NCBI GenBank assembly: GCA_963663765.2 | Contig: CAXXUA010000011.1 | Coordinates: 117,491-181,490 of the forward strand | Length of the DNA: 64,000 bases | Direction of reading: 5' to 3' | DNA from: Candidatus Poribacteria bacterium | GTDB lineage: Bacteria; Poribacteria; WGA-4E; WGA-3G | In this document: piece by piece, positions 1 through 64,000 of the stretch | Position numbering within the stretch: position 1 is the first letter of the stretch | How the letters are laid out: every line of letters begins with the position of its first letter | The notes under the pieces: generated by a model | What the model saw: only the letters and a program-made list of their open reading frames with translations | Databases searched by the model: none | Told to the model about the DNA's origin: nothing | Translations under genes and position numbers: made by a program

Positions 1-532
1 TGTCGTTTCCAACATTTTTAACTTGATACTCAATGATAAAGAAATCATAGAGTGGTGCATAGCTCCACTGAAAGCAGTTGACATCAATTTCTAAACCGAG
101 AATTACATCTGTGTTAACTTCTGTATTTGTATCAGTACATTTGAATTGTATTCGCTGCTGTGTTGGTGTTCCTTTAGATGTTACACCAGGTTTTTGAGAG
201 TAAATATTTACAGGTAGTCCTGTCTCTGGATGCATAATTGGAATAGGCCAAATCTCACTTTGTCTTCCATCAGCCTCAGCGACACCGACCTCACCGTTCT
301 TTTTTGCGCCAATCCAGATATCACCTTCATAAATATAGGAGTCGTTTGTACCTGCTGGCCACCATCCTGAAGGGTTCAACGTGGGGTTACTTGGAAAACC
401 GACTACACCTGTATTGAAAATAGCAGATGATAGATTTCCAACATCAAGGGCTTCCCATTCTTCTGCAGCATTTGCAGAGAGGACAGTAACTGCTATAACC
501 GTGAATAACAAACTTTTTCGCAGTAATTTCAT
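1..532 (-). CDS. Secreted protein, N-terminal part (runs off the window start; not in the ORF track)
   Basis: ATG at 532 with AAGGAG RBS; open frame MKLLRKSLLFTVIAVTVLSANAAEEWEALDVGNLSSAIFNTGVVG...GWWPAGT...YIYEGDIWIG...LGLEIDVNCFQWSYAPLYDFFIIEYQVKNVGND; signal peptide ending ANA. Confidence 0.85.
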   Translation of the reverse strand, partial: MKLLRKSLLFTVIAVTVLSANAAEEWEALDVGNLSSAIFNTGVVGFPSNPTLNPSGWWPAGTNDSYIYEGDIWIGAKKNGEVGVAEADGRQSEIWPIPIMHPETGLPVNIYSQKPGVTSKGTPTQQRIQFKCTDTNTEVNTDVILGLEIDVNCFQWSYAPLYDFFIIEYQVKNVGND

Positions 533-666
533 TTTTTTCTCCTTTTTCCCTCTTATAGTGCGGTGTTCTCAAATTCAACCATTTTCAGACACTTGCAAAA
601 ATATCAGTTCTTATTGCTAATTATATCATACTTCACGTTTTTGTTTTCTGAACTCTACTAAAGCAT

Positions 667-2577
667 TCACTGGTCTTCAGTGATCTCATAAATACGGTAC
701 CTTTGTCTATTACCATTACCAACGTTAACTTCTTCATCATAAATCAATGGGAAATCATATTCTGTTTGTGTAATTGAGAAGAGATACGGAATTGCCCTTG
801 CTGCGCGTGCTTCATTTGCCCTTTGTATAAGATTGTCCAATGTACTTGCTCCACTTTGGATGATTCTGTATGTTGATCTGTCAGCATGATACATCAAGTC
901 AAAATGTGCGCCGATGCGTTGATCATCCGTGAAAAAACAAGCATTTTCAGGAAATTCACTTTGTATACGTTTCCCGCTTTCTACATACAATGGTGTTTGT
1001 GCATTCCGTTCTATTACGTTGTTAGTAGCATCTACATATCTACCTACATAAAAGAATGCAATACCGAGTGCTGCAATTCGAACACCCATCCATATCCATT
1101 TTTGCCATCCTGTTTTGCGTATCAGTAAATAAATCCCACAGAATACTGACAGTAAAATTCCAAATACAATAAGTTGTTCAACAATAACAAAATGCTTGTG
1201 AATAATCTTTGCAAATCTATTTATTGCATCAACTTGTAACAATCCGATACCTTTCCCACTTACCATTAGCGAAGTCCATTTCTCTTTGTGGATTAACTTT
1301 CCCCCAAGAGCAATGCCAACAATAGCCAGCATTGATGAACCCCAAATAGCAGTGTAAATCCAATCCTTTCGTTTCCAAACCCGACTAATGACAGCAGCCA
1401 AACATATTAGCAACGGTGGTACAGAAATCATTGTCGCTGAAGGTGTTTTTGTAGTTGCAAATGTATGCGGTACAATAACACCTATAGCCCAAGCCAACAA
1501 AAACAGTTCAGGCATTCGCCAGTTTTTAACCAAGACAACAAGCAGACACAACACGACTGCAAACAGTGCTGCATAAATCCACGGGTAGAACATCGGCATA
1601 TATTCAAACAAAGGTCTGTCCCACGATGCCCCCCAACCTTCAACATTCGTATTTAAATGGTCAATGACACGTTTGTGTTCCCATAGAAACTCCTTCGTAT
1701 GTCTTATCAAGCAATAGACTGTCCAAGGTGCTACAGTTGCAATTCCTGCAAGTAGAATTATACCAACATCCTTAAGTCGAATTTGTATGTTTTCTTTAAA
1801 TAATTCTCGGTTTTCTTCGTTTTCAATATTATCCTTTGTAGAGTTTCTGCGGTATAAATGCTTTTTTAACTTTTCAACATAAGTAGGGATTCTGGGCAAT
1901 ATATGTCGTTTGAACCACACAACAAACCACACAGAAAATGCTATACCAAACGTAATCAGTGCCAGGTAACTTTTTGAGAGATATGCAATTCCCATTGCTA
2001 TCCCTGCTAAGATATAATTTCTACGACTTCCACTCCGCATTCCAAGAAGCAAGAACCAACATGAAACTTGCACCCACAGAAGCAGTGCTATATCTATGTG
2101 ATCCGAATACCGATAACCGTGAACAGAAGCAAAAAGAAACGGGTTGAAAGCCTGAAGAAACGCTGCAATTAGTCCTGCTCGTTTATCAAAAAGATCAGAT
2201 GCTATTTTAAATGTTAACCAAGCACAGAGAACCAAACTAATCGCCGATGGTAATCGGAGTGCAAATGTGTTGATACCAAATATGAAGTGTGATAGACATA
2301 TCTGCCACATTGCCATTGGCGGCTTGTGTAGCCATATATGGTTTTCTCCCCATTTAGTGTAATCGTATTTAAGCCACGGTTGGTCGTATAATGTAAACCT
2401 CAAGGGATGTTTCGTCAAATTACGAGCGACAATTGCATGATAACTCTCATCCCAATAGTGTGTCTTACTGTGACCAAGGTTTCGCAATACCAATACAAAC
2501 GATGAAATTAATATACAAATAAGAATGATTCTAACAACAAGAGACTCCCTATCTGAGTTTATATTTTCAAAAATCAT
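667..2577 (-). CDS. ArnT/PMT-like GT-C glycosyltransferase (GT39/GT83-like)
   Basis: WDESYH, HKPP and ALRLPSA motifs; many transmembrane segments. Confidence 0.85.
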   Translation of the reverse strand: MIFENINSDRESLVVRIILICILISSFVLVLRNLGHSKTHYWDESYHAIVARNLTKHPLRFTLYDQPWLKYDYTKWGENHIWLHKPPMAMWQICLSHFIFGINTFALRLPSAISLVLCAWLTFKIASDLFDKRAGLIAAFLQAFNPFLFASVHGYRYSDHIDIALLLWVQVSCWFLLLGMRSGSRRNYILAGIAMGIAYLSKSYLALITFGIAFSVWFVVWFKRHILPRIPTYVEKLKKHLYRRNSTKDNIENEENRELFKENIQIRLKDVGIILLAGIATVAPWTVYCLIRHTKEFLWEHKRVIDHLNTNVEGWGASWDRPLFEYMPMFYPWIYAALFAVVLCLLVVLVKNWRMPELFLLAWAIGVIVPHTFATTKTPSATMISVPPLLICLAAVISRVWKRKDWIYTAIWGSSMLAIVGIALGGKLIHKEKWTSLMVSGKGIGLLQVDAINRFAKIIHKHFVIVEQLIVFGILLSVFCGIYLLIRKTGWQKWIWMGVRIAALGIAFFYVGRYVDATNNVIERNAQTPLYVESGKRIQSEFPENACFFTDDQRIGAHFDLMYHADRSTYRIIQSGASTLDNLIQRANEARAARAIPYLFSITQTEYDFPLIYDEEVNVGNGNRQRYRIYEITEDQ

Positions 2578-2647
2578 CTATGATGTCGCGAGTTGCTGAA
2601 ATACTTACAGTCTCTTCCTATTTTGGTATTTACTTTGTGTTTGTTGC

Positions 2648-3649
2648 CTAAACCCATCCATCCTCAATCATCAGGGTTAATGGGGACTCCATCTCTTCCA
2701 TTGGTAATCTTACGCGTTGCCTTTTCCGTGATGATTCATATATTGCCATGAGTAGTTCCAACGTTGCATAACCTTCATAACCACTTGAACGGTGTTCTCT
2801 ATCTTCTTCAACGGTTTCTATCATGTCACGAACAGGGTTGCTACCAGATGGTAATTCTGGAGACACCCATTCTCCATTGGATTCTGAGTTACGAATACGA
2901 ATCCCAGGACCACCCGGTGCAGCAAGTTCAAGTTCACCACCTGATCCATAACAGTATATGTGATGATAACCCGGTGCTGTATCGTTCCCAGATTCAATAA
3001 TTCCTCTTACGTTATCTTCAAACTTAAAATATCCAATTGCAAAGTCTTCAGAGTGTAAATCGTATTTTGTTGGTGTGCCGATTCTTTCAATCTGTCCTAT
3101 AACCCAACTGACTGGCTTATCACCATAGACATACAACATAAGGTCGACTGTATGTGTAGCGTTATCCTTTAGGTCTCCACCACCACATATTCCGTGAATG
3201 CGGTAAATTTCACCTATCGCACCGTCTGCAATCATCTGTCGTGCATGTTGGTAGGGAGTGCTAAAGCGTACTTGATGGTCAATTGCAAGTTTCACACCAT
3301 GTTGTTTACATGCTTCAAGCATTGATTTTGCTTGTCCAAGGTTTTCTGCCATCGGTTTTTCAGATAAAATACCCTTGACCCTTCGTTTAGCAGTTTCAAC
3401 CACAATCGGTGCATGGTGTTTCGGGCGCGTACACACTGAAACCAGATCAATCTCTTCGTTTTCAAGCATGTCAACGTAATCAGTGTATTTTTTCTCTACG
3501 TTATGCCTTTCACCGAACGAGTTTAATCGTTCTTCGTCAAGGTCAGCAATTGCTATAATATTAGTTCTCGGTTCGTTCACATACCATCCTGCATGCATAT
3601 GTGAAATACCACCGCAACCGACTATTGCAACGTTGTAGTTTTTATCCAT
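2648..3649 (-). CDS. Gfo/Idh/MocA oxidoreductase
   Basis: VGCGGIS Rossmann motif, EKPMA, DNATH. Confidence 0.9.
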   Translation of the reverse strand: MDKNYNVAIVGCGGISHMHAGWYVNEPRTNIIAIADLDEERLNSFGERHNVEKKYTDYVDMLENEEIDLVSVCTRPKHHAPIVVETAKRRVKGILSEKPMAENLGQAKSMLEACKQHGVKLAIDHQVRFSTPYQHARQMIADGAIGEIYRIHGICGGGDLKDNATHTVDLMLYVYGDKPVSWVIGQIERIGTPTKYDLHSEDFAIGYFKFEDNVRGIIESGNDTAPGYHHIYCYGSGGELELAAPGGPGIRIRNSESNGEWVSPELPSGSNPVRDMIETVEEDREHRSSGYEGYATLELLMAIYESSRKRQRVRLPMEEMESPLTLMIEDGWV

Positions 3650-3666
3650 TCATATTCCTTTCATTA

Positions 3667-4494
3667 CTATAAGCCAGATTCGTTTATTTTATTGTAGATG
3701 TCAGTTCCCATGGTCACCAATTCCTCTCGAATTTCATCCCAATCATCTCGGTCATTTTTACCTTTGTTTAGGACAGGAAATTGAACTCTTATCTGCTTCG
3801 GAGAGTCGTTATAGTCATAGGTATAGTCAGATTCCGGAAATAATTCCATCACACCGTCTCTACGATCCAAAGGATTTTCTCCCTGGAAGTACAACTGAAT
3901 ATAACAACGTTGGTTGGAAACAAAAAGGCAGACACTAATATTGCGAATACTTTTCGGTATCCAACCATCATTACTAAGAGGAACGGGTCTTCCAGTAAAT
4001 AACTCACCAAACTTACCTTCTCGGATAGGAGCCCAAAACTCGCTATACCCAACTTCACCGTGTTTTTCAGTTTGAATATCTATTGCGGGGCGCGCAACAT
4101 GATGAAAAGAGAGTTCGTTGTGTGAATTTGCTTGTGCTTGAATCAGATACCAATTGACGTTACTATCTTCATTGCGTAGATTGCAGGTAACTATCATTAG
4201 TTCTTCAAAGTCTTCTGCAACTAAAACTGCTACATCAGCCTTCTTTAATCGTGCATAAGCTTCAAGTCTACCCCAATGATCCCAATCTGCTTTACCAAAT
4301 TGGTTTTCAATTACAAGTGTACCATCCTCTCCATCAGCAACAATATCTGCTCTTCGTGTGCCGACATTGGCTTCTGTTTCTGGGTCTTCAAAATCACCGA
4401 CGTTAAGTGCGTCAAGAGTATTGGCAAGATCCGCTGAGAATTCCTCTTCACGGTTATATATCTCGGATAGTGGTTTTGTTTTTTGTAGGTTCAT
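3667..4494 (-). CDS. DUF4268-like protein with PD-(D/E)xK-like N-terminal domain
   Basis: EEEFS...RADIVA...LVIENQFGKADWDHWG; C-terminal YSEFW domain. Confidence 0.7.
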   Translation of the reverse strand: MNLQKTKPLSEIYNREEEFSADLANTLDALNVGDFEDPETEANVGTRRADIVADGEDGTLVIENQFGKADWDHWGRLEAYARLKKADVAVLVAEDFEELMIVTCNLRNEDSNVNWYLIQAQANSHNELSFHHVARPAIDIQTEKHGEVGYSEFWAPIREGKFGELFTGRPVPLSNDGWIPKSIRNISVCLFVSNQRCYIQLYFQGENPLDRRDGVMELFPESDYTYDYNDSPKQIRVQFPVLNKGKNDRDDWDEIREELVTMGTDIYNKINESGL

Positions 4495-4517
4495 TTGAGT
4501 TTCCCATACAATACTTG

Positions 4518-4754
4518 TTATCGTTCGTGATGAATATTTAGGTGTTTAGTGTCGTCCATGACTTTTAATACGAATCTTAATGCTTCATTAACGACTTTTT
4601 CGTTCGGAAAAGCTGCGGCAACATCTGGATCAAGTTTGATAATATTTGTACCGGCAGTGTATTGCTCAGCATATTTTCCACGGATACCGTTTTTTAGCAA
4701 CGTTTCATCGTATTCAGGACGCAATTCGTCATTAAGATCGGATTTGTTATCCAT
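4518..4754 (-). CDS. BrnA-like antitoxin
   Basis: DELRPEYD...GIRGKYA...KLDPDVAAAFP...VNEALR; ATG at 4754 overlaps the brnT stop. Confidence 0.8.
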   Translation of the reverse strand: MDNKSDLNDELRPEYDETLLKNGIRGKYAEQYTAGTNIIKLDPDVAAAFPNEKVVNEALRFVLKVMDDTKHLNIHHER

Positions 4755-5019
4755 TTTCGTATATTCTCCGTTCTCTGAGTGTAGTTTTACGAGCATTGAT
4801 AATTCGGATTCGCTGCCCGCGATCTGTATGAGAAATAATTAATAACCTTCTTTGAATTGACTCACCAATTGTAATGTTTCTACTCTCATCATGTGAATGA
4901 TCTGGATCAAAAAATGTAAGGGACAAAGGATCCGCAAATACAGTTGATGCTTCGTGAAAAGATACATTATGTTTAGAAAAATTATTTGCTGCTTTGTTAG
5001 GGTCCCATTCAAATTCCAT
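4747..5019 (-). CDS. brnT: BrnT family toxin
   Basis: MEFEWDPNKAANNFSKHNVSFHEA...HS.DESR...IRIINARK. Confidence 0.9.
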   Translation of the reverse strand: MEFEWDPNKAANNFSKHNVSFHEASTVFADPLSLTFFDPDHSHDESRNITIGESIQRRLLIISHTDRGQRIRIINARKTTLRERRIYENG

Positions 5020-5070
5020 AATGTCAACTTAGAACCGGCTTGACAATGTTTTTTGAACACTCATGTTCAA

Positions 5071-5220
5071 TCATCGCTTCAGTAACTTGGCTATTTCCAC
5101 GTCATAGTTGTCATAGATACTTATTTCAGGACTTTCCCAATATTCTGCAATAGTTGAAAAGCGCTGGCGTAAATCTGCTGCTTAAACTTCGCCAATACCA
5201 CATTCATTGAATCTGCCCTC
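5071..5220 (-). pseudogene. Remnant of a small antitoxin-like gene
   Basis: Frame reads GIGEV*AADLRQRFSTIAEYWESPEISIYDNYDVEIAKLLKR*; internal TAA and no start codon. Confidence 0.45.
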
Positions 5221-8200
5221 CTAAAAATCCAAACTCACTCCCACCATCATCAATCGCGGTGAACTCCATGAAGCTGGACTTGTATGTTTCTGTGCAGACA
5301 ATGGAATACCATACCTATCATAGGTAACTTCATCAATCAGATCATATAGGTTTTTTGTGTTGAAGATGTTACGAATATCCGCGAAGAAGGTATAGGTTAT
5401 TCCTCTGATTTTACTCCGTTTGCTAATAAGTGCATCAACATTGTAGGTTGCAGGGTAACGTTTGGAGTTCACTGCAGGTTTGATGGGTGCACGGGGATTT
5501 GGTGTGTAGGGCAAGCCACTTGCATATCTTCCAACTAAGTTCACAGCAGAGGTAAAGGGTAACTGAATATCCAAGGTTGCAGATACAATATGACGTTGAT
5601 CCCAATCTAACGGATGACTTTCGGTCACTTCCGGTTGAGAACGATATGCAGTTAGATATCCCAATGCACGACTGGAACCCTTACCTTTGGCAACAGAATA
5701 GGTATAACTCAGCATCCCAGAGACAGGACTATTTCCTGTTCGCCACTTTCGGATAGCAAGTTCAAAACCCTGAACGCGTCCATATATATCATTGATGAAA
5801 TAACTATAATCGTTATTTATCCCTACGTATACACTACTGACAAGGTTGTTTATATCCTTTGTAAAACCAGTGATGTCAACTGTTAAGTCGTCCGTGAACT
5901 GTTGAATGATACCAACTTCATAAGCAATAGTTTTTTCCGGTTCAAGATCAGGATTCCCTCGTCTTCGGATTGCGCCGCGCATGTCAAAACTAAGATTTTC
6001 ATAGAGATCGTCACCTCTCGGTATTTGATAATAGTGTCCATAGGTGAAGTGCAATTTCGTCTGGTCAGTTATTGGAAAGGAAATACCAAGACGAGGTGCG
6101 ATCATGTGTTTGATAGAGGCATTAACTGGTTCATTGATGATAGGTAATCCAGATTTGATAAGTTTATCTTCACGTGCAAAGGAATCAAAGAGATCAGTCA
6201 GGTAGTCTGGTAGTTCGTCTCTTTTAACTTCTTCACCGGAACTTGTGACGAGTTGAACTTTACCGTCTTCACTTCTTTCGTGTCTGATTGTTTTGATTGT
6301 GCCATCATCATTCAGTTCAAGTGGGTCCTCTGGGTTTTTAGGTGAGATACCATCTGGATCATAACGGTCATACCGTAATCCGATATTGACAATCATACCA
6401 GAATACTCCATTTTATCTTGAGCATATAAACTGAGTGAAGATGGCGTGACATCATAATACTCCATATATAAGTTTGAACTACCATAGTTCGTAGTGCCAA
6501 GATAGTAGAGATGGTTTGTGGAAAATTCAATTCCAGTCTGAATTTGGTGATTTTCCGTAATTTGACTTGCATAATTCCCTTTGAATATTGATGTTGTGGA
6601 ATTGCGATCAATCCAAGAGTTGTTATCTCCTGCGACAAAATAAGTTGAATCGTTATATGCCTGCTGGGCTGGGTTCCTAATTCTTCCTTCTATTTGATTC
6701 TGCATAAAAACAGCTATTGCTGGATCGGGATACTGTTCAGCAATTACGGGGTCGACAGTAATCTCAGGATCCCAAGCATTTTCATCAAACTCTTTATTAA
6801 GCGGTTCCCAAACTTTACCGGGTTGATGACTGCTATAGGAACGGTGGAATTGTCCAAAAGTCAGTGTATAAAATGTACCTGAGTTAATATTGTGTGAAAG
6901 TTGAACAGAAAGACTACGTCCATCTCTATTATCTACCTCAATCGCGTTTGGGACGAACCGCAAACTACCACCATATCTATTGATTTCCCGGACATCGTAG
7001 AGCCCACTTGCTGTGAGTTTGACTTTAGGGGTAATCTCATACTTGAGTTTTCCCTGTAACGTGTGTCCTCCGCTACCACTATTGGGTAGATAACTTTCAT
7101 CGCGACGCAACTGACTGGCGAAGGAGAACGTTAAGCGATTGTCCCATATTGGACCACTAAGTGCGAATTCTCCTATATGACTCGGTGATAAACCATAGTC
7201 TTTATTATCATTAAACAATCCACTGTACTCCTCCAAATCCACTATGTAACCATCAAATAATGTAACCTGTTTTTTCTCGTAGTCAATAATAGTACCATCA
7301 GCACCTTTGAAGGGTTGTCGGTCCATAATGATTTCACCTGTATCAGGATCAACCATGTGTTCACCAGTTTCTTGATCGGTTACTGGTTGTAGCGGATTTA
7401 CTGTTCTATCTATATATACACCCGGATAGATCTCCGTGAAGACAATCTTTTCATCACCTTCAAGATTTTCTAAGTCTTCTACAGTAAGTTGACTTAGTTC
7501 GGCATCACGATAGGGTTTCTGATATTCATAGGGTTTTCCTAAGAATACACCTCTAAAAGGTTCAAGTGCAATCGGACGAAAGTCGTTGTCTGGGTCAAAC
7601 CAAGCTCCATAGACAGGGTCACCATGATGCTGTCCCCATTGACCTACCCTATACCTGAAACTCCCCTTAAATTTGTTTGTACCAACTTTAGTGATTAGAT
7701 TGATGATACCGGATTGTGCATCACCGTGTTCGGCATTGAATCCACCAGTAATCACTTCCATCTGCTCAAGTGCATTTGTGCTAATTTGCAATCCCAGTCC
7801 TCTAAATATTGGATCATTTACTGGAATCCCATCAATTAGATATTTTGTCTCCATTGACCTTCCACCGCGTATATGTAGTGAACCAGATGAATTTAGGACA
7901 GCAATTCCAGCTTGTGTTTGAAGAATACCGTTTACGGTATCACGCGGCATTGAAGAAATCTCATCCTTTTCAATTATCCGAGTCGTTTGTGTAACATCTT
8001 TTTTGATAAGCGGTTTGGTTGCTGTTACAGTTACACCTTCCAGTTCAACAACTTCAGATGCTTCTAAAGAAAAGTTTACTGTTGTAGTTAAGCCTGCAAA
8101 TACTTTGGATTCTGTTATTGTCTTTGAACGGTAGCCGGTGATTTCAACTTGTATATCATAATCACCAGGAGAGATGTTGGTCATAACGAAATAACCGGAT

Positions 8201-8400
8201 TCGTTTGTTGTGGTAGTCGTGCTTGAGTCAACAATTGTAACTGTTGCATTTGCAATAGGTTCTTTTGTGGCTTCAGCAGTGACGATACCGGATATCTTGC
8301 CTGTAGTCGCAGCATGCATACTTTGTATGAAGATGAAGTTGGTAAAGGTGAAAATACTCAAAATAATCAACCAAATTTTGAAGATATTATCTACTTTCAT
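5221..8400 (-). CDS. TonB-dependent receptor with N-terminal carboxypeptidase-regulatory-like domain
   Basis: TTGKISG; plug HIRGGR...YLIDG; GGFNAEHGDAQSGIIN; APRLGISFPIT; GNPDLEPEKT; C-terminal F. Confidence 0.93.
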   Translation of the reverse strand: MKVDNIFKIWLIILSIFTFTNFIFIQSMHAATTGKISGIVTAEATKEPIANATVTIVDSSTTTTTNESGYFVMTNISPGDYDIQVEITGYRSKTITESKVFAGLTTTVNFSLEASEVVELEGVTVTATKPLIKKDVTQTTRIIEKDEISSMPRDTVNGILQTQAGIAVLNSSGSLHIRGGRSMETKYLIDGIPVNDPIFRGLGLQISTNALEQMEVITGGFNAEHGDAQSGIINLITKVGTNKFKGSFRYRVGQWGQHHGDPVYGAWFDPDNDFRPIALEPFRGVFLGKPYEYQKPYRDAELSQLTVEDLENLEGDEKIVFTEIYPGVYIDRTVNPLQPVTDQETGEHMVDPDTGEIIMDRQPFKGADGTIIDYEKKQVTLFDGYIVDLEEYSGLFNDNKDYGLSPSHIGEFALSGPIWDNRLTFSFASQLRRDESYLPNSGSGGHTLQGKLKYEITPKVKLTASGLYDVREINRYGGSLRFVPNAIEVDNRDGRSLSVQLSHNINSGTFYTLTFGQFHRSYSSHQPGKVWEPLNKEFDENAWDPEITVDPVIAEQYPDPAIAVFMQNQIEGRIRNPAQQAYNDSTYFVAGDNNSWIDRNSTTSIFKGNYASQITENHQIQTGIEFSTNHLYYLGTTNYGSSNLYMEYYDVTPSSLSLYAQDKMEYSGMIVNIGLRYDRYDPDGISPKNPEDPLELNDDGTIKTIRHERSEDGKVQLVTSSGEEVKRDELPDYLTDLFDSFAREDKLIKSGLPIINEPVNASIKHMIAPRLGISFPITDQTKLHFTYGHYYQIPRGDDLYENLSFDMRGAIRRRGNPDLEPEKTIAYEVGIIQQFTDDLTVDITGFTKDINNLVSSVYVGINNDYSYFINDIYGRVQGFELAIRKWRTGNSPVSGMLSYTYSVAKGKGSSRALGYLTAYRSQPEVTESHPLDWDQRHIVSATLDIQLPFTSAVNLVGRYASGLPYTPNPRAPIKPAVNSKRYPATYNVDALISKRSKIRGITYTFFADIRNIFNTKNLYDLIDEVTYDRYGIPLSAQKHTSPASWSSPRLMMVGVSLDF

Positions 8401-8460
8401 TTAAATACTCCTTATCTTCGTAGATATGATATAAGATCATATACGGATGTTTAGCAAATC

Positions 8461-9255
8461 TTAGACATCTAAAACACTTTCAATAAATTTGAGGCTTTTT
8501 AAGTTCCTTCCGGTATGGTATTTGATGAAACGACTAAGTATCATTTTGAGTTCAAAATGATTTTGGGTCGAAGCGCGTAAACTCTTTAATTTATGCAACT
8601 CAATTTTTCTAAGTGTTTTTAACAATTCAGAACTTCCGGGTGATATTGTGAACGCAGATGGATCTCTGGAATTGCAGTTATCACATAGCATTCCGCCGGT
8701 TAAAACACTGAAGTAAAGTATGGGGGTTTGAGTTGTTGATTGAGATGACTTCTGAATGAAGGACGGAGTTATATCTGTTCCACAATTTGCACATATGGAA
8801 AGTTGTGGTGCGAATCCTGAAAGGTCAAGAAACTTAATTTCAAAATACCGTGCAAGTAATGACACATCATGTATATCTTCTAACAATTGGAATGAATTGC
8901 GAAGGAGGGCAAATATCTCAGAGTTCGCATCCCCTTCTGAAGCGACAGCATCAACCAATTCAGCTAAATAGCAACCGTACGAAATACGCGCAAAATCTGT
9001 ACGTATACCGTCAAAACCTTCAATAAGTTCAAATCCTGAAAGGCTTTGTAAATCTCTATTTTCACGATAATTAAAAAGAAGCATACCGTGATTAAGTAGT
9101 TCTAAACTTCCGCTAAGTTTATTCTTTGGACTTTTTATACCATAAGCTACGGCTTTAATTTTCCCGAAATCGGTCGTATAAAAAGTGATGATTTTGTCAG
9201 CTTCACGTATGGGAAAAGCACGCAATACAATAGCTGCAGTTTTTTGAGTTGGCAT
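8461..9255 (-). CDS. recO: DNA repair protein RecO
   Basis: AIVLR...EADKIITFYT..FGKI; CxxC...CxxC zinc finger; LKSL C-terminus. Confidence 0.95.
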   Translation of the reverse strand: MPTQKTAAIVLRAFPIREADKIITFYTTDFGKIKAVAYGIKSPKNKLSGSLELLNHGMLLFNYRENRDLQSLSGFELIEGFDGIRTDFARISYGCYLAELVDAVASEGDANSEIFALLRNSFQLLEDIHDVSLLARYFEIKFLDLSGFAPQLSICANCGTDITPSFIQKSSQSTTQTPILYFSVLTGGMLCDNCNSRDPSAFTISPGSSELLKTLRKIELHKLKSLRASTQNHFELKMILSRFIKYHTGRNLKSLKFIESVLDV

Positions 9256-9294
9256 GTTTCAATATTTGATGATGTCTCAATAGGTGTGGGTAGA

Positions 9295-9369
<75 letters not shown>

Positions 9370-9381
9370 TTCTCTCATATA

Positions 9382-9410
9382 ATTATATCTTACTTTGCTA
9401 ACAATGTCAA
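9382..9410 (-). promoter_or_regulatory. Consensus sigma70 promoter for tRNA-Pro/recO
   Basis: TTGACA-17 nt-TATAAT on the minus strand, 12 nt upstream of the tRNA. Confidence 0.85.
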
Positions 9411-9423
9411 ATCAAAATACATA

Positions 9424-10695
9424 TCATGAATCAGAGTCAAGAGTACTCATCTTTGGCATTTGTATTTTTACTCGTTGAATTCGCCGTTCGTCTGCTTCCA
9501 AAATTGTGAATTCTATTCCTTTGTATGTGAAAACTGTATCTATTGCTGGTACTCTTCCAAGGTGGTCAACAATGTAACCACCGATAGTATCAATACTCTC
9601 GGCATCAAGTTCAGTATCCAATCTCTCATTTAATTCATCCAAGTTCATTCTTGCATCAATAGAAAAGGTGTCAGGAGCAATTTCTATGTATGCGTCTTCT
9701 TCATCTATTTCATCTTCATCTTGGATTTCACCAACAATCTCTTCAATAATATTCTCAAGTGTTACAATGCCTGCAGTTCCACCATACTCATCAACAACAA
9801 TAGCAATATGCTGTTTGTGTCCTCGAAGTTCTCGAAACAATTCAGAAATATTTTTACTTTCAGGTGTAAAAAATGGTGAACGGTCAACAATGAGTTCTTC
9901 AAGTTTAATCGGTGTGTCATCTGCCCAACAATCCAACATGTCCTTGACATGCAATATACCTACAATTTGATCGATTGTCTCTTCGTAAATCGGAATTCTT
10001 GTATGACGACATGCAATCGTAGTCTGTAAAACTTCATCAGCAGGTGTTCCCACCTCAAGACACACCATGTCCGTTCGTGCTACCATGATTTCTCTCACAA
10101 CTTTATCTGGCAGATCTAAAATACGTGAAATCATTTCACGGTTATCTTGATTTATCAAATCCATGCTTTGGGCAACATTATCAAGAGTTTCCAAAACCTC
10201 CGGTGAAACAAGACTATCTTGAACAGATGTTACCTTACCACCACAGATGCGGATAAATAAATTCACAAGAAAATTCAGAGGAATTAAAATTACAAATCCA
10301 CCTAAATAAACTATACGTAACGCACGCAAAGCATGAATAGTCGTTCCACTGGAACTATTCTGTACATAGTTTTTTGGGAATAGTTCTGTAAAAATAACAA
10401 GAAACAACACTGCGATTATACCCGCCAAGATAAGGTTATCCCAAAAGGACATAAACAGAATTACACTACCAACCATTAGTAATGTTTTTGCTGTAATTAT
10501 GGTCAATGAGTAACGCCGTGGGTAATGTAACAGTGAAGTCAATACTTCATAACGTCTACCGCCTTCTTCAGCAAATTCTAATATATTCGTACGAGTTAGA
10601 CGCGCAAGTAAAGCTTCAGCAGCGGAAAACAAAGCATTAAAAATTAACAGAACACCCAGAATAACTATTCTTAATATTATATGATGGTCATCCAA
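9424..10695 (-). CDS. CNNM/CBS/CorC-HlyC hemolysin-family protein
   Basis: FSAAE, ELFPK, VREIMVARTDM, HTRIPIY, VVDEYGGTAGIVTLENIIEEIVGEIQDE. Confidence 0.92.
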   Translation of the reverse strand: MDDHHIILRIVILGVLLIFNALFSAAEALLARLTRTNILEFAEEGGRRYEVLTSLLHYPRRYSLTIITAKTLLMVGSVILFMSFWDNLILAGIIAVLFLVIFTELFPKNYVQNSSSGTTIHALRALRIVYLGGFVILIPLNFLVNLFIRICGGKVTSVQDSLVSPEVLETLDNVAQSMDLINQDNREMISRILDLPDKVVREIMVARTDMVCLEVGTPADEVLQTTIACRHTRIPIYEETIDQIVGILHVKDMLDCWADDTPIKLEELIVDRSPFFTPESKNISELFRELRGHKQHIAIVVDEYGGTAGIVTLENIIEEIVGEIQDEDEIDEEDAYIEIAPDTFSIDARMNLDELNERLDTELDAESIDTIGGYIVDHLGRVPAIDTVFTYKGIEFTILEADERRIQRVKIQMPKMSTLDSDS

Positions 10696-10777
10696 ATGTT
10701 AAATCACACCTCCGTGCGTAATTAAATTGTAGTCTCTTGTAGATAAATGACACTATTATGAATTGAACTACATTCTT

Positions 10778-11404
10778 ATACCAATTCAAATAAATCTTGT
10801 CTCATTAAGGAATTCTACTGTTTACTGGCAGGTGGTTACTCTCTTCGGTAGGAGCGACCTCCCGGTCGCGACCGTGAGGTCGCTCCTACCAGATTTCCAC
10901 TGCTAATGAGACATTATCACATGAAAATGGTATTATACCAATTCAAATAAATCTTGTCTCATTAAGGAATTCTACTGTTTACTGGCAGGGGGTTACTCTC
11001 TTCGGTAGGAGCGACCTCCCGGTCGCGACCGTGAGGTCGCTCCTACCAGATTTCCGCTGCTAATGAGACATTATCACATGAAAATGGTATTTTACCAATT
11101 CAAATAAATCTTGTCTCATTAAGGAATTCTACTGTTTACTGGCAAGGGGTTACTCTCTTCGGTAGGAGCGACCTCCCGGTCGTGACCGTAAGGTTGCTCC
11201 TACCAGATTTCCGCTGCTAATGAGACATTATCACATGAAAATGGTATTTTACCAATTCAAATAAATCTTGTCTCATTAAGGAATTCTACTGTTTACTGGC
11301 AGTGGGTTACTCTCTTCGGTAGGAGCGACCTCCCGGTCGCGACCGTGATGTTGCTCCTACCAGATTTCCGCTGCTAATAAGACATTATCACATGAAAATG
11401 GTAT
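10778..11404. repeat. 4 tandem copies of a 157-bp palindromic MITE-like unit with central GTAG REP
   Basis: Units start at 10778, 10935, 11092, 11249; ends ATACCAATTCA/TGAAAATGGTAT; inner TGTCTCATTA/TAATGAGACA; core GGTAGGAGCGACCTC...GAGGTCGCTCCTACC. Confidence 0.95.
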
Positions 11405-11445
11405 TATATAGTACTTGTGACAAGACTCTAAATTTACTTTCTATA

Positions 11446-11600
11446 CAGGTTTTACGCAGTTTACATGATCCAACCAAGAATGATGGCGAAAATGAGGTAA
11501 GTTTCAGCAGTTTTTTAGTTTCCAGTACCCATCAAGAAATCAACGGTATGAATGCAATTTAGGTATTCACACTCGCCTAACGTTTAGTTCGTAATTCCTG
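11446..11600. mobile_element. Degenerate CAGGACTTACGCA-type MITE overlapping the ybeY 3' end
   Basis: Ends CAGGTTTTACGCA and TTCGTAATTCCTG; interior matches the reverse complement of 15895-16052. Confidence 0.65.
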
Positions 11601-12033
11601 ATACAGATAACTCATGTAGGATAGAATTCTGTTTATCAAACATTATTGTAGCTTCTTCAGCCGTTTGATGGTCATATCCCAGCAAGTGCAGTACGCCGTG
11701 AACAGTCAAGAGTGTTACCTCATTTTCAAGTGAATGGTCAGCTTTCAGTGCTTGCCGTTCCGCGGTTTCCATAGAGATGACAACATCTCCAAGGATATCG
11801 GAATTCATCAAATCTGAATCTTTACCTTCAAGTTGAGAAAATGCTAATACATCTGTAGGTGAATTGATGCCACGATAATCACGGTTCAATTCTGTTATAC
11901 ATGAATCGCCTGTTAACAATATACTTACTTCTTTGTCAACTTTCTCATGTGCGTTTAAAGTAACTAAAACAGATTGATAGACAATGTCAACATCAAAAAA
12001 ACTATAATTACTGACATTAGTAATATCTATCAC
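11584..12033 (-). CDS. ybeY: rRNA maturation RNase YbeY
   Basis: LNRDYRG..SPTDVLAF, LGDVVIS, HGVLHLLGYDH. Confidence 0.96.
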   Translation of the reverse strand: MIDITNVSNYSFFDVDIVYQSVLVTLNAHEKVDKEVSILLTGDSCITELNRDYRGINSPTDVLAFSQLEGKDSDLMNSDILGDVVISMETAERQALKADHSLENEVTLLTVHGVLHLLGYDHQTAEEATIMFDKQNSILHELSVSGITN

Positions 12034-13049
12034 ACCTCTTTTCCTTCAGATTTCTCATCAAATTCAGCCACTAAAGGTTTATTGTTTGCGATTGATGAAT
12101 TTTCATAAGCCTCAATAATACGTTGAACTAATTCATGACGTACAACGTCAACTCTTGTAAAATAAATAAATTGTATACCATTAATTCCTGAAAGTACTTC
12201 TTGGGCATCAGCGAGTCCAGAAATTTTATGAGTAGGCAGATCGGTCTGTGTAATGTCTCCAGTGATGACTGCTTTTGAATCAAACCCGAGTCGTGTTAGG
12301 AACATCTTCATTTGCTCAATAGTAGCATTCTGCGCTTCATCAAGTACTACAAAAGAATTGTTGAGTGTTCTCCCCCTCATAAAAGCAATCGGAGCGACTT
12401 CTATTATATTACGTTCAATATAATTGTCAAGAGTATCTGGAGGAATCATATCGTATAATGCATCATACAGGGGACGTAGATATGGATGTACCTTTGCAGC
12501 GATATCACCCGGTAGAAATCCGAGCCGTTCTCCTGCTTCCACTGCTGGTCGTGTCAAGATGATACGGCTTACTTCGCCCTTTTTTAGCGCAGATACAGCC
12601 ATCGCCATTGCCAAGTATGTTTTGCCCGTTCCTGCCGGACCAATACCAAACACAAGATCGTTATTTATGATCGCTTCAACATATCTTCTCTGTCCAGCAG
12701 TCTTAGGACGAATCGTACCGCGTTTAGAAAACACAGGAATAGATTCTGTAGGTTTTTTGTCTAATGTTTCTACACCATTTTCTGTTGTTACACGAATAGC
12801 GTAGTTGACATCAGTCGTTTGAATTCGTTCTCCTTTGCGGATACGATGGAGAAGCGATTCCAATACAGCTACGACCCTATTAACCTCTGATACGTTTTCG
12901 CCAAGCACAGCGATTCTATCGCTTTTTAAAACAACACGTACATTAAAAGCTTCTTCAATGATCTTTAAGAAAGCATCACTATGTCCAAATAGAACTTGAA
13001 CTTCAGCGTTGTTCTGTATAGGAACGCCTTTTGATTCTTGTTTTTGCAA
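12030..13049 (-). CDS. phoH: PhoH-like ATPase
   Basis: GPAGTGKT, RPAVEAGERLGFLPGD, RGRTL, DEAQN, VVRH. Confidence 0.96.
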   Translation of the reverse strand: MQKQESKGVPIQNNAEVQVLFGHSDAFLKIIEEAFNVRVVLKSDRIAVLGENVSEVNRVVAVLESLLHRIRKGERIQTTDVNYAIRVTTENGVETLDKKPTESIPVFSKRGTIRPKTAGQRRYVEAIINNDLVFGIGPAGTGKTYLAMAMAVSALKKGEVSRIILTRPAVEAGERLGFLPGDIAAKVHPYLRPLYDALYDMIPPDTLDNYIERNIIEVAPIAFMRGRTLNNSFVVLDEAQNATIEQMKMFLTRLGFDSKAVITGDITQTDLPTHKISGLADAQEVLSGINGIQFIYFTRVDVVRHELVQRIIEAYENSSIANNKPLVAEFDEKSEGKEV

Positions 13050-13169
13050 TCGGGTTTAATTCCTCCAAGAAAGTTATGTGTTGCAGCTAACACAATTGAG
13101 TAGGATTGTATAACGAAATAAATGATTTGATTATTATACAATTATATGTTGGCTAATACAAGCAGATTC

Positions 13170-13799
13170 TTACATACGTTCAAAGAACTTAACCTCGCGA
13201 ACTTTAGCCCCTTTCAATGGGGTGTGAACTTCATAGGCATAATCGTGTTCTTTTCTGTCTACCCGTTTCTTATTTTTAAAATCTTCAATGCCCTCTGCAG
13301 TTAGACGTAAATATAAGACCTTCTGTCTAATATCAAATCGCACTACTTGATAGTTCTTTATGTTTGAATGACGTTTTTCTCGGACTTCAACAAATGAATT
13401 TCTCCATGTCGGTGATTTTTCTTCGGCTGAGAAATCAATAGCAAGTTTTGGAATATCAGAACCTGAGTGAATTTCAATATATGCGATATAGGTGGGTTTA
13501 TCAAGTTTGATCAGTGTATTAGTTTTCAGAGAACCATCAAGAATTACCTTGTATTTCTTTGGATTTGCATTGTAAACAGCGGAATTTCGCTCAAAAAAGA
13601 CTTTCCGAATTTTTCCCTTAGATCGAAACGTACCCACTGTTTCTAATTTACCATCAACCATTTCTGGATTCGTAGTACAAGATAACCGTGATGGAACTAC
13701 TTCTACAACTGGTGAATTTGACAGTAATGCACATCCTGTCAGACTCAATTGAACAAATAATAACGCAATAAAACTTATACTCGCAATTTTATTGCCCAT
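13170..13799 (-). CDS. Hypothetical lipoprotein, paralog of the adjacent gene
   Basis: Lipobox LTGC; shares C.TNPE.VDG..ET and PL.GA..REVKF with 13789-14430. Confidence 0.75.
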   Translation of the reverse strand: MGNKIASISFIALLFVQLSLTGCALLSNSPVVEVVPSRLSCTTNPEMVDGKLETVGTFRSKGKIRKVFFERNSAVYNANPKKYKVILDGSLKTNTLIKLDKPTYIAYIEIHSGSDIPKLAIDFSAEEKSPTWRNSFVEVREKRHSNIKNYQVVRFDIRQKVLYLRLTAEGIEDFKNKKRVDRKEHDYAYEVHTPLKGAKVREVKFFERM

Positions 13800-14430
13800 A
13801 GAATTTAACCTCACGAATTGATGCGCCAGTTAGTGGTACGCGTATTCGTGCATCTTTGTCTTTAAGTTTTTGTTCCGATTGTTTTTGGTACTTAACTTTT
13901 TCTGGTAGAATCTCACGGATGGCGTTTTGCTTATCTTCAATACCATCTGCTGCCAATCGTAAGTAAAGAAGTTCACGATTGATTTGGATTCTGATGGATT
14001 GTTTATTCTCTAAGGTTGTATGAAGCTTATCGTGTACCACTTCAAATGATGTGTCAAAATTTGGTGGGTCTTCCAAAGTTGTCATGAGTGATACATTCGG
14101 GACACGAGATTCTGGATATATCTCTATGTATGAAACATAAATTGGAGAATTCAGTTTAATAACTGCAAATGTACGACGGCTACCTTCAACTTGTGTTATA
14201 TATTTTCTTGTACCACTACTAACAGAATTTCCTTCATAGAATGTTTGATACCTTTTTTCAAGGTGACCATGTATAGCAAAAGCACTTGCAGTTTCAATAT
14301 TTCCATCAACAAATTCAGGATTAGTTTCACAAGTTAAGTGCAATGGAGCAATTTCAAAAATTGGTTGGTTCAGAACAGCACATCCAATTATACCAATAAG
14401 TAAGAGAAAAAAAGTGGTTAAAATTCTCAT
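13789..14430 (-). CDS. Hypothetical lipoprotein
   Basis: GGAG RBS, signal peptide with IIGC lipobox. Confidence 0.75.
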   Translation of the reverse strand: MRILTTFFLLLIGIIGCAVLNQPIFEIAPLHLTCETNPEFVDGNIETASAFAIHGHLEKRYQTFYEGNSVSSGTRKYITQVEGSRRTFAVIKLNSPIYVSYIEIYPESRVPNVSLMTTLEDPPNFDTSFEVVHDKLHTTLENKQSIRIQINRELLYLRLAADGIEDKQNAIREILPEKVKYQKQSEQKLKDKDARIRVPLTGASIREVKFYGQ

Positions 14431-14600
14431 GTGATTTCTCCATATTTGATTAAAAATGTTTATACAACCTACCCCACAAATCGTGGGAGGGGCTTCTACC
14501 CCATTTTACAGGACACGCGATTCTGTGAATTTGGACAAAATTGCATTTATGAGATACGTTGTACATTTAGGTTGAAAATGTAAATAATAACTCTTTTTGT

Positions 14601-15656
14601 TCAAGGAAATAGGGGCGATGGAATATCAACATTATACCGTTTAGCAGCTTCCAATAACTTTTCCCATGTAGGTTCCTCTATTGGAATACCTTCTTTTAAT
14701 CGTTTTTCTCGACTACGTTGTTCAAAGTCACCTGGTAGATAAATTTCGTCAACATCTGGTAATCTTGCAGAGGACTTAACCCACTCCACAAGATATTCAA
14801 TTTCCTGTTCATAGTCTTGTAATTCAATAAAGTCCTTTATATTAATTGCAAACATCACGATACCGCTTGCACCACGTGTGGGTTTCTCGCGACTACATCC
14901 TGCCCATGAGAGTCCTCCTGCAATTGCATCTATCATCACACCAAGTCCAAAACCTTTGTGTCCAAACTGAAAACCACCAAGTGGCATTACTGCTGAATCT
15001 TGTGGTCTTTCGCGAAACACATTAGGATCTGTAATTGAATTACCATCAGTATCAATCATCCATCCCTCAGGTATAGATTCACCACGTGCGGATTGCACCA
15101 AAAATTTCCCTCCCGCAACAACACTAAGGGTCATATCTAACAACAAGGGTTCACCGTTTGCACGAGGTACTGAAATAGCAATCGGATTCGGTGGAAGTCT
15201 TCTTGAAGTTCCTCCGTGAGGATGCATGAACCTTCCACCTCCATTCAGCAAGACAATCCCTATCATTCCTGCACGCGCAGCAATGGGTGGATATTCTCCC
15301 ATTCGACCAGCATGTCCACAGCGATGCAGTCCCACTGCACCAATGGTGCAGTGTTGTGCTTTTTTGACTGCTAACTCCATACCCCTTCGTGCTGCCACCA
15401 TACCCAGCGCGCCGTTCACATTTATTACCGTAGCTGCCCCACTCTCTCTAACAATCTCCATTTTGTCGGATGCTGGTCCATGTGCCATTCCACCGATGTA
15501 ATTGGTCGCGTTAATCACACCATGAGAATCGTGTCCTGCTAAATTTGAATCAACCACATGATTACTGACAATACGCGCATCTTCTTCAGTTCCACCCGCA
15601 CCCAAATAAATATTATAGACAAATTTCCTCAAAATAGTGTGAGATACTATCGGCAT
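14601..15656 (-). CDS. Ldh_2 (malate/L-lactate/sulfolactate dehydrogenase-like) oxidoreductase
   Basis: GHDSHG, HAGRMG, NPIA, LDM, GHKGFGL, YLPG. Confidence 0.9.
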   Translation of the reverse strand: MPIVSHTILRKFVYNIYLGAGGTEEDARIVSNHVVDSNLAGHDSHGVINATNYIGGMAHGPASDKMEIVRESGAATVINVNGALGMVAARRGMELAVKKAQHCTIGAVGLHRCGHAGRMGEYPPIAARAGMIGIVLLNGGGRFMHPHGGTSRRLPPNPIAISVPRANGEPLLLDMTLSVVAGGKFLVQSARGESIPEGWMIDTDGNSITDPNVFRERPQDSAVMPLGGFQFGHKGFGLGVMIDAIAGGLSWAGCSREKPTRGASGIVMFAINIKDFIELQDYEQEIEYLVEWVKSSARLPDVDEIYLPGDFEQRSREKRLKEGIPIEEPTWEKLLEAAKRYNVDIPSPLFP

Positions 15657-15894
15657 ACATACTCCTCTATGCAATTAAATCTTCTCATGTGTGGTGTGAT
15701 GACATATATCATTTGTTACACAATTTTAAAGCAGGTGCATATATAATGCAACCACTGATATTTGATTCTCCAAATTGTGAAATTACTTCCACCCAATTTA
15801 AAAATAATAGGAATGTTTTCTAACCCCGATTTAACAGACACACGATCCGGTGAATTTGGATAAAACCGCATTTATGAGATCCACTGTATTTCTT

Positions 15895-16052
15895 CAGGAC
15901 TTACGCAAAAACTGTAGGCGGTGAATGCCTAAATGGCATTCATACCGTTGATTTGGTGCTTTGTAAGCGCGCTGGAAACCCATAAAAACGCTGATAATTG
16001 CATCATTTTCGTCATAATTCTTGATTAAATCAAGAAAACTGCGTAAGTCCTA
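15895..16052. mobile_element. CAGGACTTACGCA-type MITE with REP arm and 36-nt insertion
   Basis: TIRs CAGGACTTACGCA/TGCGTAAGTCCTA; near-identical to 22617-22738 apart from the insert at 15920-15955. Confidence 0.85.
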
Positions 16053-16113
16053 TTCTAATGTAAATTTAAGTATAGCATATTTACACAGAATACACAATGT
16101 AACAGACTGATAA

Positions 16114-16932
16114 TCAATTTTGACGAAATCCTGTTTCTGTTCTGAACCAATTTATTCCTTGGTCTGGTTCTCGGAAGGGAATATTTCTTCCCAAAAGTTG
16201 TTTAAGAATATCACTTTCACCAGATAAAGTATCTTCACTTAACTGTCTTGCCATATCCTCTTGTGGATATATCACAGACCGATTATACATACCGAGTAAC
16301 CCAATTCTTGAACTGTCAGTTGAATTCGGAAGACATTGATGCCAGATTGATCCGTTTGTGAACAGAATTGAACCCTGGGGTGCGGTTGCAGCATGCATCT
16401 CAAGTCCTTCTGCCTCTCCCAATTTTGGTCTACGAAGCGTTTTGTGAGAACCAGCAATACAAGCAGTTGCACCATTTTCTCCAGTGAAATCATCTAACAT
16501 CCACACAGTTTGACCAGTTAGAAAACCCAATGGATACGGTTGTTGCATTGACCAATAAGGATAGTCAACATGCCACCCACCTTGTGGTGCACCAGGACCA
16601 ACAATATTAGCTGTGAATGTAGATGCTATCACATCTTCACCAAGCATCCGCTTCCAGACTGCAACTACAGTGGGATGTTGAATAAGTCTACGGAAGATCG
16701 GTGATTTCCCAACAATTCCCCAGACACGTCGGATCTTACCATTTCCATAAGTATGGTCTCGACCATTATCAATGTCCTCCTCAACCAATTCCAAAATTAC
16801 TTCACGTGCTTCATCCGCTTCTTGCTTTGAAATTACATTCTCAATAATATGAAAACCTACTTCACGCAGATCATGTTCAACATTATCAAGTTGTTCTGAG
16901 TTTAATGCAGACTTAATTTGCAATATTTCCAC
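16114..16932 (-). CDS. Phytanoyl-CoA dioxygenase (PhyH) family 2OG-Fe(II) oxygenase
   Basis: WHVD, LDDFTGENGAT..IAGSH, IWH...N.TDSSR. Confidence 0.9.
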   Translation of the reverse strand: MEILQIKSALNSEQLDNVEHDLREVGFHIIENVISKQEADEAREVILELVEEDIDNGRDHTYGNGKIRRVWGIVGKSPIFRRLIQHPTVVAVWKRMLGEDVIASTFTANIVGPGAPQGGWHVDYPYWSMQQPYPLGFLTGQTVWMLDDFTGENGATACIAGSHKTLRRPKLGEAEGLEMHAATAPQGSILFTNGSIWHQCLPNSTDSSRIGLLGMYNRSVIYPQEDMARQLSEDTLSGESDILKQLLGRNIPFREPDQGINWFRTETGFRQN

Positions 16933-17078
16933 CTTTTTTGATGTTTATGAAAAAGATTTCAAAAAGCAACTCACAAATTACCAAGGGAAAAGAAAAAGCA
17001 TTATAAATTATTGACAGATTGTTTTCTTGTTTGTTAATTTACATTTAATTCCTTAATTTATCAAGTAGAATCATGCAG

Positions 17079-17632
17079 AGGCATTCAATTGTCACTATAC
17101 ATCTTTGCGGGAGTGCTTTCCATCCCCGATTTCTGAATCATGTATGACGCGAAATGCACAAATCAAAAACCTTTGATGAGGTAAATCCTGAAAATCTGGA
17201 AATACCGGGGAATACCATAAGGCATTCATACCCGACGAATGCCATAGGCGCAATCGGCGTTGATTTGGGGGAATGCTTTATAGCATTCATACCGTTGATT
17301 TCTTGATTTGTCCATCCTGGTTCAGACGAACTATCTTCTCCGCGCAATCCGCGTAATCCGAGATTTCGCACCCACCCTCTTGTGGAAGGGGTTTCCAACC
17401 CCGATCCTTCATCCGGTAGGAGCGACCTCCTGGTCGCGACCGTATTCGGATTTATCGCAAAGCTGCTTTCTTAGAAAATGCTTATTCTATGCCAAGAAAC
17501 CTAATGAAGAGGTCTTATCCTGAAAATCTGTAAATCCTGTAAATCCTGGTTCAGACAAAAAAACAAGCAAAAAACCTAATGCAGAGGTCTTATCCTGAAA
17601 TCCTGAAAATCTGTAAATCCTGGTTCAGACAA
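17079..17632. repeat. Cluster of REP arms, GAATGC hairpins and 9-bp-period AATCCTG...GGTTCAGAC repeats
   Basis: GTGGAAGGGGTTTCCAACCCCGA, GTAGGAGCGACCTCCTGGTCGCGA, and duplicated AAACCTAATG.AGAGGTCTTATCCTGAAA...ATCCTGGTTCAGACAA. Confidence 0.8.
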
Positions 17633-17706
17633 GAAAACACATAAACCATGAACAAAAAACAAAAAAACCAAGCAAAAAAATAACAAACCCGAAAAATCTA
17701 CTTTAC

Positions 17707-17735
17707 TTGACAATAACACAATTATGTATTAGAAT
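17707..17735 (+). promoter_or_regulatory. sigma70 promoter for argJ
   Basis: TTGACA-17 nt-TAGAAT followed by AAGGAG RBS. Confidence 0.75.
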
Positions 17736-17764
17736 TACAAATAGAATATGCTAAGGAGCGAACG

Positions 17765-18970
17765 ATGAAACAAATTGATGGAGGAATAACCGCAGTCAAA
17801 GGAATACAAGCTGCAGGTATTCATGCAGGAATCAAAAAAACAGAAACGAAAGATATAGCACTAATCTATACCGAAAAACCCGCAATAGCAGCAGGTGTGT
17901 TCACCAAGAACAGTGTCACCGCTGCCCCTGTTTTGGTAAGTAGACATCATCTAAAAAATACCACTGCACAAGCAATTGTAATCAACAGTGGAAACGCAAA
18001 CGCTTGCACTGGTGAGATCGGATTAGAAAATGCATATCGTATGACAACTATTGTTGCAGAATGTATGGGTATAGATAAAGAACTTGTACTTGTTTCATCA
18101 ACAGGCGTTATTGGGCAGCAATTACCAATGGATAAGATTGAAAAGGGCATTCATTCTGTAGTAGATTCACTACACAGTGATGGCGGTGGAGATGCAGCTG
18201 AAGCAATCATGACAACAGACACACATCCAAAATCCGTTGCCATTGAAACAAAAATCGGTGGGAAACCTGTGAGAATCGGCGGAATTGCAAAAGGTTCAGG
18301 GATGCTCGCTCCGAATATGGCGACAATGCTCTCATACTTGACGACCGATGCACGGATAGATAGTAATTTGCTCCAATCAGCATTAAATACCGTCGTTGAT
18401 AATACATACAATCTATTAACAGTTGATACTGACAGAAGCACTAACGATACTGTGATTATATTAGCAACTGGAAATGCTGAACATTCAGAAATTGTTCAAA
18501 ACAATGGTGAGGATTACAAAGCGTTTTGTGAAGGCTTACAATTTGTCTGTACAGAATTAGTGAAAATGTTAGCAAGAGATGGTGAAGGCGCTACTAAACT
18601 TGTTGAAGTCGTCGTGGAACATGCAAAAAACAGAGAAGATGCTGAGAAAGCCGCACGTGCAGTTGCAGAATCACCACTCGTAAAGACCGCAGTCTTCGCA
18701 AATGACGCAAATTGGGGACGCATAATGATGGCTATCGGAAAATCGGGAGCCGAGTTTGATCCATACAAAGTAAACGTCCTACTCAATAATTATCCGCTCG
18801 TTCAAAATGGAATGGATGCAGGATACGATGAGAAAAAGGCTACACAATTATTTGACAATGACCCAGTACGGATTACAATTGATTTACAAGCAGGTAATGC
18901 TGACATCACAATGTGGACTTGCGATTATTCCTACGATTATATCCGCATCAATGCTGATTACAGAACATAA
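17765..18970 (+). CDS. argJ: Glutamate N-acetyltransferase ArgJ
   Basis: NSGNANACTG, STGVIG, IMTTDT, KGSGMLAPNMATML, STNDT, RDGEGATK, DANWGR, INADYRT. Confidence 0.98.
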   Translation: MKQIDGGITAVKGIQAAGIHAGIKKTETKDIALIYTEKPAIAAGVFTKNSVTAAPVLVSRHHLKNTTAQAIVINSGNANACTGEIGLENAYRMTTIVAECMGIDKELVLVSSTGVIGQQLPMDKIEKGIHSVVDSLHSDGGGDAAEAIMTTDTHPKSVAIETKIGGKPVRIGGIAKGSGMLAPNMATMLSYLTTDARIDSNLLQSALNTVVDNTYNLLTVDTDRSTNDTVIILATGNAEHSEIVQNNGEDYKAFCEGLQFVCTELVKMLARDGEGATKLVEVVVEHAKNREDAEKAARAVAESPLVKTAVFANDANWGRIMMAIGKSGAEFDPYKVNVLLNNYPLVQNGMDAGYDEKKATQLFDNDPVRITIDLQAGNADITMWTCDYSYDYIRINADYRT

Positions 18971-19057
18971 TTATCCAAATATTAACTGTTATCTCCGACA
19001 TTTACTAATGATAGAATTTCTTGTCGGAGGGATTTTCATCCCCGATTTGAGACGCTT

Positions 19058-20152
19058 ATGAATAGACACTCACAAAAACAGACACAACAGATGATATACT
19101 CAATATTCGTATTACCCGGCCTCGAAAATATTGCACGACAAGAAATTATAGCACGTTTCGGAGATACAAAAGGATTCAAAATCATAAACCGTAAACCCCA
19201 ACGTATCATTTTCCAATACACAGGAAACCCAAAAGATCTACTATCAATACGGACTGCAGAACAACTATTCCTCGTCATAAAACATCTACCAAATAGAACT
19301 CGTTCACGCAGCTCTTTATCACAAATGAAAAAATCTCTCATTCACTACAACTTTGACAAAGCATTGACATGTTGTCGGCAGGTAGGTATCAACATTAGAA
19401 AACGGACAACGTTTCGTGTTATCAGTCGCATGACTGGATTCCGAAATTTCCAAAAACGAGAAATGCAACAAGTCATTGAAAGATCCTTAATAGATCGTGG
19501 ATGGCATTTATCATCCTCAAAAACAGCACTAAATGTATGGATTGAAATGCACGGACAGGATGCATACATCAGCATTCGACTCTCTAATACTGAATTGGCT
19601 CAGCGATCTTACAAAAACGAACACGTTCCAAATACGCTAAAACCAACAATTGCTTCTGCTATGGTGCATCTATCACAACCACAACCAAACGATGTTTTCT
19701 TAGACCCTATGTGTGGTGCGGGAACTATATTGTTAGAACGCGCTTTCGCAGGTCGCTACCGCTTTCTGATTGGCGGTGACATCTCAACAAAAGCAATAAT
19801 GGCAACAAGAAAGAATTTTGGTAGACAGCATCAACCCCGACAGTTTATACATTGGGATGCACAAACTTTGCCTATACAACAAAATTCAATAGACAAAATT
19901 GTCTGTAACCTACCATCAATAACGGGTTATGAAAATCAACCGTATATAACTACTCTGTATAAGCGAGTCATATTGCAATGTGAAAATGTTCTGAAACCTG
20001 GTGGAAGAATGGTGCTATTCTCACAACAAGCAAATCTATTAGAAAAAATACTCAAAAGACAAGAACATGTGAGAACATACCAACAGGTTGGAATAAATAT
20101 AGGAGGGAAACAAGGTAGGATTTTTGTTGTTCAGAAATATAGTAGACTTTAG
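19058..20152 (+). CDS. THUMP-domain SAM-dependent RNA methyltransferase (Trm14/RlmL-like)
   Basis: PGLE N-terminus, THUMP region, LKPTIASAM, LDPMCGAGTILLE. Confidence 0.85.
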   Translation: MNRHSQKQTQQMIYSIFVLPGLENIARQEIIARFGDTKGFKIINRKPQRIIFQYTGNPKDLLSIRTAEQLFLVIKHLPNRTRSRSSLSQMKKSLIHYNFDKALTCCRQVGINIRKRTTFRVISRMTGFRNFQKREMQQVIERSLIDRGWHLSSSKTALNVWIEMHGQDAYISIRLSNTELAQRSYKNEHVPNTLKPTIASAMVHLSQPQPNDVFLDPMCGAGTILLERAFAGRYRFLIGGDISTKAIMATRKNFGRQHQPRQFIHWDAQTLPIQQNSIDKIVCNLPSITGYENQPYITTLYKRVILQCENVLKPGGRMVLFSQQANLLEKILKRQEHVRTYQQVGINIGGKQGRIFVVQKYSRL

Positions 20153-20178
20153 AATTAATTCGACATTATGTTAGGTAG

Positions 20179-20208
20179 AAAAAAAGGCGGAGAACAATTA
20201 CCCCGCCT
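20179..20208 (-). terminator. Probable intrinsic terminator after the Gfo pair
   Basis: AGGCGG...CCGCCT stem preceded by an A run (U tail on the minus strand) between convergent genes. Confidence 0.55.
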
Positions 20209-20226
20209 GATAACATACATTTTACT

Positions 20227-21312
20227 CTATATTTCAGGAACTTTCACTGCAACCTCTTTTTTCATCTTATGTGAACGGAAGATACCATCCATTATCACAT
20301 TCGTAAGCAGAACACCCTCGGGTGGTATAGGTGACGGTGCATCTGCTTTGATGGCTTCACGGAAGGCAATCATCTGTGCTGCCCAGTTATCTTCATTAGG
20401 GAAACCAGAAAAGCGAATAGTTGTCATGCCTTCAGGTGGATTCGGTTCTGCAGTTAATCCCTCTGATTCAACAAATTTCTTGAGTTCACCAGCATAAGCA
20501 TCTGCAAAAACAACCGGTCCGTCCAATGAAATCCCTGCTTTTCTACCGAGATGAAAATTGCCACCAAGTGAATCTGCATGCACTGCCCAAGAAATTTTAA
20601 ATACCATGACGCCACCATTGTCAAACCGAACCCATGCTACACTGAACTCTTCTACATCCATCTTGTCGCGAAATCTTGGATCCTGCATTGAAATGTAGTC
20701 CTCGGTTATCGCAGAGACACGAACAGGCTTCGGATAACCCATCGCAAATAGCGATCTATGCATATTGTAGACACCAATATCAACAGTTGCACCCGCACCA
20801 GCTGTCTTTTTATAAATGAATGTATGTCCGGGATTTCCACGACGCCTACAGCCAGCGGACTCAGAGTAATAGATATCACCGAGTAAGCCTTCGTCATATA
20901 ACTTTCTGGCAAATTGAAGCCTCGGACTAAATGTGGGATTGAGACCAATTTGTAAGATTTTACCTGTTGCTTTAGCGGCACGAACCATCGCTGTTGCATC
21001 AGGAAGTGTCGCTGCCATCGGTTTTTCACAGAGAACATGTTTACCTGCATTCAATGCTGCTACCGTCGGTCGCCGATGTCCCTGATTGTAAGTGGTGACA
21101 CTCACGGCATCAAGTTCATCCATTTCAAGCATCTTGTTGTAACTTGTAAATGCATTCTTTTTTGGTACACCCCATTCTTCTGCGGCTTGGTTGGCTTTAC
21201 TCTTGATGATGTCACACACGGCAACAATCTCAAAACCGCCTACTTTCTCATAGGTACCCCGGTGTGCTCGTGAAATACCACCTGTACCAATAATACCTAC
21301 TTTTACTGCCAT
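20227..21312 (-). CDS. Gfo/Idh/MocA oxidoreductase (tandem copy 2)
   Basis: IGTGGIS, CEKPMA; highly similar to 21431-22516. Confidence 0.93.
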   Translation of the reverse strand: MAVKVGIIGTGGISRAHRGTYEKVGGFEIVAVCDIIKSKANQAAEEWGVPKKNAFTSYNKMLEMDELDAVSVTTYNQGHRRPTVAALNAGKHVLCEKPMAATLPDATAMVRAAKATGKILQIGLNPTFSPRLQFARKLYDEGLLGDIYYSESAGCRRRGNPGHTFIYKKTAGAGATVDIGVYNMHRSLFAMGYPKPVRVSAITEDYISMQDPRFRDKMDVEEFSVAWVRFDNGGVMVFKISWAVHADSLGGNFHLGRKAGISLDGPVVFADAYAGELKKFVESEGLTAEPNPPEGMTTIRFSGFPNEDNWAAQMIAFREAIKADAPSPIPPEGVLLTNVIMDGIFRSHKMKKEVAVKVPEI

Positions 21313-21430
21313 ATAGTTATCTCCTTGTTCGGAAATATAGTTGTTATAATGCCATAATTTAGATTATATTCGGTTGCAATGCAAGTAAAAATTCAATCTA
21401 TACCTTAATACAAAAATATAATTTCTCAAT

Positions 21431-22516
21431 CTAAAGCTCAGGAACCTTCACTGCTACCTCTTTCTTTGTCTTATGAGAACGGAAAATTCCATCCATTATT
21501 ACATTCGTTAGAAGCACACCTTCTGGTGGAAGTGGAGATGGACGATCTGCTAAAACTGCATCACGAAAAGCAGTCATTTGTGCATTCCAAACATCAACTT
21601 TCGGCAATCCTGCAAAACGGATTGTTGTCATACCTTCTGGGGGTTCTGGTATCGCTGTGAGTCCTTCAGATTCCACCAGTTTCTGTAATTCTTTACTATA
21701 GGAGTCAGCATACACGGTCGGTCCACTAAACGAGATACCCGCTTTTTTTCCAAGACAGAAACTACCACCAAGTGAGTTCTGATGCACTGCCCAGGATATC
21801 TTAAAGACCATCACACCACCGTTTTCAAAACGAACCCACGCAGCACCGAATTCTTCTACATCCATTTTGTCTTTGAATCTCGGATCTTGTAATGAGATGT
21901 AATCTTCAGTAATCGCAGACACACGCACAGGTTTCGGATAACCCATCACATACAAGGAGTTGTGTAAGTTGTAGATACCGATGTCAACGATGGCACCCGC
22001 TCCGGCTGTCTTCTTGTAGATAAACGTCCTTCCCGGTGTTCCGCGACGTCTACAATTAGCAGATTCAGAATAGTATATATCACCGAGAATGCCTTCATCA
22101 ACGATTTTTTTAGACAATTGATTGGATGGTGAGAAAGCACTTTTCACGCCAATCTGTAGTATTTTACCAGATGCTTTCGCGGCGCGTACCATCGCGGTTG
22201 CATCAGCAAGTGTTGCTGCCATCGGTTTCTCACAGAATACATGCTTACCTGCGTTCAATGCAGCAACCGTCGGACGTCGATGTGCCTGATTATAGGTGCA
22301 AACACTCACCGTGTCAATCTCATCCATCTCCAACATCTTGTTGTAACTTGTGAATACATTCTTTTTTGGAACACCCCAGTTTTCTGCTGCCTGAAGTGCC
22401 TTTTCCCGGAATATGTCACACACAGCCACAATCTCAAACCCATCAACACTTGTATAGGCTCTATGGTGTGCACGTGAAATACCTCCCGTCCCAACAATCC
22501 CAACGCGTATTGCCAT
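21431..22516 (-). CDS. Gfo/Idh/MocA oxidoreductase (tandem copy 1)
   Basis: VGTGGIS, CEKPMA; same 361-aa length as its neighbour. Confidence 0.93.
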   Translation of the reverse strand: MAIRVGIVGTGGISRAHHRAYTSVDGFEIVAVCDIFREKALQAAENWGVPKKNVFTSYNKMLEMDEIDTVSVCTYNQAHRRPTVAALNAGKHVFCEKPMAATLADATAMVRAAKASGKILQIGVKSAFSPSNQLSKKIVDEGILGDIYYSESANCRRRGTPGRTFIYKKTAGAGAIVDIGIYNLHNSLYVMGYPKPVRVSAITEDYISLQDPRFKDKMDVEEFGAAWVRFENGGVMVFKISWAVHQNSLGGSFCLGKKAGISFSGPTVYADSYSKELQKLVESEGLTAIPEPPEGMTTIRFAGLPKVDVWNAQMTAFRDAVLADRPSPLPPEGVLLTNVIMDGIFRSHKTKKEVAVKVPEL

Positions 22517-22616
22517 ATCGTTATCTCCTTATGTGAAATGCAATTGTATTGATGCATTAGTTTAGACGATATTCAGTTGGAAATGCAAGGAAAAAATATG
22601 ATATAATAAAGGAGTA

Positions 22617-22738
22617 CAGGACTTACGTAAAAAAGGTAGGCGTGCTTTGTAAGCGCGCTGGAAACCCATAAAAACGCTGATAATTGCATCATTTTCAACA
22701 TAATTTTTGATTAAATCAAGAAAACTGCGTAAGTCCTG
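22617..22738. mobile_element. 122-bp CAGGACTTACG-type MITE with 6-bp TSD
   Basis: TIRs CAGGACTTACG/CGTAAGTCCTG; GGAGTA on both sides (22611-22616, 22739-22744); carries REP arm GTAGGCGTGCTTTGTAAGCGCGC. Confidence 0.9.
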
Positions 22739-22774
22739 GGAGTATATTCTATCCGATGATAGAAGGAGGGCATC

Positions 22775-24589
22775 ATGAGTATTAATGCAGACAAAATACG
22801 ACTTTCACAAGTGCATACACTGACAAAAATGCGGCGTAAGTTAAAGTTAAACGAAATGGTCACTGTATACCAGGAATATGAAGACAAAGAAGAACATAGT
22901 AAACGTTACATCTATTGTGCTCTGATTCCGTCATCTCAAATTCAGGAATCGCTTGCTCACTCAGATTCGGATTTGACTTCTTATCGTGGCATACCTGGTG
23001 GGGTAACCTACCATAAACAAGGTGAATTGCATCGCGAATACCTACGCTACGGTGTTGATAACGGCGTTGAACCCTTGATTATCAATAGAAACTTTTATAG
23101 ATTGTGGGAAGAATACAATGAAATATCTGAAGAATTCCGTCTGTTTCATAATCTCTATCACGACCAAAAAACGAATCAATACCTCAAAATAGATGATGTT
23201 GGAAATGAAGAAGTCGTAGCAATGGTCACACCAGATCACATACAGATTCGGCTCAAAGAAATTCGTCAATTTTTAGCTATCAAGGAGATGCACCTCGCGA
23301 TTCAATTCGTTTTTCATCAAAATTCAATATATTCATTGGAGGAACTGGAATTGCAAGCTGGTGAAGATAACAAACGGGATGGACTTATGTGCTGGCTGCA
23401 CCGCTATGGTGATCTCACTGGCATTGGGAACTGTCAGACTTTTAGTTATTTGGTCGGGAAACGACTTCTTGAACCCCTGCCAAAAGCAAAAAGCGGTTTT
23501 TGGCCCTTCGCTGAGGAAACAGATGTAAAATATGAGGAATTTATTATTGATGTTGATGAAGATGGAGAAGAAATTCTATACACTTCTAACCCGGATGAAC
23601 TGAAAACACCTGCCGACCCAGAGAATATTCGTGGAGTGGATAATGATGCACCAAGTTATCTAACTCCCATCCATTTCAGTAAGAAGGTGTTAGGAAAATA
23701 TTACCATGAACCAAGAAAATACAGTGTAGAGGATTCAATTTTGAGATGTGGGAGTTTGTGGGGTGTCTTTATTGACAATCATCATGAAGACAGAGTTTGT
23801 GCGTGGTTAGGTGATCTTGGACACGATCTTCCATACAGCGAACAGCAACATTGGCGACAACACAATATTTCACCAACAGGTGGGATAAACAAAACTTTTT
23901 TTGATCGTCAGTTAGGTACCCAGTTCACAGATTCAGATATGCCTGAAAATATCTTTAAACAACGTTATCGTGATTTACAAAAGGCAAGTCAAGAAGAGCT
24001 TGCCGAGCAATGGTTGTTACCACTTAGCACTGCAGATACATATCTCCTTGAATGCCTGAGAATTCCCGCTACTGATGAACATCGCCATTTTGATGAATTG
24101 GTTTTGAGTCTGACAAAGATACTAATTGATTCTCTTAACGAAGCATATTTGAAAAAGATGATTCCTTTTAGGAAACGACTGGAATATAAAGAGAAAAGAG
24201 GCATTGCACTACTTGAAGCTGCTTTACATTTGAATAAAATTAAAGGAACAAACGGGCATGTTGATTTTTTCAGAAAACTCCAGAGTCTTCGTTCAAGTGG
24301 TAGTGAACATCGGAATGGAAGTAAATACGAAAAAATTGCGAAGCACTTCGGAATAGAGAACCAAAATCTAAGTGGTGTTTTTACTGAAATTCTCAATAGC
24401 GCAACTAAAGTTCTTAATTTTTTTATTATGCTTGTGAAAAGTGGACAAATCCGTGAAATAGTTGAAAAAAATCAGATGGCAGCAGGATATGCTGTTATGG
24501 GTGAGATGATTGGAATTACCAATTCTGGTTCAACTGATGGTTCTGTCAATCACGATAATTTTATATTTGAAGAGCAATCTAAAACATGA
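22775..24589 (+). CDS. Uncharacterised protein with C-terminal HEPN-like motif and antitoxin-like tail
   Basis: 604-aa ORF with AGGAGG RBS; LQSLRSSGSEHR (R-x5-H); tail GEMIGITNSGSTDGSVNHDNFIF. Confidence 0.7.
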   Translation: MSINADKIRLSQVHTLTKMRRKLKLNEMVTVYQEYEDKEEHSKRYIYCALIPSSQIQESLAHSDSDLTSYRGIPGGVTYHKQGELHREYLRYGVDNGVEPLIINRNFYRLWEEYNEISEEFRLFHNLYHDQKTNQYLKIDDVGNEEVVAMVTPDHIQIRLKEIRQFLAIKEMHLAIQFVFHQNSIYSLEELELQAGEDNKRDGLMCWLHRYGDLTGIGNCQTFSYLVGKRLLEPLPKAKSGFWPFAEETDVKYEEFIIDVDEDGEEILYTSNPDELKTPADPENIRGVDNDAPSYLTPIHFSKKVLGKYYHEPRKYSVEDSILRCGSLWGVFIDNHHEDRVCAWLGDLGHDLPYSEQQHWRQHNISPTGGINKTFFDRQLGTQFTDSDMPENIFKQRYRDLQKASQEELAEQWLLPLSTADTYLLECLRIPATDEHRHFDELVLSLTKILIDSLNEAYLKKMIPFRKRLEYKEKRGIALLEAALHLNKIKGTNGHVDFFRKLQSLRSSGSEHRNGSKYEKIAKHFGIENQNLSGVFTEILNSATKVLNFFIMLVKSGQIREIVEKNQMAAGYAVMGEMIGITNSGSTDGSVNHDNFIFEEQSKT

Positions 24590-25101
24590 TTTTTGTTGAT
24601 ACAGGTGCTTGGATTGCTCTATTAAATCAGAGGGATCAATACCATCATGATGCTGTAGTTGTGTTTAACAAGTTGCAACTACATCGGATGCGATTACTTA
24701 CTACAGATTATGTGATTGACGAAACCGTTACTCGCTTTAGATACGATACGAACCACACACTTACTGTTGAATTCTTGAACCGTATTGAACTTCTGGAAGA
24801 AACAGAATTTTTAACCATTGCAGAAATCGATAAAAATGTATTTGAGGCAGTAAAATCACTTTTCCGACAGTATGACTCAGTACAACTATCCTTTACAGAT
24901 TGCACCAGTTTTGTAATTTGCCGTGTTCATAAAATTTCAGAGGCATTTGCGTTTGACCACCATTTTCCAATAATGGGAATTATAGTGGATTTTAGAATTA
25001 TTTTTACACTTTCAGGTGTAGGAGGGAACTCCGATTCCCGACTATATTCTGTGTATTGTAGGAGGGAACTCCGATTCCCGACTATATTCTGTGTAATGTA
25101 G
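24586..25101 (+). CDS. vapC: PIN-domain VapC toxin (C-terminus altered by a MITE insertion after about codon 132)
   Basis: IFVDTGAWIAL, TTDYVIDET, LSFTDCTSF, AFAFDHHF; ATGA overlap with the upstream gene. Confidence 0.9.
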   Translation: MIFVDTGAWIALLNQRDQYHHDAVVVFNKLQLHRMRLLTTDYVIDETVTRFRYDTNHTLTVEFLNRIELLEETEFLTIAEIDKNVFEAVKSLFRQYDSVQLSFTDCTSFVICRVHKISEAFAFDHHFPIMGIIVDFRIIFTLSGVGGNSDSRLYSVYCRRELRFPTIFCVM

Positions 25102-25675
25102 GAGGGAACTCCGATTCCCGACTATATTCTGTGTAATGTAGGAGGGAACTCCGATTCCCGACTATATTCTGTGTATTGTAGGAGGGAACTCCGATTCCCG
25201 ACTATATTCTGTGTATTGTAGGAGGGAACTCCGATTCCCGACAATATTCTGTGTATTGTAGGAGGGAACTCCGATTCCCGACTATATTCTGTGTAATGTA
25301 GGAGGGAACTCCGATTCCCGACTATATTCTGTGTATTGTAGGAGGGAACTCCGATTCCCGACTATATTCTGTGTATTGTAGGAGGGAACTCCGATTCCCG
25401 ACTATATTCTGTGTATTGTAGGAGGGAACTCCGATTCCCGACTATATTCTGCGTAATGTAGGAGGGAACTCCGATTCCCGACTATATTCTGTGTATTGTA
25501 GGAGGGAACTCCGATTCCCGACTATATTCTGTGTAATGTAGGAGGGAACTCCGATTCCCGACAATATTCTGTGTATTGTAGGAGGGAACTCCGATTCCCG
25601 ACTATCAACGCGTTCAGTCACGATTCGGAGATCGCTCCTATAGAAAAAGTGTAAACTTAATTGTATATTTCACTA
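24983..25675. mobile_element. TA-flanked MITE enclosing a 40-bp tandem array
   Basis: Imperfect ~29-bp TIRs TAGTGGATTTTAGAATTATTTTTACACTT / AAGTGTAAACTTAATTGTATATTTCACTA with TA on each side. Confidence 0.8.
25017..25605. repeat. 15 x 40-bp tandem array of a REP left arm
   Basis: GGAGGGAACT recurs every 40 bp from 25021 to 25581; unit TGTAGGAGGGAACTCCGATTCCCGACTATATTCTGTGTA(T/A); single complementary arm at ~25617-25642. Confidence 0.97.
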
Positions 25676-25747
25676 TAATTTGCGACAATAGTTAGTCACG
25701 ATTTAATACCGCAGCAGTAAAACAATAGCATTGACTACTGCATTAGA

Positions 25748-26698
25748 TTACCGTTTAAACATTTTCTCACGATGCCATGCTAAAGCACTTTGATCAGGAC
25801 ACAGTTCTTTTTGCTCTGGTAATAGTATTGTTTTACCATTCAATGTTTTTAACATCCATTCTGTTGGTCCCCGTTCAGTCATTAGTTCTGAAACAATAAT
25901 TTTAAACGACTCGTCTATTGAAAACAGGTATCTATCAAAAGCCCAATGATGCAATTTACATAGAGAAATTCCATTCCGAACATCGTCATTATTTGATTTA
26001 TTGAATGGAATTATGTGAGCAGCCTCAGTAACACTTTCTCCATTCAATGTTATAATCTGCAACTTGCAGACTGCACAAGTATAGTCGTAAATTCTCATGA
26101 TTGTGCGGCGAAAACCAGGTTCCCGAATCTTTTTTTCACTTTCGATTGGTTCCTCAAGTTTTGTTGAGAAATCATGTTGAACATAATCCAATAGTTCCTT
26201 GCTATAACCACTAATCTGTTGTTCTTCTGAAATAACACTTTGGATTTCATTTGTTAAATTGAGGAAATACTTGTCAATGAGAGTTTTCCTTAATATCTCT
26301 CTTTCTAAAGGTTGAATTAGTAGAGTAAATAGTTCTTCATCAAGACTTGCATGTGATATCATCTTTCGTAGTTTAGGAAAAGTCTTTATTTGAGAAACAA
26401 CTTCTAATGCTTTTTCATAACCAGGATTTGGGTGATGATGCCAGAAACTGCGACTCTTTAGGTGGAAGAATGGTAGAGCAGGATTTGGTTTTCTATTTGT
26501 GATGCAATTCCAATACTTTAGAAATTTCTCAACCAAATGGGGCGATGGAGGGATTTTGTTAATTTCAATCTGTTCTTGCTCAATCATTTCAATAATTGTT
26601 AACAAGAGTACTGGCTGATGTGGTGCATTACCATGCGCCCTATCTATTCGTAATTTCCTAAACTCATTGATGTATTTTCTCAGGCTATCTTCATTCAT
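25748..26698 (-). CDS. SBD-HNH endonuclease (ScoMcrA-like, putative phosphorothioate-dependent type IV restriction enzyme)
   Basis: N-terminal APHQPVLLL...PFFHL; C-terminal FRR..MRIYDYTCAVC...EAAHIIP...DDVRNGISLCKLHHWAFD. Confidence 0.85.
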   Translation of the reverse strand: MNEDSLRKYINEFRKLRIDRAHGNAPHQPVLLLTIIEMIEQEQIEINKIPPSPHLVEKFLKYWNCITNRKPNPALPFFHLKSRSFWHHHPNPGYEKALEVVSQIKTFPKLRKMISHASLDEELFTLLIQPLEREILRKTLIDKYFLNLTNEIQSVISEEQQISGYSKELLDYVQHDFSTKLEEPIESEKKIREPGFRRTIMRIYDYTCAVCKLQIITLNGESVTEAAHIIPFNKSNNDDVRNGISLCKLHHWAFDRYLFSIDESFKIIVSELMTERGPTEWMLKTLNGKTILLPEQKELCPDQSALAWHREKMFKR

Positions 26699-26739
26699 AA
26701 TTCTTAATTTTTCAGAAGTAGGTTACCACAAGATAAAAC

Positions 26740-29250
26740 CTATTTCCGCAGCAGCATTTTCCTAGTCGCAGTGAAATCTCCTGCAGACAAGGTATAATAA
26801 TACAAACCACTTGCAACTGACTCACCGCTATTATTACGACCGTTCCAATATGCAGCACGGCTTCGCCTATAATACGTACCAGCAGGTTGATGTCCCAAAT
26901 CTAAAGTTCGGATCAGGTTGCCACGCACATCGTATATGGTAATCACAGCATCAGCAGGTGCAGTTAGTTGATACGGAATCCAAGTCTCTGGATTGAAGGG
27001 GTTCGGGTAGTTTTTCAACAGACGGGTTTCAAAAGGCATCGCAGCTGCAAGGAGATTTTCAAGATAAGCAATTCCGTTAACGATAGTAGCATCCTTATTA
27101 GGTAATTGCCTTGCTTGATTTATCCAAGCTTGTATCGTCTTATCGTTGAAAGTGTTTATGTTTTGTGAATAGGTAGGCGCAGCATTTGCTTCAGAATTAA
27201 TCTCATTTACGACAATTAATAGATCTATAATATTCACAACACCATCACCATTGACATCAGGATTTGGATTGACATTTTCAGTTATTGTTTCACCAAAGTT
27301 AGCAGCAACCAACACAAGATCAGTCGTATCGACCTTACCATCTCCATTGATGTCGGCGCGGTTTTGTTCAGAAGGAAATTCACCTGCTTTTAGTAAAATC
27401 TCTTGACGGGAGATATTACCATATACATCTATTGTCTGAAGTTGAATGGTATTTGTGGGAAGTGATGTGAGTGAACCGATGTCAAATGTAACAGCAGTAC
27501 TCAATGCGTCAATTCGTTGACAACTATGTAATTTAATCCCGGCAGCTGGGTCGGAATCTGTAGTTGGAACAAATAACTGAACTTGGTGTATACCGTCAAA
27601 ATCAGTTATCTGAAATATGATAGAATAATCTGTTGCATTTAATGGATATGTTTCTGAAGTGAGCATTTGAATTGTCGTCGGATCATTGAAAGAGATATCT
27701 TCAGTATTAAAAAAGCGACTAACACTCAACCATTCTGTAGCACAGTCTGAGAATCGGTCGGCTTCTGAACCGTAAGACATGATGTAGCTTTCATCACGAA
27801 AATCGTGTTCCAAACCGAATGCATGTCCAAGTTCGTGTGCTGTGACAATTGTTCCAACCTTACCATCAAAACACTTCCCCGATGCGGGAACAATCGCATA
27901 GCCTCCCTGTGATTTAACCTGATGACCTAAACCATGCCAGTTACTACCGCCTACGCCACACACAGCGTCATGTTCAAGAACCTGCGTACTCACCTCAGTC
28001 ACGATGAGATAGACATGTTTATCTAAATCAAACAATGCATCAATTTCATTGCTAATCTTTTTAGTTGTATGAGTATGGTAATAGTTGTCGTTGAAGTTTC
28101 CATTGACTTTATGAACAATCGTCTGCTCGTTTTCATCTTTTTCAATTGAAAATGTTAATCTATCATACCCATCTGCTTCCATTTGGTCAGCGTATAAGGT
28201 TTGAACATCTTTGATCAAGCGATTAAGTTTTGTCCACATGTCGGTTTGGCTACTTCGATCGCGAGGAACAAAATAGATTATTCGCAACATTGGTTTTTCA
28301 CCCGATTGATATGATGTAACATCCCATAAACGTAAGGTGCCATCGCTTCCTCCGCTTGTGAGTGAAGTTCCTTCTGGAGAAAACGCAGTAGCGTTAACCC
28401 ATCCAGTATGACCTCTAAGCGTAACTAAGTTTTCACCATTGTTAAGTGACCAGAGATTTACTTCTTCATAATCCACGCTTACAAGTTTGCTGCTGTCAGG
28501 AGAAAAACTTAGGTCTGTGACTGTAGAAGAGGTCGGTAAAGTTCCAATAAGTTCCCAATTAGATACTCGCCATAACTTAACATCACCGTGAAATCCTGTA
28601 CTAGCGAGCATTTTGTTATCTGGTGAAAATTCCATTGAAGTTATATAGTTAGAATCACCACGATACTGTATGATTTCTTGCTGATTTTGTAGATTAATAA
28701 TTATTATCTGTCCATCGGCATCACCAATTGCCAATAACTTTCCATCATACGAAAATGCTAAAGCAATAATCCATTTGGAATGTCTGATTGTCCTAATTTC
28801 TCGCAAAGTGTGAATATCCCACAACTTTAGATGCCACCCAGCAGAGGCAAACATTTGACCATCTGAAGAAAAACTTACTGCTTTGACCTGTGCACGGACA
28901 CGGTCTGTAATATGTGATAGTGTCGTTAGTCTTCGCTTGTTGGTAACATTCCAAACTACTATTGTATAGTCATCACTACCACTCACAAGACGAGTGCCAT
29001 TAGGGGAAAAAGCTAATGAATTGATTGTATTTTTATGACTCCCTAAAGTGTCAACTCTACCATCCGCTAAATCCCATATTTTGACGGTGTTATTTCCTCC
29101 AGCACTGGCAATTAATGAGGAATTGACAGGTGAGTAGGCAACTGCATTGACACTTCCACCATGCGTTAATGTGGTATGTTCTTGTGAATTTGCAGTAAGT
29201 GATAAGAAGATTAAAAATGTGATTGAAACAAAAATGTATTTGTTAAACAT
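26740..29250 (-). CDS. Secreted WD40-repeat zinc metalloprotease with dockerin and FlgD/T9SS-like C-terminal domain
   Basis: Signal peptide; WD40 repeats; HELGHAFGLEH with IMSY Met-turn; DINGDG/DVNGDG; NYPNPFNPETWIPY...WNGRN..GE.VASG.Y.Y. Confidence 0.9.
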   Translation of the reverse strand: MFNKYIFVSITFLIFLSLTANSQEHTTLTHGGSVNAVAYSPVNSSLIASAGGNNTVKIWDLADGRVDTLGSHKNTINSLAFSPNGTRLVSGSDDYTIVVWNVTNKRRLTTLSHITDRVRAQVKAVSFSSDGQMFASAGWHLKLWDIHTLREIRTIRHSKWIIALAFSYDGKLLAIGDADGQIIIINLQNQQEIIQYRGDSNYITSMEFSPDNKMLASTGFHGDVKLWRVSNWELIGTLPTSSTVTDLSFSPDSSKLVSVDYEEVNLWSLNNGENLVTLRGHTGWVNATAFSPEGTSLTSGGSDGTLRLWDVTSYQSGEKPMLRIIYFVPRDRSSQTDMWTKLNRLIKDVQTLYADQMEADGYDRLTFSIEKDENEQTIVHKVNGNFNDNYYHTHTTKKISNEIDALFDLDKHVYLIVTEVSTQVLEHDAVCGVGGSNWHGLGHQVKSQGGYAIVPASGKCFDGKVGTIVTAHELGHAFGLEHDFRDESYIMSYGSEADRFSDCATEWLSVSRFFNTEDISFNDPTTIQMLTSETYPLNATDYSIIFQITDFDGIHQVQLFVPTTDSDPAAGIKLHSCQRIDALSTAVTFDIGSLTSLPTNTIQLQTIDVYGNISRQEILLKAGEFPSEQNRADINGDGKVDTTDLVLVAANFGETITENVNPNPDVNGDGVVNIIDLLIVVNEINSEANAAPTYSQNINTFNDKTIQAWINQARQLPNKDATIVNGIAYLENLLAAAMPFETRLLKNYPNPFNPETWIPYQLTAPADAVITIYDVRGNLIRTLDLGHQPAGTYYRRSRAAYWNGRNNSGESVASGLYYYTLSAGDFTATRKMLLRK

Positions 29251-29258
29251 AAATTTTC

Positions 29259-30329
29259 TTATTGGTATCGTCTACGATCTGCTTCTTCTACTATCTCTTC
29301 ACCGAGTGATATATTCAGTTTTGATGCACATTCATGAAGTTGCGTGTTGATTGTATCTGGAATCTCAATACCGTCTATTAAACGTTGTGAACGATAGCGG
29401 GATTCATAATCTCCAGGAACTAAGACTTCATCAATCCCAGGTGCAGGTGGTGTATCTTTTACAGTATCTAAAAAAGCACGGACACCTTGTTGATATTCTT
29501 CTATAGGTGTAAAGGCATTTACATCAATCACTTGCATGTATATTCCACTCATCCGTCCGGTTTCAACATCAAACTTACCCGTTAATCCACCAAGCAGACA
29601 CGTAAACATCGATAGTGCATAGCCTTTATGTCTACCAAATGGAAGAAGTGAACCCCCTTCATAGAAATCGGAGGGTTTGATACTTGGCACACCGCTTTTG
29701 TCCAAAATACATCCTTTCGGTAAATCAATATCTTTGCTCCGTGCAACCTGTATCTTACCTTCTGCAATCATACTCGTAGCATAGTCTACAATGAATGGAG
29801 AATCGTCACCGGTAGGAACACCGATAGCAATAGGATTAGTACCGAATGCACCTTCTGCACCTCCAAAAGGAACCACTGGACCAACATTCTTACCTCCATT
29901 TCCAACGGTGATGAGACTCATACAACCAGATGCAGCTGCGTCTTCTGCATACTCACCCAAACGGCCAATATGTCCGGTGTTGTCTATATTCACACAACAT
30001 ATAACTGCTTTCTTTGCTTTCTCAATTGCTTTTCGTATTGCTATTCTTGAGACATAGTGTCCAAAACATCCATGTCCATCAAAAAGGAGAGTGTTGTCGG
30101 TTTCCGATACAATTTCAGGTTCTGCGGAAGGATTAATAACACCTTCTTCAATTCTTCTAATATAGGTTGGGATTCTAAGTACACCATGGGAATCATGACC
30201 TGTCAAGTGTGCATTGATTAGGATCTCTGCTACATCCTCAGCAATGTGTTGAGGGGTTCCTGCTCCGACAAAGATAGTACGTGCTATTGCATGAAGGTGA
30301 GGAGTATGAAAATGTTGCATTTTTTCCAT
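29259..30329 (-). CDS. Ldh_2 family oxidoreductase (second paralog)
   Basis: GHDSHG, HIGRLG, GTNPIA, DYATS, HKGYAL, VLVPG. Confidence 0.9.
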   Translation of the reverse strand: MEKMQHFHTPHLHAIARTIFVGAGTPQHIAEDVAEILINAHLTGHDSHGVLRIPTYIRRIEEGVINPSAEPEIVSETDNTLLFDGHGCFGHYVSRIAIRKAIEKAKKAVICCVNIDNTGHIGRLGEYAEDAAASGCMSLITVGNGGKNVGPVVPFGGAEGAFGTNPIAIGVPTGDDSPFIVDYATSMIAEGKIQVARSKDIDLPKGCILDKSGVPSIKPSDFYEGGSLLPFGRHKGYALSMFTCLLGGLTGKFDVETGRMSGIYMQVIDVNAFTPIEEYQQGVRAFLDTVKDTPPAPGIDEVLVPGDYESRYRSQRLIDGIEIPDTINTQLHECASKLNISLGEEIVEEADRRRYQ

Positions 30330-30479
30330 TTATGTGTCCTTTGATATGATATATATTTCTATATGATCTATGAAGCCTATAATATTCTATGTAATATTCT
30401 GTTTTTTCTCAAGAAAAACATGAAGGCATGTATAGAATTTGGCATGAATGAGGGTGTGTAGAGTCGATATACCTTATAT

Positions 30480-30652
30480 CTGAACCAGGATTTTCAGGAT
30501 TATTAGATTTTCAGGATTAGAGTCTGATGGTGTTATTTTCCATTCTAAACGGTTACATATTTGTGTCTATTACGATAGTGTTTATCGTAAGGAAAGGGAT
30601 TGATGCGCCAGCATATTATCCTGGAAATCTATAAATCACGAATATCGCGGAT
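30480..30652. repeat. CTGAACCAGGATT...AATC 9-bp-period inverted element
   Basis: CTGAACCAGGATTTTCAGGATTATTAGATTTTCAGGATT with a degenerate opposite arm. Confidence 0.6.
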
Positions 30653-30712
30653 AAGATTGTGTCTGAGACGTTATTGATAAGGATAAGTTCTATCTAAGCA
30701 ATACGATCATTG

Positions 30713-31288
30713 GGGTGTGTAAAGTTTTTGCACAAACTGCTCATTCTTCATTGTAGAGCGGGGTCTCTGTGCCCCGCCGCAAAATTGATTAAATGAGAGA
30801 TTGCGGTGGGGCACAGAGACCCATAGGTGTCAATATAAGGAAATATTGTTAATATCAACCATACTCTTCAGTCCCGTAGGGACGATATGTTTATAGAAAA
30901 CGAGTACCCTTCCCAGTTCTTTAGTCCCGTAGGGACGATATGTTTAACCTTCTATGTCGTTTCTATGGAACTCAAGCAAGAGAGGGTGATAACGCCTTTT
31001 TATAAACATATCGTCCCTAATGAAGTTTAAAAAATAAATTAGGTAATTCTATCTAATCCACCCTGGAAGGCGTGCTTTGTAAGCGCGCTGTTGGACTTGA
31101 TGTGCCAGCGCTCTTACAAAGCACCAAATCAACGGTATGAAACATGGAGCATGCCACAAGCGCATGCTTCTTTAGGCATTCCCCACCTACCGAGTGAGAA
31201 GTATTTATTTCCCGTTTAATAACTTAATCTTCATACGGGACTAAAGAGAACAAAAGTTTGTACCTCTGTGTAAGAACTTTACACACCC
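30713..31288. mobile_element. GGGTGTGTAAAG-TIR composite MITE, copy 1 (inverted relative to copies 2 and 3)
   Basis: Ends GGGTGTGTAAAG/CTTTACACACCC; AGTCCCGTAGGGACG REPs; nested TGAAG...CTTCA element at 31021-31233. Confidence 0.85.
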
Positions 31289-31443
31289 ATTATTGGTGGA
31301 AGTCTTCTTCGCGAAATCTGTGTAGTTCGCGATTCTGACAAAAAAGGTGACAAGAACTTTACACATCCCTTAACATGAGTGTTGAATATGTAATCTTGTG
31401 ATGTTATACTATCAAGAATACATCAAATGATTGGAGCATAGAA

Positions 31444-32532
31444 ATGAAACAGGTTACAATATATCGCGAATCGGGACGTTTTGCGGGATGGCCTGCAAAC
31501 TACGGAATATGGTCATGGGACAACGAAATTGTTGTCGGATTTACTGTAGGATACCACAAATCGGACGCAGGTTTTCACCGCCGAGATAGGGACAAGCCAT
31601 TTACAGCAATGCAAGCGAGAAGTACCGATGGTGGTGAATCATGGACTGTATCTGAAACTCCGTGCAGTCTTCCAGGTTCAGGTTCACTATCAGCAGATGA
31701 GCATGTGCAGGCAAATCTCAAACAACAAGGTAAAGCAGAATATTGTATACCGCAATCAGTTGAGTTTGAACATCCTGATTTTGCTATGATGTGTAGCAGA
31801 ACTGGACTCAGTAAAGGGGCGAACTCTTGGTTTTATACTTCAACCGACCGATGCCACAGTTGGGATGGACCTTACCAACTCCCAATGTTTGGTTACACAG
31901 GTATAGCTGCACGTACAGATTATCTAATTACGAACTCAAAGGAGTGTTTGCTGTTTCTAACTGCTTCCAAAACGAATGGAGAAGAAGGTCTGGTATTCTG
32001 TGCTAATACAACCGATGGTGGAAAGTCTTTCTCACGTTTTTCACAGGTTGGTCCAGAACCAGAAGGTTTTGCTATTATGCCTGCAAGTGTAAGACTATCT
32101 GATTCTCGTATATTAGTCGCAATGCGGTGTCGGGGTAGAAGTAGACAACAAAACAGAGATTGGGAACAACTACAAAATTGGATTGATCTGTATGCTTCTG
32201 AAGATAATGGACAAACTTGGAATTATGTGAATTGTCCTGTGGAAAACACAGGTCGTGGCGGTAATCCCCCCACCCTAACACAACTACAGGATGGTAGATT
32301 GTGTGTAACTTACGGATTCAGAGATGCACCCCACCGTATGTGCGCAAAGTTGAGTGAGGATGATGGAAAAAACTGGAGTGCTGAGATCGTCCTGCGCGAC
32401 AATGGAGGGGATCACGATATTGGTTATCCACGCACTGTTCAACGGGCGGACGGTGTCATGGTAACGGTCTACTATTTCAATGAGGAACCCGATGGTGAAA
32501 GATTTATTGAAGCAACTCTCTGGACACCTTAA
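31444..32532 (+). CDS. Sialidase-like BNR/Asp-box beta-propeller protein
   Basis: Asp-boxes STDGGESW, TTDGGKSF, SEDNGQTW, SEDDGKNW; DIGYP. Confidence 0.85.
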   Translation: MKQVTIYRESGRFAGWPANYGIWSWDNEIVVGFTVGYHKSDAGFHRRDRDKPFTAMQARSTDGGESWTVSETPCSLPGSGSLSADEHVQANLKQQGKAEYCIPQSVEFEHPDFAMMCSRTGLSKGANSWFYTSTDRCHSWDGPYQLPMFGYTGIAARTDYLITNSKECLLFLTASKTNGEEGLVFCANTTDGGKSFSRFSQVGPEPEGFAIMPASVRLSDSRILVAMRCRGRSRQQNRDWEQLQNWIDLYASEDNGQTWNYVNCPVENTGRGGNPPTLTQLQDGRLCVTYGFRDAPHRMCAKLSEDDGKNWSAEIVLRDNGGDHDIGYPRTVQRADGVMVTVYYFNEEPDGERFIEATLWTP

Positions 32533-32542
32533 TTTGAGAGTG

Positions 32543-33892
32543 TCACTCATTCTTAGATTCCAGTTGGAAACAGACGAGTCGGTCTTTTCCTCGAACATAT
32601 AAACGACCATCCGACAATACTGGTGCTGCCCATGCTGGATATTTAATCAATTGATTGCCATTTTCATCTGTTGGTACTGCGACAGAGATAAGTTCAGGTT
32701 TTTCAGGTGTACATTTGAGTAACATCAATCGTCCATATTCACCGAGAAAAATGAAGTAGTCATTCACCCAGAGCAATGACGCACGTTCATTGACGTTTTG
32801 TTTCCACATTATTATACCTGTCTTAAGTTCTACGCATCGCAAATCTGCACCACCAGAATGCCTTCCGCTGCTGCCATACAGGTATCCTTCATGGTGTATT
32901 GCTGTATTCCAGTGTAACTCCATTGCTCTGTTTCTACTGTTTCGTTCGTCTTTCCAAACAACATCGTAACCCCCCGGACGCACTTGAATTACCGAACTAC
33001 CAATCCCATAGGATTCACTGATAAACACATGGTCGTCTACTACAACAGGACAAGATGCATTGACTGACTCCATTTTTGAACTACGCCAAGGATAGTGGAA
33101 ATCTATATTACCTGTATCCGGCTCAAACCCAATCAGCCCTCCTCGTAAGAATGAAAATCCCCAACGTCTTCCGTTGATTGTTGCAAAGACTGGACTGGCA
33201 TAACTGGCAAGTTCATCAGCAATCTGATAAACAACTTCACCTGTCCGTTTGTTAAAGGTAACTATACCGCTACCATTTGGTTTAGGATTACCATTTGATT
33301 CCCATATATCTTTGGGTGTGCCTTTTGGGGATCCACCAGCATGAACGATTAGTAATTCTCCTTCAATTGCAGGGGTAGAAGCCACGCCAAAAAAGTTCTG
33401 AACAACATTAAATTTTGATGCTGTATCTACTTTCCAAATCCGTTTGCCATTATTGGTATTGACACAGTGCAATTCTCCTTCTGCACCAAATATATAGACA
33501 CGATCTTCATCAACAACGGGACAACTCCTGGGACCGTTGTTGTAACCGTACATATCTTCATAGTCAGTCGGATATTCATAAGACCAAAGTTCGTTTCCGT
33601 TGTTACTATCCAGACACGTGAGTCGTGCCATGTCTGCATAACGAGCAAAGACAAACACCTTACCATCAGCAATTGTGGGTGCACCATAACTTGTGCCAAT
33701 CTCATTGCTCCATAACACAGGGGGTCCTTTCTTTTCCCACGGCGTGATATTTATCTTTTCTTCAGATTTTCCGTTGCGATTGGGACCGAGAAAATCATTC
33801 CAATCTGAATCAGATATGGCAAAAGGACAAATGTTAATAAGAATTAATATGGGAAAAATGAGAAGTAGAGAGTAATAAAAGCGTTGTTTCAT
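32543..33892 (-). CDS. PQQ-like/BamB-like beta-propeller protein
   Basis: Signal peptide; DWNDFLGPNRNG, GPRSCPVVD, ASYASP, WAAPVLSDGRLYVRG; start may lie upstream at 33925. Confidence 0.88.
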   Translation of the reverse strand: MKQRFYYSLLLIFPILILINICPFAISDSDWNDFLGPNRNGKSEEKINITPWEKKGPPVLWSNEIGTSYGAPTIADGKVFVFARYADMARLTCLDSNNGNELWSYEYPTDYEDMYGYNNGPRSCPVVDEDRVYIFGAEGELHCVNTNNGKRIWKVDTASKFNVVQNFFGVASTPAIEGELLIVHAGGSPKGTPKDIWESNGNPKPNGSGIVTFNKRTGEVVYQIADELASYASPVFATINGRRWGFSFLRGGLIGFEPDTGNIDFHYPWRSSKMESVNASCPVVVDDHVFISESYGIGSSVIQVRPGGYDVVWKDERNSRNRAMELHWNTAIHHEGYLYGSSGRHSGGADLRCVELKTGIIMWKQNVNERASLLWVNDYFIFLGEYGRLMLLKCTPEKPELISVAVPTDENGNQLIKYPAWAAPVLSDGRLYVRGKDRLVCFQLESKNE

Positions 33893-33985
33893 AAATAATC
33901 CGTGACCACACCGATTCCGTACCATCAGAATCTCGGTTGACGCAGATTATGCGGCTTGGGTGGAAAAAATACCTGCAATAGATCC

Positions 33986-34592
33986 TAGTGTTGAGTCAAC
34001 ATACTCTTGTTGGTCGAGATTCGTAGATCGCTCCTACAGAAGTCTTGTGTATTGTGTGTATTGTGTGTATTGTAGGAGGGAACTCCGATTCCCGACTATA
34101 TTTTAGACGCATCAATAAACACGTGACTAAGCACTGGTGTTGAGTCAACATACTCTTGTTGGTCGAGATTCGTAGATCGCTCCTACAGAAGTCTTGTGTA
34201 TTGTGTGTATTGTGTGTATTGTGTGTATTGTAGGAGGGAACTCCGATTCCCGACTATATTTTAGACGCATCAATAAACACGTGACTAAGCACTGGTGTTG
34301 AGTCAACATACTCTTGTTGGTCGAGATTCGTAGATCGCTCCTACAGAAGTCTTGTGTATTGTGTGTATTGTGTGTATTGTAGGAGGGAACTCCGATTCCC
34401 GACTATATTTTAGACGCATCAATAAACACGTGACTAAGCACTGGTGTTGAGTCAACATACTCTTGTTGGTCGAGATTCGTAGATCGCTCCTACAGAAGTC
34501 TTGTGTATTGTGTGTATTGTGTGTATTGTAGGAGGGAACTCCGATTCCCGACTATATTTTAGACCCATCAATAAACACTTGACTAAGCACTA
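33986..34592. repeat. 4 tandem ~149-bp MITE-like units with back-to-back REP arms and a 9-bp microsatellite
   Basis: Units at 33988, 34137, 34295, 34444; unit 2 has one extra TGTGTATTG; outer ends TAGTGTTGAGTCAA/TTGACTAAGCACTA. Confidence 0.95.
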
Positions 34593-34614
34593 ATGCTTAG
34601 AATACCCTATCCTA

Positions 34615-35162
34615 CGCAAAAAAACCTCATGCAGATGTCTTCTCCGAGTTGTTCCGTGTCATCCGAGATTCTGTCTAAACCAGGATTATCAGGATTATCA
34701 GATTACAAGGATTACCATATTAAGGTTTTTTGATGCGCGTTGGAGTCTTCTTTTGAAATAGGATTTGATGAAAAAAATCCAAAAAAACTATTAATCCCAT
34801 ATAATGCCATACGCGCATTCAATCCAGGGGAATGCTTTATAGCATTCATACCCGGGGAATGCCTAAATGGCATTCATATCGTTGATTTCTTGATTTGAAA
34901 ATTCTGGTTCAGACAACAGAGGACGTTATAACTCAGAATAGATTCTATTCCTTCAAATTGGAATTTTAGGATAAGATTAGGATTACCCAATTAGTAAATT
35001 AAACTTCATTAATTTTAAAATATTGAAACCTGAACATCGGTCTTTAGTCCCGACAATGCCATGCGCGCATTCGACGGGACTAAGACATGGACAAGATGGC
35101 AACACATAAAATTAACGTCATAGCAAAAATTCATCAATAATACCTAAAACTGAATAACCCTG
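34615..35162. repeat. Nested 9-bp-period element, GAATGC hairpins and degenerate CAGGGTTATTCAG-type MITE
   Basis: CCAGGATTATCAGGATT...TTCTGGTTCAGAC; GGGGAATGCTTTATAGCATTC and GGGGAATGCCTAAATGGCATTC; CTGAATAACCCTG end. Confidence 0.7.
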
Positions 35163-35336
35163 AAAATGTTTTTCTTGACTTTATATCACACTTATTCTAT
35201 GGTAATAAAATATATTTGTAATTCACCAGTTCATAACTGACGGTAGAAACCAGAAACCTCTATAGGGATTGCAAAATCACTGACCTGCCAATTTCTGTAG
35301 TCTGACTAAACAAATAAACCTTGCTTCATGATATAA

Positions 35337-35708
35337 TTGAAGCATAACAGGAGACAGAAATACAAAGACTTTCTGATCAATTTTAACATGCTTAATAACA
35401 ATCTTTTTCGCTATACAGATCGGAAGAAAAAGTCTCTTACGACTCGTAGACTTTCATGGGGATTAAGAACGATCATCTTTGGCACTGTGACATTTTTCAT
35501 CATCAAAAGCTTAAAGAGTGGACTGGATTCGCCATTGGGATTGGATACCCCCACTATCGCTATATTCATAGTTGCTATAATTATATTTATGGTTATTCTC
35601 CTTAAACCGGTCCTTCGTCATTACATTGGAACTAATTTTAAGAGAATATATCTAATGATTTTGCTTATTCTTTTGTCCACTGTGTTGTTCATTTCACTTT
35701 TTCTATGA
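35337..35708 (+). CDS. Small orphan membrane protein
   Basis: Three hydrophobic segments; start uncertain (ATG near 35388 possible). Confidence 0.45.
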   Translation: MKHNRRQKYKDFLINFNMLNNNLFRYTDRKKKSLTTRRLSWGLRTIIFGTVTFFIIKSLKSGLDSPLGLDTPTIAIFIVAIIIFMVILLKPVLRHYIGTNFKRIYLMILLILLSTVLFISLFL

Positions 35709-35954
35709 TGCTTACCAGTATTCTGATACCGGTTGAAGATATGATGTCAGCAGCCAAACTATCAGCCGAAACAGGCGGTGCAACTGCTTGAGAATTTAAT
35801 TTGAATGTGAACAATATGACACAGAAATAGAAAAAGTCCTTACTAAACTCCTAAAAAGCCAAATGAAAACTTACTAAGACACGGTTGAAGAATATAATAA
35901 AAATATCCAGGGAGATGCTACACAAATAAGGAGACGTAATGTTTAAACGATTCA

Positions 35955-36980
35955 TTATGCTGCAGCCGCATATTCTTCATTAGCACGTTTCACAAGAGCA
36001 TTCATATAAGCAATCGTATATGCAGTACCGACACGATGATCACCTGCCATGCTTGGTATATGATCTGGTATCATCACGCCATTGAAGTCAACTTCACGTA
36101 AAACTTTCGCTACCTCATACATATCCTGATAACCGTTATCAACAAAGGTTTCAACGAAATGAGGTAGTGGTTTATCTACATTACGAAAATGAATTTTGAA
36201 AATCTTACCGCGTTCACCGAAATAGCGTATGGATTCAATTGCATCTTTACCCATTAAATCCCCGCCTTCCAGCCAGCAGCCAACACAGAAACACATTCCA
36301 ACGTTCGGACTGTCGGCAATCTCAAGGGCGCGTTTGTATCCATCAAAACTACTGAAAATGCATCTTGGGATTCCAGCAAGATTGAGTGCGGGTGGGTCAT
36401 CAGGATGAATGCCAATCATGACACCTACTTCCTCAGCAACTGGTGCCGCCTGCTTGATAAAATAGGTATAGTTATCCCATATTTCATCTTCACTAAACTC
36501 TCGTCCATGTGAAAGTGGCATTTTGAATTTTTGACCGCTCCAGTGTCCTTCTTGTGCAGTCTGGAAATTGAACGCCCGCGCACTGGCGCCACCACGGGTT
36601 GTTTCACGTTCAGTACTCCAAATGCCGTTTCCCATATGTGCATACGTTGTGTAAGGAATACCTGCTCTCCCCAAATCCCGGATGTATTTCTTGTACTGTT
36701 CAATTTTAGCATCCCGGTTCTCTAAGTTAAGCACAATCCCATCTTGATTGTGAACATCGCTGTTCCCGAACCCGTATATCTTCAATCCGGCATTCTCAAA
36801 AATCTCACGACGGCTCATAAAATAGTCATAATTCGCATTCTTGCCGTTTGTCCAGAGAACAACATACTCAACATCCATCTGTTTCGCGAACTGCAAATCT
36901 GCTTCGCTTGGTTCAGGAGACATCTGTGCAGTCACTTTCATTCCAGGTTCAATGTTTTTCAATGGGTTTTGTTTAGCCAT
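35955..36980 (-). CDS. uxuA: Mannonate dehydratase family protein
   Basis: IHPDDPP, FCVGC, IHFRN, MIPDHIP; GGAGG RBS. Confidence 0.88.
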   Translation of the reverse strand: MAKQNPLKNIEPGMKVTAQMSPEPSEADLQFAKQMDVEYVVLWTNGKNANYDYFMSRREIFENAGLKIYGFGNSDVHNQDGIVLNLENRDAKIEQYKKYIRDLGRAGIPYTTYAHMGNGIWSTERETTRGGASARAFNFQTAQEGHWSGQKFKMPLSHGREFSEDEIWDNYTYFIKQAAPVAEEVGVMIGIHPDDPPALNLAGIPRCIFSSFDGYKRALEIADSPNVGMCFCVGCWLEGGDLMGKDAIESIRYFGERGKIFKIHFRNVDKPLPHFVETFVDNGYQDMYEVAKVLREVDFNGVMIPDHIPSMAGDHRVGTAYTIAYMNALVKRANEEYAAAA

Positions 36981-37065
36981 TTTTCCTCCATACACATATT
37001 GGTAAAATCTGAGCAAATATCTTAGTGCAGTTGCGTTGTTGTAACTTGAGATCGGTAAGAGTCTT

Positions 37066-37265
37066 GTAGAGCAAACTGTTAGTTTATGTAAAGGTTTTCA
37101 ATTGTCCGAAATGGACAATTGTGGAAGGGGTTTGTAACTACGATTTCATAGAACAAGCATATCAAATCGGGGTTACAAACCCCTCCCACAAAGATATATT
37201 GTGACAATTGAATACCTCTGTTAGTTTGCATTCCACAGATGCACAAACTAACAGTTTGTGCTATA
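37066..37265. repeat. REP-like palindrome interrupted by an AGGT.TTCAATTGTC-ended element that carries another REP
   Basis: GTAGAGCAAACTGTTAGTTT...AAACTAACAGTTTGTGCTA; insert 37092-37217 with TIRs and GTGGAAGGGGTTTGTAAC...GTTACAAACCCCTCCCAC. Confidence 0.75.
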
Positions 37266-37286
37266 GTACTCACGTTTTATGTAGGA

Positions 37287-38684
37287 CTACTCATCGTCCA
37301 TGGCTTCTTCTTTGAGTCGATATAACTCCGCAGTCAATTCCTTAACGACATCAGCATACTCAGGATCATCATAGACACTACACATTTCGTTTGGATCTTT
37401 TTCAAGATCAAAGAGTTCCCATTCCGGTTCCTTTGATTCGTCAATTGATCCCGATGTACCTAAAGCTTCACCGTAGTAATAGATGAGTTTATACTTATGT
37501 GTCCGGATACCGTAATGCGCGCCAACATAGTGGTGAGATAGGTGCATCCAGTAGCGATAATACATAGACGTCCGCCAATCGTCTGGAACACTTCCCTCAA
37601 GAATAGGTCGCAAGCTTGCACCCTGCATATCTTCAGGAATTTCTATGCCCGCGTAATCCAACCACGTCTCTGCAAAGTCAATATTCAGAGCCATCGCATG
37701 AGTAGAACTACCCGCGCCAATTGCCCGAGGATAACGGACTATGAAAGGCATGCGTAATGACTCTTCATACATAAACCGTTTGTCATACCAACCGTGATCA
37801 CCCAAGAAGAATCCCTGGTCTGATGTATAAACCACCATAGTATCTTCGGTAATCCCTTCTTCATCAAGATAATCCAGTAATCTGCCAACATTGTCATCAA
37901 TAGATGCGACACAGCGGAGATATTCCTTGATGTAGCGTTGATATTGCCAGTTTGCCAATTCTTCATCAGATAAACCTTCCGGGGGTGGTCCAAATTTTTC
38001 AATTTTCAGGTCTCTATCGTTCATATGACCGAATACTCGCATCTTTGCTTCTTTGGCAGCATTAGAACGATTAGAATAGTCATCAAAAAAGTTGTCTGGC
38101 ATCTGGACATCCTCATCTTCAAACATATGTAGGTGCTTTTCATCGGAATCCCAAGGACGATGGGGTGCTTTGTGATGACTCATCAGGAAGAACGGTTTAT
38201 CTTTATCACGATTTTTCAACCAATCTAACGAGAAATCTGTGATGATGTCGGTAGCATACCCTTCGTGTTGTTTTCTTCCATCTTCTTCTATCATGACTGG
38301 ATCATGATACGCTCCTTGACCAGGAAGGACGTTCCAATAGTCAAAACCAGTCGGGTCAGCATCACCCCCATGACCAAGATGCCATTTACCAACAATCGAT
38401 GTCTGATACCCATTAGCTTGAAGCATTTTGGCTACATTCTGTTTTCTACCATCAAATTTGTCATTTAATGTCTTGACACCATTTAGATGACTATGCAATC
38501 CTGTCAAGATGTTTGCTCGACTGGGGGTGCAAATAGAATTGACGCAGAAGCAGTTTTGAAAAATCATCCCCCCATCTGCGATGCGGTCAAGGTTCGGTGT
38601 TTTGTTGATACGACTACCGTAGCAACTCATTGCATGAGATGCGTGGTCATCTGACATTATAAATAAGATGTTCGGTCTACTCAA
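37287..38684 (-). CDS. Sulfatase (formylglycine-dependent, S1 family)
   Basis: PNILFIMSDDH, CTPSRA, GKWHLG, SDQG, DKRFMYEESLRMP; TTG start with AAGGAG RBS. Confidence 0.95.
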   Translation of the reverse strand: MSRPNILFIMSDDHASHAMSCYGSRINKTPNLDRIADGGMIFQNCFCVNSICTPSRANILTGLHSHLNGVKTLNDKFDGRKQNVAKMLQANGYQTSIVGKWHLGHGGDADPTGFDYWNVLPGQGAYHDPVMIEEDGRKQHEGYATDIITDFSLDWLKNRDKDKPFFLMSHHKAPHRPWDSDEKHLHMFEDEDVQMPDNFFDDYSNRSNAAKEAKMRVFGHMNDRDLKIEKFGPPPEGLSDEELANWQYQRYIKEYLRCVASIDDNVGRLLDYLDEEGITEDTMVVYTSDQGFFLGDHGWYDKRFMYEESLRMPFIVRYPRAIGAGSSTHAMALNIDFAETWLDYAGIEIPEDMQGASLRPILEGSVPDDWRTSMYYRYWMHLSHHYVGAHYGIRTHKYKLIYYYGEALGTSGSIDESKEPEWELFDLEKDPNEMCSVYDDPEYADVVKELTAELYRLKEEAMDDE

Positions 38685-38810
38685 TTGTGTCTCCTTTGGT
38701 GTAAAATAACAAGCACTAATGAAGGTTTCAGATAACAATTATTTCATTATTAACAAGGATATAATATTAGTTTTTTCTACAAAAGTCAATCAATTTTGTT
38801 TTCAATTTTA

Positions 38811-38868
38811 CAGTACTTACGCCATCCCCCTTATCAAGGGTACTTTAAGAGGAAGTGCGTAAATCCTG
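38811..38868. mobile_element. Short degenerate CAGGACTTACGCA-type MITE
   Basis: CAGTACTTACGC...TGCGTAAATCCTG. Confidence 0.6.
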
Positions 38869-38885
38869 CAGAAAATCATTATACC

Positions 38886-41765
38886 TTAATCAAAAGACAC
38901 AGCGACCGGTTGATACCCGAAAACTGCTTTTCCATTACTCAATAATGGTGCTTCGCTACCGCGATCAAGGACATCAACAGTCCAAAGCTGACCGTTGTTC
39001 TCATAGAGAATCCAACGTCCGTTGGAGGGTACCCACACGGGATGACTTCCACCCATTTCTGTGACCTGTTTTTCAGTGGGTTTACCAGTATTTGAATATG
39101 AGACAATCCATATTTGCCGTGTGTCCTCATCAATACTGCGTGAGAATGCAAGTGTATTTCTGTCTTCAGGATGCCATGCAGGTTCCGCATCATCTGCGGG
39201 AGAGACGACAATCGGTTCAATGCTGCTGGACTTTGTGTTAAAACCATAGATATTGCGAGGAGTTTCTGATTTTTCGTTTTCAATACTACCAGCAGTTGCA
39301 TAAGCAAGTAAACGTCCATCTTTGCTCCATGCAGGATTGGTCATTTCTATTGCAGTTGATGGTATAGGAAAAGTATCTTTGCTCCGAAGATGCTGGATAA
39401 CGATGCGTTTTCTTCCTGTTGGTTCCCTATGTGCATAAGCAAGATACTCACCATCGGGTGAAATAGTTGCATCTTCAATAAGTTCTCGTTTGTCAAGGAA
39501 GACTCTGCTTTTTCCTGAAGCGATATCTTTGAGAATGACATTATCATCAAAATCATGATATACTAACAAACCGTTTGCTGAAGCAGATGGTTGAAATCCT
39601 GCATCAAGTGGTGCGACTCGTGTGTCAATTGGTACTTTCCTTTTAGCATTTAGAGCAAAATCCTCAGCTGTGGTTGGGGCAATTCGCCATAAAACACCAT
39701 CGTGGCTGTAATATACGAACACAGATTCAGATGCAAGTGAAAAACCGTTTGTACTGTGATGTGACAATACTTCTGAATTCTGTGTTTCATCGCTGACCTG
39801 TTTGTCGTTCTTAGGAGTTGTTGTATCAGTATTTATGTTTTCTTTTTTGAGGTTAAACTTGTCCTGTTTTGTCAGTTTCCATCCAGTTCCATCAGCTTCA
39901 AAATAGAACCCCATACCTTTTGTCCAGTACATCCATTCTTCAATCAATTTTCCGTTCTGAGTGTATTTGAAGATGTCTTCAGGTTCACCGTACATCCTTG
40001 CGATATTCCACTTTCCACCATGAGAAAGTTCAGCCATTGTGCCTTCTTCATCAACATAAGACGCTAAAATATCAATATCTACATGGGGTGTCGTCTTCCC
40101 TGCATAGACGTTAATAGCAGCAGGTGTGCCACGTACGGGTTGGTGGGTGCCATAGATACCGATTCCATCCTTAATTCCAGATTTTCCATCACTGTTTTGG
40201 TCAATCACTGCCATGACATAGTATTTACCGGGTTTGACATCAACGATAAATGTGCCGTTCTCGTCAAGAAAGAGTGGCATATACATGGTGTCGTTAAAAT
40301 CTTGAGTGGTTGCTAAGCTTATTAGACCTGTAGGGATCGGTTCTTGATTATCTCCATCGGTCTGAACGTTTTCCTGTTGTATGGTACTAGTAGATAAAAA
40401 TGACGTAATTCTACCAGTAATTCTTCCCATCTGTTTTTCTGCAGGTTCAGAACCTATAGGTGTAGGACCTATATCCGTAATAGGCATACTGTTCTCTGTT
40501 TTTATTATTGGGACAAGTTGTCCATCTGCTTCATATCGTGCACTCAACTGAATGTTGACTGCACGTGTTTCACCAGCATGAAAAACGACTGCTGGTGGTG
40601 GATTCGTTGTGATATCTGATGTTCCCAATGCACCGAGACCGTCTCCTTCACTATACCTACCGTCCCCATCTGCATCATGATTTGCTATCAGATAGTAATC
40701 ACCTGGAGGCAGTTGGAATCTATATTTTCCTTCAGAATCGGTTTTTGCTGTTGCAATAGGTTTTACCAATGCAGAAGTTGCGTAAATTTCAACCTGAACC
40801 TTGCTTGTCTTGTCTGGTAGGGGTTCAACACGTCCTTTGATTATTGCGCTGTTTTCTCTATTATCTGGTTTGGGCGTTGTGACATAAGTGGCAGTAATGG
40901 GGATATCGATGTGTAAAGTAAAGGTATTTGATTTGACCAAGACAGGTAGCGGAAATGATCTCCGCTTTTTCATATCTGATACACCGTAAAAACCATATTT
41001 GTCTCCAACATCAAGTTTATCGTTGGAATTCTTGTCAACGACTGCCATGATATAGTATTTACCGGGTTTCAATCGGAGTTCCCAAGTGTTTGTATTTGGA
41101 TCAACGACGGTGATTCCAGCACGAAACTTCCAAGAGGTGTCGGTGTAGGCGAGAATCAGTGTTCGGATTTTTTCTTTTGAAGGTGTTTCTGTATATTTTA
41201 CAATTCCACGACACCCCGAAGTTGCGAGTGTTAAATCTGATTGAAACTGCTTAATGTTACTTGGTTTGTATTGGGACGCAGGAACAAGTTTTAGTTCATC
41301 ATCAATACGTTGGAGTCGCGCGGTAATCTGTATCTGAATATCTTCCTTTTTTGCTTTCTCAGCAATTTCTACATGCTGATGCTTCTGTTCTTTATTCTGC
41401 CATTCCGTTATTCCAAAGACTCCATATCCGTCACCTTCGTCAAATTTACCTGATTTGTCAATATCCACATAAGCCACCAGATAATACTTACCGGGTTCTA
41501 CTCGCAGTGTGAAGGCTCCAGAACCTGCATTTGTCAGTCCAGTGGTATATAGGTCTTTGAGCTTCTCATCCCGATAGACAGACACATTTGTTTGTGTTAG
41601 ATCTTTACCTCTCCATACAACATTACCTATTAGCGTAGCATTCATTTTGTTGACATCTGCAGGGACATTTTTTGAATCGGAAGGGGTAGATTGTTGGGCA
41701 TAACCACTTGAATTGCTTAGCAATACAACACAGGTAACAAGTGCAAATAATATCAATCGTTTCAT
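38886..41765 (-). CDS. Secreted protein with four beta-sandwich repeats (DxDxxG loops) and a TolB/PD40 propeller
   Basis: Four PGxYYxxA...D...D..G repeats; ISPDGEYLAY, PAWSKDG, PAWHP, PVWVP. Confidence 0.8.
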   Translation of the reverse strand: MKRLILFALVTCVVLLSNSSGYAQQSTPSDSKNVPADVNKMNATLIGNVVWRGKDLTQTNVSVYRDEKLKDLYTTGLTNAGSGAFTLRVEPGKYYLVAYVDIDKSGKFDEGDGYGVFGITEWQNKEQKHQHVEIAEKAKKEDIQIQITARLQRIDDELKLVPASQYKPSNIKQFQSDLTLATSGCRGIVKYTETPSKEKIRTLILAYTDTSWKFRAGITVVDPNTNTWELRLKPGKYYIMAVVDKNSNDKLDVGDKYGFYGVSDMKKRRSFPLPVLVKSNTFTLHIDIPITATYVTTPKPDNRENSAIIKGRVEPLPDKTSKVQVEIYATSALVKPIATAKTDSEGKYRFQLPPGDYYLIANHDADGDGRYSEGDGLGALGTSDITTNPPPAVVFHAGETRAVNIQLSARYEADGQLVPIIKTENSMPITDIGPTPIGSEPAEKQMGRITGRITSFLSTSTIQQENVQTDGDNQEPIPTGLISLATTQDFNDTMYMPLFLDENGTFIVDVKPGKYYVMAVIDQNSDGKSGIKDGIGIYGTHQPVRGTPAAINVYAGKTTPHVDIDILASYVDEEGTMAELSHGGKWNIARMYGEPEDIFKYTQNGKLIEEWMYWTKGMGFYFEADGTGWKLTKQDKFNLKKENINTDTTTPKNDKQVSDETQNSEVLSHHSTNGFSLASESVFVYYSHDGVLWRIAPTTAEDFALNAKRKVPIDTRVAPLDAGFQPSASANGLLVYHDFDDNVILKDIASGKSRVFLDKRELIEDATISPDGEYLAYAHREPTGRKRIVIQHLRSKDTFPIPSTAIEMTNPAWSKDGRLLAYATAGSIENEKSETPRNIYGFNTKSSSIEPIVVSPADDAEPAWHPEDRNTLAFSRSIDEDTRQIWIVSYSNTGKPTEKQVTEMGGSHPVWVPSNGRWILYENNGQLWTVDVLDRGSEAPLLSNGKAVFGYQPVAVSFD

Positions 41766-41879
41766 GGGTTCATATTCTCCGTATTAAGTCCATTTTCCTG
41801 ATAATATGTAGTTTCTTTTCTTTATGATTTTCATTTTACCATATCTATGGTATTTTTTTCAAGTTAATCGGAGTGTTGG

Positions 41880-41999
41880 CAGGGTTATTCAGTGTTCCAA
41901 ATAATCGAATTTTGCAAATTGAAACCCCACGGTAGGAGCGACCTCCCGGTCGAGATTTTCTCAAGAAACGGGTAAAATGTGTAAAACTGAATAACCCTG
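41880..41999. mobile_element. 120-bp CAGGGTTATTCAG MITE with REP arm
   Basis: Perfect 13-bp TIR; TSD GAGTGTTGG/GAGTGTCGG; GTAGGAGCGACCTCCCGGTCG inside. Confidence 0.88.
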
Positions 42000-42425
42000 G
42001 AGTGTCGGGTTTGGTGTGTTTAAGGTTGTTAGCATGTGGTGATTCCGACACTACCCAGAATCATTGATTTAAGACCTCTACATCTAACCGTATTCCTTAG
42101 ATAACGTTTTCCTCTACAATACAGCCTCATGCTGGTGTCTTGTCCGTGCTAACCGTGATTCTGTATGCCAATAACTTTACACCCCGCAGTGTTTTGTATG
42201 TAAAGTCTTGACAGACAGACTCACTAAACTAACATGAAATAATTAATGAAAAAATGCAACCCAACATTACACTAAATCTATAATTATTCCACTTGTCAAA
42301 ACGGAAGAATTTTGCTATTATTAAGAAAAATATTAATGAAAGCTTTTCTAACGTTTCAGTTTCGTTGCTGACCAGTAGGATTGTGATTTCAGGACTAATA
42401 TAAACACTATTATTAGGGTGAATCA

Positions 42426-43553
42426 ATGTCAAAATACACAAAAGGTTCAATACATTCATCAGAGTTACGGGAGTTTGAGGATAAGCAAACAGGGGCGCAT
42501 ATTTATCAACTGACAGATGATAATACGATTAACCATAACCTCTATTTTCTCACGTCATCCTTTACACCTGACCAAGAAAATCTAATTTTCACCTCATATC
42601 GATCTGGAAAAGCGAATTTTTTCATGGTTGGTTTTCCTGATGGAAACATTATACAACTGACCGATGGAGATGAAATTCATGGATATTCAGGGGTCATTTC
42701 CAGTGATGGAACCAAGCTTTACTACACCGAAGGTTCAGCCATAAAATTAGTGTATTTTGACACCTTTGCTGAACGTGTTCTTGCAGAATTTCCGAGGGGG
42801 AGTCTCGGAGAATGTAGTGTCAGTGCTGATGAACAATTTATTGTAACCGCAATGAAACGAGATGGAAAGTCACACATTACTATCACAGCAACCGATGGAA
42901 GTGCTGCAGAGATTATCTATACTTCACCTGATCAGACGATTATACATCCGCAATTCCACCCAAAGCATCCGGACCTGATCGCTTATTCTGGTGACCCTGC
43001 ACCACGTATGTGGACGATAAAACGCGATGGTACAGAAAACCGACTGCTTTATCAACATAGCAATGATGAGTTCCTTTTGCATGAGACTTTTTTGGGTTCG
43101 ATGGATGAATTGATTGTAACACATTGGCCTTACGCATTGCGGCGTATATCTTTAGATACACTTGAGATGCAAACAATCTCCGAATTCAATGCATGGCATA
43201 TTGCAAGTAATAGCGCGGGAACAAAGGTACTTTGTGATACTGTGCATCCTGATATTGGCTTGCGATTGGTTGATGTGGAGTCAAGTGAACATGTACCAAT
43301 ATGTTATCCGAAGAGTTCTTGTAGTGGCAGCCAATGGAAAAAGGATCGGTATGCTGTCGCAGAAGATTGGGCTGCAGCACAACAAGCAGGCGAAAGAGAA
43401 AAATCACTAAGTTGGATGGAGATGAAAGTGGATACGGTTTATGGACCGCAATGGACGCATCCACATCCTTCCTTTAGTCCTGATGAAAAGTTGGTAGTTT
43501 ATACTTCGGATGTGTCTGGTCATTCACAAGTATATGTTGCTGTAATTCCTTGA
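42426..43553 (+). CDS. Oligogalacturonate lyase-like beta-propeller
   Basis: D.QTGA.IYQLT, LYF...SFTPD, HPQFHP, HETF, THPHPSFSPD. Confidence 0.8.
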   Translation: MSKYTKGSIHSSELREFEDKQTGAHIYQLTDDNTINHNLYFLTSSFTPDQENLIFTSYRSGKANFFMVGFPDGNIIQLTDGDEIHGYSGVISSDGTKLYYTEGSAIKLVYFDTFAERVLAEFPRGSLGECSVSADEQFIVTAMKRDGKSHITITATDGSAAEIIYTSPDQTIIHPQFHPKHPDLIAYSGDPAPRMWTIKRDGTENRLLYQHSNDEFLLHETFLGSMDELIVTHWPYALRRISLDTLEMQTISEFNAWHIASNSAGTKVLCDTVHPDIGLRLVDVESSEHVPICYPKSSCSGSQWKKDRYAVAEDWAAAQQAGEREKSLSWMEMKVDTVYGPQWTHPHPSFSPDEKLVVYTSDVSGHSQVYVAVIP

Positions 43554-43598
43554 TGACACAACACTTGAATGAGATTCTAATTCGTTATGGGAGGTTTC

Positions 43599-44366
43599 AT
43601 GATACTTGTAACAGGTCACGAAGGATTTCTTGGTAATGCAATTTCAACATATCTAACAATAAGCAATGTACAACATAGGACTCTTGACCGTGAAGAAGAC
43701 TACTCAACTTGGTGTGATACTGTAAAATCATTATTCAAAAACAATACATTTAAAACGGTCATAGCAGCTGGAGCAATAAGTAATAATCAATATAAATCGA
43801 CAGATATTTTCGACTGGAATGCGTATGCAATGGAATACCTTGCAAAATTTTGTGTCAAACAAAATACTCACTTGATTTTCATTTCATCACAAGCAGCGAG
43901 GAATCCGGAAACGTTATATGGACATTCCAAAAAGATGGCTGAACTTCTATTATTAGCAATATCTGGTTTAGATGTGTGCATACTTCAACCTTTCAATATC
44001 TGGGGTGAAGGTGAAACTTGCAAACTTGTACACTGTCAATCTTTACCACATCGATTGGCAGTACATAACTTAGAAGTGCTTTGGGACATACAACGAGATT
44101 ATGTGCATGTGTCTGATGTTGTGAGTGCTATTATGTTAGCAAAACATTACAAGACATGTGGTACATTTCATGTTGGTACGGGGAATGCGATTAAGTCAGA
44201 ACCGCTTGCCGCATGTGTCCAATGGAAAGGATACACTAAAGAACCAACACCTGATTACATCGAAACGTATACTTGTGCAGATCCTGTACGGTTATTACCC
44301 GATTGGAATGCTAAAATTCTTGTGCTAAATGAACTTACACAACTTGAAGTAAAGATGAATTCATAA
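43599..44366 (+). CDS. NAD-dependent epimerase/dehydratase (extended SDR, HldD-like)
   Basis: ILVTGHEGFLG, YGHSK, FNIWG, RDYVHVSD, GTFHVGTG. Confidence 0.8.
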   Translation: MILVTGHEGFLGNAISTYLTISNVQHRTLDREEDYSTWCDTVKSLFKNNTFKTVIAAGAISNNQYKSTDIFDWNAYAMEYLAKFCVKQNTHLIFISSQAARNPETLYGHSKKMAELLLLAISGLDVCILQPFNIWGEGETCKLVHCQSLPHRLAVHNLEVLWDIQRDYVHVSDVVSAIMLAKHYKTCGTFHVGTGNAIKSEPLAACVQWKGYTKEPTPDYIETYTCADPVRLLPDWNAKILVLNELTQLEVKMNS

Positions 44367-44371
44367 AAGAA

Positions 44372-44565
44372 CAGAAATTTCGCAAAAACGGTAGGCGGGG
44401 AATGCCTAAATGGCATTCATACCCGGGGAATGCCAAAAGGCATTCATACCGTTGATTTCTTGATTTGGTGCTTTGTAAGCGCGCTGGAACCCTATAAAAT
44501 TACTGATTAATTACATCATTTTCAACATAATTCTTGAATAAATCAAGAAAACTGCGTAAGTCCTG
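44372..44565. mobile_element. CAGGACTTACGCA-type MITE with duplicated GAATGC insert
   Basis: Ends CAGAAATTTCGCA/TGCGTAAGTCCTG; AAGAA flanks; insert 44397-44467. Confidence 0.8.
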
Positions 44566-44577
44566 AAGAAAATACAA

Positions 44578-45315
44578 TTACTGAAATTCAGGTAAAATCT
44601 GCTTGAGTGAATCTTCATTTTGTATCAGCTGATTGATAAGCTCCGGATCAAGCGCATAAGCTTTTTTCAGCGAGTTTAAGGCATTTAGGGTGTCATCCGA
44701 TAAGGCATAAGCACAAGCAAGATTATAGAATAAGCGGGGTTCATCAGGGAATGTTTGTAGTGCATGTGTACAGATTTCACGTGCATCATCAGGTTCGTTT
44801 TTTCTGAGATAGACGGTTGCTAAATTGACATAACCTTGCGGCATTTCAGGTGCGATATCAATAGCAATTCTGAAGGTGTCAATAGCATTGTTAAATTGTC
44901 CTGTCTGCAAGTATACGTGTCCAAGGTTGTTGTATGCTGATGGGTCATATTTGAAAAAGATCGTTCGCTTTTTGTTTTTGATAGCTTTTTGATATGCTTC
45001 AATAGCTTTTTCCGGTTCACCTTTTTTCATCAAGAAGAGAGCATCACGGTAGTTATCGTTAAATTGTGATTGATGCTGCCAAATCCATATAAACAGGAAA
45101 GTCACAGCAAGACAAAATGTCATACAACCCATTCTGAAGGTTTTATTGATCGGTCTTTGTTCGGATTCTGAATTCTGTTCGGATTCATGCTCTTGATTTT
45201 CAATTGGTTCAGTTTCATTCTCTTCTATTACTTCATACTCTTGATAATCGATTGAATCTGAATCAAGTTCATCTATAGATTGATTTTCATGATCTTGAGT
45301 TTCTTTAGCAGCCAT
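44578..45315 (-). CDS. Membrane-anchored TPR protein
   Basis: Acidic N-terminus, one TM segment, AYNNLG, GYVNLA, FYNLACAYA. Confidence 0.85.
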   Translation of the reverse strand: MAAKETQDHENQSIDELDSDSIDYQEYEVIEENETEPIENQEHESEQNSESEQRPINKTFRMGCMTFCLAVTFLFIWIWQHQSQFNDNYRDALFLMKKGEPEKAIEAYQKAIKNKKRTIFFKYDPSAYNNLGHVYLQTGQFNNAIDTFRIAIDIAPEMPQGYVNLATVYLRKNEPDDAREICTHALQTFPDEPRLFYNLACAYALSDDTLNALNSLKKAYALDPELINQLIQNEDSLKQILPEFQ

Positions 45316-45384
45316 AGTTTTTTGTCTTTTTTTTTGAAAAATGATTCATAATAGGTTTTATAACATCAATAAGGAATACGTTAA

Positions 45385-46437
45385 ATGAAAACTTACGGTT
45401 TTGGTATCATAGGTTGTGGAATGATTTCTGATTTTCATTCTGCTGCGATTTCCGATTTAGAATACGGGCAGTTAGTTGCTGTGAGTTCCCGCAATACTGA
45501 CAATGCAAAACGACTCACGGATAAGTATGATGTTCAAGGTTATACCGATTACAATGAGATGTTGCAACGAGACGATCTCGATATTGTTTGTGTCTGCACT
45601 CCCAGTGGGGCGCACCTTGAACCAGCCGTTGCATCTGCAAGAGCTGGTAAACACGTGATTGTTGAAAAACCTTTAGAAATTACCCTTCAACGATGTGATG
45701 AAATTATTCAATCCTGTGATGAAGCAGGAGTAAAATTATGTGCAATATTCAATTCGCGTTTCACAGAAGGTGCACAACTTATCAAAACCACTATTGATAG
45801 CGGCCGTTTCGGTAAGTTGACCTTAGGCAGTGCATACATCAAATGGTATCGTTCACAAGAATACTACGACAGCGGTGGTTGGCGTGGCACTTGGAACCTT
45901 GATGGCGGCGGAGCACTTATGAATCAATCTATACATGCCATTGATTTACTGCAGTATTATATGGGTCCTGTTCATTCTGTGCAAGCATTTACTGACACGT
46001 TGGCACATGAACGTATTGAAGTAGAAGATGCTGCTGTTGCAGTCCTTCGTTTTGAAAATGGGGCATTAGGAGTCATTGAAGGTACTACCGCTGCCTATCC
46101 TGGCATGTTCAAAAAAACCGAAATCTGTGGTACAAAAGGTACTGCAACTTTAGAGGAAGAGGACATAGTTATATGGCAGTTTGATCCTGAACTTCCAGAA
46201 GATGCAGCCATACGTGAAAAGTTTGCACAAAAGACAGAATCGGGTGGTGGTGCATCGGATCCGCGCGCAATCAATAATGACAATCACCGTCGTCAGATGG
46301 AAAACTTTATCGTAGGTCTTGAACACGACGAATCTCATTTGGTTGATGGACGTGAAGGTCGTAAATCGGTAGAAATTATTCTTGCAATCTATCAATCAAG
46401 TCGTGAAGGTCGTCCTGTTGAATTACCTCTCAAATAG
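45385..46437 (+). CDS. Gfo/Idh/MocA oxidoreductase
   Basis: IGCGMIS, VEKPL, WRGTW.LDGGGALMNQSIH.ID. Confidence 0.93.
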   Translation: MKTYGFGIIGCGMISDFHSAAISDLEYGQLVAVSSRNTDNAKRLTDKYDVQGYTDYNEMLQRDDLDIVCVCTPSGAHLEPAVASARAGKHVIVEKPLEITLQRCDEIIQSCDEAGVKLCAIFNSRFTEGAQLIKTTIDSGRFGKLTLGSAYIKWYRSQEYYDSGGWRGTWNLDGGGALMNQSIHAIDLLQYYMGPVHSVQAFTDTLAHERIEVEDAAVAVLRFENGALGVIEGTTAAYPGMFKKTEICGTKGTATLEEEDIVIWQFDPELPEDAAIREKFAQKTESGGGASDPRAINNDNHRRQMENFIVGLEHDESHLVDGREGRKSVEIILAIYQSSREGRPVELPLK

Positions 46438-46502
46438 TCTATATTTAATGATTTTACAACTTGTTTGTCAAGTCTTTTACAAATGAAGAATAACCTTGAT
46501 TC

Positions 46503-47468
46503 TTATGGATAGTCAAACACAATTTTAATCGCTTCGTCTTTCTTATGCAATGCCATTTCATAACCTTTTTGTGCTTCCGTGAATGGCATGTGATGCGTGA
46601 TAATCGGTGACACATCAATTCGTTCTTGTGCGATCATATCCATTGCTAATGGAAAATCGTTTTGCACATCTGGACTGACAGAACCTATGAAGTTGATGTT
46701 TTTCCTGAAAAATTCTGCGAAGTGAAAATTATATACTTCATCATCTGGAACACCAAAAGCAAGGAGTGTACCACTGCGTTTCAACAGATTTATACAAGTG
46801 TTGATTGTCTCTGTTTGATGACCAACAACTTCAATGACAAGATCTGCCATTCTGCCATCGGTAATATCGCGGACAGCAGAAACTAAGTCTTCGTTTGCGC
46901 AATTGATAGTGTGTGTTGCTTGCATCTGTTTAGAGGCTTCAAGTCGAAAATCTACCAAGTCTGAAGCAATGACAGTTTTTGCACCGAGATTACTGATCAT
47001 GTGGCTAAACAACAAACCCATCGGACCTTGTCCAATTATCACTACATCCAAATTCAGCAGATTCCCTAACTTTCTACATGCCCAAACGACCGTACCAAGT
47101 GGTTGTGCCATTAGGATACAATCTTTTTTGTGGTAGTCTACCAAAGGTACAGTCACACTCTCATCAGAAAGGAAATATTCTGAGCAACCACCAATTTGCC
47201 TTGGGAGTGCAAGCACTTCATCACCTGTTTTGAATCTTTTTGATTTGCTATCAGCTACAATTCCAATTGCTTCGTGTGTGTGTAGACCTGCTCGTTGCGG
47301 ATATGTGTCTGGAGGTTGTTCCAGTACAAAAGATGGCATATCACTCCCGCAGATTGCACTATGAAGTGTTTTTATCATCACAATACCGTCAGGATAATCT
47401 GCCAAATTCGGTTTTTCAATATCAACAATTTCAATATGATGTGGTGCAATTATTTGCCCCGCTTTCAT
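46503..47468 (-). CDS. Zinc-binding medium-chain dehydrogenase
   Basis: ICGSD, HEAIG, GQGPMG; no structural-zinc Cys cluster. Confidence 0.88.
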   Translation of the reverse strand: MKAGQIIAPHHIEIVDIEKPNLADYPDGIVMIKTLHSAICGSDMPSFVLEQPPDTYPQRAGLHTHEAIGIVADSKSKRFKTGDEVLALPRQIGGCSEYFLSDESVTVPLVDYHKKDCILMAQPLGTVVWACRKLGNLLNLDVVIIGQGPMGLLFSHMISNLGAKTVIASDLVDFRLEASKQMQATHTINCANEDLVSAVRDITDGRMADLVIEVVGHQTETINTCINLLKRSGTLLAFGVPDDEVYNFHFAEFFRKNINFIGSVSPDVQNDFPLAMDMIAQERIDVSPIITHHMPFTEAQKGYEMALHKKDEAIKIVFDYP

Positions 47469-47521
47469 AAAAACTCCCTTCAAATTTAAACTATTCCTGT
47501 TTGATAAAATGTTATTTCCTA

Positions 47522-48481
47522 TTAGATAGAAGATATGACAGATAGGACATGTTCATGTAATGCCCCATTCGTAGCAACAACACCTCTATTTTCAGTCATT
47601 CGTCTACCGTTTAGAAAGTTTAGCGGTTTTCCGTTTGCATCAGTAACCTTACCACCTGCTTCTTCAACAACGATCATACCTGCAGCATGGTCCCATATAC
47701 ATTCGCGATAGTCAGGAAACTCTGGATTAGGAAGACGTATATATAACGTGGCTTCACCACGTGCAACAATACCGTATTTTGCTTGACTGTCAATTTGTAT
47801 AGGTGGGTCATTAATTCCAAGTTGTGTTGCAATTCTATGATGTGTGCTACTATCTCCATGTGTAGATTCAAAACTTTCTGCTAAACGACGATTGTCTTCA
47901 GATACTTGCACCTTATGTAATTCTTTTCCCTCTAATGTAAAAACTGTTGTTCCTTCTCCTCTGACAGCGACAAAAATACAACCCCTCCCTGAATCAGAAT
48001 CGTCTAAACGGTGTGGAAGATTTGGACAGCCTAATACACCAAGTTCAACATTACCGTCAACAATCCACGCTAACGCAATAGCATATTGGTCCTGACGCAG
48101 AAAACCTTTTGTACCATCAATTGGATCAAGTGTCCAGAAACTATTATTGACTTCACCCTTTCCTTTATCTATCCAATCACAAACACTTGTCTCAGACGCG
48201 TTTGTTCTTAAAGTTTCATTAACAACATCCTTGACTCGGTTAAGCAGAAACGGATTCTGTTTTAAGGATTGTGCGTCTTCTTCTGCAACAATAGTGTCAT
48301 TAGGAAAAGTATCGGAAATAGCTTTACAGATCACAGCTTGAGAACCGAAGTCAGCTAAGGTAACTGGACTTCGGTCGTTTTTCTGAATTGTGTCTGACAA
48401 GACCATTTCAGCTTGTACGCGTTTACAAAGTTCTCCTGCTTTTAGGACAGCATTGATAGCAATTTGTTTTTTTGTTGGCAT
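47522..48481 (-). CDS. 3'(2'),5'-bisphosphate nucleotidase (HAL2/SAL1-like)
   Basis: K.DRSPVTLADFGSQA, LDPIDGTKGFLR.DQYA, LGCPNL, DSQAKY, IWDHAAG. Confidence 0.92.
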   Translation of the reverse strand: MPTKKQIAINAVLKAGELCKRVQAEMVLSDTIQKNDRSPVTLADFGSQAVICKAISDTFPNDTIVAEEDAQSLKQNPFLLNRVKDVVNETLRTNASETSVCDWIDKGKGEVNNSFWTLDPIDGTKGFLRQDQYAIALAWIVDGNVELGVLGCPNLPHRLDDSDSGRGCIFVAVRGEGTTVFTLEGKELHKVQVSEDNRRLAESFESTHGDSSTHHRIATQLGINDPPIQIDSQAKYGIVARGEATLYIRLPNPEFPDYRECIWDHAAGMIVVEEAGGKVTDANGKPLNFLNGRRMTENRGVVATNGALHEHVLSVISSI

Positions 48482-48556
48482 CTGATGTGGTTTTATCTAT
48501 AAGGAGTGTTAGCAATCCATGTTTTTTCTAACCAATGATAACTTAATGACAACTTC

Positions 48557-51205
48557 TCAAATTTTCTGTGAACCGCCACTTGTCTTCATAAATTGGATAC
48601 TTGAATGTATTAATGAGTCAGTTGTGTCAATAGTTAATTGGTAAATAGGTTTATCCCAACTGTATTGATACTTACCACCGTAAGCTGAGACACCGATTGG
48701 AATATAATCTTCTGGTACGTGTATAAAGAATGTTCCTTGTGTTTGCCGCAGTGGTTGACTGACAATGAGGTAACTTTGACTGAACTCATCCCAACCTGCT
48801 GACAAAATCTCAACACTTCCCTGTGTATAATGTATGTCTGTTGAAAGTAGTTGGGGTATTGATTGCTCTTCTCTGAAACATAGCAATTTTGCAGAACGTG
48901 GCGCAAGATTCAGGAGTGTTACATTTTTTGAGACGACACCTAAATATTGCCGCATCCAAAAATCGTGGACAAGGTAATCTTTATTGGAATTGAGTCCAGC
49001 ATCTTCCAAATTTAGGTGGACATCTTCTTGTTGGTCTTTCCAGTTAAAAACACCGATGAGATTCCAAGATTCTCGCTTTGTTGTAACTGGGAGATTCCAA
49101 ATCTGTGGACATGTTTCATCAAAATGATCAACCGATGTAGCAGCATTACCAGAGAGTGGGAATAACTTTGCAATTAACTCTGCACGGTGCGTAGAAAACG
49201 TACTTGGTGTATTTGCACACAAAACAGCAGCTCCACTCAATGCAGCAGCTGTCATCTCAACTATTGCTTCATTTACAGGGCGCGGTTGATCTACTTTTAA
49301 TTCTCCATATATCTGATTCCAAAGTGTTTTTTGTGTGTTAAGATTACCTGTATACCGGCTTAATCTATGCTTTGTTCCATTCTGTTGATGCCATGCGTCG
49401 CTGTTATCTATGTTCTTATGACGTAATTGGGGATAATTCAACTGAAAACTTCCAATACTAACGCATTCAATTACATTGTATCCAGCAAGAAGAACATCTT
49501 TTTTAGTTGTCTCAACAGAGTCAGTCATTAGTTGGACAGCGTGTTGATACAATTCAGTAGACGTTAGTGCTTTCTCATACCATTTTGCATTTGGTGCGAC
49601 AACCATCAGACCACATGTATAACTTGAAAAATCAGCTTTGATTAGGTCAAATTGCCATTCGTTTACTAATTTTCTAACGACTTTCCGGATGTGTTTTTTC
49701 ACTTCAGGGTGGGATGCATCCAATATAGCCAATGCTTTTTCTCTTCCGGGCAAATATACTTCAATAGGTTTATTAGCTTTTGCTTGTTTAAGTTTGTTAT
49801 CCTTGGAATTCGTCTGTGTCGTTTTTCTGTAGCGTAAACAAGCATCTGGGAACTTTTTTAGCAGATCTGAATTGGTATCAATACAGAAAGGATCAATACA
49901 GATACCCGCTTTAAATCCCTCTGCATGTAACTGTTCAACTACTGGTGACATACCATCAGGGAAGTTATCTTTGCTAAGTGACAAGTATCCCGGTTTTTGC
50001 TGCCAACCTGTTTCTATTTGAATATATTCAATACCTCCAGAAAGATTTGGATTAAAGATTGGACTTTTTGTGATAAAATCAGTTTGCTCTTTGATAGTTT
50101 TTGCACCAAATTCTTCTTGAATGTTCTCAGTTGAAAAAGTCCAACCAGTTAGTGTTTTCTCTGTATTGTCTTTTGAAGATGTATGATTAATTGTAGATAT
50201 GTGTTGAGAGGATTTTTGGGTGTGTGTCTTATGTTCAGCAGCCATCCGTTCAGTATAGCGCTCAAGTGATTTGTGTGCTTCATCTGAGAAATCAAGGTAT
50301 CCGATTTCTGAAGTAAATGCTTCTCCAGATTGACATTCCATATTTTCACAATCATTATATAGTGACCAAGTTGTTAAACCTTGTTGAGTTTTACTGTTTG
50401 GTATCTTGTAGCCAATTTGCATACGTGGCCACCATTTTTTTGCAGTAAGGAATCCAAATACAAATGATTTCTTGCTTTCGGTGTCGTATAAGATACCATC
50501 TTGAATTGGCTGCAATGTGTTATCTTGGTTTAATTCAAACCCATCATAAATCTTATGCCGTACACTGGCGCAGGGAGAAATTGGAGGCATATTTAATAGG
50601 AGATGGTATTGAGAAGGATGTCCCCCTAATTGTATAGAACCATACTGTGTTGAAATATCAACCAGTGTTATATCTGATATTTTGATTGGTTTTGTGTATG
50701 TGTTTTCAACACATACTCTAAGTAAAATATACGGGTGTTCTGCGTAACAGGTCAGATACGTGTGAATACGGATACCAGTATCTTCAGAGTCATTACTTTT
50801 TTCTTTTGAGATTTTTCTTGAAGAACTGTGGGTGGCATGTGTATTTTCTTTATCGGAGTTCTTATTTGTTGAGACGTTTCGATTCTCATAGGTTTCAGTA
50901 CTTTCATAAGAAAACTTCAAAGTTTGTGAAACTCCATAAGTGTCAGATTTCATTGGTTCGGTAAGAAATTCCCGATATCCATCATCAATTGTCTTTAATG
51001 CGTTTCCATCTGACAATTGAATTTGCGTGAACCCATTTTTTATGATTGTTTTACCAGATTTATCTTTATAATTCCATGTGCCTTTTGATAAACTATACTC
51101 AATTTGGTATTCTTGATGATTTAAAACTACACATTCTCCACGACGCGAAACGACTAACTTGTCAAAATTCATGCACGTATTCCTTCTATTTCCACTTGCA
51201 GGCAA
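48557..51205 (-). CDS. GH36 alpha-galactosidase-like protein
   Basis: FPDGMSPV, LDASHPEV, IKADF, C-terminal VFNW...HDFW; several active-site motifs degenerate. Confidence 0.75.
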   Translation of the reverse strand: MPASGNRRNTCMNFDKLVVSRRGECVVLNHQEYQIEYSLSKGTWNYKDKSGKTIIKNGFTQIQLSDGNALKTIDDGYREFLTEPMKSDTYGVSQTLKFSYESTETYENRNVSTNKNSDKENTHATHSSSRKISKEKSNDSEDTGIRIHTYLTCYAEHPYILLRVCVENTYTKPIKISDITLVDISTQYGSIQLGGHPSQYHLLLNMPPISPCASVRHKIYDGFELNQDNTLQPIQDGILYDTESKKSFVFGFLTAKKWWPRMQIGYKIPNSKTQQGLTTWSLYNDCENMECQSGEAFTSEIGYLDFSDEAHKSLERYTERMAAEHKTHTQKSSQHISTINHTSSKDNTEKTLTGWTFSTENIQEEFGAKTIKEQTDFITKSPIFNPNLSGGIEYIQIETGWQQKPGYLSLSKDNFPDGMSPVVEQLHAEGFKAGICIDPFCIDTNSDLLKKFPDACLRYRKTTQTNSKDNKLKQAKANKPIEVYLPGREKALAILDASHPEVKKHIRKVVRKLVNEWQFDLIKADFSSYTCGLMVVAPNAKWYEKALTSTELYQHAVQLMTDSVETTKKDVLLAGYNVIECVSIGSFQLNYPQLRHKNIDNSDAWHQQNGTKHRLSRYTGNLNTQKTLWNQIYGELKVDQPRPVNEAIVEMTAAALSGAAVLCANTPSTFSTHRAELIAKLFPLSGNAATSVDHFDETCPQIWNLPVTTKRESWNLIGVFNWKDQQEDVHLNLEDAGLNSNKDYLVHDFWMRQYLGVVSKNVTLLNLAPRSAKLLCFREEQSIPQLLSTDIHYTQGSVEILSAGWDEFSQSYLIVSQPLRQTQGTFFIHVPEDYIPIGVSAYGGKYQYSWDKPIYQLTIDTTDSLIHSSIQFMKTSGGSQKI

Positions 51206-51659
51206 TCACCCTAAAGTACTTACTGTGAAACGACCATTAGAATGTCGTTTTTGTTTAAAATTGTGTATCTGATAATAGACATTCGTTGTTCACTCTATTC
51301 AACACCAAATATAATTGAAGTGAGAACTCTTAATCAGAGACGAGAAATCTAAATTTACAGCATAGTATTCTATGTTATTAGGGTAACATACCGATATATA
51401 TCAGGAGATAATAAAGCATGTGTTTCGTTTGCGGAATTAACTTCTAAAATTTAGCAATTTTGAATTGTTTTATTCTATGTTATAAATTCTTGATAACGAA
51501 ACAATTATTCCTGATTCTAAAAGTCCTAAAATGTCAGCAGAATAATAAATTATCAATGCAATGCCTTTTAAATATCCTGCTGAGAGTAATTGTCAATAAT
51601 ACTTATATATTTGTATATCCAGTAATTGTATTACGCGGTAATTATTATCGGCTTTTGCG

Positions 51660-52235
51660 TCAGACATCTGGATAACGATAAAATTTGATGCATGTATTTC
51701 CATACTTTTTATTTCTAAAATTTATAAGTGAACCAATATCCAAAGGTAATGCTGTTTTTCGATGATGTTCAACTAAGAGTATACCTTTAGAATGTAATAT
51801 ACATGCATCTGAAATTTGTTGTAGACACTTAATATAAAGTGCTGCATCGTAAGGGGGATCAAAATAGATCAGATCATAAATCTTTTTCTGTCTGTTCAAT
51901 GATAATAGTCCAATTGTTGTATTTGCATGTAACAGATCAATCTGCGAGTGGTTTCTTGCTAAACCACAACACAGAAGATTTTTCTCAATCAATTTGATGG
52001 ATGTTAAACTATTATCTAAAAAGGTAACATGACTTGCGCCCTGACTGAGTGCTTCAATTCCAATATTCCCAGTGCCAGCACACAAGTCTAAAAACTTTGC
52101 ATTAAATACATGCTTTCGAATTATACTAAAAACAGACTCTTTGACTCTATCAGACGTTGGTCTTACTGTCTTGTTTTTAGGAGTAGTCAAGTGTCTGCCT
52201 TTATATTTCCCAGCAATCACCCGCATTTTTGACAC
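51660..52235 (-). CDS. rsmD: 16S rRNA m2G966 methyltransferase RsmD
   Basis: MRVIAGKYKGR, RPTSDRVKES, LDLCAGTGNIGIEALS.GA, DPPY. Confidence 0.95.
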   Translation of the reverse strand: MSKMRVIAGKYKGRHLTTPKNKTVRPTSDRVKESVFSIIRKHVFNAKFLDLCAGTGNIGIEALSQGASHVTFLDNSLTSIKLIEKNLLCCGLARNHSQIDLLHANTTIGLLSLNRQKKIYDLIYFDPPYDAALYIKCLQQISDACILHSKGILLVEHHRKTALPLDIGSLINFRNKKYGNTCIKFYRYPDV

Positions 52236-52292
52236 CTAATTATATTGTCAATTTATTAGAATCTTGCTACCAGACACTTGACTTGCACGAGG

Positions 52293-53606
52293 TTAAACGA
52301 ACAATTCTTCAATGACTTTACCTTCATCTACAACGCGTATTGGACGGCCAGAACGAGAAATGTTTTCCTCTTCGTAGTTAATCCCAAGAGCAAAACACAT
52401 CGATGCAAATAGATCGGAAACACCGATTGGATTGTCAGCAACTTTTAATCCGTCTTCAGTAGTGCTCCCAATGACTTGACCTCCACGGGTTCCGCCACCT
52501 GCTATAACAGCGGACCATCCATTCGGATGATGGTCACGTCCATCATTCATATTGATCTTAGGTGTTCTTCCAAATTCACCGAGCCAAAGAACAACAGTTT
52601 CATCAAGTAGATCGCGTTCACTTAGATCTTTTATTAGCATTGCATACGCCGGGTCAACGATTTCAAGGAGGTCTTTTGTTCTCTCAAAGTTATTTTCATG
52701 AGTGTCCCAACCATCAAGTGTGATTTCAACAAATTTGACACCAGATTCTACAAGCCGTCTTGCCATCAAGCATCCCTGACCGAAGCGGTTCATTCCGTAA
52801 GCCTCACGCACAGCGACCGATTCTTCATTGAGTTCAAAAGCCTTTAGTTTGGGTGAGTTGAGGAGTTCGTCAGCTTTTTTATAGATAGCTTGATGTGCTT
52901 CTGTTCCACGGCTAGTCCGTTTTGCGATGAAATCTTTTTCAAGGTTGTTCAGCATCTTAAGCCGTTCACGAAAACGGTAGGTATCCATTTGTGCTGGATA
53001 TGAAATATCGTCAACCGGTTTCATCGGATTGTTGACAACGAAGGGATCATGAACTGCACCAAGAAATCCACCTGAATAAGTCGGTGAGTTAATGTTTACA
53101 CAACTGGGTAGTTTAGATACATTATCATCAAGATAGTAAGAGGTTAACGACCCCAAGGTAGGATGTCTGACTGCTCCACCTGGTGCATAACCGGTATGGA
53201 GTAAATACCGGGCTCGTTCATGATTACCTTCACGGGTTACCATTGAACGGATTATGGATAGGTGATGTGCTTGTTCAGCAACTTGCGGTAGATGTTCTGA
53301 AACCTGAATGCCTTTAACACTCGTGGAAATTGGCATAAAGGGACCGCTATTGTCTTCAGAAGGATCTTTTGGATCAAAGGTATCTAACTGACTGGGACCA
53401 CCGCTCATAAACATAACAATACAATGCTTAGCGCGAGGGATTACCTCTGATAATTCTGCAGTACCCGTAGAACCAAAGTGTTGCAATGCTACAAGTCCAA
53501 GAAAACTACTCACACCATATTTCAAAAAACCGCGACGAGATACTTCTTTATGCCACAGTTCAGGTGAATCATATTCAGGAACCCACAATTCTGTAGTAAT
53601 ACTCAT
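52293..53606 (-). CDS. DUF1501 domain protein with Tat-like signal
   Basis: SRRGFLK, GGPSQLDTFDPK, ARRLVESGV, WDTH, EFGRTP, GRDH. Confidence 0.92.
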   Translation of the reverse strand: MSITTELWVPEYDSPELWHKEVSRRGFLKYGVSSFLGLVALQHFGSTGTAELSEVIPRAKHCIVMFMSGGPSQLDTFDPKDPSEDNSGPFMPISTSVKGIQVSEHLPQVAEQAHHLSIIRSMVTREGNHERARYLLHTGYAPGGAVRHPTLGSLTSYYLDDNVSKLPSCVNINSPTYSGGFLGAVHDPFVVNNPMKPVDDISYPAQMDTYRFRERLKMLNNLEKDFIAKRTSRGTEAHQAIYKKADELLNSPKLKAFELNEESVAVREAYGMNRFGQGCLMARRLVESGVKFVEITLDGWDTHENNFERTKDLLEIVDPAYAMLIKDLSERDLLDETVVLWLGEFGRTPKINMNDGRDHHPNGWSAVIAGGGTRGGQVIGSTTEDGLKVADNPIGVSDLFASMCFALGINYEEENISRSGRPIRVVDEGKVIEELFV

Positions 53607-53897
53607 TTTGTATAAGCATCCTTAATACATATAGAATGCTTCTCCATATTTTACCCGCAACGATATGTCAACATTTTATTCACATCTGCGGGGAAGATGT
53701 CAATGTGTGACGTAATGGAATTTGTAAAATATGCTCTGAATGTTCTTAATATGTTCTATTTTATTGATTGCTTTAAACTGAAACAGCGATATTTCTTCAA
53801 CTTTCATACTTCTGTGAACCACATTATGTATCATAAGCACTGAATTGTTTATATAATAACATGCTATAAAAAATAAAACAAGTTAAAAATCTGTCAG

Positions 53898-54382
53898 GGG
53901 TGTGTAAAGTTTTTGCACAGAGGTACTAACTTTTGTTCTCTTTAGTCCCGTAGGGACGCAATGTTTATAGAAAGACGTTATCACATCCCTCTCTTTAGTT
54001 CCGTAGGAACGATATAGAAGGATAAACATATCGTCCCTACGGGACTAAAAAGACGTGGGGATATGTCTTTCTATAAACATATCGTCCCTTCGGGACTGAA
54101 GAATATGGTTAATATTAACAATATTTCTTTATATTGACACCTAATGAGGTTTGACAATCAAAATCGGTAGTTGAATTCGTAGGGGTTGGGTTCCCCAACC
54201 CGTTGGTTTTTGAGTTTGCGTAGAACATGTGTGGAAACCACGTCCCTACGAATACACAACTTGAACGTCAAAACTCATTAGGACTCTGTGTCCGCAATCT
54301 CTCATTTAATCAGTTGCGGCGGGGCACAGAGACCTGCCCTACAATGGAGAGTGGGATGTTTGTGTTATAACTTTACACACCC
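53898..54382. mobile_element. GGGTGTGTAAAG-TIR composite MITE, copy 2
   Basis: TIRs plus flanking direct repeat ATCTGTCA(G); nested TAATGA...TCATTA element at 54142-54280. Confidence 0.9.
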
Positions 54383-54446
54383 ATCTGTCAGGGGTGTGTA
54401 AAGTTATAGCAGACAGAATTAGTCAATCAACGGTAGGAATGCCTTA

Positions 54447-55020
54447 TGAAAATTAATAACTAAATTAGGCAATTCTATCTTATCCACAGCGGTATGCGTG
54501 CTTTGTAAGCGCGCTGGCACATCAAGTCCCCAGAGCGCGCTTACAAAGCACGCCTACCGTTTGAGAAATATTTTATTACCGATTTAATAAAATAATTTTC
54601 ATTTAGATTGTGTTCTCTGAAGCACAATCTAAATGAAAATTAATAACTAAATTAACGAGTTGTGCTAAATAACTATATATTAACCATTGTTTCACATAAG
54701 CATGACGTTTTGCAGGTGTCCTTCATAGTTTGAAACGATCTTCAGTCCCGTAGGGACGATATGTTTATAGAAAAACGTCAAAGTACATCCTCTTTAGTCC
54801 CGTAGGGACGATATGTGTGCATTATAAACCTAATATATGTAAAAACTTTGAAAACAATGGGTTAACTGGCACAAGTCGTTAAATTAGGCAATTCTATCTT
54901 ACCCACAGTTGTAGGCGTGCTTTGTAAGCGCGCTGGCACATCAAGTCCGAAAAGCGCGCTTACAAAGCACGCCTACCGTCGGAGAGATATTTTATTACCG
55001 ATTTAATAAATTACTCTTCA
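54447..55020. mobile_element. Two TGAA(G/A)-TIR MITEs; the second carries a nested ACGAGTTGTGC element
   Basis: 54447-54601 and 54634-55020 each hold a GTAGGCGTGCTTTGTAAGCGCGC REP pair; insert 54655-54879 is flanked by TAAATTA. Confidence 0.8.
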
Positions 55021-55074
55021 TACAGATTGTGTTACATTGGTAGCAACTTAGGTAACTTTACAAAAATCTTAACT

Positions 55075-55845
55075 CTATATGTTAGAACGGGACTGACACC
55101 CATCAACATTGATACAAGCACCCGTAACGAGGCTTGCACGGTGGGATGCAAGAAACACAGCAACATTTGCAATTTCTTCAGGTTTCCCAAAACGACCAAG
55201 TGGCATTTCACTTTCAACAAATGCTTGCATCCCTTCAGGATCCGCTTTGATACGTCTATCCCAACCACCCCCAGGAAAAAGTATGGAACCAGGGGCAATA
55301 CTATTAACACGGATATTGTCAGGTGCTAATTCCTTTGCCAACGATTTTGTCATACTTATTTCTGCGGCTTTCGCTGCATTATAGGTGATATGACCACCAC
55401 CTTCTCTACCATAAATTGAGGTAATCATCAATATTACACCACCACCTTGTTTCTGCATAACAGGGATTGCATGTCTGTTAATCCGAGTTGCTGAAACAAG
55501 ATTGAGATCGAGTATTTCGTGCCATTCGTCATCTGTAATCTCGTTTAGAGGTGTCCAACGACTCCCACCGACATTGTTAACTACAACATCAATCCTTCCA
55601 AATCGTTCAAACGTCTGTGTCATGAATGCATGGACTTGGTTAGCATCAGTCACATCAGTAGGTTTTGAGAATATTTCTATATTATGGGTTTTCAGTTCAT
55701 TAACTACATTCTCAAGGTTTTCAGGGTCTCTTCCACAGATACTAAGACGTACACCTTCTTCGGCAAAACCGAATGTGATGGCTTTACCAATGCCTCTACT
55801 TGCTCCCGTTACAACAACCACCTTTTCCTTTAGTTCTAAATTCAT
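55075..55845 (-). CDS. Short-chain dehydrogenase/reductase
   Basis: TGASRGIG, NNVG, YNAAK, VNSIAPG, GRFGKPEEIA. Confidence 0.93.
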   Translation of the reverse strand: MNLELKEKVVVVTGASRGIGKAITFGFAEEGVRLSICGRDPENLENVVNELKTHNIEIFSKPTDVTDANQVHAFMTQTFERFGRIDVVVNNVGGSRWTPLNEITDDEWHEILDLNLVSATRINRHAIPVMQKQGGGVILMITSIYGREGGGHITYNAAKAAEISMTKSLAKELAPDNIRVNSIAPGSILFPGGGWDRRIKADPEGMQAFVESEMPLGRFGKPEEIANVAVFLASHRASLVTGACINVDGCQSRSNI

Positions 55846-55875
55846 AAACTACTCCATTAATTAGACCTACTCATG

Positions 55876-58800
55876 CTATCTATGTTTAAACTTCCATGAC
55901 ACTATTTTTGAAATTCCAGCTTGTTCCATCGTCACACCATACATCACATCAGCAATCTCCTTAGTTCTATTGTTATGTGTGATGATTACAAACTGTGTCT
56001 TATCCGAATAATTGCGGATAAGATTCGTGAAACGCAGAACGTTTGCTTCGTCAAGTGCTGCATCAACTTCATCAAGTACACAGAAAGGACTCGGTTTGAT
56101 TTTAAAGACAGCAAATAGCAATCCAATTGCTACAAGTGAACGTTCACCACCAGAAAGTTGTGTAATACTTTGTGGACGTTTACCGGGAGGACGCGCTATG
56201 ATTTCAACACCTGACTCAAGCACGTTGTCTTCATCTGTCAATCTTAGTTCAGTTTCTCCGCCACCAAAAAGTTCAGTAAATACATCTTGAAAATTCACCT
56301 TTACCTTCTCAAAGGTTTTTAGGAACTTCTCTTGAGAAGTTTTGTTGATTTTCTTTATTGCTTGATAAGCAGATTCAATGGATTGCTGTATATCTTCGCG
56401 TTGCGATTCAAGGAAGTTTAATCGTTTTTGATGTTCCTCATAAGCCTGGATTGCTTTCTGATTTACTGCCCCCATAGCGGAAAGTTCTGCTTTCAGTTTC
56501 TCAATGTTGTCTAACAAATCAATTTCATTGTGTATGGTAGTATTTTGACCTGTATCCTGTTCTTGGTTTATTGCTTCGTCAATTTGGAGAATCGGTTTAG
56601 GTATTTCATCAATAGAAACCTGGTATTTATCAAGAATATGTTTTGAGATAGATTTCAACTGCATTTCAAGTTGAGTGATTTTCATTTCAAGTTGATGATG
56701 CCGTTTATTTTGTTTTTCAAATTTTCTTCTTGTACTTCGTATCTCTGTTTGAAGCGTTTCAATTTCCGTATAGTTTGATTGTTTTTCTTCGGACAATTCC
56801 TCATATTCTGCTTCCGCCTCAGCACGATCCCCTTCTATTCTTAGAAACTTACGTTGTGCTTCAGCAATTTGATCGGAAATATCTTGCTTTGTTTGTTCGT
56901 CAGAATCTATGATTGCTTGTTGTTCCTTGATATTCTGTTCAATTTGAATCACATTTTCATCAAACCCTTTCAGTTCAGTTCCAATGCTTTCCAACTTTTG
57001 CCATTGTCCTGCTAAGAAGATTTCCATACTCTGACAACCTTTAGCAATCTCTTCATGTTTTTTTGTTTCACTCTCAATTTGTTCAAAAATTCTATTTATT
57101 CTTCGTTCTGTATTTGTCTGTTTTTTTGTTAATGCATCGATTTCATCAGTGAGTTTCTGCATTTCTTCACGTGATATATCAAAGGTTTCTTGGAGATCTT
57201 TGTTTTCGGTTTCAACTTCTGTCAGTCTTTCTTTAAGTTGTGAGATGTTTTGGTCAGACAACTCAATATCCTTTTTGATGGATCCTATTTCTATCTGTAC
57301 ATTTTGTAACTCGGTTGTAAGTTTCTGCTTTTCTTGTTGTGCTTTTACAATTGTAGCGGCTAATAACTTGCGCTTATTATCTTTCTCATTAACCCTAATT
57401 TGTATTTCACTTATCTTAGATTTGAGTATATCAAGTTCGTTAGTACGAGTGAGAAGTCCTGTTTTCTTTTGATCAGAATGTCCACCTGTAATTGCTCCAG
57501 TGGTCTCAAAAAGTTCTCCATCCAGAGTGACTAATCTTGCTCTTGAATTGAACTTACGTTTTAGTGCAATTGCTGCGTCAAAGTCTTCAATGATAAGTGT
57601 ATTGCCCAATAGTTGCTGAACTACTGTGTCATATTTGGAGTCGAATTCCACAAGGTCTTCAGCAACCCCTATCACACCATATTTATCAAGTAAATCATCG
57701 TCATAAAATGTTCTACGTCTAATAGTATCAAGAGGTAGGAATTTGACTATGCCAGCACGATGTTTCTTCAGGAAGTTGATTGCGGTCTTAGCATCTTCAG
57801 CAGTTTCAGCGACAACATTTTGGATAGCACTTCCGAGCGCTACCTCTATTGCGATTTCGTATTCTGTTTTTGTACTAATAAGTTCAGCGACTACACCGCA
57901 AATTCCATTAAACTGATCTGGATAGTGTTGTTTTGCTTGCATGATAGAACGCACTCCTGCATAGTAACCTTCATAAGCGGAATGCAATTGCTCTAATGAC
58001 TTATACCGGGAAGAACTTACACCTAAGTTGTTTTGCAGACCAGATAATTCAGCTTCAAGTTTTCGTAGTTCATCCTGCGTTTCATTATATGTTTTTTCAA
58101 CCTGTTTTTTGCTTGTATCCACTTGAAAAAACTGTGCATTTAGTTCGTTTTCAACACTTTGAATTTGTTCACGTTTTTCTATTGCTGTTTTCAACTCTGC
58201 TTTTAAAGCATCCGTTGTTGTCTGAAGACGGTTGCGGTTGCTCTGTGTACTTGATAACGTATGTTCTATGGTTAGACGGTTGCTTTTACGTTCAGAAAGT
58301 GTTGAAGTTGTTTCTTGGAGTAGAATCTGTGCTTCTTGATGGTCAGATTTTGATTTTTTTATCCTTTCATCAAATTGTTCTAAAGTTTTCTTGCGTGCAG
58401 ACAAGCGACTTTCTTCAATCTTGCATGTTGCTTCAAGTTTCTTCTGTTCTTGTATCCGTTCTTTTTTCCTTGTCTGTATATGCACTATTTGTGAATTTAA
58501 TGACTCCAATGTTTGTACTGCTCTTTGCCGTTGTTGTTGTATATTCAATTGGTTTTCTTTATAAACAACAATCTCACGTTCAATTTTGTCACTTTTTGCT
58601 TCAATTTCGCGAATTTCTTCCTGAGATTTGTTGATAGCACCATCCAATTCTGATCTGCGATTGTTTGCCTTTTCTATCTGTTCCTCAACGTCTTGAATGA
58701 GTTGATTTGCATCAGTAACTTCGTTTATGATAGAATCTAATTCTTCCTGTTTTTCTCGGTATTCTGTGGCAAGTTTTTCATATTCACGACATGCAAGACC

Positions 58801-59481
58801 TAATTCTAATTGTTGTAGATTTTCTTTAACTTGTTGATAATGTTTGGCTTGTTCTGCTTGTTTTTTAAGTGATTCAGTATCTCGTTGTGCTTCTTGAATA
58901 ATATCGTTGATTCGTACTAAATTTTGTTGAGTTTCTTCTAATTTTCGTTCAGCAATTTTCTTATTATGTTTGTATTTCGTAATACCTGCAACTTCATCAA
59001 ATAGAAATCGGCGTTCTTCTGGTCGCACATTGAGAATTAGATCAATTTTACTCTGTTCCATGACAGAATAAGCATCAACACCAATTCCTGTATCCATAAA
59101 AAGTTCTGTTATATCACGAAGTCTGCAAGGTGTTTGATTAATGAGGTAATTACTTTCGCCATCTCGTGACAACTGTCTACCAACTTCCACATCAGGAGAT
59201 CCAACAGATAGACTTTCGGAGATATTTGTAAAAGATAATGTAACACTTGCTTTTTGAGAGGGTTTAAAATTTGCACCACCGTTGAATAGGAGATCACGCA
59301 TATTTGTACATCGCAATGCACGGGCACTCTTTTCACCTAGTACCCAACGGATCGCATCAGAAACGTTACTTTTACCACATCCGTTTGGTCCAACGATTGT
59401 CGTAATTCCTGGTTCCAGTAACAGAACTACTTCCTCGGCAAAACTTTTAAATCCTTTTATTTTAATGCTACTTAAATGCAA
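55876..59481 (-). CDS. smc: Chromosome segregation protein SMC
   Basis: GFKSF, GPNGCGKSN, coiled coils, hinge, LSGGE, LDEVDAALD. Confidence 0.98.
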   Translation of the reverse strand: MHLSSIKIKGFKSFAEEVVLLLEPGITTIVGPNGCGKSNVSDAIRWVLGEKSARALRCTNMRDLLFNGGANFKPSQKASVTLSFTNISESLSVGSPDVEVGRQLSRDGESNYLINQTPCRLRDITELFMDTGIGVDAYSVMEQSKIDLILNVRPEERRFLFDEVAGITKYKHNKKIAERKLEETQQNLVRINDIIQEAQRDTESLKKQAEQAKHYQQVKENLQQLELGLACREYEKLATEYREKQEELDSIINEVTDANQLIQDVEEQIEKANNRRSELDGAINKSQEEIREIEAKSDKIEREIVVYKENQLNIQQQRQRAVQTLESLNSQIVHIQTRKKERIQEQKKLEATCKIEESRLSARKKTLEQFDERIKKSKSDHQEAQILLQETTSTLSERKSNRLTIEHTLSSTQSNRNRLQTTTDALKAELKTAIEKREQIQSVENELNAQFFQVDTSKKQVEKTYNETQDELRKLEAELSGLQNNLGVSSSRYKSLEQLHSAYEGYYAGVRSIMQAKQHYPDQFNGICGVVAELISTKTEYEIAIEVALGSAIQNVVAETAEDAKTAINFLKKHRAGIVKFLPLDTIRRRTFYDDDLLDKYGVIGVAEDLVEFDSKYDTVVQQLLGNTLIIEDFDAAIALKRKFNSRARLVTLDGELFETTGAITGGHSDQKKTGLLTRTNELDILKSKISEIQIRVNEKDNKRKLLAATIVKAQQEKQKLTTELQNVQIEIGSIKKDIELSDQNISQLKERLTEVETENKDLQETFDISREEMQKLTDEIDALTKKQTNTERRINRIFEQIESETKKHEEIAKGCQSMEIFLAGQWQKLESIGTELKGFDENVIQIEQNIKEQQAIIDSDEQTKQDISDQIAEAQRKFLRIEGDRAEAEAEYEELSEEKQSNYTEIETLQTEIRSTRRKFEKQNKRHHQLEMKITQLEMQLKSISKHILDKYQVSIDEIPKPILQIDEAINQEQDTGQNTTIHNEIDLLDNIEKLKAELSAMGAVNQKAIQAYEEHQKRLNFLESQREDIQQSIESAYQAIKKINKTSQEKFLKTFEKVKVNFQDVFTELFGGGETELRLTDEDNVLESGVEIIARPPGKRPQSITQLSGGERSLVAIGLLFAVFKIKPSPFCVLDEVDAALDEANVLRFTNLIRNYSDKTQFVIITHNNRTKEIADVMYGVTMEQAGISKIVSWKFKHR

Positions 59482-59588
59482 GGTTAACCTCCTACCGTAA
59501 AATTATTTCTGACATAATTATCGTAGTTAACGCTATATTATTACACATTTAACCTATTATTTTATACGCAAAATCAGTAAATTTGGTT

Positions 59589-60326
59589 TCATTCTGGATT
59601 TATTGTCCTTGCTAATGTTAATACATCTACTTCAATGGGATCAGCCTTCCATAATACTTTAACTGCTTCACGCACTGTCGCGCCAGTTGTAAATACATCA
59701 TCAAAAACGAGAATTCTCATACCTCTAACAGCTGAATCCTGTTGTAGTTCAAAAGCACCGATTATGTTTGTTTGACGTGCTTGCCTATCCAAGCTGCTCT
59801 GTGGTGAAGTGTTCTTTTTTCTTATCAATATGTCCGTTACAACATCTAAATGTCCTATATTACCAATATGTTTTGATAGTAAAGTTGATTGATTAAAACC
59901 CCGTTCACGCAATCGCTTTTTATGTATGGGTATTGGTATGATGTAATCATATTCTGATAGCAGACAATCATAAGGAAAGTGCTTCAATATCAGATTCACA
60001 AGAGGTACCGAAAGAGTCTTTCTTTTTTCAAACTTATATAAGTGTATTACGGTTTGAAGTACATTGGCATAATTTGCAATCGTACGTAATTTTCCATACT
60101 GTGGTGGATTTGCAGCACATTTGTCACATAGATTTTCTGATGTTGGGAGTCCACAGATTTCACACCAAGGCGGATTGATGCACTCAATATTACGCCAGCA
60201 ATTGTTACAAACATAAGGAACTGCTTCAAGGCCGAGTATATTATTGCAAACTCTGCATTGGGAAGGATATAGGAAAGAGAGACCTGTTTCTATAGTCTGT
60301 TGTATGAGATTTGAATTTAATCGCAT
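59589..60326 (-). CDS. comF: ComF family phosphoribosyltransferase-like protein
   Basis: Double zinc ribbon, RERGFNQS, DDVFTTGAT. Confidence 0.92.
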   Translation of the reverse strand: MRLNSNLIQQTIETGLSFLYPSQCRVCNNILGLEAVPYVCNNCWRNIECINPPWCEICGLPTSENLCDKCAANPPQYGKLRTIANYANVLQTVIHLYKFEKRKTLSVPLVNLILKHFPYDCLLSEYDYIIPIPIHKKRLRERGFNQSTLLSKHIGNIGHLDVVTDILIRKKNTSPQSSLDRQARQTNIIGAFELQQDSAVRGMRILVFDDVFTTGATVREAVKVLWKADPIEVDVLTLARTINPE

Positions 60327-60359
60327 AGATGTGCTGTTAGAATGATTTAGTGATATACA

Positions 60360-60388
60360 AGTTTACCATGCTGCAAAAGTGTTGTCAA
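60360..60388 (-). promoter_or_regulatory. sigma70 promoter for comF
   Basis: TTGACA-17 nt-TAAACT on the minus strand. Confidence 0.6.
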
Positions 60389-60537
60389 GGTACGAACCAG
60401 GGTTATTCAGTTTTCAATTTATTGAGTAAATTCTATCACTGTTGTTATTCCTTGAGTTAGTTTATTTTTAGGAGTCAACTTTTTCTTTGTCTGAACAAGG
60501 ATTTTCAAATCAAGAAATCAACGGTATGAATGCTATA

Positions 60538-61249
60538 TGAAGATTAAAAAATACTTTGGGTAATTTTACTAATCCGGCCACGGTAGGCGTGCTTTGTCCG
60601 CGCGCCTACCACTGCAGTCGTGCTTTGTCCGCGCGCCTACCACTGCAGTCGTGCTTTGTCCGCGCGCCACCAACTGCAGTCGTGCTTTGTAAGCGCGCCA
60701 CCAACTGCAGTCGTGCTTTTTAAGCGCTCCACCAACTGCAAGCCGTGCTTTGTCCGCGCGCCACCAACTGCAAGCCGTGCTTTGTCCGCGCTCCACCAAC
60801 TGCAGTCGTGCTTTGTCCGCGCGCCTACCACTGCAGTCGTGCTTTGTAAGCGCGCCCCCGATGGTAGGCGTGCTTTGTAAGCGCGCCCCCAACTGCAGTC
60901 GTGCTTTGATGAAGATTAAAAAATACTTTGGGTAATTCTACTAATCCGGCCACGGTAGGCGTGCTTTGTAAGCGCGCCCCCGATGGTAGGCGTGCTTTGT
61001 AAGCGCGTCCCCGATGGTAGGCGTGCTTTGTAAGCGCGCCCCCGATGGTAGGCGTGCTTTGTAAGCGCGTCCCCGATGGTAGGCGTGCTTTGTAAGCGCG
61101 TCCCCGATGGTAGGCGTGCTTTGTAAGCGCGCCCCCGATGGTAGGCGTGCTTTGTAAGCGCGCTGGCACATCAAGTCCCAAGAGCGCGCTTACATAGCAC
61201 GCCTACCATCTGAAAAATATTTATTACCCGATTAATAAATTAATCTTCA
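60538..61249. mobile_element. TA-flanked TGAAGATTAA MITE expanded by two REP-arm arrays
   Basis: TIRs TGAAGATTAA/TTAATCTTCA; left end repeated at 60910; arrays at 60582-60908 and 60955-61163. Confidence 0.88.
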
Positions 61250-61521
61250 TATAGCATTCCCCGGGAATGAATGCCTTATGGCATTCCCCGGGATTAGTAG
61301 ATTATCAAGATTTGTTTCATCAAATCCTATCACAAAAGAGAGCAAAAACACATATCAAAAACTCTTGATGAGGTAAATCCTGAAAATCTGGTAATCCTGA
61401 AAATCTTTGTTCAGACAATAAACAAAAAAAACCAAAAATCCCTATATTTATCAGTAATCTTAACCCAAAGTTAACCTGTATAACATGAGAATATAAAAAT
61501 TGGATAACAATGATAATCTTT

Positions 61522-61638
61522 CAGGGTTATTCAGTTTTTGGCATTTTAGTTATTTCCTGAGAAAATCGCGACCGGGAGTTCGCTCCTACCGCGGGATTTC
61601 TTTTTTTAGCCAAAAATTAGGAAAACTGAATAACCCTG
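61522..61638. mobile_element. 117-bp CAGGGTTATTCAG MITE with perfect 10-bp TSD
   Basis: GATAATCTTT on both sides; REP arm in the opposite orientation to the 41880 copy. Confidence 0.9.
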
Positions 61639-61683
61639 GATAATCTTTACTGTCCCCGTTGACCCGTTGACCCGTTGACCCGT

Positions 61684-62340
61684 GGGTGTGTAAAGATTTT
61701 GCACCATAAGCGTCAATTTAAGGATTTTCACCTCTTGTGGGAGGGGTTTTCAACCCCGAATTTATGCGCTTTTCCTCTCAAATCAAGCGTGAAAAACCCT
61801 CCCACAAGAAAAATGACAACAATATTTTCTTAAATTGACGCCTATGGTGTGTAAAGATTTTGCACAGAGGTACAAACTTTTTTCTCTTTAGTCCCGTAGG
61901 GACGCAATGTTTATAGAAAGACGTTATCACCCCTCTCTTGAGTTCCGTAGGAACGACATAAAAGGTTAAACCATATCGTCCCTACGGGACAAAAAAAAGA
62001 CGTGAGGATATGTATTTCTATAAACATATCGTCCCTACGGGACTGATGCGTATGGTTGATATTAACAATATTTCCTTATATTGACACCTAATGAAGTTTG
62101 ACAATCAATCGGTATTTGAATACGTTGGGGTTGGGGTTCCCCAACCCGTTTGGTTTTTTAAGTTTGCGAAGATCATGTGTGGCAACCACGCCCCTACGAA
62201 TACACAAAATACACAACTTGAACGTCAAAACTCATTAGGGCTCTGTGCCCCGCAATCTCTCATTTAATCAGTTGGGGCGGGCACAGAGTCCCACCCTACA
62301 ATGAAGAATGAGTAGTTTGTGCAAAAATTTTTATACACCC
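61684..62340. mobile_element. GGGTGTGTAAAG-TIR composite MITE, copy 3
   Basis: TSD TGACCCGT; second left end at ~61846; nested elements at ~61704-61847 and 62089-62237. Confidence 0.88.
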
Positions 62341-62347
62341 TGACCCG

Positions 62348-62377
62348 TTGACACAAATTGAGTATATATGCTATTAT
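62348..62377 (+). promoter_or_regulatory. Probable sigma70 promoter for the PhyH pair
   Basis: TTGACA-18 nt-TATTAT with extended TG; AAGGAG RBS downstream. Confidence 0.55.
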
Positions 62378-62423
62378 TTGTATATTAGTGGAATTGACTG
62401 TTTTGATGGAAGGAGTTTTTTGT

Positions 62424-63163
62424 ATGACAGGTGAAGAGAAGTTTCAAGTAGACCTTGAAGGATATCTCGTTATTAAGAATGTGTTAACACCAGTCTGAAG
62501 TCGCGGAGTTGAATGGGTATGTAGATAGAGGGGAGATGGAGGGTCGGCCGACTCTGTGGGGTGAACCCTTCAAGAAACTTATTGACCATCCCAAAATACT
62601 ACCATACCTGATTGAGTTGCTTTGGACCTCATGTACGTCTTGATCACGATTATGTTATTCTGATGAATGCAGGTGAAAAAAGGGGTGGATTGCATGGTGG
62701 TGAAGATGGGGGACGCGCAGGTGGAACTGTTGGGGATCATTGGTATAAGTATCGTGATGGTGTGATGCGAAATGGTTTGTCTGTGATGACATATAATCTG
62801 GCGGATGCCCCTGCTGCTGGGGGTGGTTTTGCATGTATTCCTGCGAGTCATAAAAGTAACTTTGTCCCAAATATACCGCGAGAAGTGCGTAGTTTTTGAA
62901 CGTCCAGCACACTATGTGGTGAATCCGCCTCTTGAAGCAGGGGATGTGCTGTTTTTTACTGGAAGCACTGATACACGGAACGATGCCTTGGAAAGCAAAA
63001 CATCAACGGCGTGCATTGCTATATAAGTATAGTCCTGGTCATATCTGCTTGGAATGGGAATTACTATGACATCAGCAAATATGGTGAGTTGACAGAACAA
63101 CAAAGACGGATGCTGTTACCGCCTTCTATTGGCAGTAGACCGCGTGTGGTTGATGCGAAATGA
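62424..63163 (+). pseudogene. PhyH-family dioxygenase with multiple frameshifts (probably sequence errors)
   Basis: Reassembles as MTGEEKFQVDLEGYLVIKNVLT...LIDHPKILPYL...GPHVRLDHDY...LHGG...GGFACIPASHK...AGDVLFFTEALIHGT...RRALLYKYSPGH. Confidence 0.8.
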
Positions 63164-63243
63164 AAATGGCGGTTAATAAGTACCGTAAATTGAACAAGTG
63201 ACAATTTTACGAAAAAATAAGAGAATGAAAGGATATAGAATCA

Positions 63244-63986
63244 ATGACAGGTGAAGAGAAGTTTCAGGTAGACCTTGAGGGGTATCTCATCATTAAGGAT
63301 GTCTTGACAGACGATGAAGTATCGGAGATGAATACCTTTATTGACAAGGGGTGAGATGAAAGGTCGTCCAAGTCTATGGGGAGAACCTTTCAAGCGGTTG
63401 ATTGATCATCCGAAGATTTCTGCCCTATTTGGTAGAATTGTTAGGTCCGAATGTGCGGCTTGACCATGATTATCCAATCTTTATGAAGAATGGTGACAGG
63501 CTTGGTAGACTACACGGTGGTGAAGATGGTGGTGGTCCGGGTGGTCCCGAAGGTGATCACTGGTATAAAATATCGTGATGGTGTGATGCGGAACGGGTTG
63601 TGTGTGATGACTTATAACCTCGCGGATGCTCATGAAGGTGCTGGAGGATTTGCATGTATTCCAGGTAGTCATAAAAGCAACTTTCTGCGAGAAATTCCTG
63701 GAGATGTTCGTAACTTTGAACGAGCGACACATTATGTTGGTTCAACCGCCACTTGGTGCGGGTGATGTGCTGTTTTTCACGGAAGCACTTGTTCATGGAA
63801 CGATGCCCTTGGAAGGCAGATCACCAAAGACGTGCTTTGCTGTATAAATATAGTCCCGGACATTCTGCTTGGAACGGTAACTATTACAACATAAGTGAAT
63901 ATGGTGAGTTGACAGAGCAGCAGAAACGGATGCTGCTTCCACCGTCAATTGGTGGCAGACCGCGTGTTGTTGATACGAATAAGTAA
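63244..63986 (+). pseudogene. PhyH-family dioxygenase, tandem paralog, multiple frameshifts
   Basis: Same motifs as 62424-63163 spread over all three frames. Confidence 0.8.
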
Positions 63987-64000
63987 CGCAATACGTAGTT

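Follow-up and report, generated by a model that had tools for sequence, protein, structure and literature searches.

Nested REP hairpins and miniature transposons in the intergenic DNA of a sponge-symbiont Poribacteria genome

GTAG REPs, REPINs and BIME-like clusters (Nunvar; Bertels & Rainey; Di Nocera et al. 2013, PMC3733652) consist of palindromes 20-30 nt long that lie outside genes and carry an unpaired GTAG(G) tag at the 5' end. They occur singly, as inverted pairs folding into long hairpins, or in ordered tandem clusters, and a genome holds several families, which differ by compensatory stem changes. The Poribacteria repeats described here share this architecture. They differ in that Poribacteria are not among the phyla reported in the literature searched, in that genomes of 40-55% GC have one 23-mer in identical form, and in that nearly all copies in this genome lie inside other repeats. 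GTAG dimers have been found within long palindromes of Anabaena variabilis, and A. variabilis GTAG-15, Thermomicrobium roseum GTAG-23 and Halothiobacillus neapolitanus CGTC-1 are, like the REPs here, regularly set in the middle of a longer inverted-repeat unit (PMC3733652). Those host palindromes, one per species, were mentioned in passing as "not investigated in detail", whereas the Poribacteria DNA holds about ten unrelated shells, several with target duplications and one with a matching insertion sequence (IS).

REPs are also targets of ISs, among them ISPpu9, ISPpu10, ISPsy8, ISPa11, ISRm22 and ISRm19 (PMC1525189). Like these, and like IS1397 and IS621, the TGAAG family lands in REP loops (REP_C, REP_G and REP_D); unlike them, it is a non-coding MITE whose hosts are five unrelated palindromes and not one REP family. 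As in Nezha/ISNpu3 (PMC3184786), the S2 MITE has only terminal repeats and duplication length in common with a full IS, here in another genome of the same group; unlike Nezha, its partner belongs to the IS701 family and its interior is unrelated to the IS and starts with a REP. Both REP-in-palindrome mosaics and REP-targeting ISs are thus already published. For the SDRs of Nostoc punctiforme, Elhai et al. (2008, Genome Res 18:1484) reportedly describe hairpin modules of 21-27 nt with precise insertion sites, found inside larger repeats; these are cyanobacterial, unlike the Poribacteria repeats, to which they may be likened. The insertion site of SDR5 in HIP1 is exactly between its third and fourth bases (PMC4390886).

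Tagged hairpins and their shells

The window, a stretch of 64,000 nt from one contig of a Candidatus Poribacteria genome, has intergenic DNA made up of small hairpin repeats and miniature transposons nested in each other, with at least six palindrome families of GTAGG-tagged REP hairpins. Every motif of the preliminary description that we checked was found at its position: REP_A (GTAGGAGCGACCTCCCGGTCG) starts at 10848, 11005, 11162, 11319 and 41932; REP_B (GTAGGAGGGAACTCCGA) has 15 copies in 25018-25578 and 4 in 34072-34528; REP_C (GTAGGCGTGCTTTGTAAGCGCGC) starts at 22636, 54535 (reverse strand), 54911 and 54954 (reverse strand), with 5 further copies in 60864-61141; and REP_D (AGTCCCGTAGGGACG) has 8 copies, at 30.9, 53.9-54.8 and 61.9-62.0 kb. 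These positions bear out that the same REP can occur in unrelated shells.

GTAG/GTGG-tagged hairpins are far above chance in this intergenic DNA: a strict detector, which required GTRGG and a perfect stem, found 32 in 13.5 kb of intergenic against 3 in 50.5 kb of coding sequence, and 100 Markov shuffles of the intergenic DNA gave a mean of 0.49 and a maximum of 3. The proposed enrichment of REPs in shells also held, since a second detector placed 26 of 27 hairpins within 5,988 nt of shell DNA, one in the remaining intergenic DNA (7,555 nt) and none in 50,457 nt of coding DNA, in a count whose shell intervals were drawn with REP positions known and whose copy numbers are inflated by tandem arrays. 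We collected 120 GTAGG hairpins of 8-3-8 geometry, in which a compensatory flip separates the two commonest forms (GC in 16 and CG in 13 of 33 distinct rows), and REP inverted pairs fold with z of -8 to -9.6.

Eight of the ten end-types listed initially pair as inverted repeats: TACCA...TGGTA, CAGGACTTACGCA, CAGGGTTATTCAG (14/14 and 17/17), GGGTGTGTAAAG (14/14), TGAAG, ACGAGTTGTGC, CATAGGCGTCAA (21 nt, 95%) and TAATGA (22 nt, 82-86%). The other two are the TAGTGG arm pair (24978-25012/25646-25680) and TAGTGTTGAG, the head of a tandem unit. A target duplication of 5-6 bp flanks the CAGGACTTACG shell, and those of other shells are given below. No consistent multi-base duplication accompanies the TGAAG elements, contrary to the first listing, and clear ones are lacking in TGAAG, CATAGG, TAATGA and the 37-kb element, so these may not be DDE elements at all.

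Four tandem ATACCA units (10779-11403, 154 nt each, TIR TACCA..TGGTA) each carry a REP_A inverted pair (REPIN) at the hairpin apex (fold -60.2 kcal/mol, z -7.4); what was taken for a "TA" duplication is better read as the 3-nt TTA/TTT spacer between units. The S3a MITE (41880-41999, forward strand; CAGGGTTATTCAGT, TIR 14/14) has a single central REP_A and the flanking repeat GAGTGTTGG/GAGTGTCGG, a 9-bp duplication with one mismatch, and S3b (61522-61638, reverse strand; TIR 17/17, perfect 10-bp duplication GATAATCTTT) has a REP_A variant at the equivalent place, the entire element being inverted. The TAGTGG shell (24978-25680, forward strand), with 35-nt arms that are 83% complementary, encloses fifteen 40-nt tandem REP_B units (25017-25605) and an inverted partner REP (~25612-25642); it adjoins the 3' end of a PIN-domain ORF. 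Each of the four tandem TAGTGTTGAG units (33986-34600, forward strand; 149-158 nt) combines REP_B with its 26-nt inverted partner and a run of TGTGTAT heptamers. The 37-kb element (37059-37271, 213 nt) is a triple-nested palindrome, with outer arms at 37059-37088/37242-37271, inner arms at 37092-37106/37203-37217 and a GTGG-type REP_F pair at the apex (37119-37150/37160-37191). Outside all shells, the sole naked REP_A (17416-17437) follows tandem copies of hairpin E and a GTGG-type hairpin (17380-17405) in a forward-strand cluster at 17205-17437.

Nesting in both directions

REPs had been described as riding in shells. They do lie inside them, but MITEs also enter REP loops and a hairpin module enters a REP, so that riding is half of the picture. 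The module, hairpin E (36 nt), interrupts the REP_C of the S2a MITE (15895-16052, forward strand; IS701-type ends CAGGACTTACGCA) exactly between GTAGGC and GTGCTTTG, and two modules (71 nt) occupy the same site in S2c (44381-44565, forward strand; 5' end truncated). The S2b MITE (22617-22738, forward strand; flanking repeat GGAGTA), itself intact and with an unsplit REP_C at 22636, is the empty-site paralogue of this insertion, as is the S2 copy at another Poribacteria locus (L016).

In GGGTG_a (30713-31288, 576 nt, TIR 14/14), which has REP_D copies inside, one REP_D loop has taken in TGAAG_a (31020-31234), which itself bears a hairpin-E module (~31128-31190) in one arm of its REP_C pair. GGGTG_b (53898-54382, 485 nt, perfect 9-bp duplication ATCTGTCAG) contains four REP_D copies, a TAATGA sub-element (54140-54282) and a GTAGGGGTTGGG hairpin at 54179. 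GGGTG_c (61684-62340, perfect 8-bp duplication TGACCCGT) contains a CATAGG element (arms 61702-61722/61829-61849, REP_F pair at the apex), REP_D copies and a TAATGA sub-element (62087-62239). The composite region at 54392-55022 comprises a solo GGGTG end, TGAAG_b (54446-54602), a CACAATCT palindrome (54605-54633) and TGAAG_d (54633-55021). TGAAG_b and TGAAG_d each have a REP_C inverted pair (pair fold -48.6 kcal/mol, z -9.6), and TGAAG_d is interrupted by a 227-nt ACGAG MITE (54655-54881, perfect 7-bp duplication TAAATTA) that holds two REP_D copies, a filled site for which TGAAG_b is the empty paralogue. TGAAG_c (60537-61250) lies in a hairpin-E loop, between the flanks GAATGCTAT and ATAGCATTC, and has at its centre 31-nt tandem REP_C arrays of tagless and tagged units that end in a REP_C inverted pair.

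TGAAG elements occupy the loops of five unrelated palindromes, REPs among them. In five of eight copies, 8 or more of 14 flanking nt pair with each other, and in a sixth 6 nt do so (null frequencies 0.0036 and 0.024), and 8 pairs are reached by none of 14 copies of other families. The indels examined between related species, at four orthologous loci, consisted of genes and not of REPs or MITEs, so no orthologous empty site was obtained.

Cargo, relatives and enzymes

The REP cargo had been called interchangeable, which this genome contradicts: each shell family keeps one REP type in one place (REP_C in S2 and TGAAG, REP_A in S3 and ATACCA, REP_B in the TAGTGG shell). The position of REP_C is identical in the S2 copies of the window and of loci L016, L006 and L019, as is that of REP_A in both S3 copies, so the cargo would be inherited and not swapped. 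Differences were seen only between species, where the same shell has other REPs or none. The TGAAG centre is a single REP_C at L008 and L016, another REP at L009, an inverted pair or array in the window and a non-REP insert at L019, and S2 shells lack a REP at L020 (8707-8827) and L005 (6245-6311).

The exact 23-nt REP_C was present in at least 22 loci (22 of 22 fetched) from 13 assemblies of Candidatus Poribacteria MAGs, 12 of them classed as Poribacteria and the 13th orthologous to three of these. GC content of the loci ranges from 0.395 to 0.548, and window proteins reach 84.5% and 58% identity with their ORFs. These matches place the window in Candidatus Poribacteria, and a cyanobacterial source is rejected. 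Both REP_C and a relative with one base pair flipped occur across the phylum. In most of the other loci REP_C is naked, without a shell, and REP-in-shell is a trait of this low-GC lineage and not of the phylum.

That the shells are MITEs mobilised by DDE transposases holds for at least S2. At L020 an IS of 1091 bp (628-1718) has the ends CAGGACTTACGCA/TGCGTAAGTCCTG, a 5-bp duplication TCTAT and a 352-aa ORF that matches NCBIfam IS701 at 362 bits (cut-off 250), and its left end has 18 nt in common with the window S2 right ends. Matching of terminal repeats to ISs succeeded for this one of about ten shell families; ISs with the ends of TGAAG, GGGTG, S3 or ATACCA did not turn up in the DNA examined, and movement of the other families by DDE transposases is presumed. 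The window itself is without an enzyme, as first described, none of its 42 ORFs of at least 100 aa matching a transposase family in Pfam. RAYT genes occur in single copy and no more than ~200 bp from their REPs (bioRxiv 10.1101/2022.05.22.493013). Unlike in RAYT-linked GTAG REPs, no RAYT gene was found in the 461 kb examined (window and loci), which says little for a single-copy gene: Pfam detected no RAYT/Y1 among the 42 window ORFs and 89 locus ORFs, nor NCBIfam among 150 locus ORFs, and searches of the window and the 22 loci with E. coli RayT (tblastn, phmmer) gave a best E-value of ~1.

Origin of the mosaics

REPs might mainly be functional structure cassettes (stabilisers of mRNA 3' ends or between cistrons, terminators or protein-binding sites), with REP-carrying MITEs tolerated or favoured, so that selection and not insertion preference explains the REP in nearly every surviving shell. 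We consider this unlikely, although the RNA-structure alternative of the preliminary description gains some support from strand bias. Where naked REP_C lies between co-directional genes, the GTAG strand is the mRNA sense in 28 of 31 copies (31 of 44 REP_C copies examined, 21 loci), or at ~14 independent sites against 2 in our own grouping (binomial two-sided ~0.004); replication-tied single-strand transposition would give such a bias equally. The sense RNA folds more strongly than the antisense (-12.3 against -7.7 kcal/mol) because of a G.U pair, and among distinct variants non-Watson-Crick stem cells are G.T rather than A.C by 13 to 2, a ratio that becomes 6 to 2 when derivatives of the scanned form are left out. 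At one intercistronic site with orthologues in four species (loci ~80-83% identical), all four have the same REP_C, but this conservation is ascertained, since the locus scan demanded the exact 23-mer. Moreover, most window REPs are inverted pairs, hence in both orientations, or lie in divergent promoter regions, and 15-unit tandem arrays are hard to square with tuned cassettes.

It is improbable that most shells are long REPINs whose arms are part of the unit copied by a RAYT-like enzyme, REP and shell forming one element. REP inverted pairs do sit at the exact apex of the ATACCA, TGAAG, CATAGG and 37-kb palindromes, the last three of which, with TAATGA, are those lacking clear duplications, and Di Nocera et al. 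(PMC3733652) found the A. variabilis host palindrome in no REP-free copy. However, the S2 ends are those of an IS701-family IS, the TGAAG and S2 shells are known with another REP or none, and S3, GGGTG and ACGAG have perfect duplications of 7-10 bp. To our knowledge, HUH transposition of the IS200/IS605 kind makes no such duplications. Recombination and slippage among abundant repeats (unequal crossing-over, REP gene conversion), with the mosaics as frozen relics, seems very improbable as the main source. The exact array periods (31, 40, 149-158 and 157 nt), the mismatched flanks of TGAAG_b, as after exchange between copies, and the four orthologous loci without presence/absence polymorphism would fit it, but perfect target duplications and precise filled/empty paralogues point to insertion, several arrays have 96-100% unit-to-unit identity, and an intact IS with S2-type ends exists in a related genome.

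We therefore favour, as the probable explanation, two classes of non-autonomous repeats, mutually nested and moved by enzymes encoded elsewhere. One would be the GTAGG-tagged hairpins, resembling classical REPs and REPINs and presumably made and maintained by RAYT-type HUH tyrosine transposases; the other would be MITEs of several unrelated families, with TIRs and TSDs, that depend on DDE transposases for movement. Each MITE family may have captured a REP once, mostly at its own hairpin apex, and then amplified, so that cargo would be constant within a family and genome and turn over only between species. Hairpin loops, including those of REPs, are preferred landing sites of at least one MITE family (TGAAG), and hairpin E inserts into resident REPs exactly after their GTAGGC tag. 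Both kinds of landing, along with tandem amplification, would have built the Russian-doll mosaics of this genome, whose components are of known kinds; what is new is the phylum and how deeply the repeats are nested.

Shells, their ends and their insertion sequence partners

The preliminary observation is confirmed: the window belongs to a Poribacteria genome and holds a dense, mutually nested mosaic, in which REP hairpins are combined with DDE-type MITEs and each component is of a known kind. Its GC content is 0.36-0.44 and its genes are ordinary and mainly on the minus strand (SMC, RecO, YbeY, PhoH, ArgJ, a sulfatase, DUF1501, a TonB-dependent receptor, and several GFO/IDH/MocA oxidoreductases), with a tRNA-Pro as the sole Rfam and ARAGORN match. 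Self-comparison found 10,196 nt of repeated DNA, of which 3,788 nt are two gene duplications and ~6.4 kb are small repeats, all of them intergenic.

The repeat coverage includes two tandem GFO/IDH/MocA oxidoreductase paralogues (20227-21312 and 21431-22516, 70-80% DNA identity), an ordinary gene duplication. At the right-hand end of the window, one gene is present in two tandem copies of ~736 nt (62424-63159 and 63244-63979) with a mean column identity of 86% and many differences at third codon positions. Both copies are split into successive frames by single-base indels, often in homopolymer runs and at sites that differ per copy; no ORF in 61181-64000 reaches 100 aa, and the fragments have neither a Pfam match nor a relative among the ORFs of the window or of the 22 Poribacteria loci that were retrieved with the exact 23-nt palindrome REP_C (numbered with the prefix L). 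Either these pseudogenes are of recent origin, or the consensus is poor locally where the tandem duplication lies.

The REPs and end motifs quoted in the preliminary description are present where it placed them, and the ends of the shells, MITE-like units bounded by terminal inverted repeats (TIRs), pair as inverted repeats. Several have clean target duplications: 10 bp (GATAATCTTT) for the shell copy S3b (61522-61638), 9 bp (ATCTGTCAG) for GGGTG_b (53898-54382), 8 bp (TGACCCGT) for GGGTG_c (61684-62340), 7 bp (TAAATTA) for the ACGAG shell (54655-54881), and 5-6 bp for the three copies of S2, the CAGGACTTACG shell. A CCGTTGAC run at 61655-61683 is the target of GGGTG_c. The families S2, S3, GGGTG, ACGAG, and ATACCA are non-coding, multicopy, and have both TIRs and a duplication, as expected of MITEs; the plain TA duplication attributed to ATACCA was, however, replaced by an arrangement of 154-nt units with a 3-nt TTA/TTT spacer. 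TGAAG, CATAGG, TAATGA, and the element at 37 kb have TIRs and no clear duplication. For TGAAG, a "TA" duplication was discarded because it is inconsistent among copies; in our own reading, the same single base stands at both flanks in seven of eight copies, from which we draw no inference.

As had been proposed, there is no enzyme for these elements in the window, since its 42 ORFs with a length of 100 aa or more gave no Pfam match to a transposase or Y1 family. In another Poribacteria chromosome (locus L020, 628-1718), we found a 1091-bp element with the ends CAGGACTTACGCA/TGCGTAAGTCCTG, flanked left and right by TCTAT. The ORF that it contains, of 352 aa, matched the NCBIfam IS701 model NF049921.1 with 362 bits (cut-off 250) and Pfam DDE_Tnp_1 with an E-value of 4.5e-12, and on its transposase and short duplication the element is an IS701-family IS. 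The right ends of the S2 shells in the window are identical to the left end of this IS over 18 nt (13-18 nt are common overall), the interiors are unrelated, and no remnant of an IS701 transposase was found in the window. A second IS/MITE pair occurs in L019, where an IS982-like element (15985-17252, 301-aa ORF, DDE_Tnp_1_3 9.5e-67, 18-nt ends TAACGTGAGTTTGATAAT) shares its ends with a small MITE at ~1100-1290. The S2 shells are real transposon relics, and the other shells probably so. The expectation that their TIRs would match those of full IS holds for S2; for TGAAG (ATGAAGATTAA), GGGTG, S3, and ATACCA, no autonomous IS with such ends was found in the 22 loci; a distant search of the PLSDB plasmids gave no match to 53889-55033.

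In the same locus L019, from another Poribacteria genome, the IS982-ended MITE lies inside a TGAAG MITE, itself lodged in the loop of the REP_C that an S2 MITE carries, which makes four levels of nesting.

Tagged hairpins and their place in the shells

The palindrome families REP_A, REP_B, REP_C, REP_E, REP_G, and REP_H begin with GTAG(G) and REP_F with GTGG; with stems of 5-9 bp, loops of 3-8 nt, and an unpaired tag, they have the form of the GTAG REP superfamily. REP_D is unlike the GTAG-type REPs in that its GTAG is inside the loop. The tagged hairpins are also numerous and nearly all extragenic, as is typical of the superfamily (32 in 13.5 kb of intergenic DNA versus 3 in 50.5 kb of coding DNA), and since 100 shuffles gave a mean of 0.49 and a maximum of 3, the intergenic number is far above chance. 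The proposed enrichment in shells over the intergenic background was upheld by a second detector, which placed 26 of 27 tagged hairpins within shell DNA (26 in 5,988 nt of shell, 1 in 7,555 nt of other intergenic DNA, and 0 in coding DNA), counts that refer to shell intervals drawn by ourselves and are inflated by tandem arrays. By eye, all of the ~10 shell families hold at least one tagged hairpin.

The window and 21 loci contain 120 GTAGG hairpins with the 8-3-8 geometry of REP_C and REP_G, 40 of them distinct. Their two main forms differ by one compensatory base-pair flip, the flipped pair being GC in 16, CG in 13, G.U in 1, and unpaired in 3 of 33 distinct rows (rows preselected for pairing, with seven unrelated ones left out). 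REPs also occur as the inverted pairs known as REPINs: a REP_C pair folds at -48.6 kcal/mol (z -9.6) and a REP_A pair at -38.3 (z -8.1), and inverted pairs of REP_F are found in the window too. Such a pair forms the apex of the ATACCA, TGAAG, CATAGG, and 37-kb palindromes.

No RAYT, the HUH/Y1 transposase presumed to make REPs, was detected with Pfam among the 42 window ORFs or among 89 locus ORFs (59 small ones included, with no Y1 or HUH family), nor with NCBIfam among 150 locus ORFs, again with no Y1 or HUH family. Searches with the Escherichia coli RayT (tblastn and phmmer) against the window and the 22 loci, 461 kb from 14 genomes, gave a best E-value of ~1. The 11 scanned ORFs with REPs on both sides are all ordinary genes or belong to no family, and inverted repeats of at least 12 nt bracket nine ORFs: the IS701-like and IS982-like transposases of L020 and L019, and ordinary genes between palindromic REPs. 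Because RAYT genes are described as single-copy and located within ~200 bp of their own REPs (bioRxiv 10.1101/2022.05.22.493013), their absence from 461 kb over 14 genomes says little. The GTAG tag together with the hairpin architecture leads us to infer that these REPs are linked to a RAYT.

The cargo of the shells had been proposed to be interchangeable. Within the window genome it is not, each shell family carrying one REP type: REP_C stands directly behind the left end in all three S2 copies, REP_A has the same relative place in both S3 copies (one of which is inverted as a whole), REP_C is central in every TGAAG copy, and the TAGTG units carry REP_B. Between species, the contents do differ. 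S2 shells with REP_C are also present in L016, L006, and L019, and REP-less S2 shells with other interiors were found in L020 (8707-8827) and L005 (6245-6311); what lies at the centre of TGAAG also varies, L008 and L016 having a single REP_C there, L009 another REP, L019 a large non-REP insert, and the window an inverted pair or array. A cargo constant within a genome and different between species points to contents that are inherited with each shell family and turn over on an evolutionary scale.

Some of these repeats extend into predicted genes. In a PIN-domain ORF (24586-25101), the Pfam match is confined to residues 2-128 and the last ~41 codons come from a TAGTGG shell and the first REP_B units; therefore, a MITE is located at the 3' end of the gene or replaces it. 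Two ORFs of 107 and 118 aa without a family match (60569-60892 and 60825-61181, both on the minus strand) are mere read-through of 31-nt REP_C tandem arrays, and hence spurious gene calls.

Nesting in both directions

TGAAG elements sit in the loops of other palindromes, REPs among them. Between the flanks of five of the eight copies, 8 or more of 14 nt are paired, and a sixth copy has 6 such pairs, at random-junction frequencies (n=5000) of 0.0036 for at least 8 pairs and 0.024 for 6; the 14 copies from other families all stay below 8 flank pairs. The hosts are the loop of REP_D (window position 31020), the loop of hairpin E (60537), a CACAATCT palindrome (54633 and also L009), the loop of REP_G (L016), and that of REP_C (L019). 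The copies TGAAG_b and TGAAG_d may go back to a single insertion that was duplicated, and even so there are at least five independent hosts.

Further insertions interrupt REPs and MITEs. A hairpin-E module lies exactly between GTAGGC and GTGCTTTG of REP_C, as 36 nt in S2a and 71 nt in S2c, and is missing at this junction in S2b and L016; hairpin E uses the same junction in the REP_C arm of TGAAG_a. The ACGAG MITE splits TGAAG_d with a 7-bp duplication, TGAAG_b being the empty site. Heptamer-like tandem runs (ATCCTGA/AAATCTG/TAAATCC ... CTGGTTCAGAC) adjoin hairpin-E copies at 17493-17640, 30479-30521, 34660-34700, and 61370-61420. Among the indels examined in four syntenic loci (L002, L011, L017, and L022), no REP or MITE polymorphism offered an orthologous empty site, a ~200-nt indel being a small ORF; in L004, the ORF that is 84.5% identical to a window gene stands next to another neighbour than in the window. 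The two-tier system of the preliminary description, with REPs riding in DDE-mobilised shells, is borne out in part: REPs do reside in shells, but the nesting is not one-way and the cargo is not interchangeable within the genome.

A further reading, to which we give little credence, is that the mosaic was written by two structure-directed insertion activities undescribed in this phylum, a loop-seeking TGAAG transposase and a HUH enzyme with the GTAGG(C) tag as its target. The TGAAG transposase may recognise the extruded hairpin itself rather than its sequence and then insert the element in the loop, which would explain how, across five species, palindromes of five unrelated families came to be TGAAG hosts. 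The tag, for its part, may be a shared HUH target or cleavage site outside the mobile REP, by analogy with TTAC, the target and cleavage site of IS608, and unrelated palindrome modules may have been inserted successively just 3' of it. If so, this would account for one tag on at least eight different palindromes, for the two different shells in which hairpin E falls precisely at the boundary of GTAGGC and the REP_C palindrome, for two E modules behind one tag at 44.4 kb, and for the first array at 60.6 kb, with tagless REP_C palindromes behind a single tag.

REP_C in Poribacteria and relation to known systems

The exact 23-nt REP_C was found in at least 22 loci of 13 assemblies, all of them, among the matches listed, Candidatus Poribacteria MAGs: 12 are titled Poribacteria and the thirteenth is orthologous to three others. 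Poribacteria are a separate candidate phylum in the NCBI taxonomy. A cyanobacterial origin of the window was rejected on these matches and on its gene content (sulfatase, DUF1501, TonB receptor). Among the same matches, the GC content of the loci ranges from 0.395 to 0.548, and two of them contain ORFs to which window proteins are up to 84.5% and 58% identical. Most loci have REP_C as a naked singlet within a short spacer; the GC-rich MAG AGPOR5 has it in inverted pairs with a second REP (GTAGGCGCGGTTTnnAACCGCGC) and in tandem clusters with periods of ~45-145 nt.

Between co-directional genes, the GTAG strand of REP_C is the mRNA sense strand in 28 of 31 copies (out of 44, the rest being 8 divergent, 2 convergent, and 3 inside ORFs), or in ~14 versus 2 independent sites (~0.004 in our own binomial calculation). 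The RNA folds at -12.3 kcal/mol in the sense versus -7.7 in the antisense orientation. This bias fits a role at the RNA level, and equally well single-strand transposition tied to replication. Four species have an identical REP_C at one intercistronic site that is orthologous among them; in the aligned spacer of L002, L011, L017, and L022 (REP_C at position 10001-10023), no invariant run is longer than the 33 columns of REP_C and the 10 nt after it. Such a run is suggestive of constraint in loci that were ascertained by an exact-match scan, and since that match was required for sampling, we set aside the conservation of REP_C at this site as proof of selection.

To our knowledge, Poribacteria are uncultured sponge symbionts for which MAGs and single cells are the sole sources, and we found no report of REPs or MITEs in them in the open-access literature and bioRxiv. 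The closest account of hairpin modules that insert precisely into other repeats is reportedly that of Elhai et al. (2008) on the very small mobile repeats of Nostoc. GTAG REPs have been described across numerous phyla (the PVC group and cyanobacteria among them), and a few REP families within longer host palindromes, such as GTAG-15 of A. variabilis, which the authors mention without studying it in detail (PMC3733652). REPs are described as insertion hot spots of IS (PMC1525189), and Nezha as an example of MITEs sharing their ends with an IS of another species (PMC3184786). The mosaic described here differs from the cyanobacterial SDR and Nezha mosaics in its host. What is new is the phylum, a 23-nt REP present across genomes of 40-55% GC, the occurrence of a REP in nearly every one of ~10 unrelated shells, and a loop-homing MITE.

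These nests break short-read assemblies and yield spurious ORFs, two of them in this window, so that the annotation of sponge-symbiont MAGs should mask them. With ~10 unrelated shells, each with a REP and mainly at the hairpin apex, the entry of REPs into shells versus a better survival of REP-bearing MITEs becomes a matter that can be counted, and the homing of the TGAAG MITE to loops in unrelated hairpins suggests that its target is chosen by structure. A 23-nt REP that is letter-identical across genomes of 40-55% GC makes a strong case for long-lived REP maintenance and gives a handle on the enzyme responsible.

Follow-up and report, generated by a model that had tools for sequence, protein, structure and literature searches.

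How tiny repeat units of the small dispersed repeat (SDR) type spread has been an open question since cyanobacterial SDRs were described. SDR1-8 of Nostoc punctiforme and its relatives were reportedly set out in 2008 by Elhai, Kato, Cousins, Lindblad and Costa (Genome Res 18:1484), with a unit said to be ~21-27 nt long. Nesting and targeting of palindromes are also on record elsewhere: REPs have been reported 'inserted within' other palindromes (PMC3733652), REP palindromes, often in the loop, are reportedly targeted by the IS1397/ISKpn1 class and by IS110-family elements such as ISPpu9 (cited in PMC3116915; PMC12288879), and Ssn GIY-YIG single-strand nucleases are described with cognate repeats, such as NTS/dRS3 of Neisseria (PMC11893778).

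Here we describe the H cassette, a hairpin-plus-tail repeat from a 64,000-nt stretch (the window) of a Poribacteria MAG. It sits inside many unrelated repeats of these sponge symbionts, and its behaviour resembles that of a mobile DNA, among the smallest on record. Judged feature by feature, cyanobacterial SDRs appear to be its closest known kind: both are tiny, code for nothing and preserve their hairpin through compensatory changes; both are without TIR, TSD or an identified enzyme; both lie within MITEs, short tandem repeats and their own copies; and both are restricted to one coherent clade. The likeness to these repeats drawn in the initial annotation is sound. The two differ in that H occurs in Poribacteria and SDR1-8 in heterocystous cyanobacteria, presumably with unlike sequences; in that the full H unit is 35-36 nt, with a 27-nt sub-unit that multiplies in chains and an 8-nt tail that expands as octamers; in the preference of H for loops or feet of other hairpin repeats, after C; and in that no reverse transcriptase (PF00078) was detected in the H genome (G000). 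HIP1 has only 29 occurrences in the genome. Among the matches listed for Poribacteria literature using 'palindromic', the word refers to CRISPR or has other senses, and none describes H-type repeats.

The reference copy in the window is a 36-nt insert, GGTGAATGCCTAAATGGCATTCATACCGTTGATTTG, at 15920..15955 (+ strand), a single unit of the form GGTGAATGCC-TAAAT-GGCATTCATACC-GTTGATTTG that can be read directly between GTAGGC and the remainder, GTGCTTTG, of a GTAG-tagged REP (site 1, GTAGGC^GTGCTTTG), as first reported. The consensus, GG(G/T)GAATGCC-loop-GGCATTCATACC-GTTGATTTG, comprises a G-rich 5' lead, (C)GGG(G/T); a 7-bp stem, GAATGCC-loop-GGCATTC, with a loop of 4-5 nt; ATACC on the 3' side of the hairpin; and a tail, GTTGATTT(G), to which octamers of the form (C/G)TTGATTT can be added. 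The sister family H2 differs in its hairpin and has the tail in common with H (497 tails on H, 141 on H2). Folded as single-stranded DNA, the 15920-15955 cassette reaches -10.4 kcal/mol (z -4.2). When 89 unique inner sequences were anchored by their flanks only, 88.6% of stem cells paired, versus 43.5% and 36.3% in shifted registers, and compensatory changes occur at stem positions 5 and 7 (C-G to T-A in 24 copies, G-C to A-T in 15), with additional double stem changes in other species. The sub-unit repeating within chains, CGGGGAATGCC-N4-5-GGCATTCATAC, is 26-27 nt long; in new hosts the unit measures 35-36 nt because the tail is included.

Neither TIR nor clear TSD is present, as had been proposed: GGGG... 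at one end and ...GATTTG at the other do not form inverted repeats, and filled and empty sites differ exactly by the insert with a 1-nt G ambiguity only (empty, L+G+R; filled, L+GGGG...GATTTG+G+R). In this the cassette differs from MITEs derived by cutting down a DDE transposon, including its own host MITE-A, which has a TIR and a 6-bp direct repeat. It also differs from PATE-like mini-elements derived from IS200/IS605, which have subterminal hairpins at each end, insert 3' of a fixed short target and draw on TnpA in trans, the cassette having a single hairpin, a C as its only fixed 5' base and no related IS ends, and TnpA is absent from cassette-rich genomes.

The initial annotation took the host to be a REP. 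The occupied arm is indeed a REP arm; at 15.9, 22.6 and 44.4 kb, that REP belongs to a 122-bp MITE, MITE-A, with TIRs of 11-13 bp (CAGGACTTACGCA/TGCGTAAGTCCTG) and a 6-bp direct repeat. The copy at 15895..16051 (+; CAGGACTTACGCA ... TGCGTAAGTCCT), delimited from its sequence and genome-wide copies, bears REP arm and cassette, and the copy at 22617..22738 (+) is an empty 122-nt MITE-A with GGAGTA on each side and the uninterrupted arm GTAGGC|GTGCTTTG. Empty REP arms, GTAGGC|GTGCTTTGTAAGCGCGCTGG, previously placed at 22.6, 54.9 and 61 kb, lie at 22.64, 54.50, 54.92 and 61.15 kb; an unoccupied REP doublet of two inverted GTAGGCGTGCTTTGTAAGCGCGC arms spans 54910..54970 (no strand assigned). Altogether the window holds 17 REP arm matches at no more than 3 mismatches (0 expected) and 3 matches to the 4-nt-loop hairpin form (0.01 expected), and chance origin of the hairpins is excluded.

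Every site named in the initial annotation is present, with some revision of its structure. The insert at 44397..44467 (+, 71 nt) occupies site 1 of its REP as claimed; it is not a simple duplication, being a two-hairpin chain whose loops differ (TAAAT, then AAAA) followed by a two-octamer tail, and this form recurs in other MITE-A copies. At 31125..31184 (- strand, 60 nt), a minus-strand cassette in the right arm of a REPIN-like REP doublet carries a second hairpin (GAAGCATGCGC..GGCATGCTCC) nested in its loop, as described; its fold is weak (z -1.9), and the nested form also occupies site 1 of other MITE-A copies. The variable-loop units reported in other hosts are found at 11.55, 17.21-17.31 (three), 34.80-34.90 (three), 54.44, 60.53/61.25 (one, split) and 61.27 kb. 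The first, at 11531..11572 (-), is a degenerate single unit with tail AAATCAAC and GGTATGAATGC..GGTATTC. The chain at 17207..17310 (+), embedded in AATCC-type short repeats, consists of an H unit with a GAATACC stem, an H2-type unit GAATGCCATAGGCGCAATC with tail, and an H unit with a GAATGCT/AGCATTC stem; that at 34802..34897 (+) opens with an H2-type hairpin, continues with two H units and closes with a tail of two octamers. The split unit comprises a tail and first half at 60507..60537 (-) and a second half, TATAGCATTCCCCGGG, at 61250..61265 (-), its loop broken by a ~710-bp element with TIR TGAAGATTAA...TTAATCTTCA that bears REP arrays; a tailless hairpin unit (GAATGCCTTATGGCATTCCCCGGG) adjoins it at 61266..61293 (-). 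An Rfam search of the window returned tRNA only.

Genome-wide there are 437 exact GAATGCC-N3-7-GGCATTC hairpins and ~480-630 units in total. One count puts 577 units into 479 chains, of which 399 hold one unit, 69 hold two and 8 hold three, while chains of 4, 5 and 7 units occur once each; 440 chains have a tail. The unit is present in 23 of 24 other members of the genus searched and in none of the 16 genomes that represent the order's other families, and the 80 matches listed from a scan of genome contigs are all Poribacteria MAGs except one 'uncultured bacterium'. Copy numbers range widely (G000, >400; G010, 97; G024, 97 on 1 contig; G001, 73 on 4 contigs; G009, 3; G003, 0), G024 includes a 7-unit array of 35 nt, and loop families are species-specific (AACA in G013, AATAA in G018, TAAAC in G001). 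The cassette is intergenic: 16 of 479 chains fall within open frames of at least 200 codons, which a closer look showed to be 5' extensions, pseudo-frames running across REP arrays or, once, a chance match, with no convincing coding insertion. Viral contigs gave one match, within a REP host on a 45.8-kb UViG, and their search gave no sign of a phage vector.

Hosts of the cassette include GTAG-tagged REPs, the REP inside the 122-bp MITE, H2 units, tandem short repeats and hairpins of its own kind, insertion after the last producing chains of up to 7. In hairpin hosts it occupies the loop or the 5' foot. Among 208 distinct left flanks, self-insertions excluded, 91% have C at position -1. Empty hosts of the L+G+R form include GGTAGGC^G^TGCTTTGT and AATGCCATAC^G^CGCATTTG, among others; G024 offers a REP-1 loop, GGGAACTCC^GATTCCC, and G001 a tandem repeat, GTAATCC^GCGTAATCC, with tandem AATCCGCG repeats also occupied. 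Dozens more host contexts across species share the cassette ends, which are consistent within 1-2 nt over many unrelated hosts in this genome and others, and orientation is fixed per host (156/0, 54/0, 17/0 and 18/0). The H cassette is a discrete module, with the same ends and one orientation per host. The refuting case named in the initial annotation, descent of all filled copies from one ancestral insertion with inconsistent boundaries, does not hold: there is not a single ancestral insertion, and the boundaries agree. The original picture of an ultra-small palindromic unit living in other repeats, mobile on an evolutionary scale, holds. The description 'site-specific' survives in part, as a preference for the loop or foot of a hairpin and for C on the 5' side; a single exact site does not, since the same REP offers two sites and dozens of hosts are used. 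Junctions are also not perfectly uniform, with 1-2 nt of shared bases and a host 'AG' replaced in the REP-2/REP-3 tag hosts, which would not be expected of a strict site-specific transposase.

MITE-A has 283 copies in the genome (255 with both ends). Genome-wide, at least 135 empty copies have the site-1 flanks joined by a single G, and the same REP offers a second position, site 2. Clean filled/empty pairs were drawn from repeats of 300-500 nt: filled C3:41210 and empty C3:42092-42591 share 99.2% identity across 500 nt without a gap, and one filled copy has 45-nt flanks identical to those of three empty paralogues. All main MITE-A backbone subfamilies include empty, site-1-filled, site-2-filled and doubly filled copies. 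For site 1 the backbone tree requires 61 changes of state, where shuffling the labels gives 64 (range 56-71); the site-1 state is not clustered, and the 61 changes are an upper bound because the tree, drawn from ~116 nt, is weak; the site-2 state is partly clustered, with 19 changes against 36 when shuffled. Across 466 MITE pairs with no more than 1 difference over 94 backbone columns, 32% are discordant at site 1 and 35% at site 2; fill state often differs between near-identical MITE copies.

An alternative is that the cassette is a fossil, immobile itself, acquired by each host in one ancient illegitimate event and then subjected to composite amplification, tandem duplication, deletion and gene conversion. 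Such a history would suit the host-specific loop variants, the partial clustering at site 2 and the retention of an identical host and loop combination between species (the REP-2 host with AATA loop common to G000 and G024); it would also suit an A>G change in the site-2 flank that is linked to the insert (GTAGGC 28 versus GTAAGC 8 in filled copies, 1 versus 187 in empty ones), as co-conversion predicts, and a host MITE that is demonstrably recent and mobile. At 22.6 kb, positions 22613 and 22742 are contiguous in a close strain (record 21 of run X6, ~99% identical), which therefore lacks the MITE. Against this, the cassette ends are the same in dozens of unrelated hosts across species, loop families are particular to G013, G018 and G001, chains join different loop subfamilies, and the 99.2% identical pair, the unclustered site 1 and the discordant near-identical backbones tell against it as well; we regard wholly passive descent as unlikely. 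Host-specific loops, the shared REP-2/AATA host and the A>G linkage do agree with a small number of founding insertions and later co-amplification or conversion. Given the host-specific loops, most copies probably multiplied as passengers, and since A>G travels with the site-2 insert many would be passengers or short-patch conversion products and not separate insertions.

Between strains, the host MITE alone is seen present or absent and no cassette-only movement was seen, in contigs that break at repeats: short-read contigs break at the 15.9 and 17.2 kb repeats and none bridges a cassette site. The nearest species representatives are without the whole repeat block at the 15.9-kb intergenic site (flanking genes 82-85% identical). 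The 15.9-kb copy's junction, unique flank plus TIR, had 0 matches when metagenomes were scanned for it.

The initial annotation proposed looking for an HUH, recombinase or reverse transcriptase gene flanked by the motif. None was found beside the cassettes, and the recurrent ORFs within 1.5 kb of them are only WD40-like paralogues, oxidoreductases, sulfatases, TnpB and pseudo-frames over REP arrays. The commonest hosts are nevertheless true GTAG REPs, and H resembles REP, BIME and REPIN elements as a short intergenic palindrome with hundreds of copies in mosaics (PMC3733652, PMC8266576 and PMC3116915); it agrees with the description of a REP as an extragenic, imperfect palindrome of 20-40 nt in >100 copies. 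It might then be a REP variant in a BIME-like mosaic, made and moved by the genome's REP-associated Y1 (HUH) transposase, RAYT, or by an IS200/IS605 TnpA, through cutting and rejoining of single-stranded hairpins beside the GTAG tag. RAYTs cut and rejoin single-stranded REPs with GTAG as guide (PMC8266576 and PMC3733652), and the absence of TIR and TSD, the hairpin and the fixed orientation are in keeping with how HUH elements work. A REPtron-like locus is present in the genome, a RAYT-like gene at C4:621598-622074 with HUH and Y motifs between GTAG REP arrays, as well as four tnpA genes and 43 TnpB matches of IS200/IS605; ~200 of 479 chains begin directly after (G/C)(T/C)AGGC; and orientation tracks local GC skew (211 versus 131), a correlation of little weight, since the skew profile shows no clear replichores and copies are not independent.

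Several observations set H apart from this system. The cassette itself lacks a GTAG tag and acts as an insert within REPs, not as a REP; loop-type hosts are without the tag at the junction, and where present the tag is the host REP's, since empty hosts keep it. The RAYT gene is not flanked by H and has no cassette within 3 kb. The junction follows C and precedes G or C, whereas the RAYTs tested so far cleave at CT or CA (PMC8266576). PF01797 (Y1) has no match in G024, G001 and G010, with their 73-97 cassettes, whereas G009 has 21 matches and 3 cassettes and G003 has 3 matches and 0 cassettes. Movement by RAYT or TnpA accordingly seems to us decidedly improbable. IS200/IS605 elements were also considered as source or mobiliser in their own right and set aside, five TnpB/TnpA families having been delimited with ends and hairpins unrelated to the cassette; an apparent TnpB-MITE fusion is really a MITE inserted in a tnpB gene. 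The insertion sequences that target REPs are autonomous, ~1 kb or more in length and with their own transposase; H is a non-coding unit of 36 nt.

For cyanobacterial SDRs, Elhai et al. reportedly suggested a route by reverse transcription in 2008. Spread through an RNA intermediate would be in keeping with the SDR-like whole (small hairpin, nesting, embedding in short tandem repeats), and contigs from RNA runs cover MITE-A sequence, at a locus that is not assignable. PF00078 has no match at E<=1e-5 in the cassette-rich G000, G024, G001, G017, G004 and G005, matches occur in only 18 of 39 other genus genomes, and orientation relative to genes is unbiased (127 same, 156 opposite), all of which make this route very improbable indeed. 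A terminator or regulatory role was also rejected: orientation shows no bias, convergent spacers are not enriched for cassettes (54/464), and divergent spacers are (127/464, versus 417 of 2863 spacers overall). Ssn systems share with H small dispersed hairpin repeats in mosaics, their cognate repeats being tied to processing of single-stranded DNA (PMC11893778). They differ in that the GIY-YIG (PF01541) matches of G000 are not flanked by cassettes (0 of 6), on which ground the link was rejected; only one of the six, part of an open frame of 582 aa, has a cassette less than 3 kb away, at 721 nt upstream.

The reading we favour, and think somewhat probable, is that the H cassette is a non-coding, non-autonomous, very small repeat module, a tiny hairpin and tail repeatedly moved into hairpin targets by a trans-acting factor and then mostly amplified second-hand. 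Movement would occur at the DNA level, into hairpin-forming and probably single-stranded targets, driven by the putative factor; the mover would not be a transposase of the TIR/TSD kind, and co-occurrence points away from Y1/RAYT and reverse transcriptase. Most of the ~500 copies would be second-hand, through host-repeat amplification, local tandem duplication and short-patch conversion among the copies of one host, and gain or loss at a given host site would be fast relative to point substitution. A bolder version, which we offer tentatively and hold to be possible though rather doubtful, makes H and H2 an undescribed class of 'hairpin-into-hairpin' modules independent of Y1/HUH enzymes and reverse transcriptases. 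Their shared 3' tail, CGTTGATTT(G), might be the recognition or joining site of a single-stranded DNA integrase, of a nuclease-ligase or of a process at the replication fork with no enzyme dedicated to it, dropping a 27-36-nt hairpin after C in extruded loops; the kind of activity may be the same as that behind cyanobacterial SDRs.

For work on Poribacteria, nested repeats of this kind interrupt sponge-symbiont assemblies made from short reads, at points that can be foreseen, and should be masked or modelled when MAGs of the phylum are annotated. The anatomy is clear, with a fixed hairpin-plus-tail, many hosts whose empty form is known and a sister family sharing the tail only. The negative co-occurrence for Y1/RAYT and for reverse transcriptase narrows the search for a mechanism, and the 40 genus genomes, with 0 to >400 copies, form a tractable set for association tests. 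The H cassette adds a second, unrelated phylum to the SDR-like question of how tiny non-coding units without transposon ends spread.

The feature at 15920-15955 is real and was correctly described by the initial annotation: an H cassette (GGTGAATGCCTAAATGGCATTCATACCGTTGATTTG), i.e. a 35-36 nt hairpin unit (GAATGCC-loop-GGCATTC followed by ATACC) with a tail that grows by (C/G)TTGATTT octamers, set exactly between GTAGGC on the left and GTGCTTTGTAAGCGCGCTGG on the right. The same REP arm is found empty, lacking the insert, at 22.64, 54.50, 54.92 and 61.15 kb; the arm has 17 matches at up to 3 mismatches, against 0 expected. The hairpin folds stably as single-stranded DNA, at -10.4 kcal/mol, with z-scores of -4.2 (plus strand) and -5.3 (minus strand). 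At 44397-44467 the same site does carry an enlarged, 71 nt insert, but not the duplicated hairpin previously reported: a TAAAT-loop hairpin is followed by an AAAA-loop hairpin and two tail octamers, and because the loops differ these are members of separate subfamilies joined in a chain. The minus-strand cassette at 31125-31184 lies, as had been noted, in the opposite arm of a REP doublet and holds a second hairpin inside its own loop, and whole or partial units occur at every other place listed earlier (11.5, 17.2, 34.8, 54.4, 60.5 and 61.25 kb).

The 'REP' at 15.9, 22.6 and 44.4 kb is a portion of a 122 bp MITE, MITE-A (TIR CAGGACTTACGCA/TGCGTAAGTCCTG; 283 copies in this genome), within which lies a GTAG-tagged REP, GGTAGGCGTGCTTTGTAAGCGCGC, that elsewhere forms inverted doublets and 31 nt tandem arrays. 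The MITE-A copy at 22617-22738 (122 bp) is bordered by a 6 bp direct repeat, GGAGTA, and is precisely absent from a ~99% identical contig of sequencing run X6 that connects 22613 to 22742; this points to recent transposition of the family. A second MITE-like element, at 60538-61249 (TIR TGAAGATTAA...TTAATCTTCA, apparent TA duplication), sits in a cassette-hairpin loop and carries two 31 nt REP tandem arrays; it also occurs inside REP hairpin loops, e.g. at C3:123185. Large tandem arrays containing REPs are present at 10776-11408 (157 nt x 4), 25017-25605 (40 nt x 14.7) and 34204-34591 (149 nt x 2.6).

Across the whole genome (6.35 Mb, 15 contigs, 41% G+C; the window is C11:117491-181490) there are 437 exact GAATGCC-N3-7-GGCATTC hairpins, and 630 with ATACC downstream when one mismatch per arm is allowed. 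CGGG directly precedes 466 of these 630, GTTGATTT follows 430, and another unit (CGGGGAAT) directly follows 105. In total 577 cassette units form 479 chains (399 single, 69 double, 8 triple, and one each of 4, 5 and 7), 440 of which have a tail; 250 tails have one octamer, 143 two, 30 three and others more. Loop and stem sequences define distinct subfamilies; TAAAT, AAAA, TTAAT, ATAA and AATA are the most frequent loops, and two stem variants are compensatory (GAATACC/GGTATTC and GAATGCT/AGCATTC). The hairpin is shown to be under selection: among 89 unique inner sequences, anchored by their flanks only, 88.6% of stem cells are paired, a share that drops to 43.5% and 36.3% when the register is shifted. 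The cassettes are intergenic. They are enriched in the spacers of divergent genes (127 of 464, compared with 417 of 2863 spacers overall, all contigs), and their orientation correlates with whether GC skew is locally positive or negative (211 vs 131), in a profile that flips every 100-200 kb without replichores.

The cassette is a discrete hairpin-plus-tail unit. In several hosts, the repeats that hold it, a single G joins the two flanks when the site is empty, and GGGG...GATTTG is added when it is filled: GGTAGGC^G^TGCTTTGT has at least 135 empty copies, and AATGCCATAC^G^CGCATTTG is filled in 46 and empty in 57. Excising cassettes in silico and searching the genome with the joined flanks recovered empty paralogues, among them C3:42092-42591, gapless and 99.2% identical over 500 nt to the filled C3:41210, and three whose 45 nt flanks are identical to those of one filled copy on contig C15. 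Filled and empty forms differ by the insert, in keeping with the earlier statement that there is neither a TIR nor a clear TSD; since both are absent, the cassette is no MITE. In other genomes of the genus it occupies the loop of another REP (GGGAACTCC^GATTCCC, G024) and tandem repeats of AATCCGCG type (G001), and dozens more hairpin hosts occur across species, e.g. CACCC..GGGTG, GGCGAGG..CCTCGCC and CCCCCTGATAAGGGG..TTTAGGGGG. The base preceding GGG(G/T) is C in 91% of 208 distinct non-self left flanks, and each host holds cassettes in one orientation (156/0, 54/0, 17/0, 18/0). Junctions vary slightly; in one host 1-2 bases are common to element end and target, and in the REP-2 and REP-3 'tag' hosts the host AG is replaced at the junction.

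A sister family, H2 (CAAATGC-CATACGC-GCATTTG and relatives), has an unlike hairpin and a tail identical in kind (141 tails, vs 497 for H). H2 (CAAATGCCATACGCGCATTTGGCGTTGATTTGG) has in turn been inserted into the loop of a GTCCCG^TAGGGAC hairpin, part of a 300-500 nt repeat seen at 53.9-54.4 kb and genome-wide; with an H cassette in the H2 loop, this makes three levels of nesting.

Signals of passenger spread and of continuing gain and loss are both present. Among the former we count loops that are specific to hosts (mostly TAAAT at REP site 1, AAAA at REP site 2, TTAAT in the H2 loop, AATA in the REP-2 tag, ATAA in AATCC repeats), the REP-2 host with an AATA loop being found in G024 too; the recent mobility of MITE-A; and an A>G substitution 3 nt upstream that accompanies the insert at site 2 (28 GTAGGC vs 8 GTAAGC when filled, 1 vs 187 when empty). 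Fill states were parsed for 235 of the 255 MITE-A copies with both ends (20 unparsed): both sites are empty in 130, the remainder show many different fillings, and all four states occur in every main backbone subfamily. A backbone tree built from 229 of these 235 copies requires 61 changes in site-1 state (64, range 56-71, with shuffled labels) and 19 in site-2 state (36 shuffled), figures that are upper bounds given its shortness and weak resolution. In 466 pairs with at most one difference in 94 backbone columns, the two members disagree on site 1 in 32% of cases and on site 2 in 35%. Short-patch conversion could also yield such differences. With passenger signals on one side and this discordance on the other, we think it unlikely that the cassette is an immobile fossil module.

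The genome encodes four IS200/IS605 tnpA genes and one RAYT-like gene. There are 43 matches to TnpB (Cas12f1-like_TNB), in several IS605/IS1341-type families (e.g. C5:1758415, C4:533163, C5:549770), one with ~25 near-identical 1.4 kb copies; four TnpB copies are paired with tnpA. IS200/IS605 elements were rejected as cassette source or mobiliser, their ends being unrelated to it. The RAYT-like gene (C4:621598-622074; L102:1438-1917) has GTAG REP arrays on either side in opposite orientation, of GTAGGAGGGAACTCCGATTCCCGAC and GCGATCTCCGAATCGC type, giving a REPtron-like locus, and homologues in 24 of 39 genomes of the genus. The initial annotation had suggested seeking an HUH, recombinase or reverse transcriptase gene flanked by the motif, and the search returned none: the 3 kb on either side of the RAYT-like gene are free of cassettes, no enzyme-like ORF recurs beside cassettes in this genome, and cassettes flank none of the six GIY-YIG matches, coming within 3 kb of just one, which lies in a 582 aa open frame.

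Cassette counts in the genus do not track those of Y1 transposases: PF01797 is unmatched in G024, G001 and G010, with 97, 73 and 97 cassette matches, and has 21 matches in G009, with 3 cassettes, and 3 in G003, with none. Nor do they track the REP host, exact REP-4 matches being zero in G001, G004, G016 and G024, which yet hold 73-163 cassettes. The cassette does reside in REPs and builds BIME-like mosaics with them; however, it lacks an own tag, belongs to no REPtron and shows no co-occurrence with Y1 genes, and is no REP in the defining sense. Its junction, after C and before G or C, differs from the GTAG-guided cleavage at CT or CA described for RAYTs studied to date (PMC8266576). That it is part of a REP mosaic made by a RAYT or other HUH enzyme thus seems quite improbable. 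RNA-mediated spread is very improbable indeed; reverse transcriptase (PF00078) has no match in this genome or in several other cassette-rich ones.

The cassette occurs in 23 of 24 other members of the genus searched (0-163 exact matches each, vs 412 here) and in none of 16 genomes that belong to the order's other families. A species-representative scan returned at least 101 stretches; all of the 80 listed come from Poribacteria MAGs, apart from one titled 'uncultured bacterium'. For a TonB-receptor gene of the window, the 77 best loci likewise fall in 'Candidatus Poribacteria' MAGs, all but two, which are titled 'uncultured bacterium'. Loop families vary from species to species, and the one match in viral contigs lies within a REP host. 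In G024, a single contig, ~45 of 97 matches fall within roughly 115 kb (C1:4.35-4.47 Mb), and seven units form a perfect 35 nt tandem array at 1044381-1044613.

The cassette is observed in many hosts, in fixed orientation and after a 5' C; it nests in itself, and near-identical hosts often differ. We favour, with some confidence, a reading in which insertion would take place in DNA, at hairpins that are extruded or single-stranded, by a trans factor or a replication-fork process, after which the cassette would be copied indirectly, along with its hosts and through short-patch conversion; for any single enzyme our confidence is much lower. Cyanobacterial small dispersed repeats, described by Elhai and colleagues in 2008, appear to work alike, as the initial annotation proposed; the cassette is set apart from SDR1-8 by taxon, and we found no description of such repeats in the literature on Poribacteria. 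The value of the Poribacteria cassette lies in its clean anatomy, a sister family with a shared tail, and negative results that count against Y1 transposases and against reverse transcriptase.

Follow-up and report, generated by a model that had tools for sequence, protein, structure and literature searches.

A 64,000-nucleotide stretch of DNA from a member of Candidatus Poribacteria (hereafter, the window) was found to carry, on its forward strand, a large gene (22775..24589) whose 604-residue product joins the core of an unannotated protein family to a C-terminal antitoxin-like tail, and which overlaps the gene of a VapC/PIN toxin (24586..25101, forward strand). The fusion, together with its matching VapC gene, suggests how a toxin–antitoxin pair gets wired onto a probable anti-phage protein. 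Our preferred reading, in which we place about even confidence, is that the family acts as a single-protein abortive-infection device, to which a clade of Poribacteria would have added a VapB-type tail and a coupled, VapC20-like PIN toxin. This large family is not named in Pfam, NCBIfam, PADLOC v2.0.0 or PHROGs, and its genes lie where 'guilt by embedding' would lead one to expect a role in defence; its Avs3-like sensor fold, joined to a HEPN-like domain, offers a testable candidate for the STAND-independent use of a terminase sensor. The Poribacteria clade, in turn, represents a natural experiment in wiring toxin–antitoxin modules onto other genes—one in which an antitoxin appears cut down to a 48-residue tail on a 555-residue host protein, with natural deletions providing minimal constructs—and it bears on whether toxin–antitoxin modules in defence islands serve as effectors, guards or mere addiction devices.

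A large gene overlapping a VapC/PIN gene

The initial annotation of the window had singled out a 604-residue ORF with an LRSSGSEHR string and an ATGA overlap with a PIN gene, and both features were confirmed in the sequence: the string occupies residues 505-513, hence the motif R506-x5-H512, and in the overlap (...ACATGATT...) the bases TG are common to the TGA stop codon of the large gene and the ATG of the PIN gene. The large protein ends in ...GEMIGITNSGSTDGSVNHDNFIFEEQSKT, and the list of ORFs holds no separate small antitoxin (>=50 aa) between the two genes, as had been reported before. On the 5' side, a Shine-Dalgarno-like AGGAGG (22764..22769, forward strand) was read from the sequence 5 nt ahead of the ATG of the large gene, and a candidate sigma-70-like site was located at 22578-22607 as a consensus match only (10 of 12 positions). 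As to the wider surroundings, two divergent GFO/IDH/MocA oxidoreductase genes lie upstream of the locus, and its downstream neighbor in the window is a phosphorothioate-DNA restriction-type HNH gene.

The product of the toxin gene matched Pfam family PF01850 (E 8.8e-10; score 39.7, cut-off 23.6) and, by profile comparison, M. tuberculosis VapC20 (5wzf_A; E 3.7e-13); against the NCBIfam VapC equivalog it scored 19.9, below the cut-off of 80 set for that model. We take the target of VapC20 to be 23S rRNA, going by the PDB molecule name. The acidic catalytic residues are kept, as first described: D5, E46, D105 and D124 are all there, with no substitution at any of them in the 24 relatives aligned, and, as far as sequence can tell, the PIN of this family looks active. 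Where the earlier reading erred was in the end of the ORF, which it had placed near 24982. The PIN core extends to ~24981 and is followed by an aberrant extension of 39 codons, giving 171 residues in the window as opposed to 136 in its relatives. The ORF reaches 25101 because the last four codons and the stop of the relatives are replaced by sequence running into an array of 40-bp tandem repeats (25017..25605, forward strand; 14.7 copies with 97% matches, Tandem Repeats Finder), which abuts and extends the PIN ORF, the protein diverging from its relatives past ...ATGGGAATT. A 25-nt core of the repeat has 295 occurrences in the genome, as against 0 for the reversed control. With its C-terminus rewritten by the array, the PIN of the window may be impaired.

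Contigs from two separate studies span positions 24487-25006 without any difference, and the tail/PIN junction is thus not peculiar to one assembly; these independent contigs stop at 25006, and their cover therefore leaves out the part of the PIN ORF that lies further inside the repeats. Joints linking 22737/8 to 24979-81 were considered as deletions and rejected; they involve high-depth repeat copies and were read as repeat-graph links.

The antitoxin-like tail and its distribution

The tail comprises residues 557-604 (24443..24586, forward strand) and is predicted to form a helix followed by a disordered end of the pattern ...IGxxxSGxTDxSVNHDxxIY; in the AlphaFold2 model, the helix covers residues 558-583, and residues 589-604 have pLDDT values below 50. 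Antitoxin tails that fold on binding are disordered when alone, as is predicted for the end of the tail here. Walking upstream from PIN homologues located small ORFs ending in HD-x-x-L/I, the motif of the tail, ahead of 14 of 16 more distant PINs—a recurrence that upholds the earlier proposal of a VapB-type C-terminal motif. The heads of these small antitoxins are of the RHH, MazE/AbrB, DUF2281 or AF2212 type, with only L046 (Antitox_RHH, RHH_3) and L050 (RHH_1) reaching Pfam's own cut-off. A word-indexed search for short tail-bearing proteins found only two fragments of the large-protein family, and a comparison of the 49-residue tail with PDB sequences gave no match at E <= 10.

Within the phylum, a tail-coding frame ends at the PIN start in 30 of the 30 closest PIN loci. 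Among close homologues of the large protein, the tail is carried by 13 of 14. The 65 tail-bearing matches adjoin an intact PIN in 46 cases, a degraded one in 11 and none in eight, and in the phylum-wide cross-table not one of the 34 tail-less matches has a PIN next to it. Because these genomes are related to one another and belong mostly to three genera, the tail/PIN counts overstate independence. The fusion was also present in four of five Poribacteria loci of the genome collection and in three metagenome loci (L058, L097 and L104). At the level of sequence, tail and PIN are inherited together, and we infer that the former binds and neutralizes the latter. The initial annotation had named a chance gene fusion as the alternative, and had proposed looking for the fusion plus PIN in other genomes, where the 46 intact pairs of the phylum now place it. 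With so many genomes sharing it, the fusion cannot be put down to chance or to one assembly, an explanation that the agreement of the two studies' contigs across the junction likewise refutes; a chance fusion, frameshift or assembly artefact confined to the window genome is thus extremely improbable, and no support for it was found, the sole local oddity being the altered 3' end of the PIN gene at the repeat array.

The tail stands behind the full-length protein in 19 loci, behind deletion forms reduced to the C-terminal domain in seven and behind stubs of 10-25 N-terminal residues in three; in L028 it follows an unrelated 76-residue protein, and in L139 half of it follows a 282-residue membrane-type protein. 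At least five different internal deletion junctions were observed, at which most of the large protein is lost while its start remains, along with the tail and PIN. Because natural deletions retain these elements, and because small antitoxins with varied heads share its motif, the tail looks like a portable VapB neutralizing peptide.

These deletion series, together with the unrelated N-terminal partners in L028 and L139, also speak for a possible but rather unlikely explanation of the locus as selfish addiction only: VapC and its tethered VapB peptide would have settled at the 3' end of a gene already in place, merely preventing loss of the locus, and VapC would have no defence role and no control by the large protein. 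Most of the core family works without tail or PIN, and the large gene stays while the PIN is degraded or missing in 19 of the 65 tail-bearing matches; a PIN that is dispensable and often decaying fits a selfish add-on equally with a second effector. Less easily accommodated by addiction is the persistence of the full-length fusion across three families of the phylum, with R-x5-H intact in 19 of 19 PIN-adjacent long forms. Addiction is, moreover, compatible with a defence role, and the present data do not separate the two.

Domain organization of the large protein

The AlphaFold2 model of the large protein (pLDDT 90.6) features three domains ahead of the tail. Residues 1-236 (22775..23482, forward strand) form a beta-rich domain resembling the C-terminal sensor of Avs3: it aligned with residues 1848-2076 of 8dgc_A at Z 11.0 and rmsd 3.5 over 167 residues (VIA-align), this being the only chain with Z >= 8 among 48,161 in the VIA-align search, and 8dgc_B likewise gave Z 11.0—a likeness that rests on a single PDB entry, at 10-13% identity. 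It is through this beta-rich C-terminal sensor that Avs2 and Avs3 bind the ATPase of terminase (PMC13601566, section 7). Another candidate relative, Upx, was set aside, as it is described as a PD-(D/E)xK protein and its sensor is of another kind (PMC13601566). The middle alpha/beta domain (residues 237-387; 23483..23935, forward strand) contains an invariant D334 and the conserved motif IDNxHxDxVxxWLGDLG; whole-model searches gave no match covering residues 237-387 alone, and Foldseek with the whole model returned nothing from the PDB at E <= 0.001.

The C-terminal helical domain (residues 388-556; 23936..24442, forward strand; pLDDT of the domain model 83.6) is HEPN-like and holds the candidate HEPN catalytic motif R506-x5-H512 (RSSGSEH; 24290..24310, forward strand), which is invariant in the aligned homologues of each set (14/14, 40/40 in the diverse set and 46/46). 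Among PIN-adjacent forms, those deleted at the N-terminus retain the motif in only four of seven cases, having lost it in three. The large protein contains four R-x4-6-H strings, a number not above chance (3.8 +/- 1.7 in shuffles), and the other three are not conserved among the 40 homologues. By their entry titles, ~16 of the best 50 VIA rows were HEPN-superfamily chains, with Z scores of 4.8-7.0 that lie within reach of unrelated helical bundles, and in several cases the match nearly covers the small HEPN chain (124/133 in 5yep_B). No match of this domain reached Z 8, adenosuccinate lyases outscored the HEPN chains (Z 7.7), and non-nuclease members of the MtlR/YggD type scored like the toxins (3brj_A, Z 6.0; 3c8g_A, Z 5.9). 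Foldseek with the domain model found nothing in the PDB at E <= 0.001, no Pfam HEPN family matched the large protein or the 40 homologues, and profile searches of PDB sequences gave chance-level hits only (PP2C, E 1.2; retroviral capsid, E 0.35), with no HEPN chain among them. By language-model features, the nearest named Atlas clusters were those of RnlA/RNase LS HEPN (0.75-0.81), which we treat as a lead. On the basis of the invariant R-x5-H, the structural matches and the language-model neighbors, a HEPN fold is probable for this domain. The HEPN assignment made in the initial annotation is therefore retained in part, backed by the motif and the many HEPN chains matched and left short by Z scores that all stay below 8 and by the empty Foldseek search.

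The weak fold evidence for a catalytic HEPN, the toxin-like scores of the MtlR/YggD-type members and the resemblance of the N-terminal domain to a known phage-protein sensor all suit a scheme that we nevertheless find quite unlikely, in which the large protein is a sensor-antitoxin and no RNase. Its helical domain would then be a scaffold or regulator, as in HEPN-superfamily proteins that lack nuclease activity, and VapC would be the sole effector in Poribacteria, released when the sensor binds a phage protein; CapRel, with its fused antitoxin-sensor logic, provides an analogue. The invariance of R506 and H512 in 40 of 40 homologues is, however, typical of a catalytic site more than of a scaffold. 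Furthermore, ~99% of the family is without a PIN—the tail being carried by only two of the best 150 of 1789 family representatives (clusters at 50% identity)—so that the core has to supply its own effector.

Defence neighbourhoods and relation to known systems

A total of 1720 homologues were found for the core of ~555 residues, and the family ranges from Poribacteria to Pseudomonas, Rhodococcus and Streptomyces plasmids. The large protein had no family match in Pfam, NCBIfam, PADLOC v2.0.0 or PHROGs and no match in phage records (tblastn), and PADLOC gave a meaningful match in none of 40 homologues. Among the 50 tail-less metagenome loci whose upstream sequence extends for 1.2 kb or more, hsdS lies directly upstream of the core gene in 20; hsdR is directly downstream in four loci, a homologous large ORF lies at most two genes downstream in seven, and the other neighbors of tail-less loci include type ISP, Eco57I-like, Mrr, SAVED-HNH and AAA_13 genes. 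A 781-residue Poribacteria variant of the family sits after hsdS, and the window copy lies outside any type I restriction-modification (R-M) operon. A P. syringae plasmid carries a homologue in a GMT island, as the cargo gene that comes first after gmtY-VPA1269-gmtX; the accession of this homologue is not named in the main text of the preprint on GAPS systems of GMT islands. DndC- and DndD-like genes come next in locus L004, and, in the window genome, a tail-less paralogue adjoins a CRISPR array, the ORF-free stretch beside it giving no Rfam match and holding the CRISPR-like array. The defence setting proposed at the outset is thus supported at family level by type I R-M embedding, GMT-island cargo and CRISPR/phosphorothioate neighbors, and the core appears to be autonomous and linked to defence. 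The initial annotation made no mention of a core family mostly without tail or PIN, of R-M embedding or of the Avs3-like N-terminal domain.

On the reading that we prefer, the core protein would normally work alone, its gene usually being embedded in, or adjacent to, R-M and other defence loci. Judging by its fold, the beta-rich domain at the N-terminus would serve as the sensor, being of the type by which Avs3 binds phage terminase, and the HEPN-type helical domain, with its invariant R-x5-H, as a putative RNase effector; the middle domain would make up the third part of the device. In the Poribacteria clade, the large protein may have gained the C-terminal toxin-neutralizing peptide of a VapB, replacing a separate antitoxin gene, with a VapC20-like PIN gene presumably coupled to it in translation via the ATGA overlap. 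The tail would keep VapC inactive in a stoichiometric complex, and depletion of the large protein (by host shut-off or proteolysis), or its rearrangement on triggering, would free VapC as a second RNase; the tail/VapC pair could also make the locus hard to lose. A fuller formulation, which as a whole we regard as doubtful, would describe a stand-alone sensor of terminase or another ATPase-fold phage protein that uses a sensor domain of the Avs1-3 type, does without a STAND NTPase and fires a HEPN RNase, usually as a back-up to type I R-M; in Poribacteria, this sensor would also leash a VapC20-like PIN through a VapB peptide, forming a two-RNase abortive-infection switch whose single large protein would combine the roles of sensor, effector and antitoxin.

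Several known systems share parts of this organization. As in VapBC pairs, the locus combines a PIN toxin bearing four acidic residues with an upstream partner gene overlapping by four bases, and the C-terminal motif of the partner is that of the small antitoxins of related PINs; the closest solved relative of the PIN is M. tuberculosis VapC20 (5wzf). The partner differs from a VapB in having no DNA-binding head (RHH, AbrB or Phd), which is replaced by a 555-residue three-domain protein, and autoregulation of the VapB kind is therefore unlikely; Pfam scans and the AlphaFold2 model revealed no DNA-binding domain (RHH, AbrB/SpoVT, Phd or HTH) in the 604-residue protein. The HEPN defence RNases of single-protein or toxin–antitoxin type, namely HepS of Gifsy-1 (9oik_A, Z 6.0), HepT-MntA (HepT 5yep_B and 6m6u_G, both Z 6.2) and RnlA-RnlB (RnlA 7aex_A, Z 4.8), have a helical domain similar in size and topology and share the R-x(4-6)-H motif. 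The large protein is set apart from them by the absence of a sequence match to any HEPN family (Pfam, PDB sequences) and by an antitoxin-like element that is predicted to neutralize the PIN and not the HEPN domain.

With the antiviral STAND proteins Avs1-3 (SeAvs3, 8dgc), the likeness lies in residues 1-236, which can be superposed on the beta-rich sensor at the very C-terminus of SeAvs3. Unlike those proteins, the large protein has no STAND NTPase, TPR array or Cap4-type nuclease, and it carries the sensor-like domain at its N-terminus; no NTPase family was matched by Pfam in the large protein or its homologues, and only the sensor region of 8dgc aligns. PrrC and RloC, finally, are anticodon nucleases whose genes lie within type I R-M loci, and the core family resembles them, at family level, in gene position and domain content: in part of its loci the core gene has hsdS at position -1 or hsdR at +1 (the 20 of 50 and the four counted above), and Arg and His are conserved in a C-terminal domain that was read as HEPN-type. 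PrrC works as a latent RNase that backs up restriction, as outlined in two accounts (PMC1484252; 10.1101/2024.01.29.577857). PADLOC's PrrC models gave no sequence match to the large protein or its homologues, and Pfam detected no AAA or ABC family in them. In place of the ABC-ATPase N-terminal domain, the core has a beta-rich, Avs3-sensor-like one, and the window copy differs further in standing outside a type I R-M operon and in having a tail and a PIN besides.

Organization and chromosomal position of the two-gene unit

The large gene occupies positions 22775–24589 of the window (forward strand), encodes a protein of 604 aa and has an AGGAGG motif, read from the sequence, 5 nt upstream of its ATG. 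An ATGA overlap joins it to a second ORF starting at 24586, and the ORF listing of the window contains no ORF of at least 50 aa between the two. Residues 505–513 of the large protein read LRSSGSEHR, and its C-terminal end is ...GEMIGITNSGSTDGSVNHDNFIFEEQSKT, part of a VapB-like tail (residues 557–604) appended to a core of residues 1–555. The second ORF encodes a PIN domain (PF01850, Pfam E-value 8.8e-10); a profile of this PIN and 23 relatives matched M. tuberculosis VapC20 (5wzf_A) at E 3.7e-13, with D5, E46, D105 and D124 invariant in all 24 aligned sequences. The initial annotation had thus described the locus correctly—ORF, LRSSGSEHR, tail, overlap and a PIN with acidic residues—except for a PIN end placed near 24982. 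The window ORF continues for 39 more codons, to 25101, into a 40-bp tandem array (25017–25605; 14.7 copies, 97% matches), and the last four codons and stop of the relatives' version (136 aa) are replaced. Contigs from two studies span 24487–25006 with zero differences, stopping at 25006, which indicates that both the tail/PIN junction and the absence of the stop exist in the population; an artefact explanation of the fusion was rejected.

The 25-nt hairpin-forming core of the 40-bp repeat, GTAGGAGGGAACTCCGATTCCCGAC, has 295 copies on both strands of the genome (reversed control, 0), as single copies and as arrays whose periods vary (40 and about 118–162 nt), and recurs at 34072–34552 of the window. 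The element reads like a REP/MITE-like genome-wide repeat, and in the window its array has overwritten the PIN 3′ end. Both ends of the unit (22700–22738 and 24979–25060) lie in dispersed repeats, where contig depth is very high in each of the four runs, and some contigs connect 22737/8 with 24979–81. We read these joints as repeat-graph links; alternatively, they may reflect a population variant without the whole two-gene unit.

Two tandem paralogous GFO/IDH/MocA oxidoreductase genes (20227–21312 and 21431–22516, reverse strand) lie upstream of the unit, and a gene for an 836-aa WD40-repeat protein (26740–29250, reverse strand) lies downstream. Since these flanking genes are syntenic in three fetched loci (L001–L003), the unit occupies a fixed position on the chromosome in this genus. 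The gene next to the unit (25748–26698, reverse strand) encodes a 316-aa HNH_2 protein that matched the NCBIfam model 'phosphorothioated DNA-binding restriction endonuclease' (E 1.4e-38; 132.6 bits, under the cut-off of 180) and also PADLOC HNH models. This gene is present in L001 but absent at the same place from L002 and L003, and is therefore variable within a small island; in L004, a locus without the PIN, DndC- and DndD-like genes come next, at the HNH_2 position.

Recurrence of the tail with the PIN gene

A word-indexed search returned 1720 homologues of the large protein, the best 120 of which are mostly 585–609 aa, and the tail was present in 13 of 14 aligned homologues. Six genome-collection loci comprised five from Poribacteria and one from Desulfovibrio (L006): a 136-aa PIN overlaps the large-gene stop in four of the five Poribacteria loci, the fifth (L004) keeps the tail without a PIN, and the Desulfovibrio homologue (40% identity) has neither. 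PIN matches (E ≤ 1e-5) were found in 95 of 176 genomes of the phylum, and in each of the 30 loci retrieved around the best PIN matches a tail-coding frame ends at the PIN start. The co-occurrence of tail and PIN is strict when 99 of the 124 large-protein match rows are cross-tabulated with the 67 PIN rows of the close family. None of the 34 tail-less matches has an adjacent PIN, intact or degraded; the 65 tail-bearing matches divide into 46 with an intact PIN, 11 with a degraded one and eight with none. The 25 omitted rows (fragments of the N-terminal or middle part, and six C-terminal fragments lacking the tail) had no PIN nearby by inspection, and more distant PIN rows also lie outside the table. 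Recurrence of the fusion in other genomes, a check proposed in the initial annotation, is borne out by these 46 intact pairs across the phylum, although the genomes are kin, mostly of three genera, and their counts should not be taken as independent events. No adjacent tail could be recognised for three intact PINs of the close family: one (G007) starts 107 nt from a contig end, another (G066, L053) has a decayed upstream region, and the third (G023, L139), in which D124 is replaced by N, comes after a 282-aa protein that is hydrophobic at its N-terminus and carries the first half of the tail at its C-terminal end.

The 30 tail–PIN loci form a deletion series. The long form of the large protein is found in 19, including one (L008) with an in-frame loss of about residues 249–354; seven join the initial few to about 25 residues directly to residues ~390–604, three (L009, L025, L035) have nothing but an N-terminal stub ahead of the tail, and in one (L028) the same tail follows an unrelated N-terminus in a 76-aa protein. 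There are at least five different deletion junctions, and start, tail and PIN are retained every time, as would follow from an active PIN toxin whose antidote is the tail. In this respect the tail resembles a portable antitoxin module. Pure addiction is a rival reading of the locus, to be weighed between this retention of tail and PIN and the conservation of the core described below. Separately, two loci (L054, G065:C8; L055, G068:C1) encode forms of 363–365 aa that start at about residue 255, without the Avs3-like N-domain, retain the tail and precede a PIN of 48–49% identity; their R-x5-H is degenerate, R being replaced by Q in one and H by N in the other.

Upstream of PINs at 30–39% identity (n = 16) lie ORFs of 78–126 aa, 14 of which end in HD-x-x-L/I, mostly as ..S.NHD.YLYG; the C-terminal motif given in the initial annotation for small antitoxins preceding this PIN subtype is thereby recovered, and is common to the tail. 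Their N-termini match RHH, MazE/AbrB, DUF2281 or AF2212-like families, or none, with L046 and L050 reaching Pfam's own cut-offs and the other matches weaker. In the AlphaFold2 model, residues 558–583 form a helix and residues 589–604 have a pLDDT < 50. This combination would fit a segment that becomes ordered only on its partner, in the manner of antitoxin tails. We infer that the tail binds and neutralises VapC.

The core family, its genomic setting and predicted folds

The core belongs to a large, widespread family that mostly occurs without tail or PIN, lacks annotation and lies in a restriction-modification (R-M) and defence setting. An exhaustive search gave 1789 representative clusters (1209 at E ≤ 1e-10); nearly all of the best 150 are 530–565 aa and aligned to residues 1–555, and only two reach the tail. 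No Pfam, NCBIfam, PADLOC v2.0.0 or PHROGs model matched the window protein, 40 diverse homologues gave no meaningful Pfam or PADLOC match, and the ESM Atlas neighbours are unnamed clusters. In a midpoint-rooted tree of the quick search only, a single supported clade of 22 sequences takes in every tail-bearing one (15) along with seven that lack the tail; its starred branches force at least two changes, implying one or a few gains of the tail followed by loss in places. The window genome also encodes a tail-less paralogue (569 aa, 53% identity; contig C4). In some Poribacteria variants with 776–790-aa frames (L142, G093:C1, 816–3161; also G131, G157 and G088), a ~220-aa helical extension of unnamed kind stands in place of the tail, and additional modules seem to be attached at the C-terminus in this family.

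The gene was called in 75 of 80 metagenome loci fetched. Among the 50 tail-less metagenome loci with at least 1.2 kb of upstream sequence, hsdS (Methylase_S) lies directly upstream in 20, as it does in two further loci with less upstream sequence; hsdR lies directly downstream in four, and a homologous large ORF within two genes downstream in seven. Other immediate neighbours are Eco57I-like enzymes, Mrr, SAVED-HNH (three loci), AAA_13, HEPN_Cthe2314, DUF3800, FRG and transposases, as well as a type ISP enzyme beside a tail + PIN form (L104); the 781-aa Poribacteria variant (L142) also follows an hsdS fragment. The case has been made, with partial demonstration, that genes embedded in type I R-M loci serve in defence (10.1101/2024.01.29.577857), and PrrC is described as the classic latent RNase between hsdS and hsdR (10.1101/2024.01.29.577857; PMC1484252). 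On P. syringae plasmid pPma4326F, gmtY-VPA1269-gmtX is followed immediately by a homologue (34% identity); islands of this type are described as carrying cargo rich in defence systems (10.1101/2023.03.28.534373). The window-genome paralogue (L138, G000:C4:701500-717000; 7015–8724) directly follows a CRISPR-like array (about 2287–6642, ~4.3 kb; 30-nt repeat CTTCTAATCGAACCAATTTGGAATAGAAAC, period 65–68 nt); Uma2-family nuclease and transposase genes lie nearby. The Desulfovibrio homologue (L006; 543 aa, no tail) lies between a Hypoth_Ymh-family gene upstream (3267–3989) and an ERF-family recombinase gene downstream (5830–6801), which suggests a prophage or mobile-element setting.

The whole-protein model was of high confidence, with a pLDDT of 90.6 and a pTM of 0.81. 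Compared by VIA-align with 48,161 representative chains, it matched only one at Z ≥ 8: SeAvs3, an antiviral STAND protein, bound to terminase (8dgc_A), whose residues 1848–2076 superpose on model residues 1–236 (Z 11.0, rmsd 3.5 Å, 167 aligned). Chain 8dgc_B gave the same VIA-align result and ranked only 50th in Foldseek (probability 0.93). Because the matched residues lie at the chain end, they would correspond to the Avs3 C-terminal sensor, the β-rich part that binds the terminase ATPase (PMC13601566); on this model, the N-domain may sense a phage protein. The middle domain (residues 237–387, invariant D334) had no fold match in the whole-model searches.

When folded alone (pLDDT 83.6), the C-domain (residues 388–556) has adenylosuccinate-lyase bundles as its best VIA-align rows (Z 7.7), and about 16 of 50 rows are HEPN-superfamily chains, judging by entry titles. 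These include Roquin (4txa, Z 7.0), HepT (5yep_B, 124/133 residues aligned, Z 6.2), a HEPN toxin in complex with MNT (7ae2_A, Z 6.1), a Cas nuclease (9fcv, Z 6.1), HepS (9oik_A, Z 6.0), an AMPylated HEPN toxin (8xdj, Z 6.0), MtlR (3brj_A, Z 6.0), YggD (3c8g_A, Z 5.9), HEPN-domain protein AF_0298 (2hsb, Z 5.7), YutE (1ylm, Z 5.4), a Thermus thermophilus protein of unknown function (1wwp, Z 5.4), HI0074 (1jog, Z 5.2), TT1696 (1ufb, Z 5.1) and RnlA (7aex, Z 4.8). None of the HEPN rows exceeds the level reached by unrelated helical bundles. The large protein has four R-x4-6-H matches, a number no higher than shuffled sequences give (3.8), and of these R506/H512 is the sole one invariant in 40/40 homologues. 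The nearest named clusters by language-model features, a lead only, are all RnlA/RNase LS-type HEPN (0.75–0.81). Overall, we consider the HEPN fold put forward in the initial annotation probable, and the C-domain may then be a HEPN RNase. Both R506 and H512 are kept in 19/19 long PIN-linked forms and in only 4/7 of those without the N-terminal part, and one of the two residues is also missing from each of two more distant 365-aa forms that have lost the N-domain; this pattern suggests that selection maintains R-x5-H only where the protein is complete. A rival reading makes the large protein a sensor-antitoxin with VapC as the only effector; it shares the candidate sensor and the tail with ours and leaves no effector role for the C-domain.

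Proposed function and relation to known systems

The best account is that the large protein would be an autonomous, R-M-associated abortive-infection protein that, in Poribacteria, may have captured a VapC toxin through the antitoxin peptide that it bears, VapC presumably being released when the large protein is depleted or rearranged. We found no description of the family in the literature, a search whose coverage stops short of the supplementary lists of 10.1101/2024.01.29.577857, where the family could be named, nor of a VapB tail fused to such a large protein. Defence contexts are already known, as a theme, to include multidomain relatives of TA toxins, and the locus is therefore read as a variation on known kinds, namely VapBC and R-M-embedded HEPN-type RNases such as PrrC.
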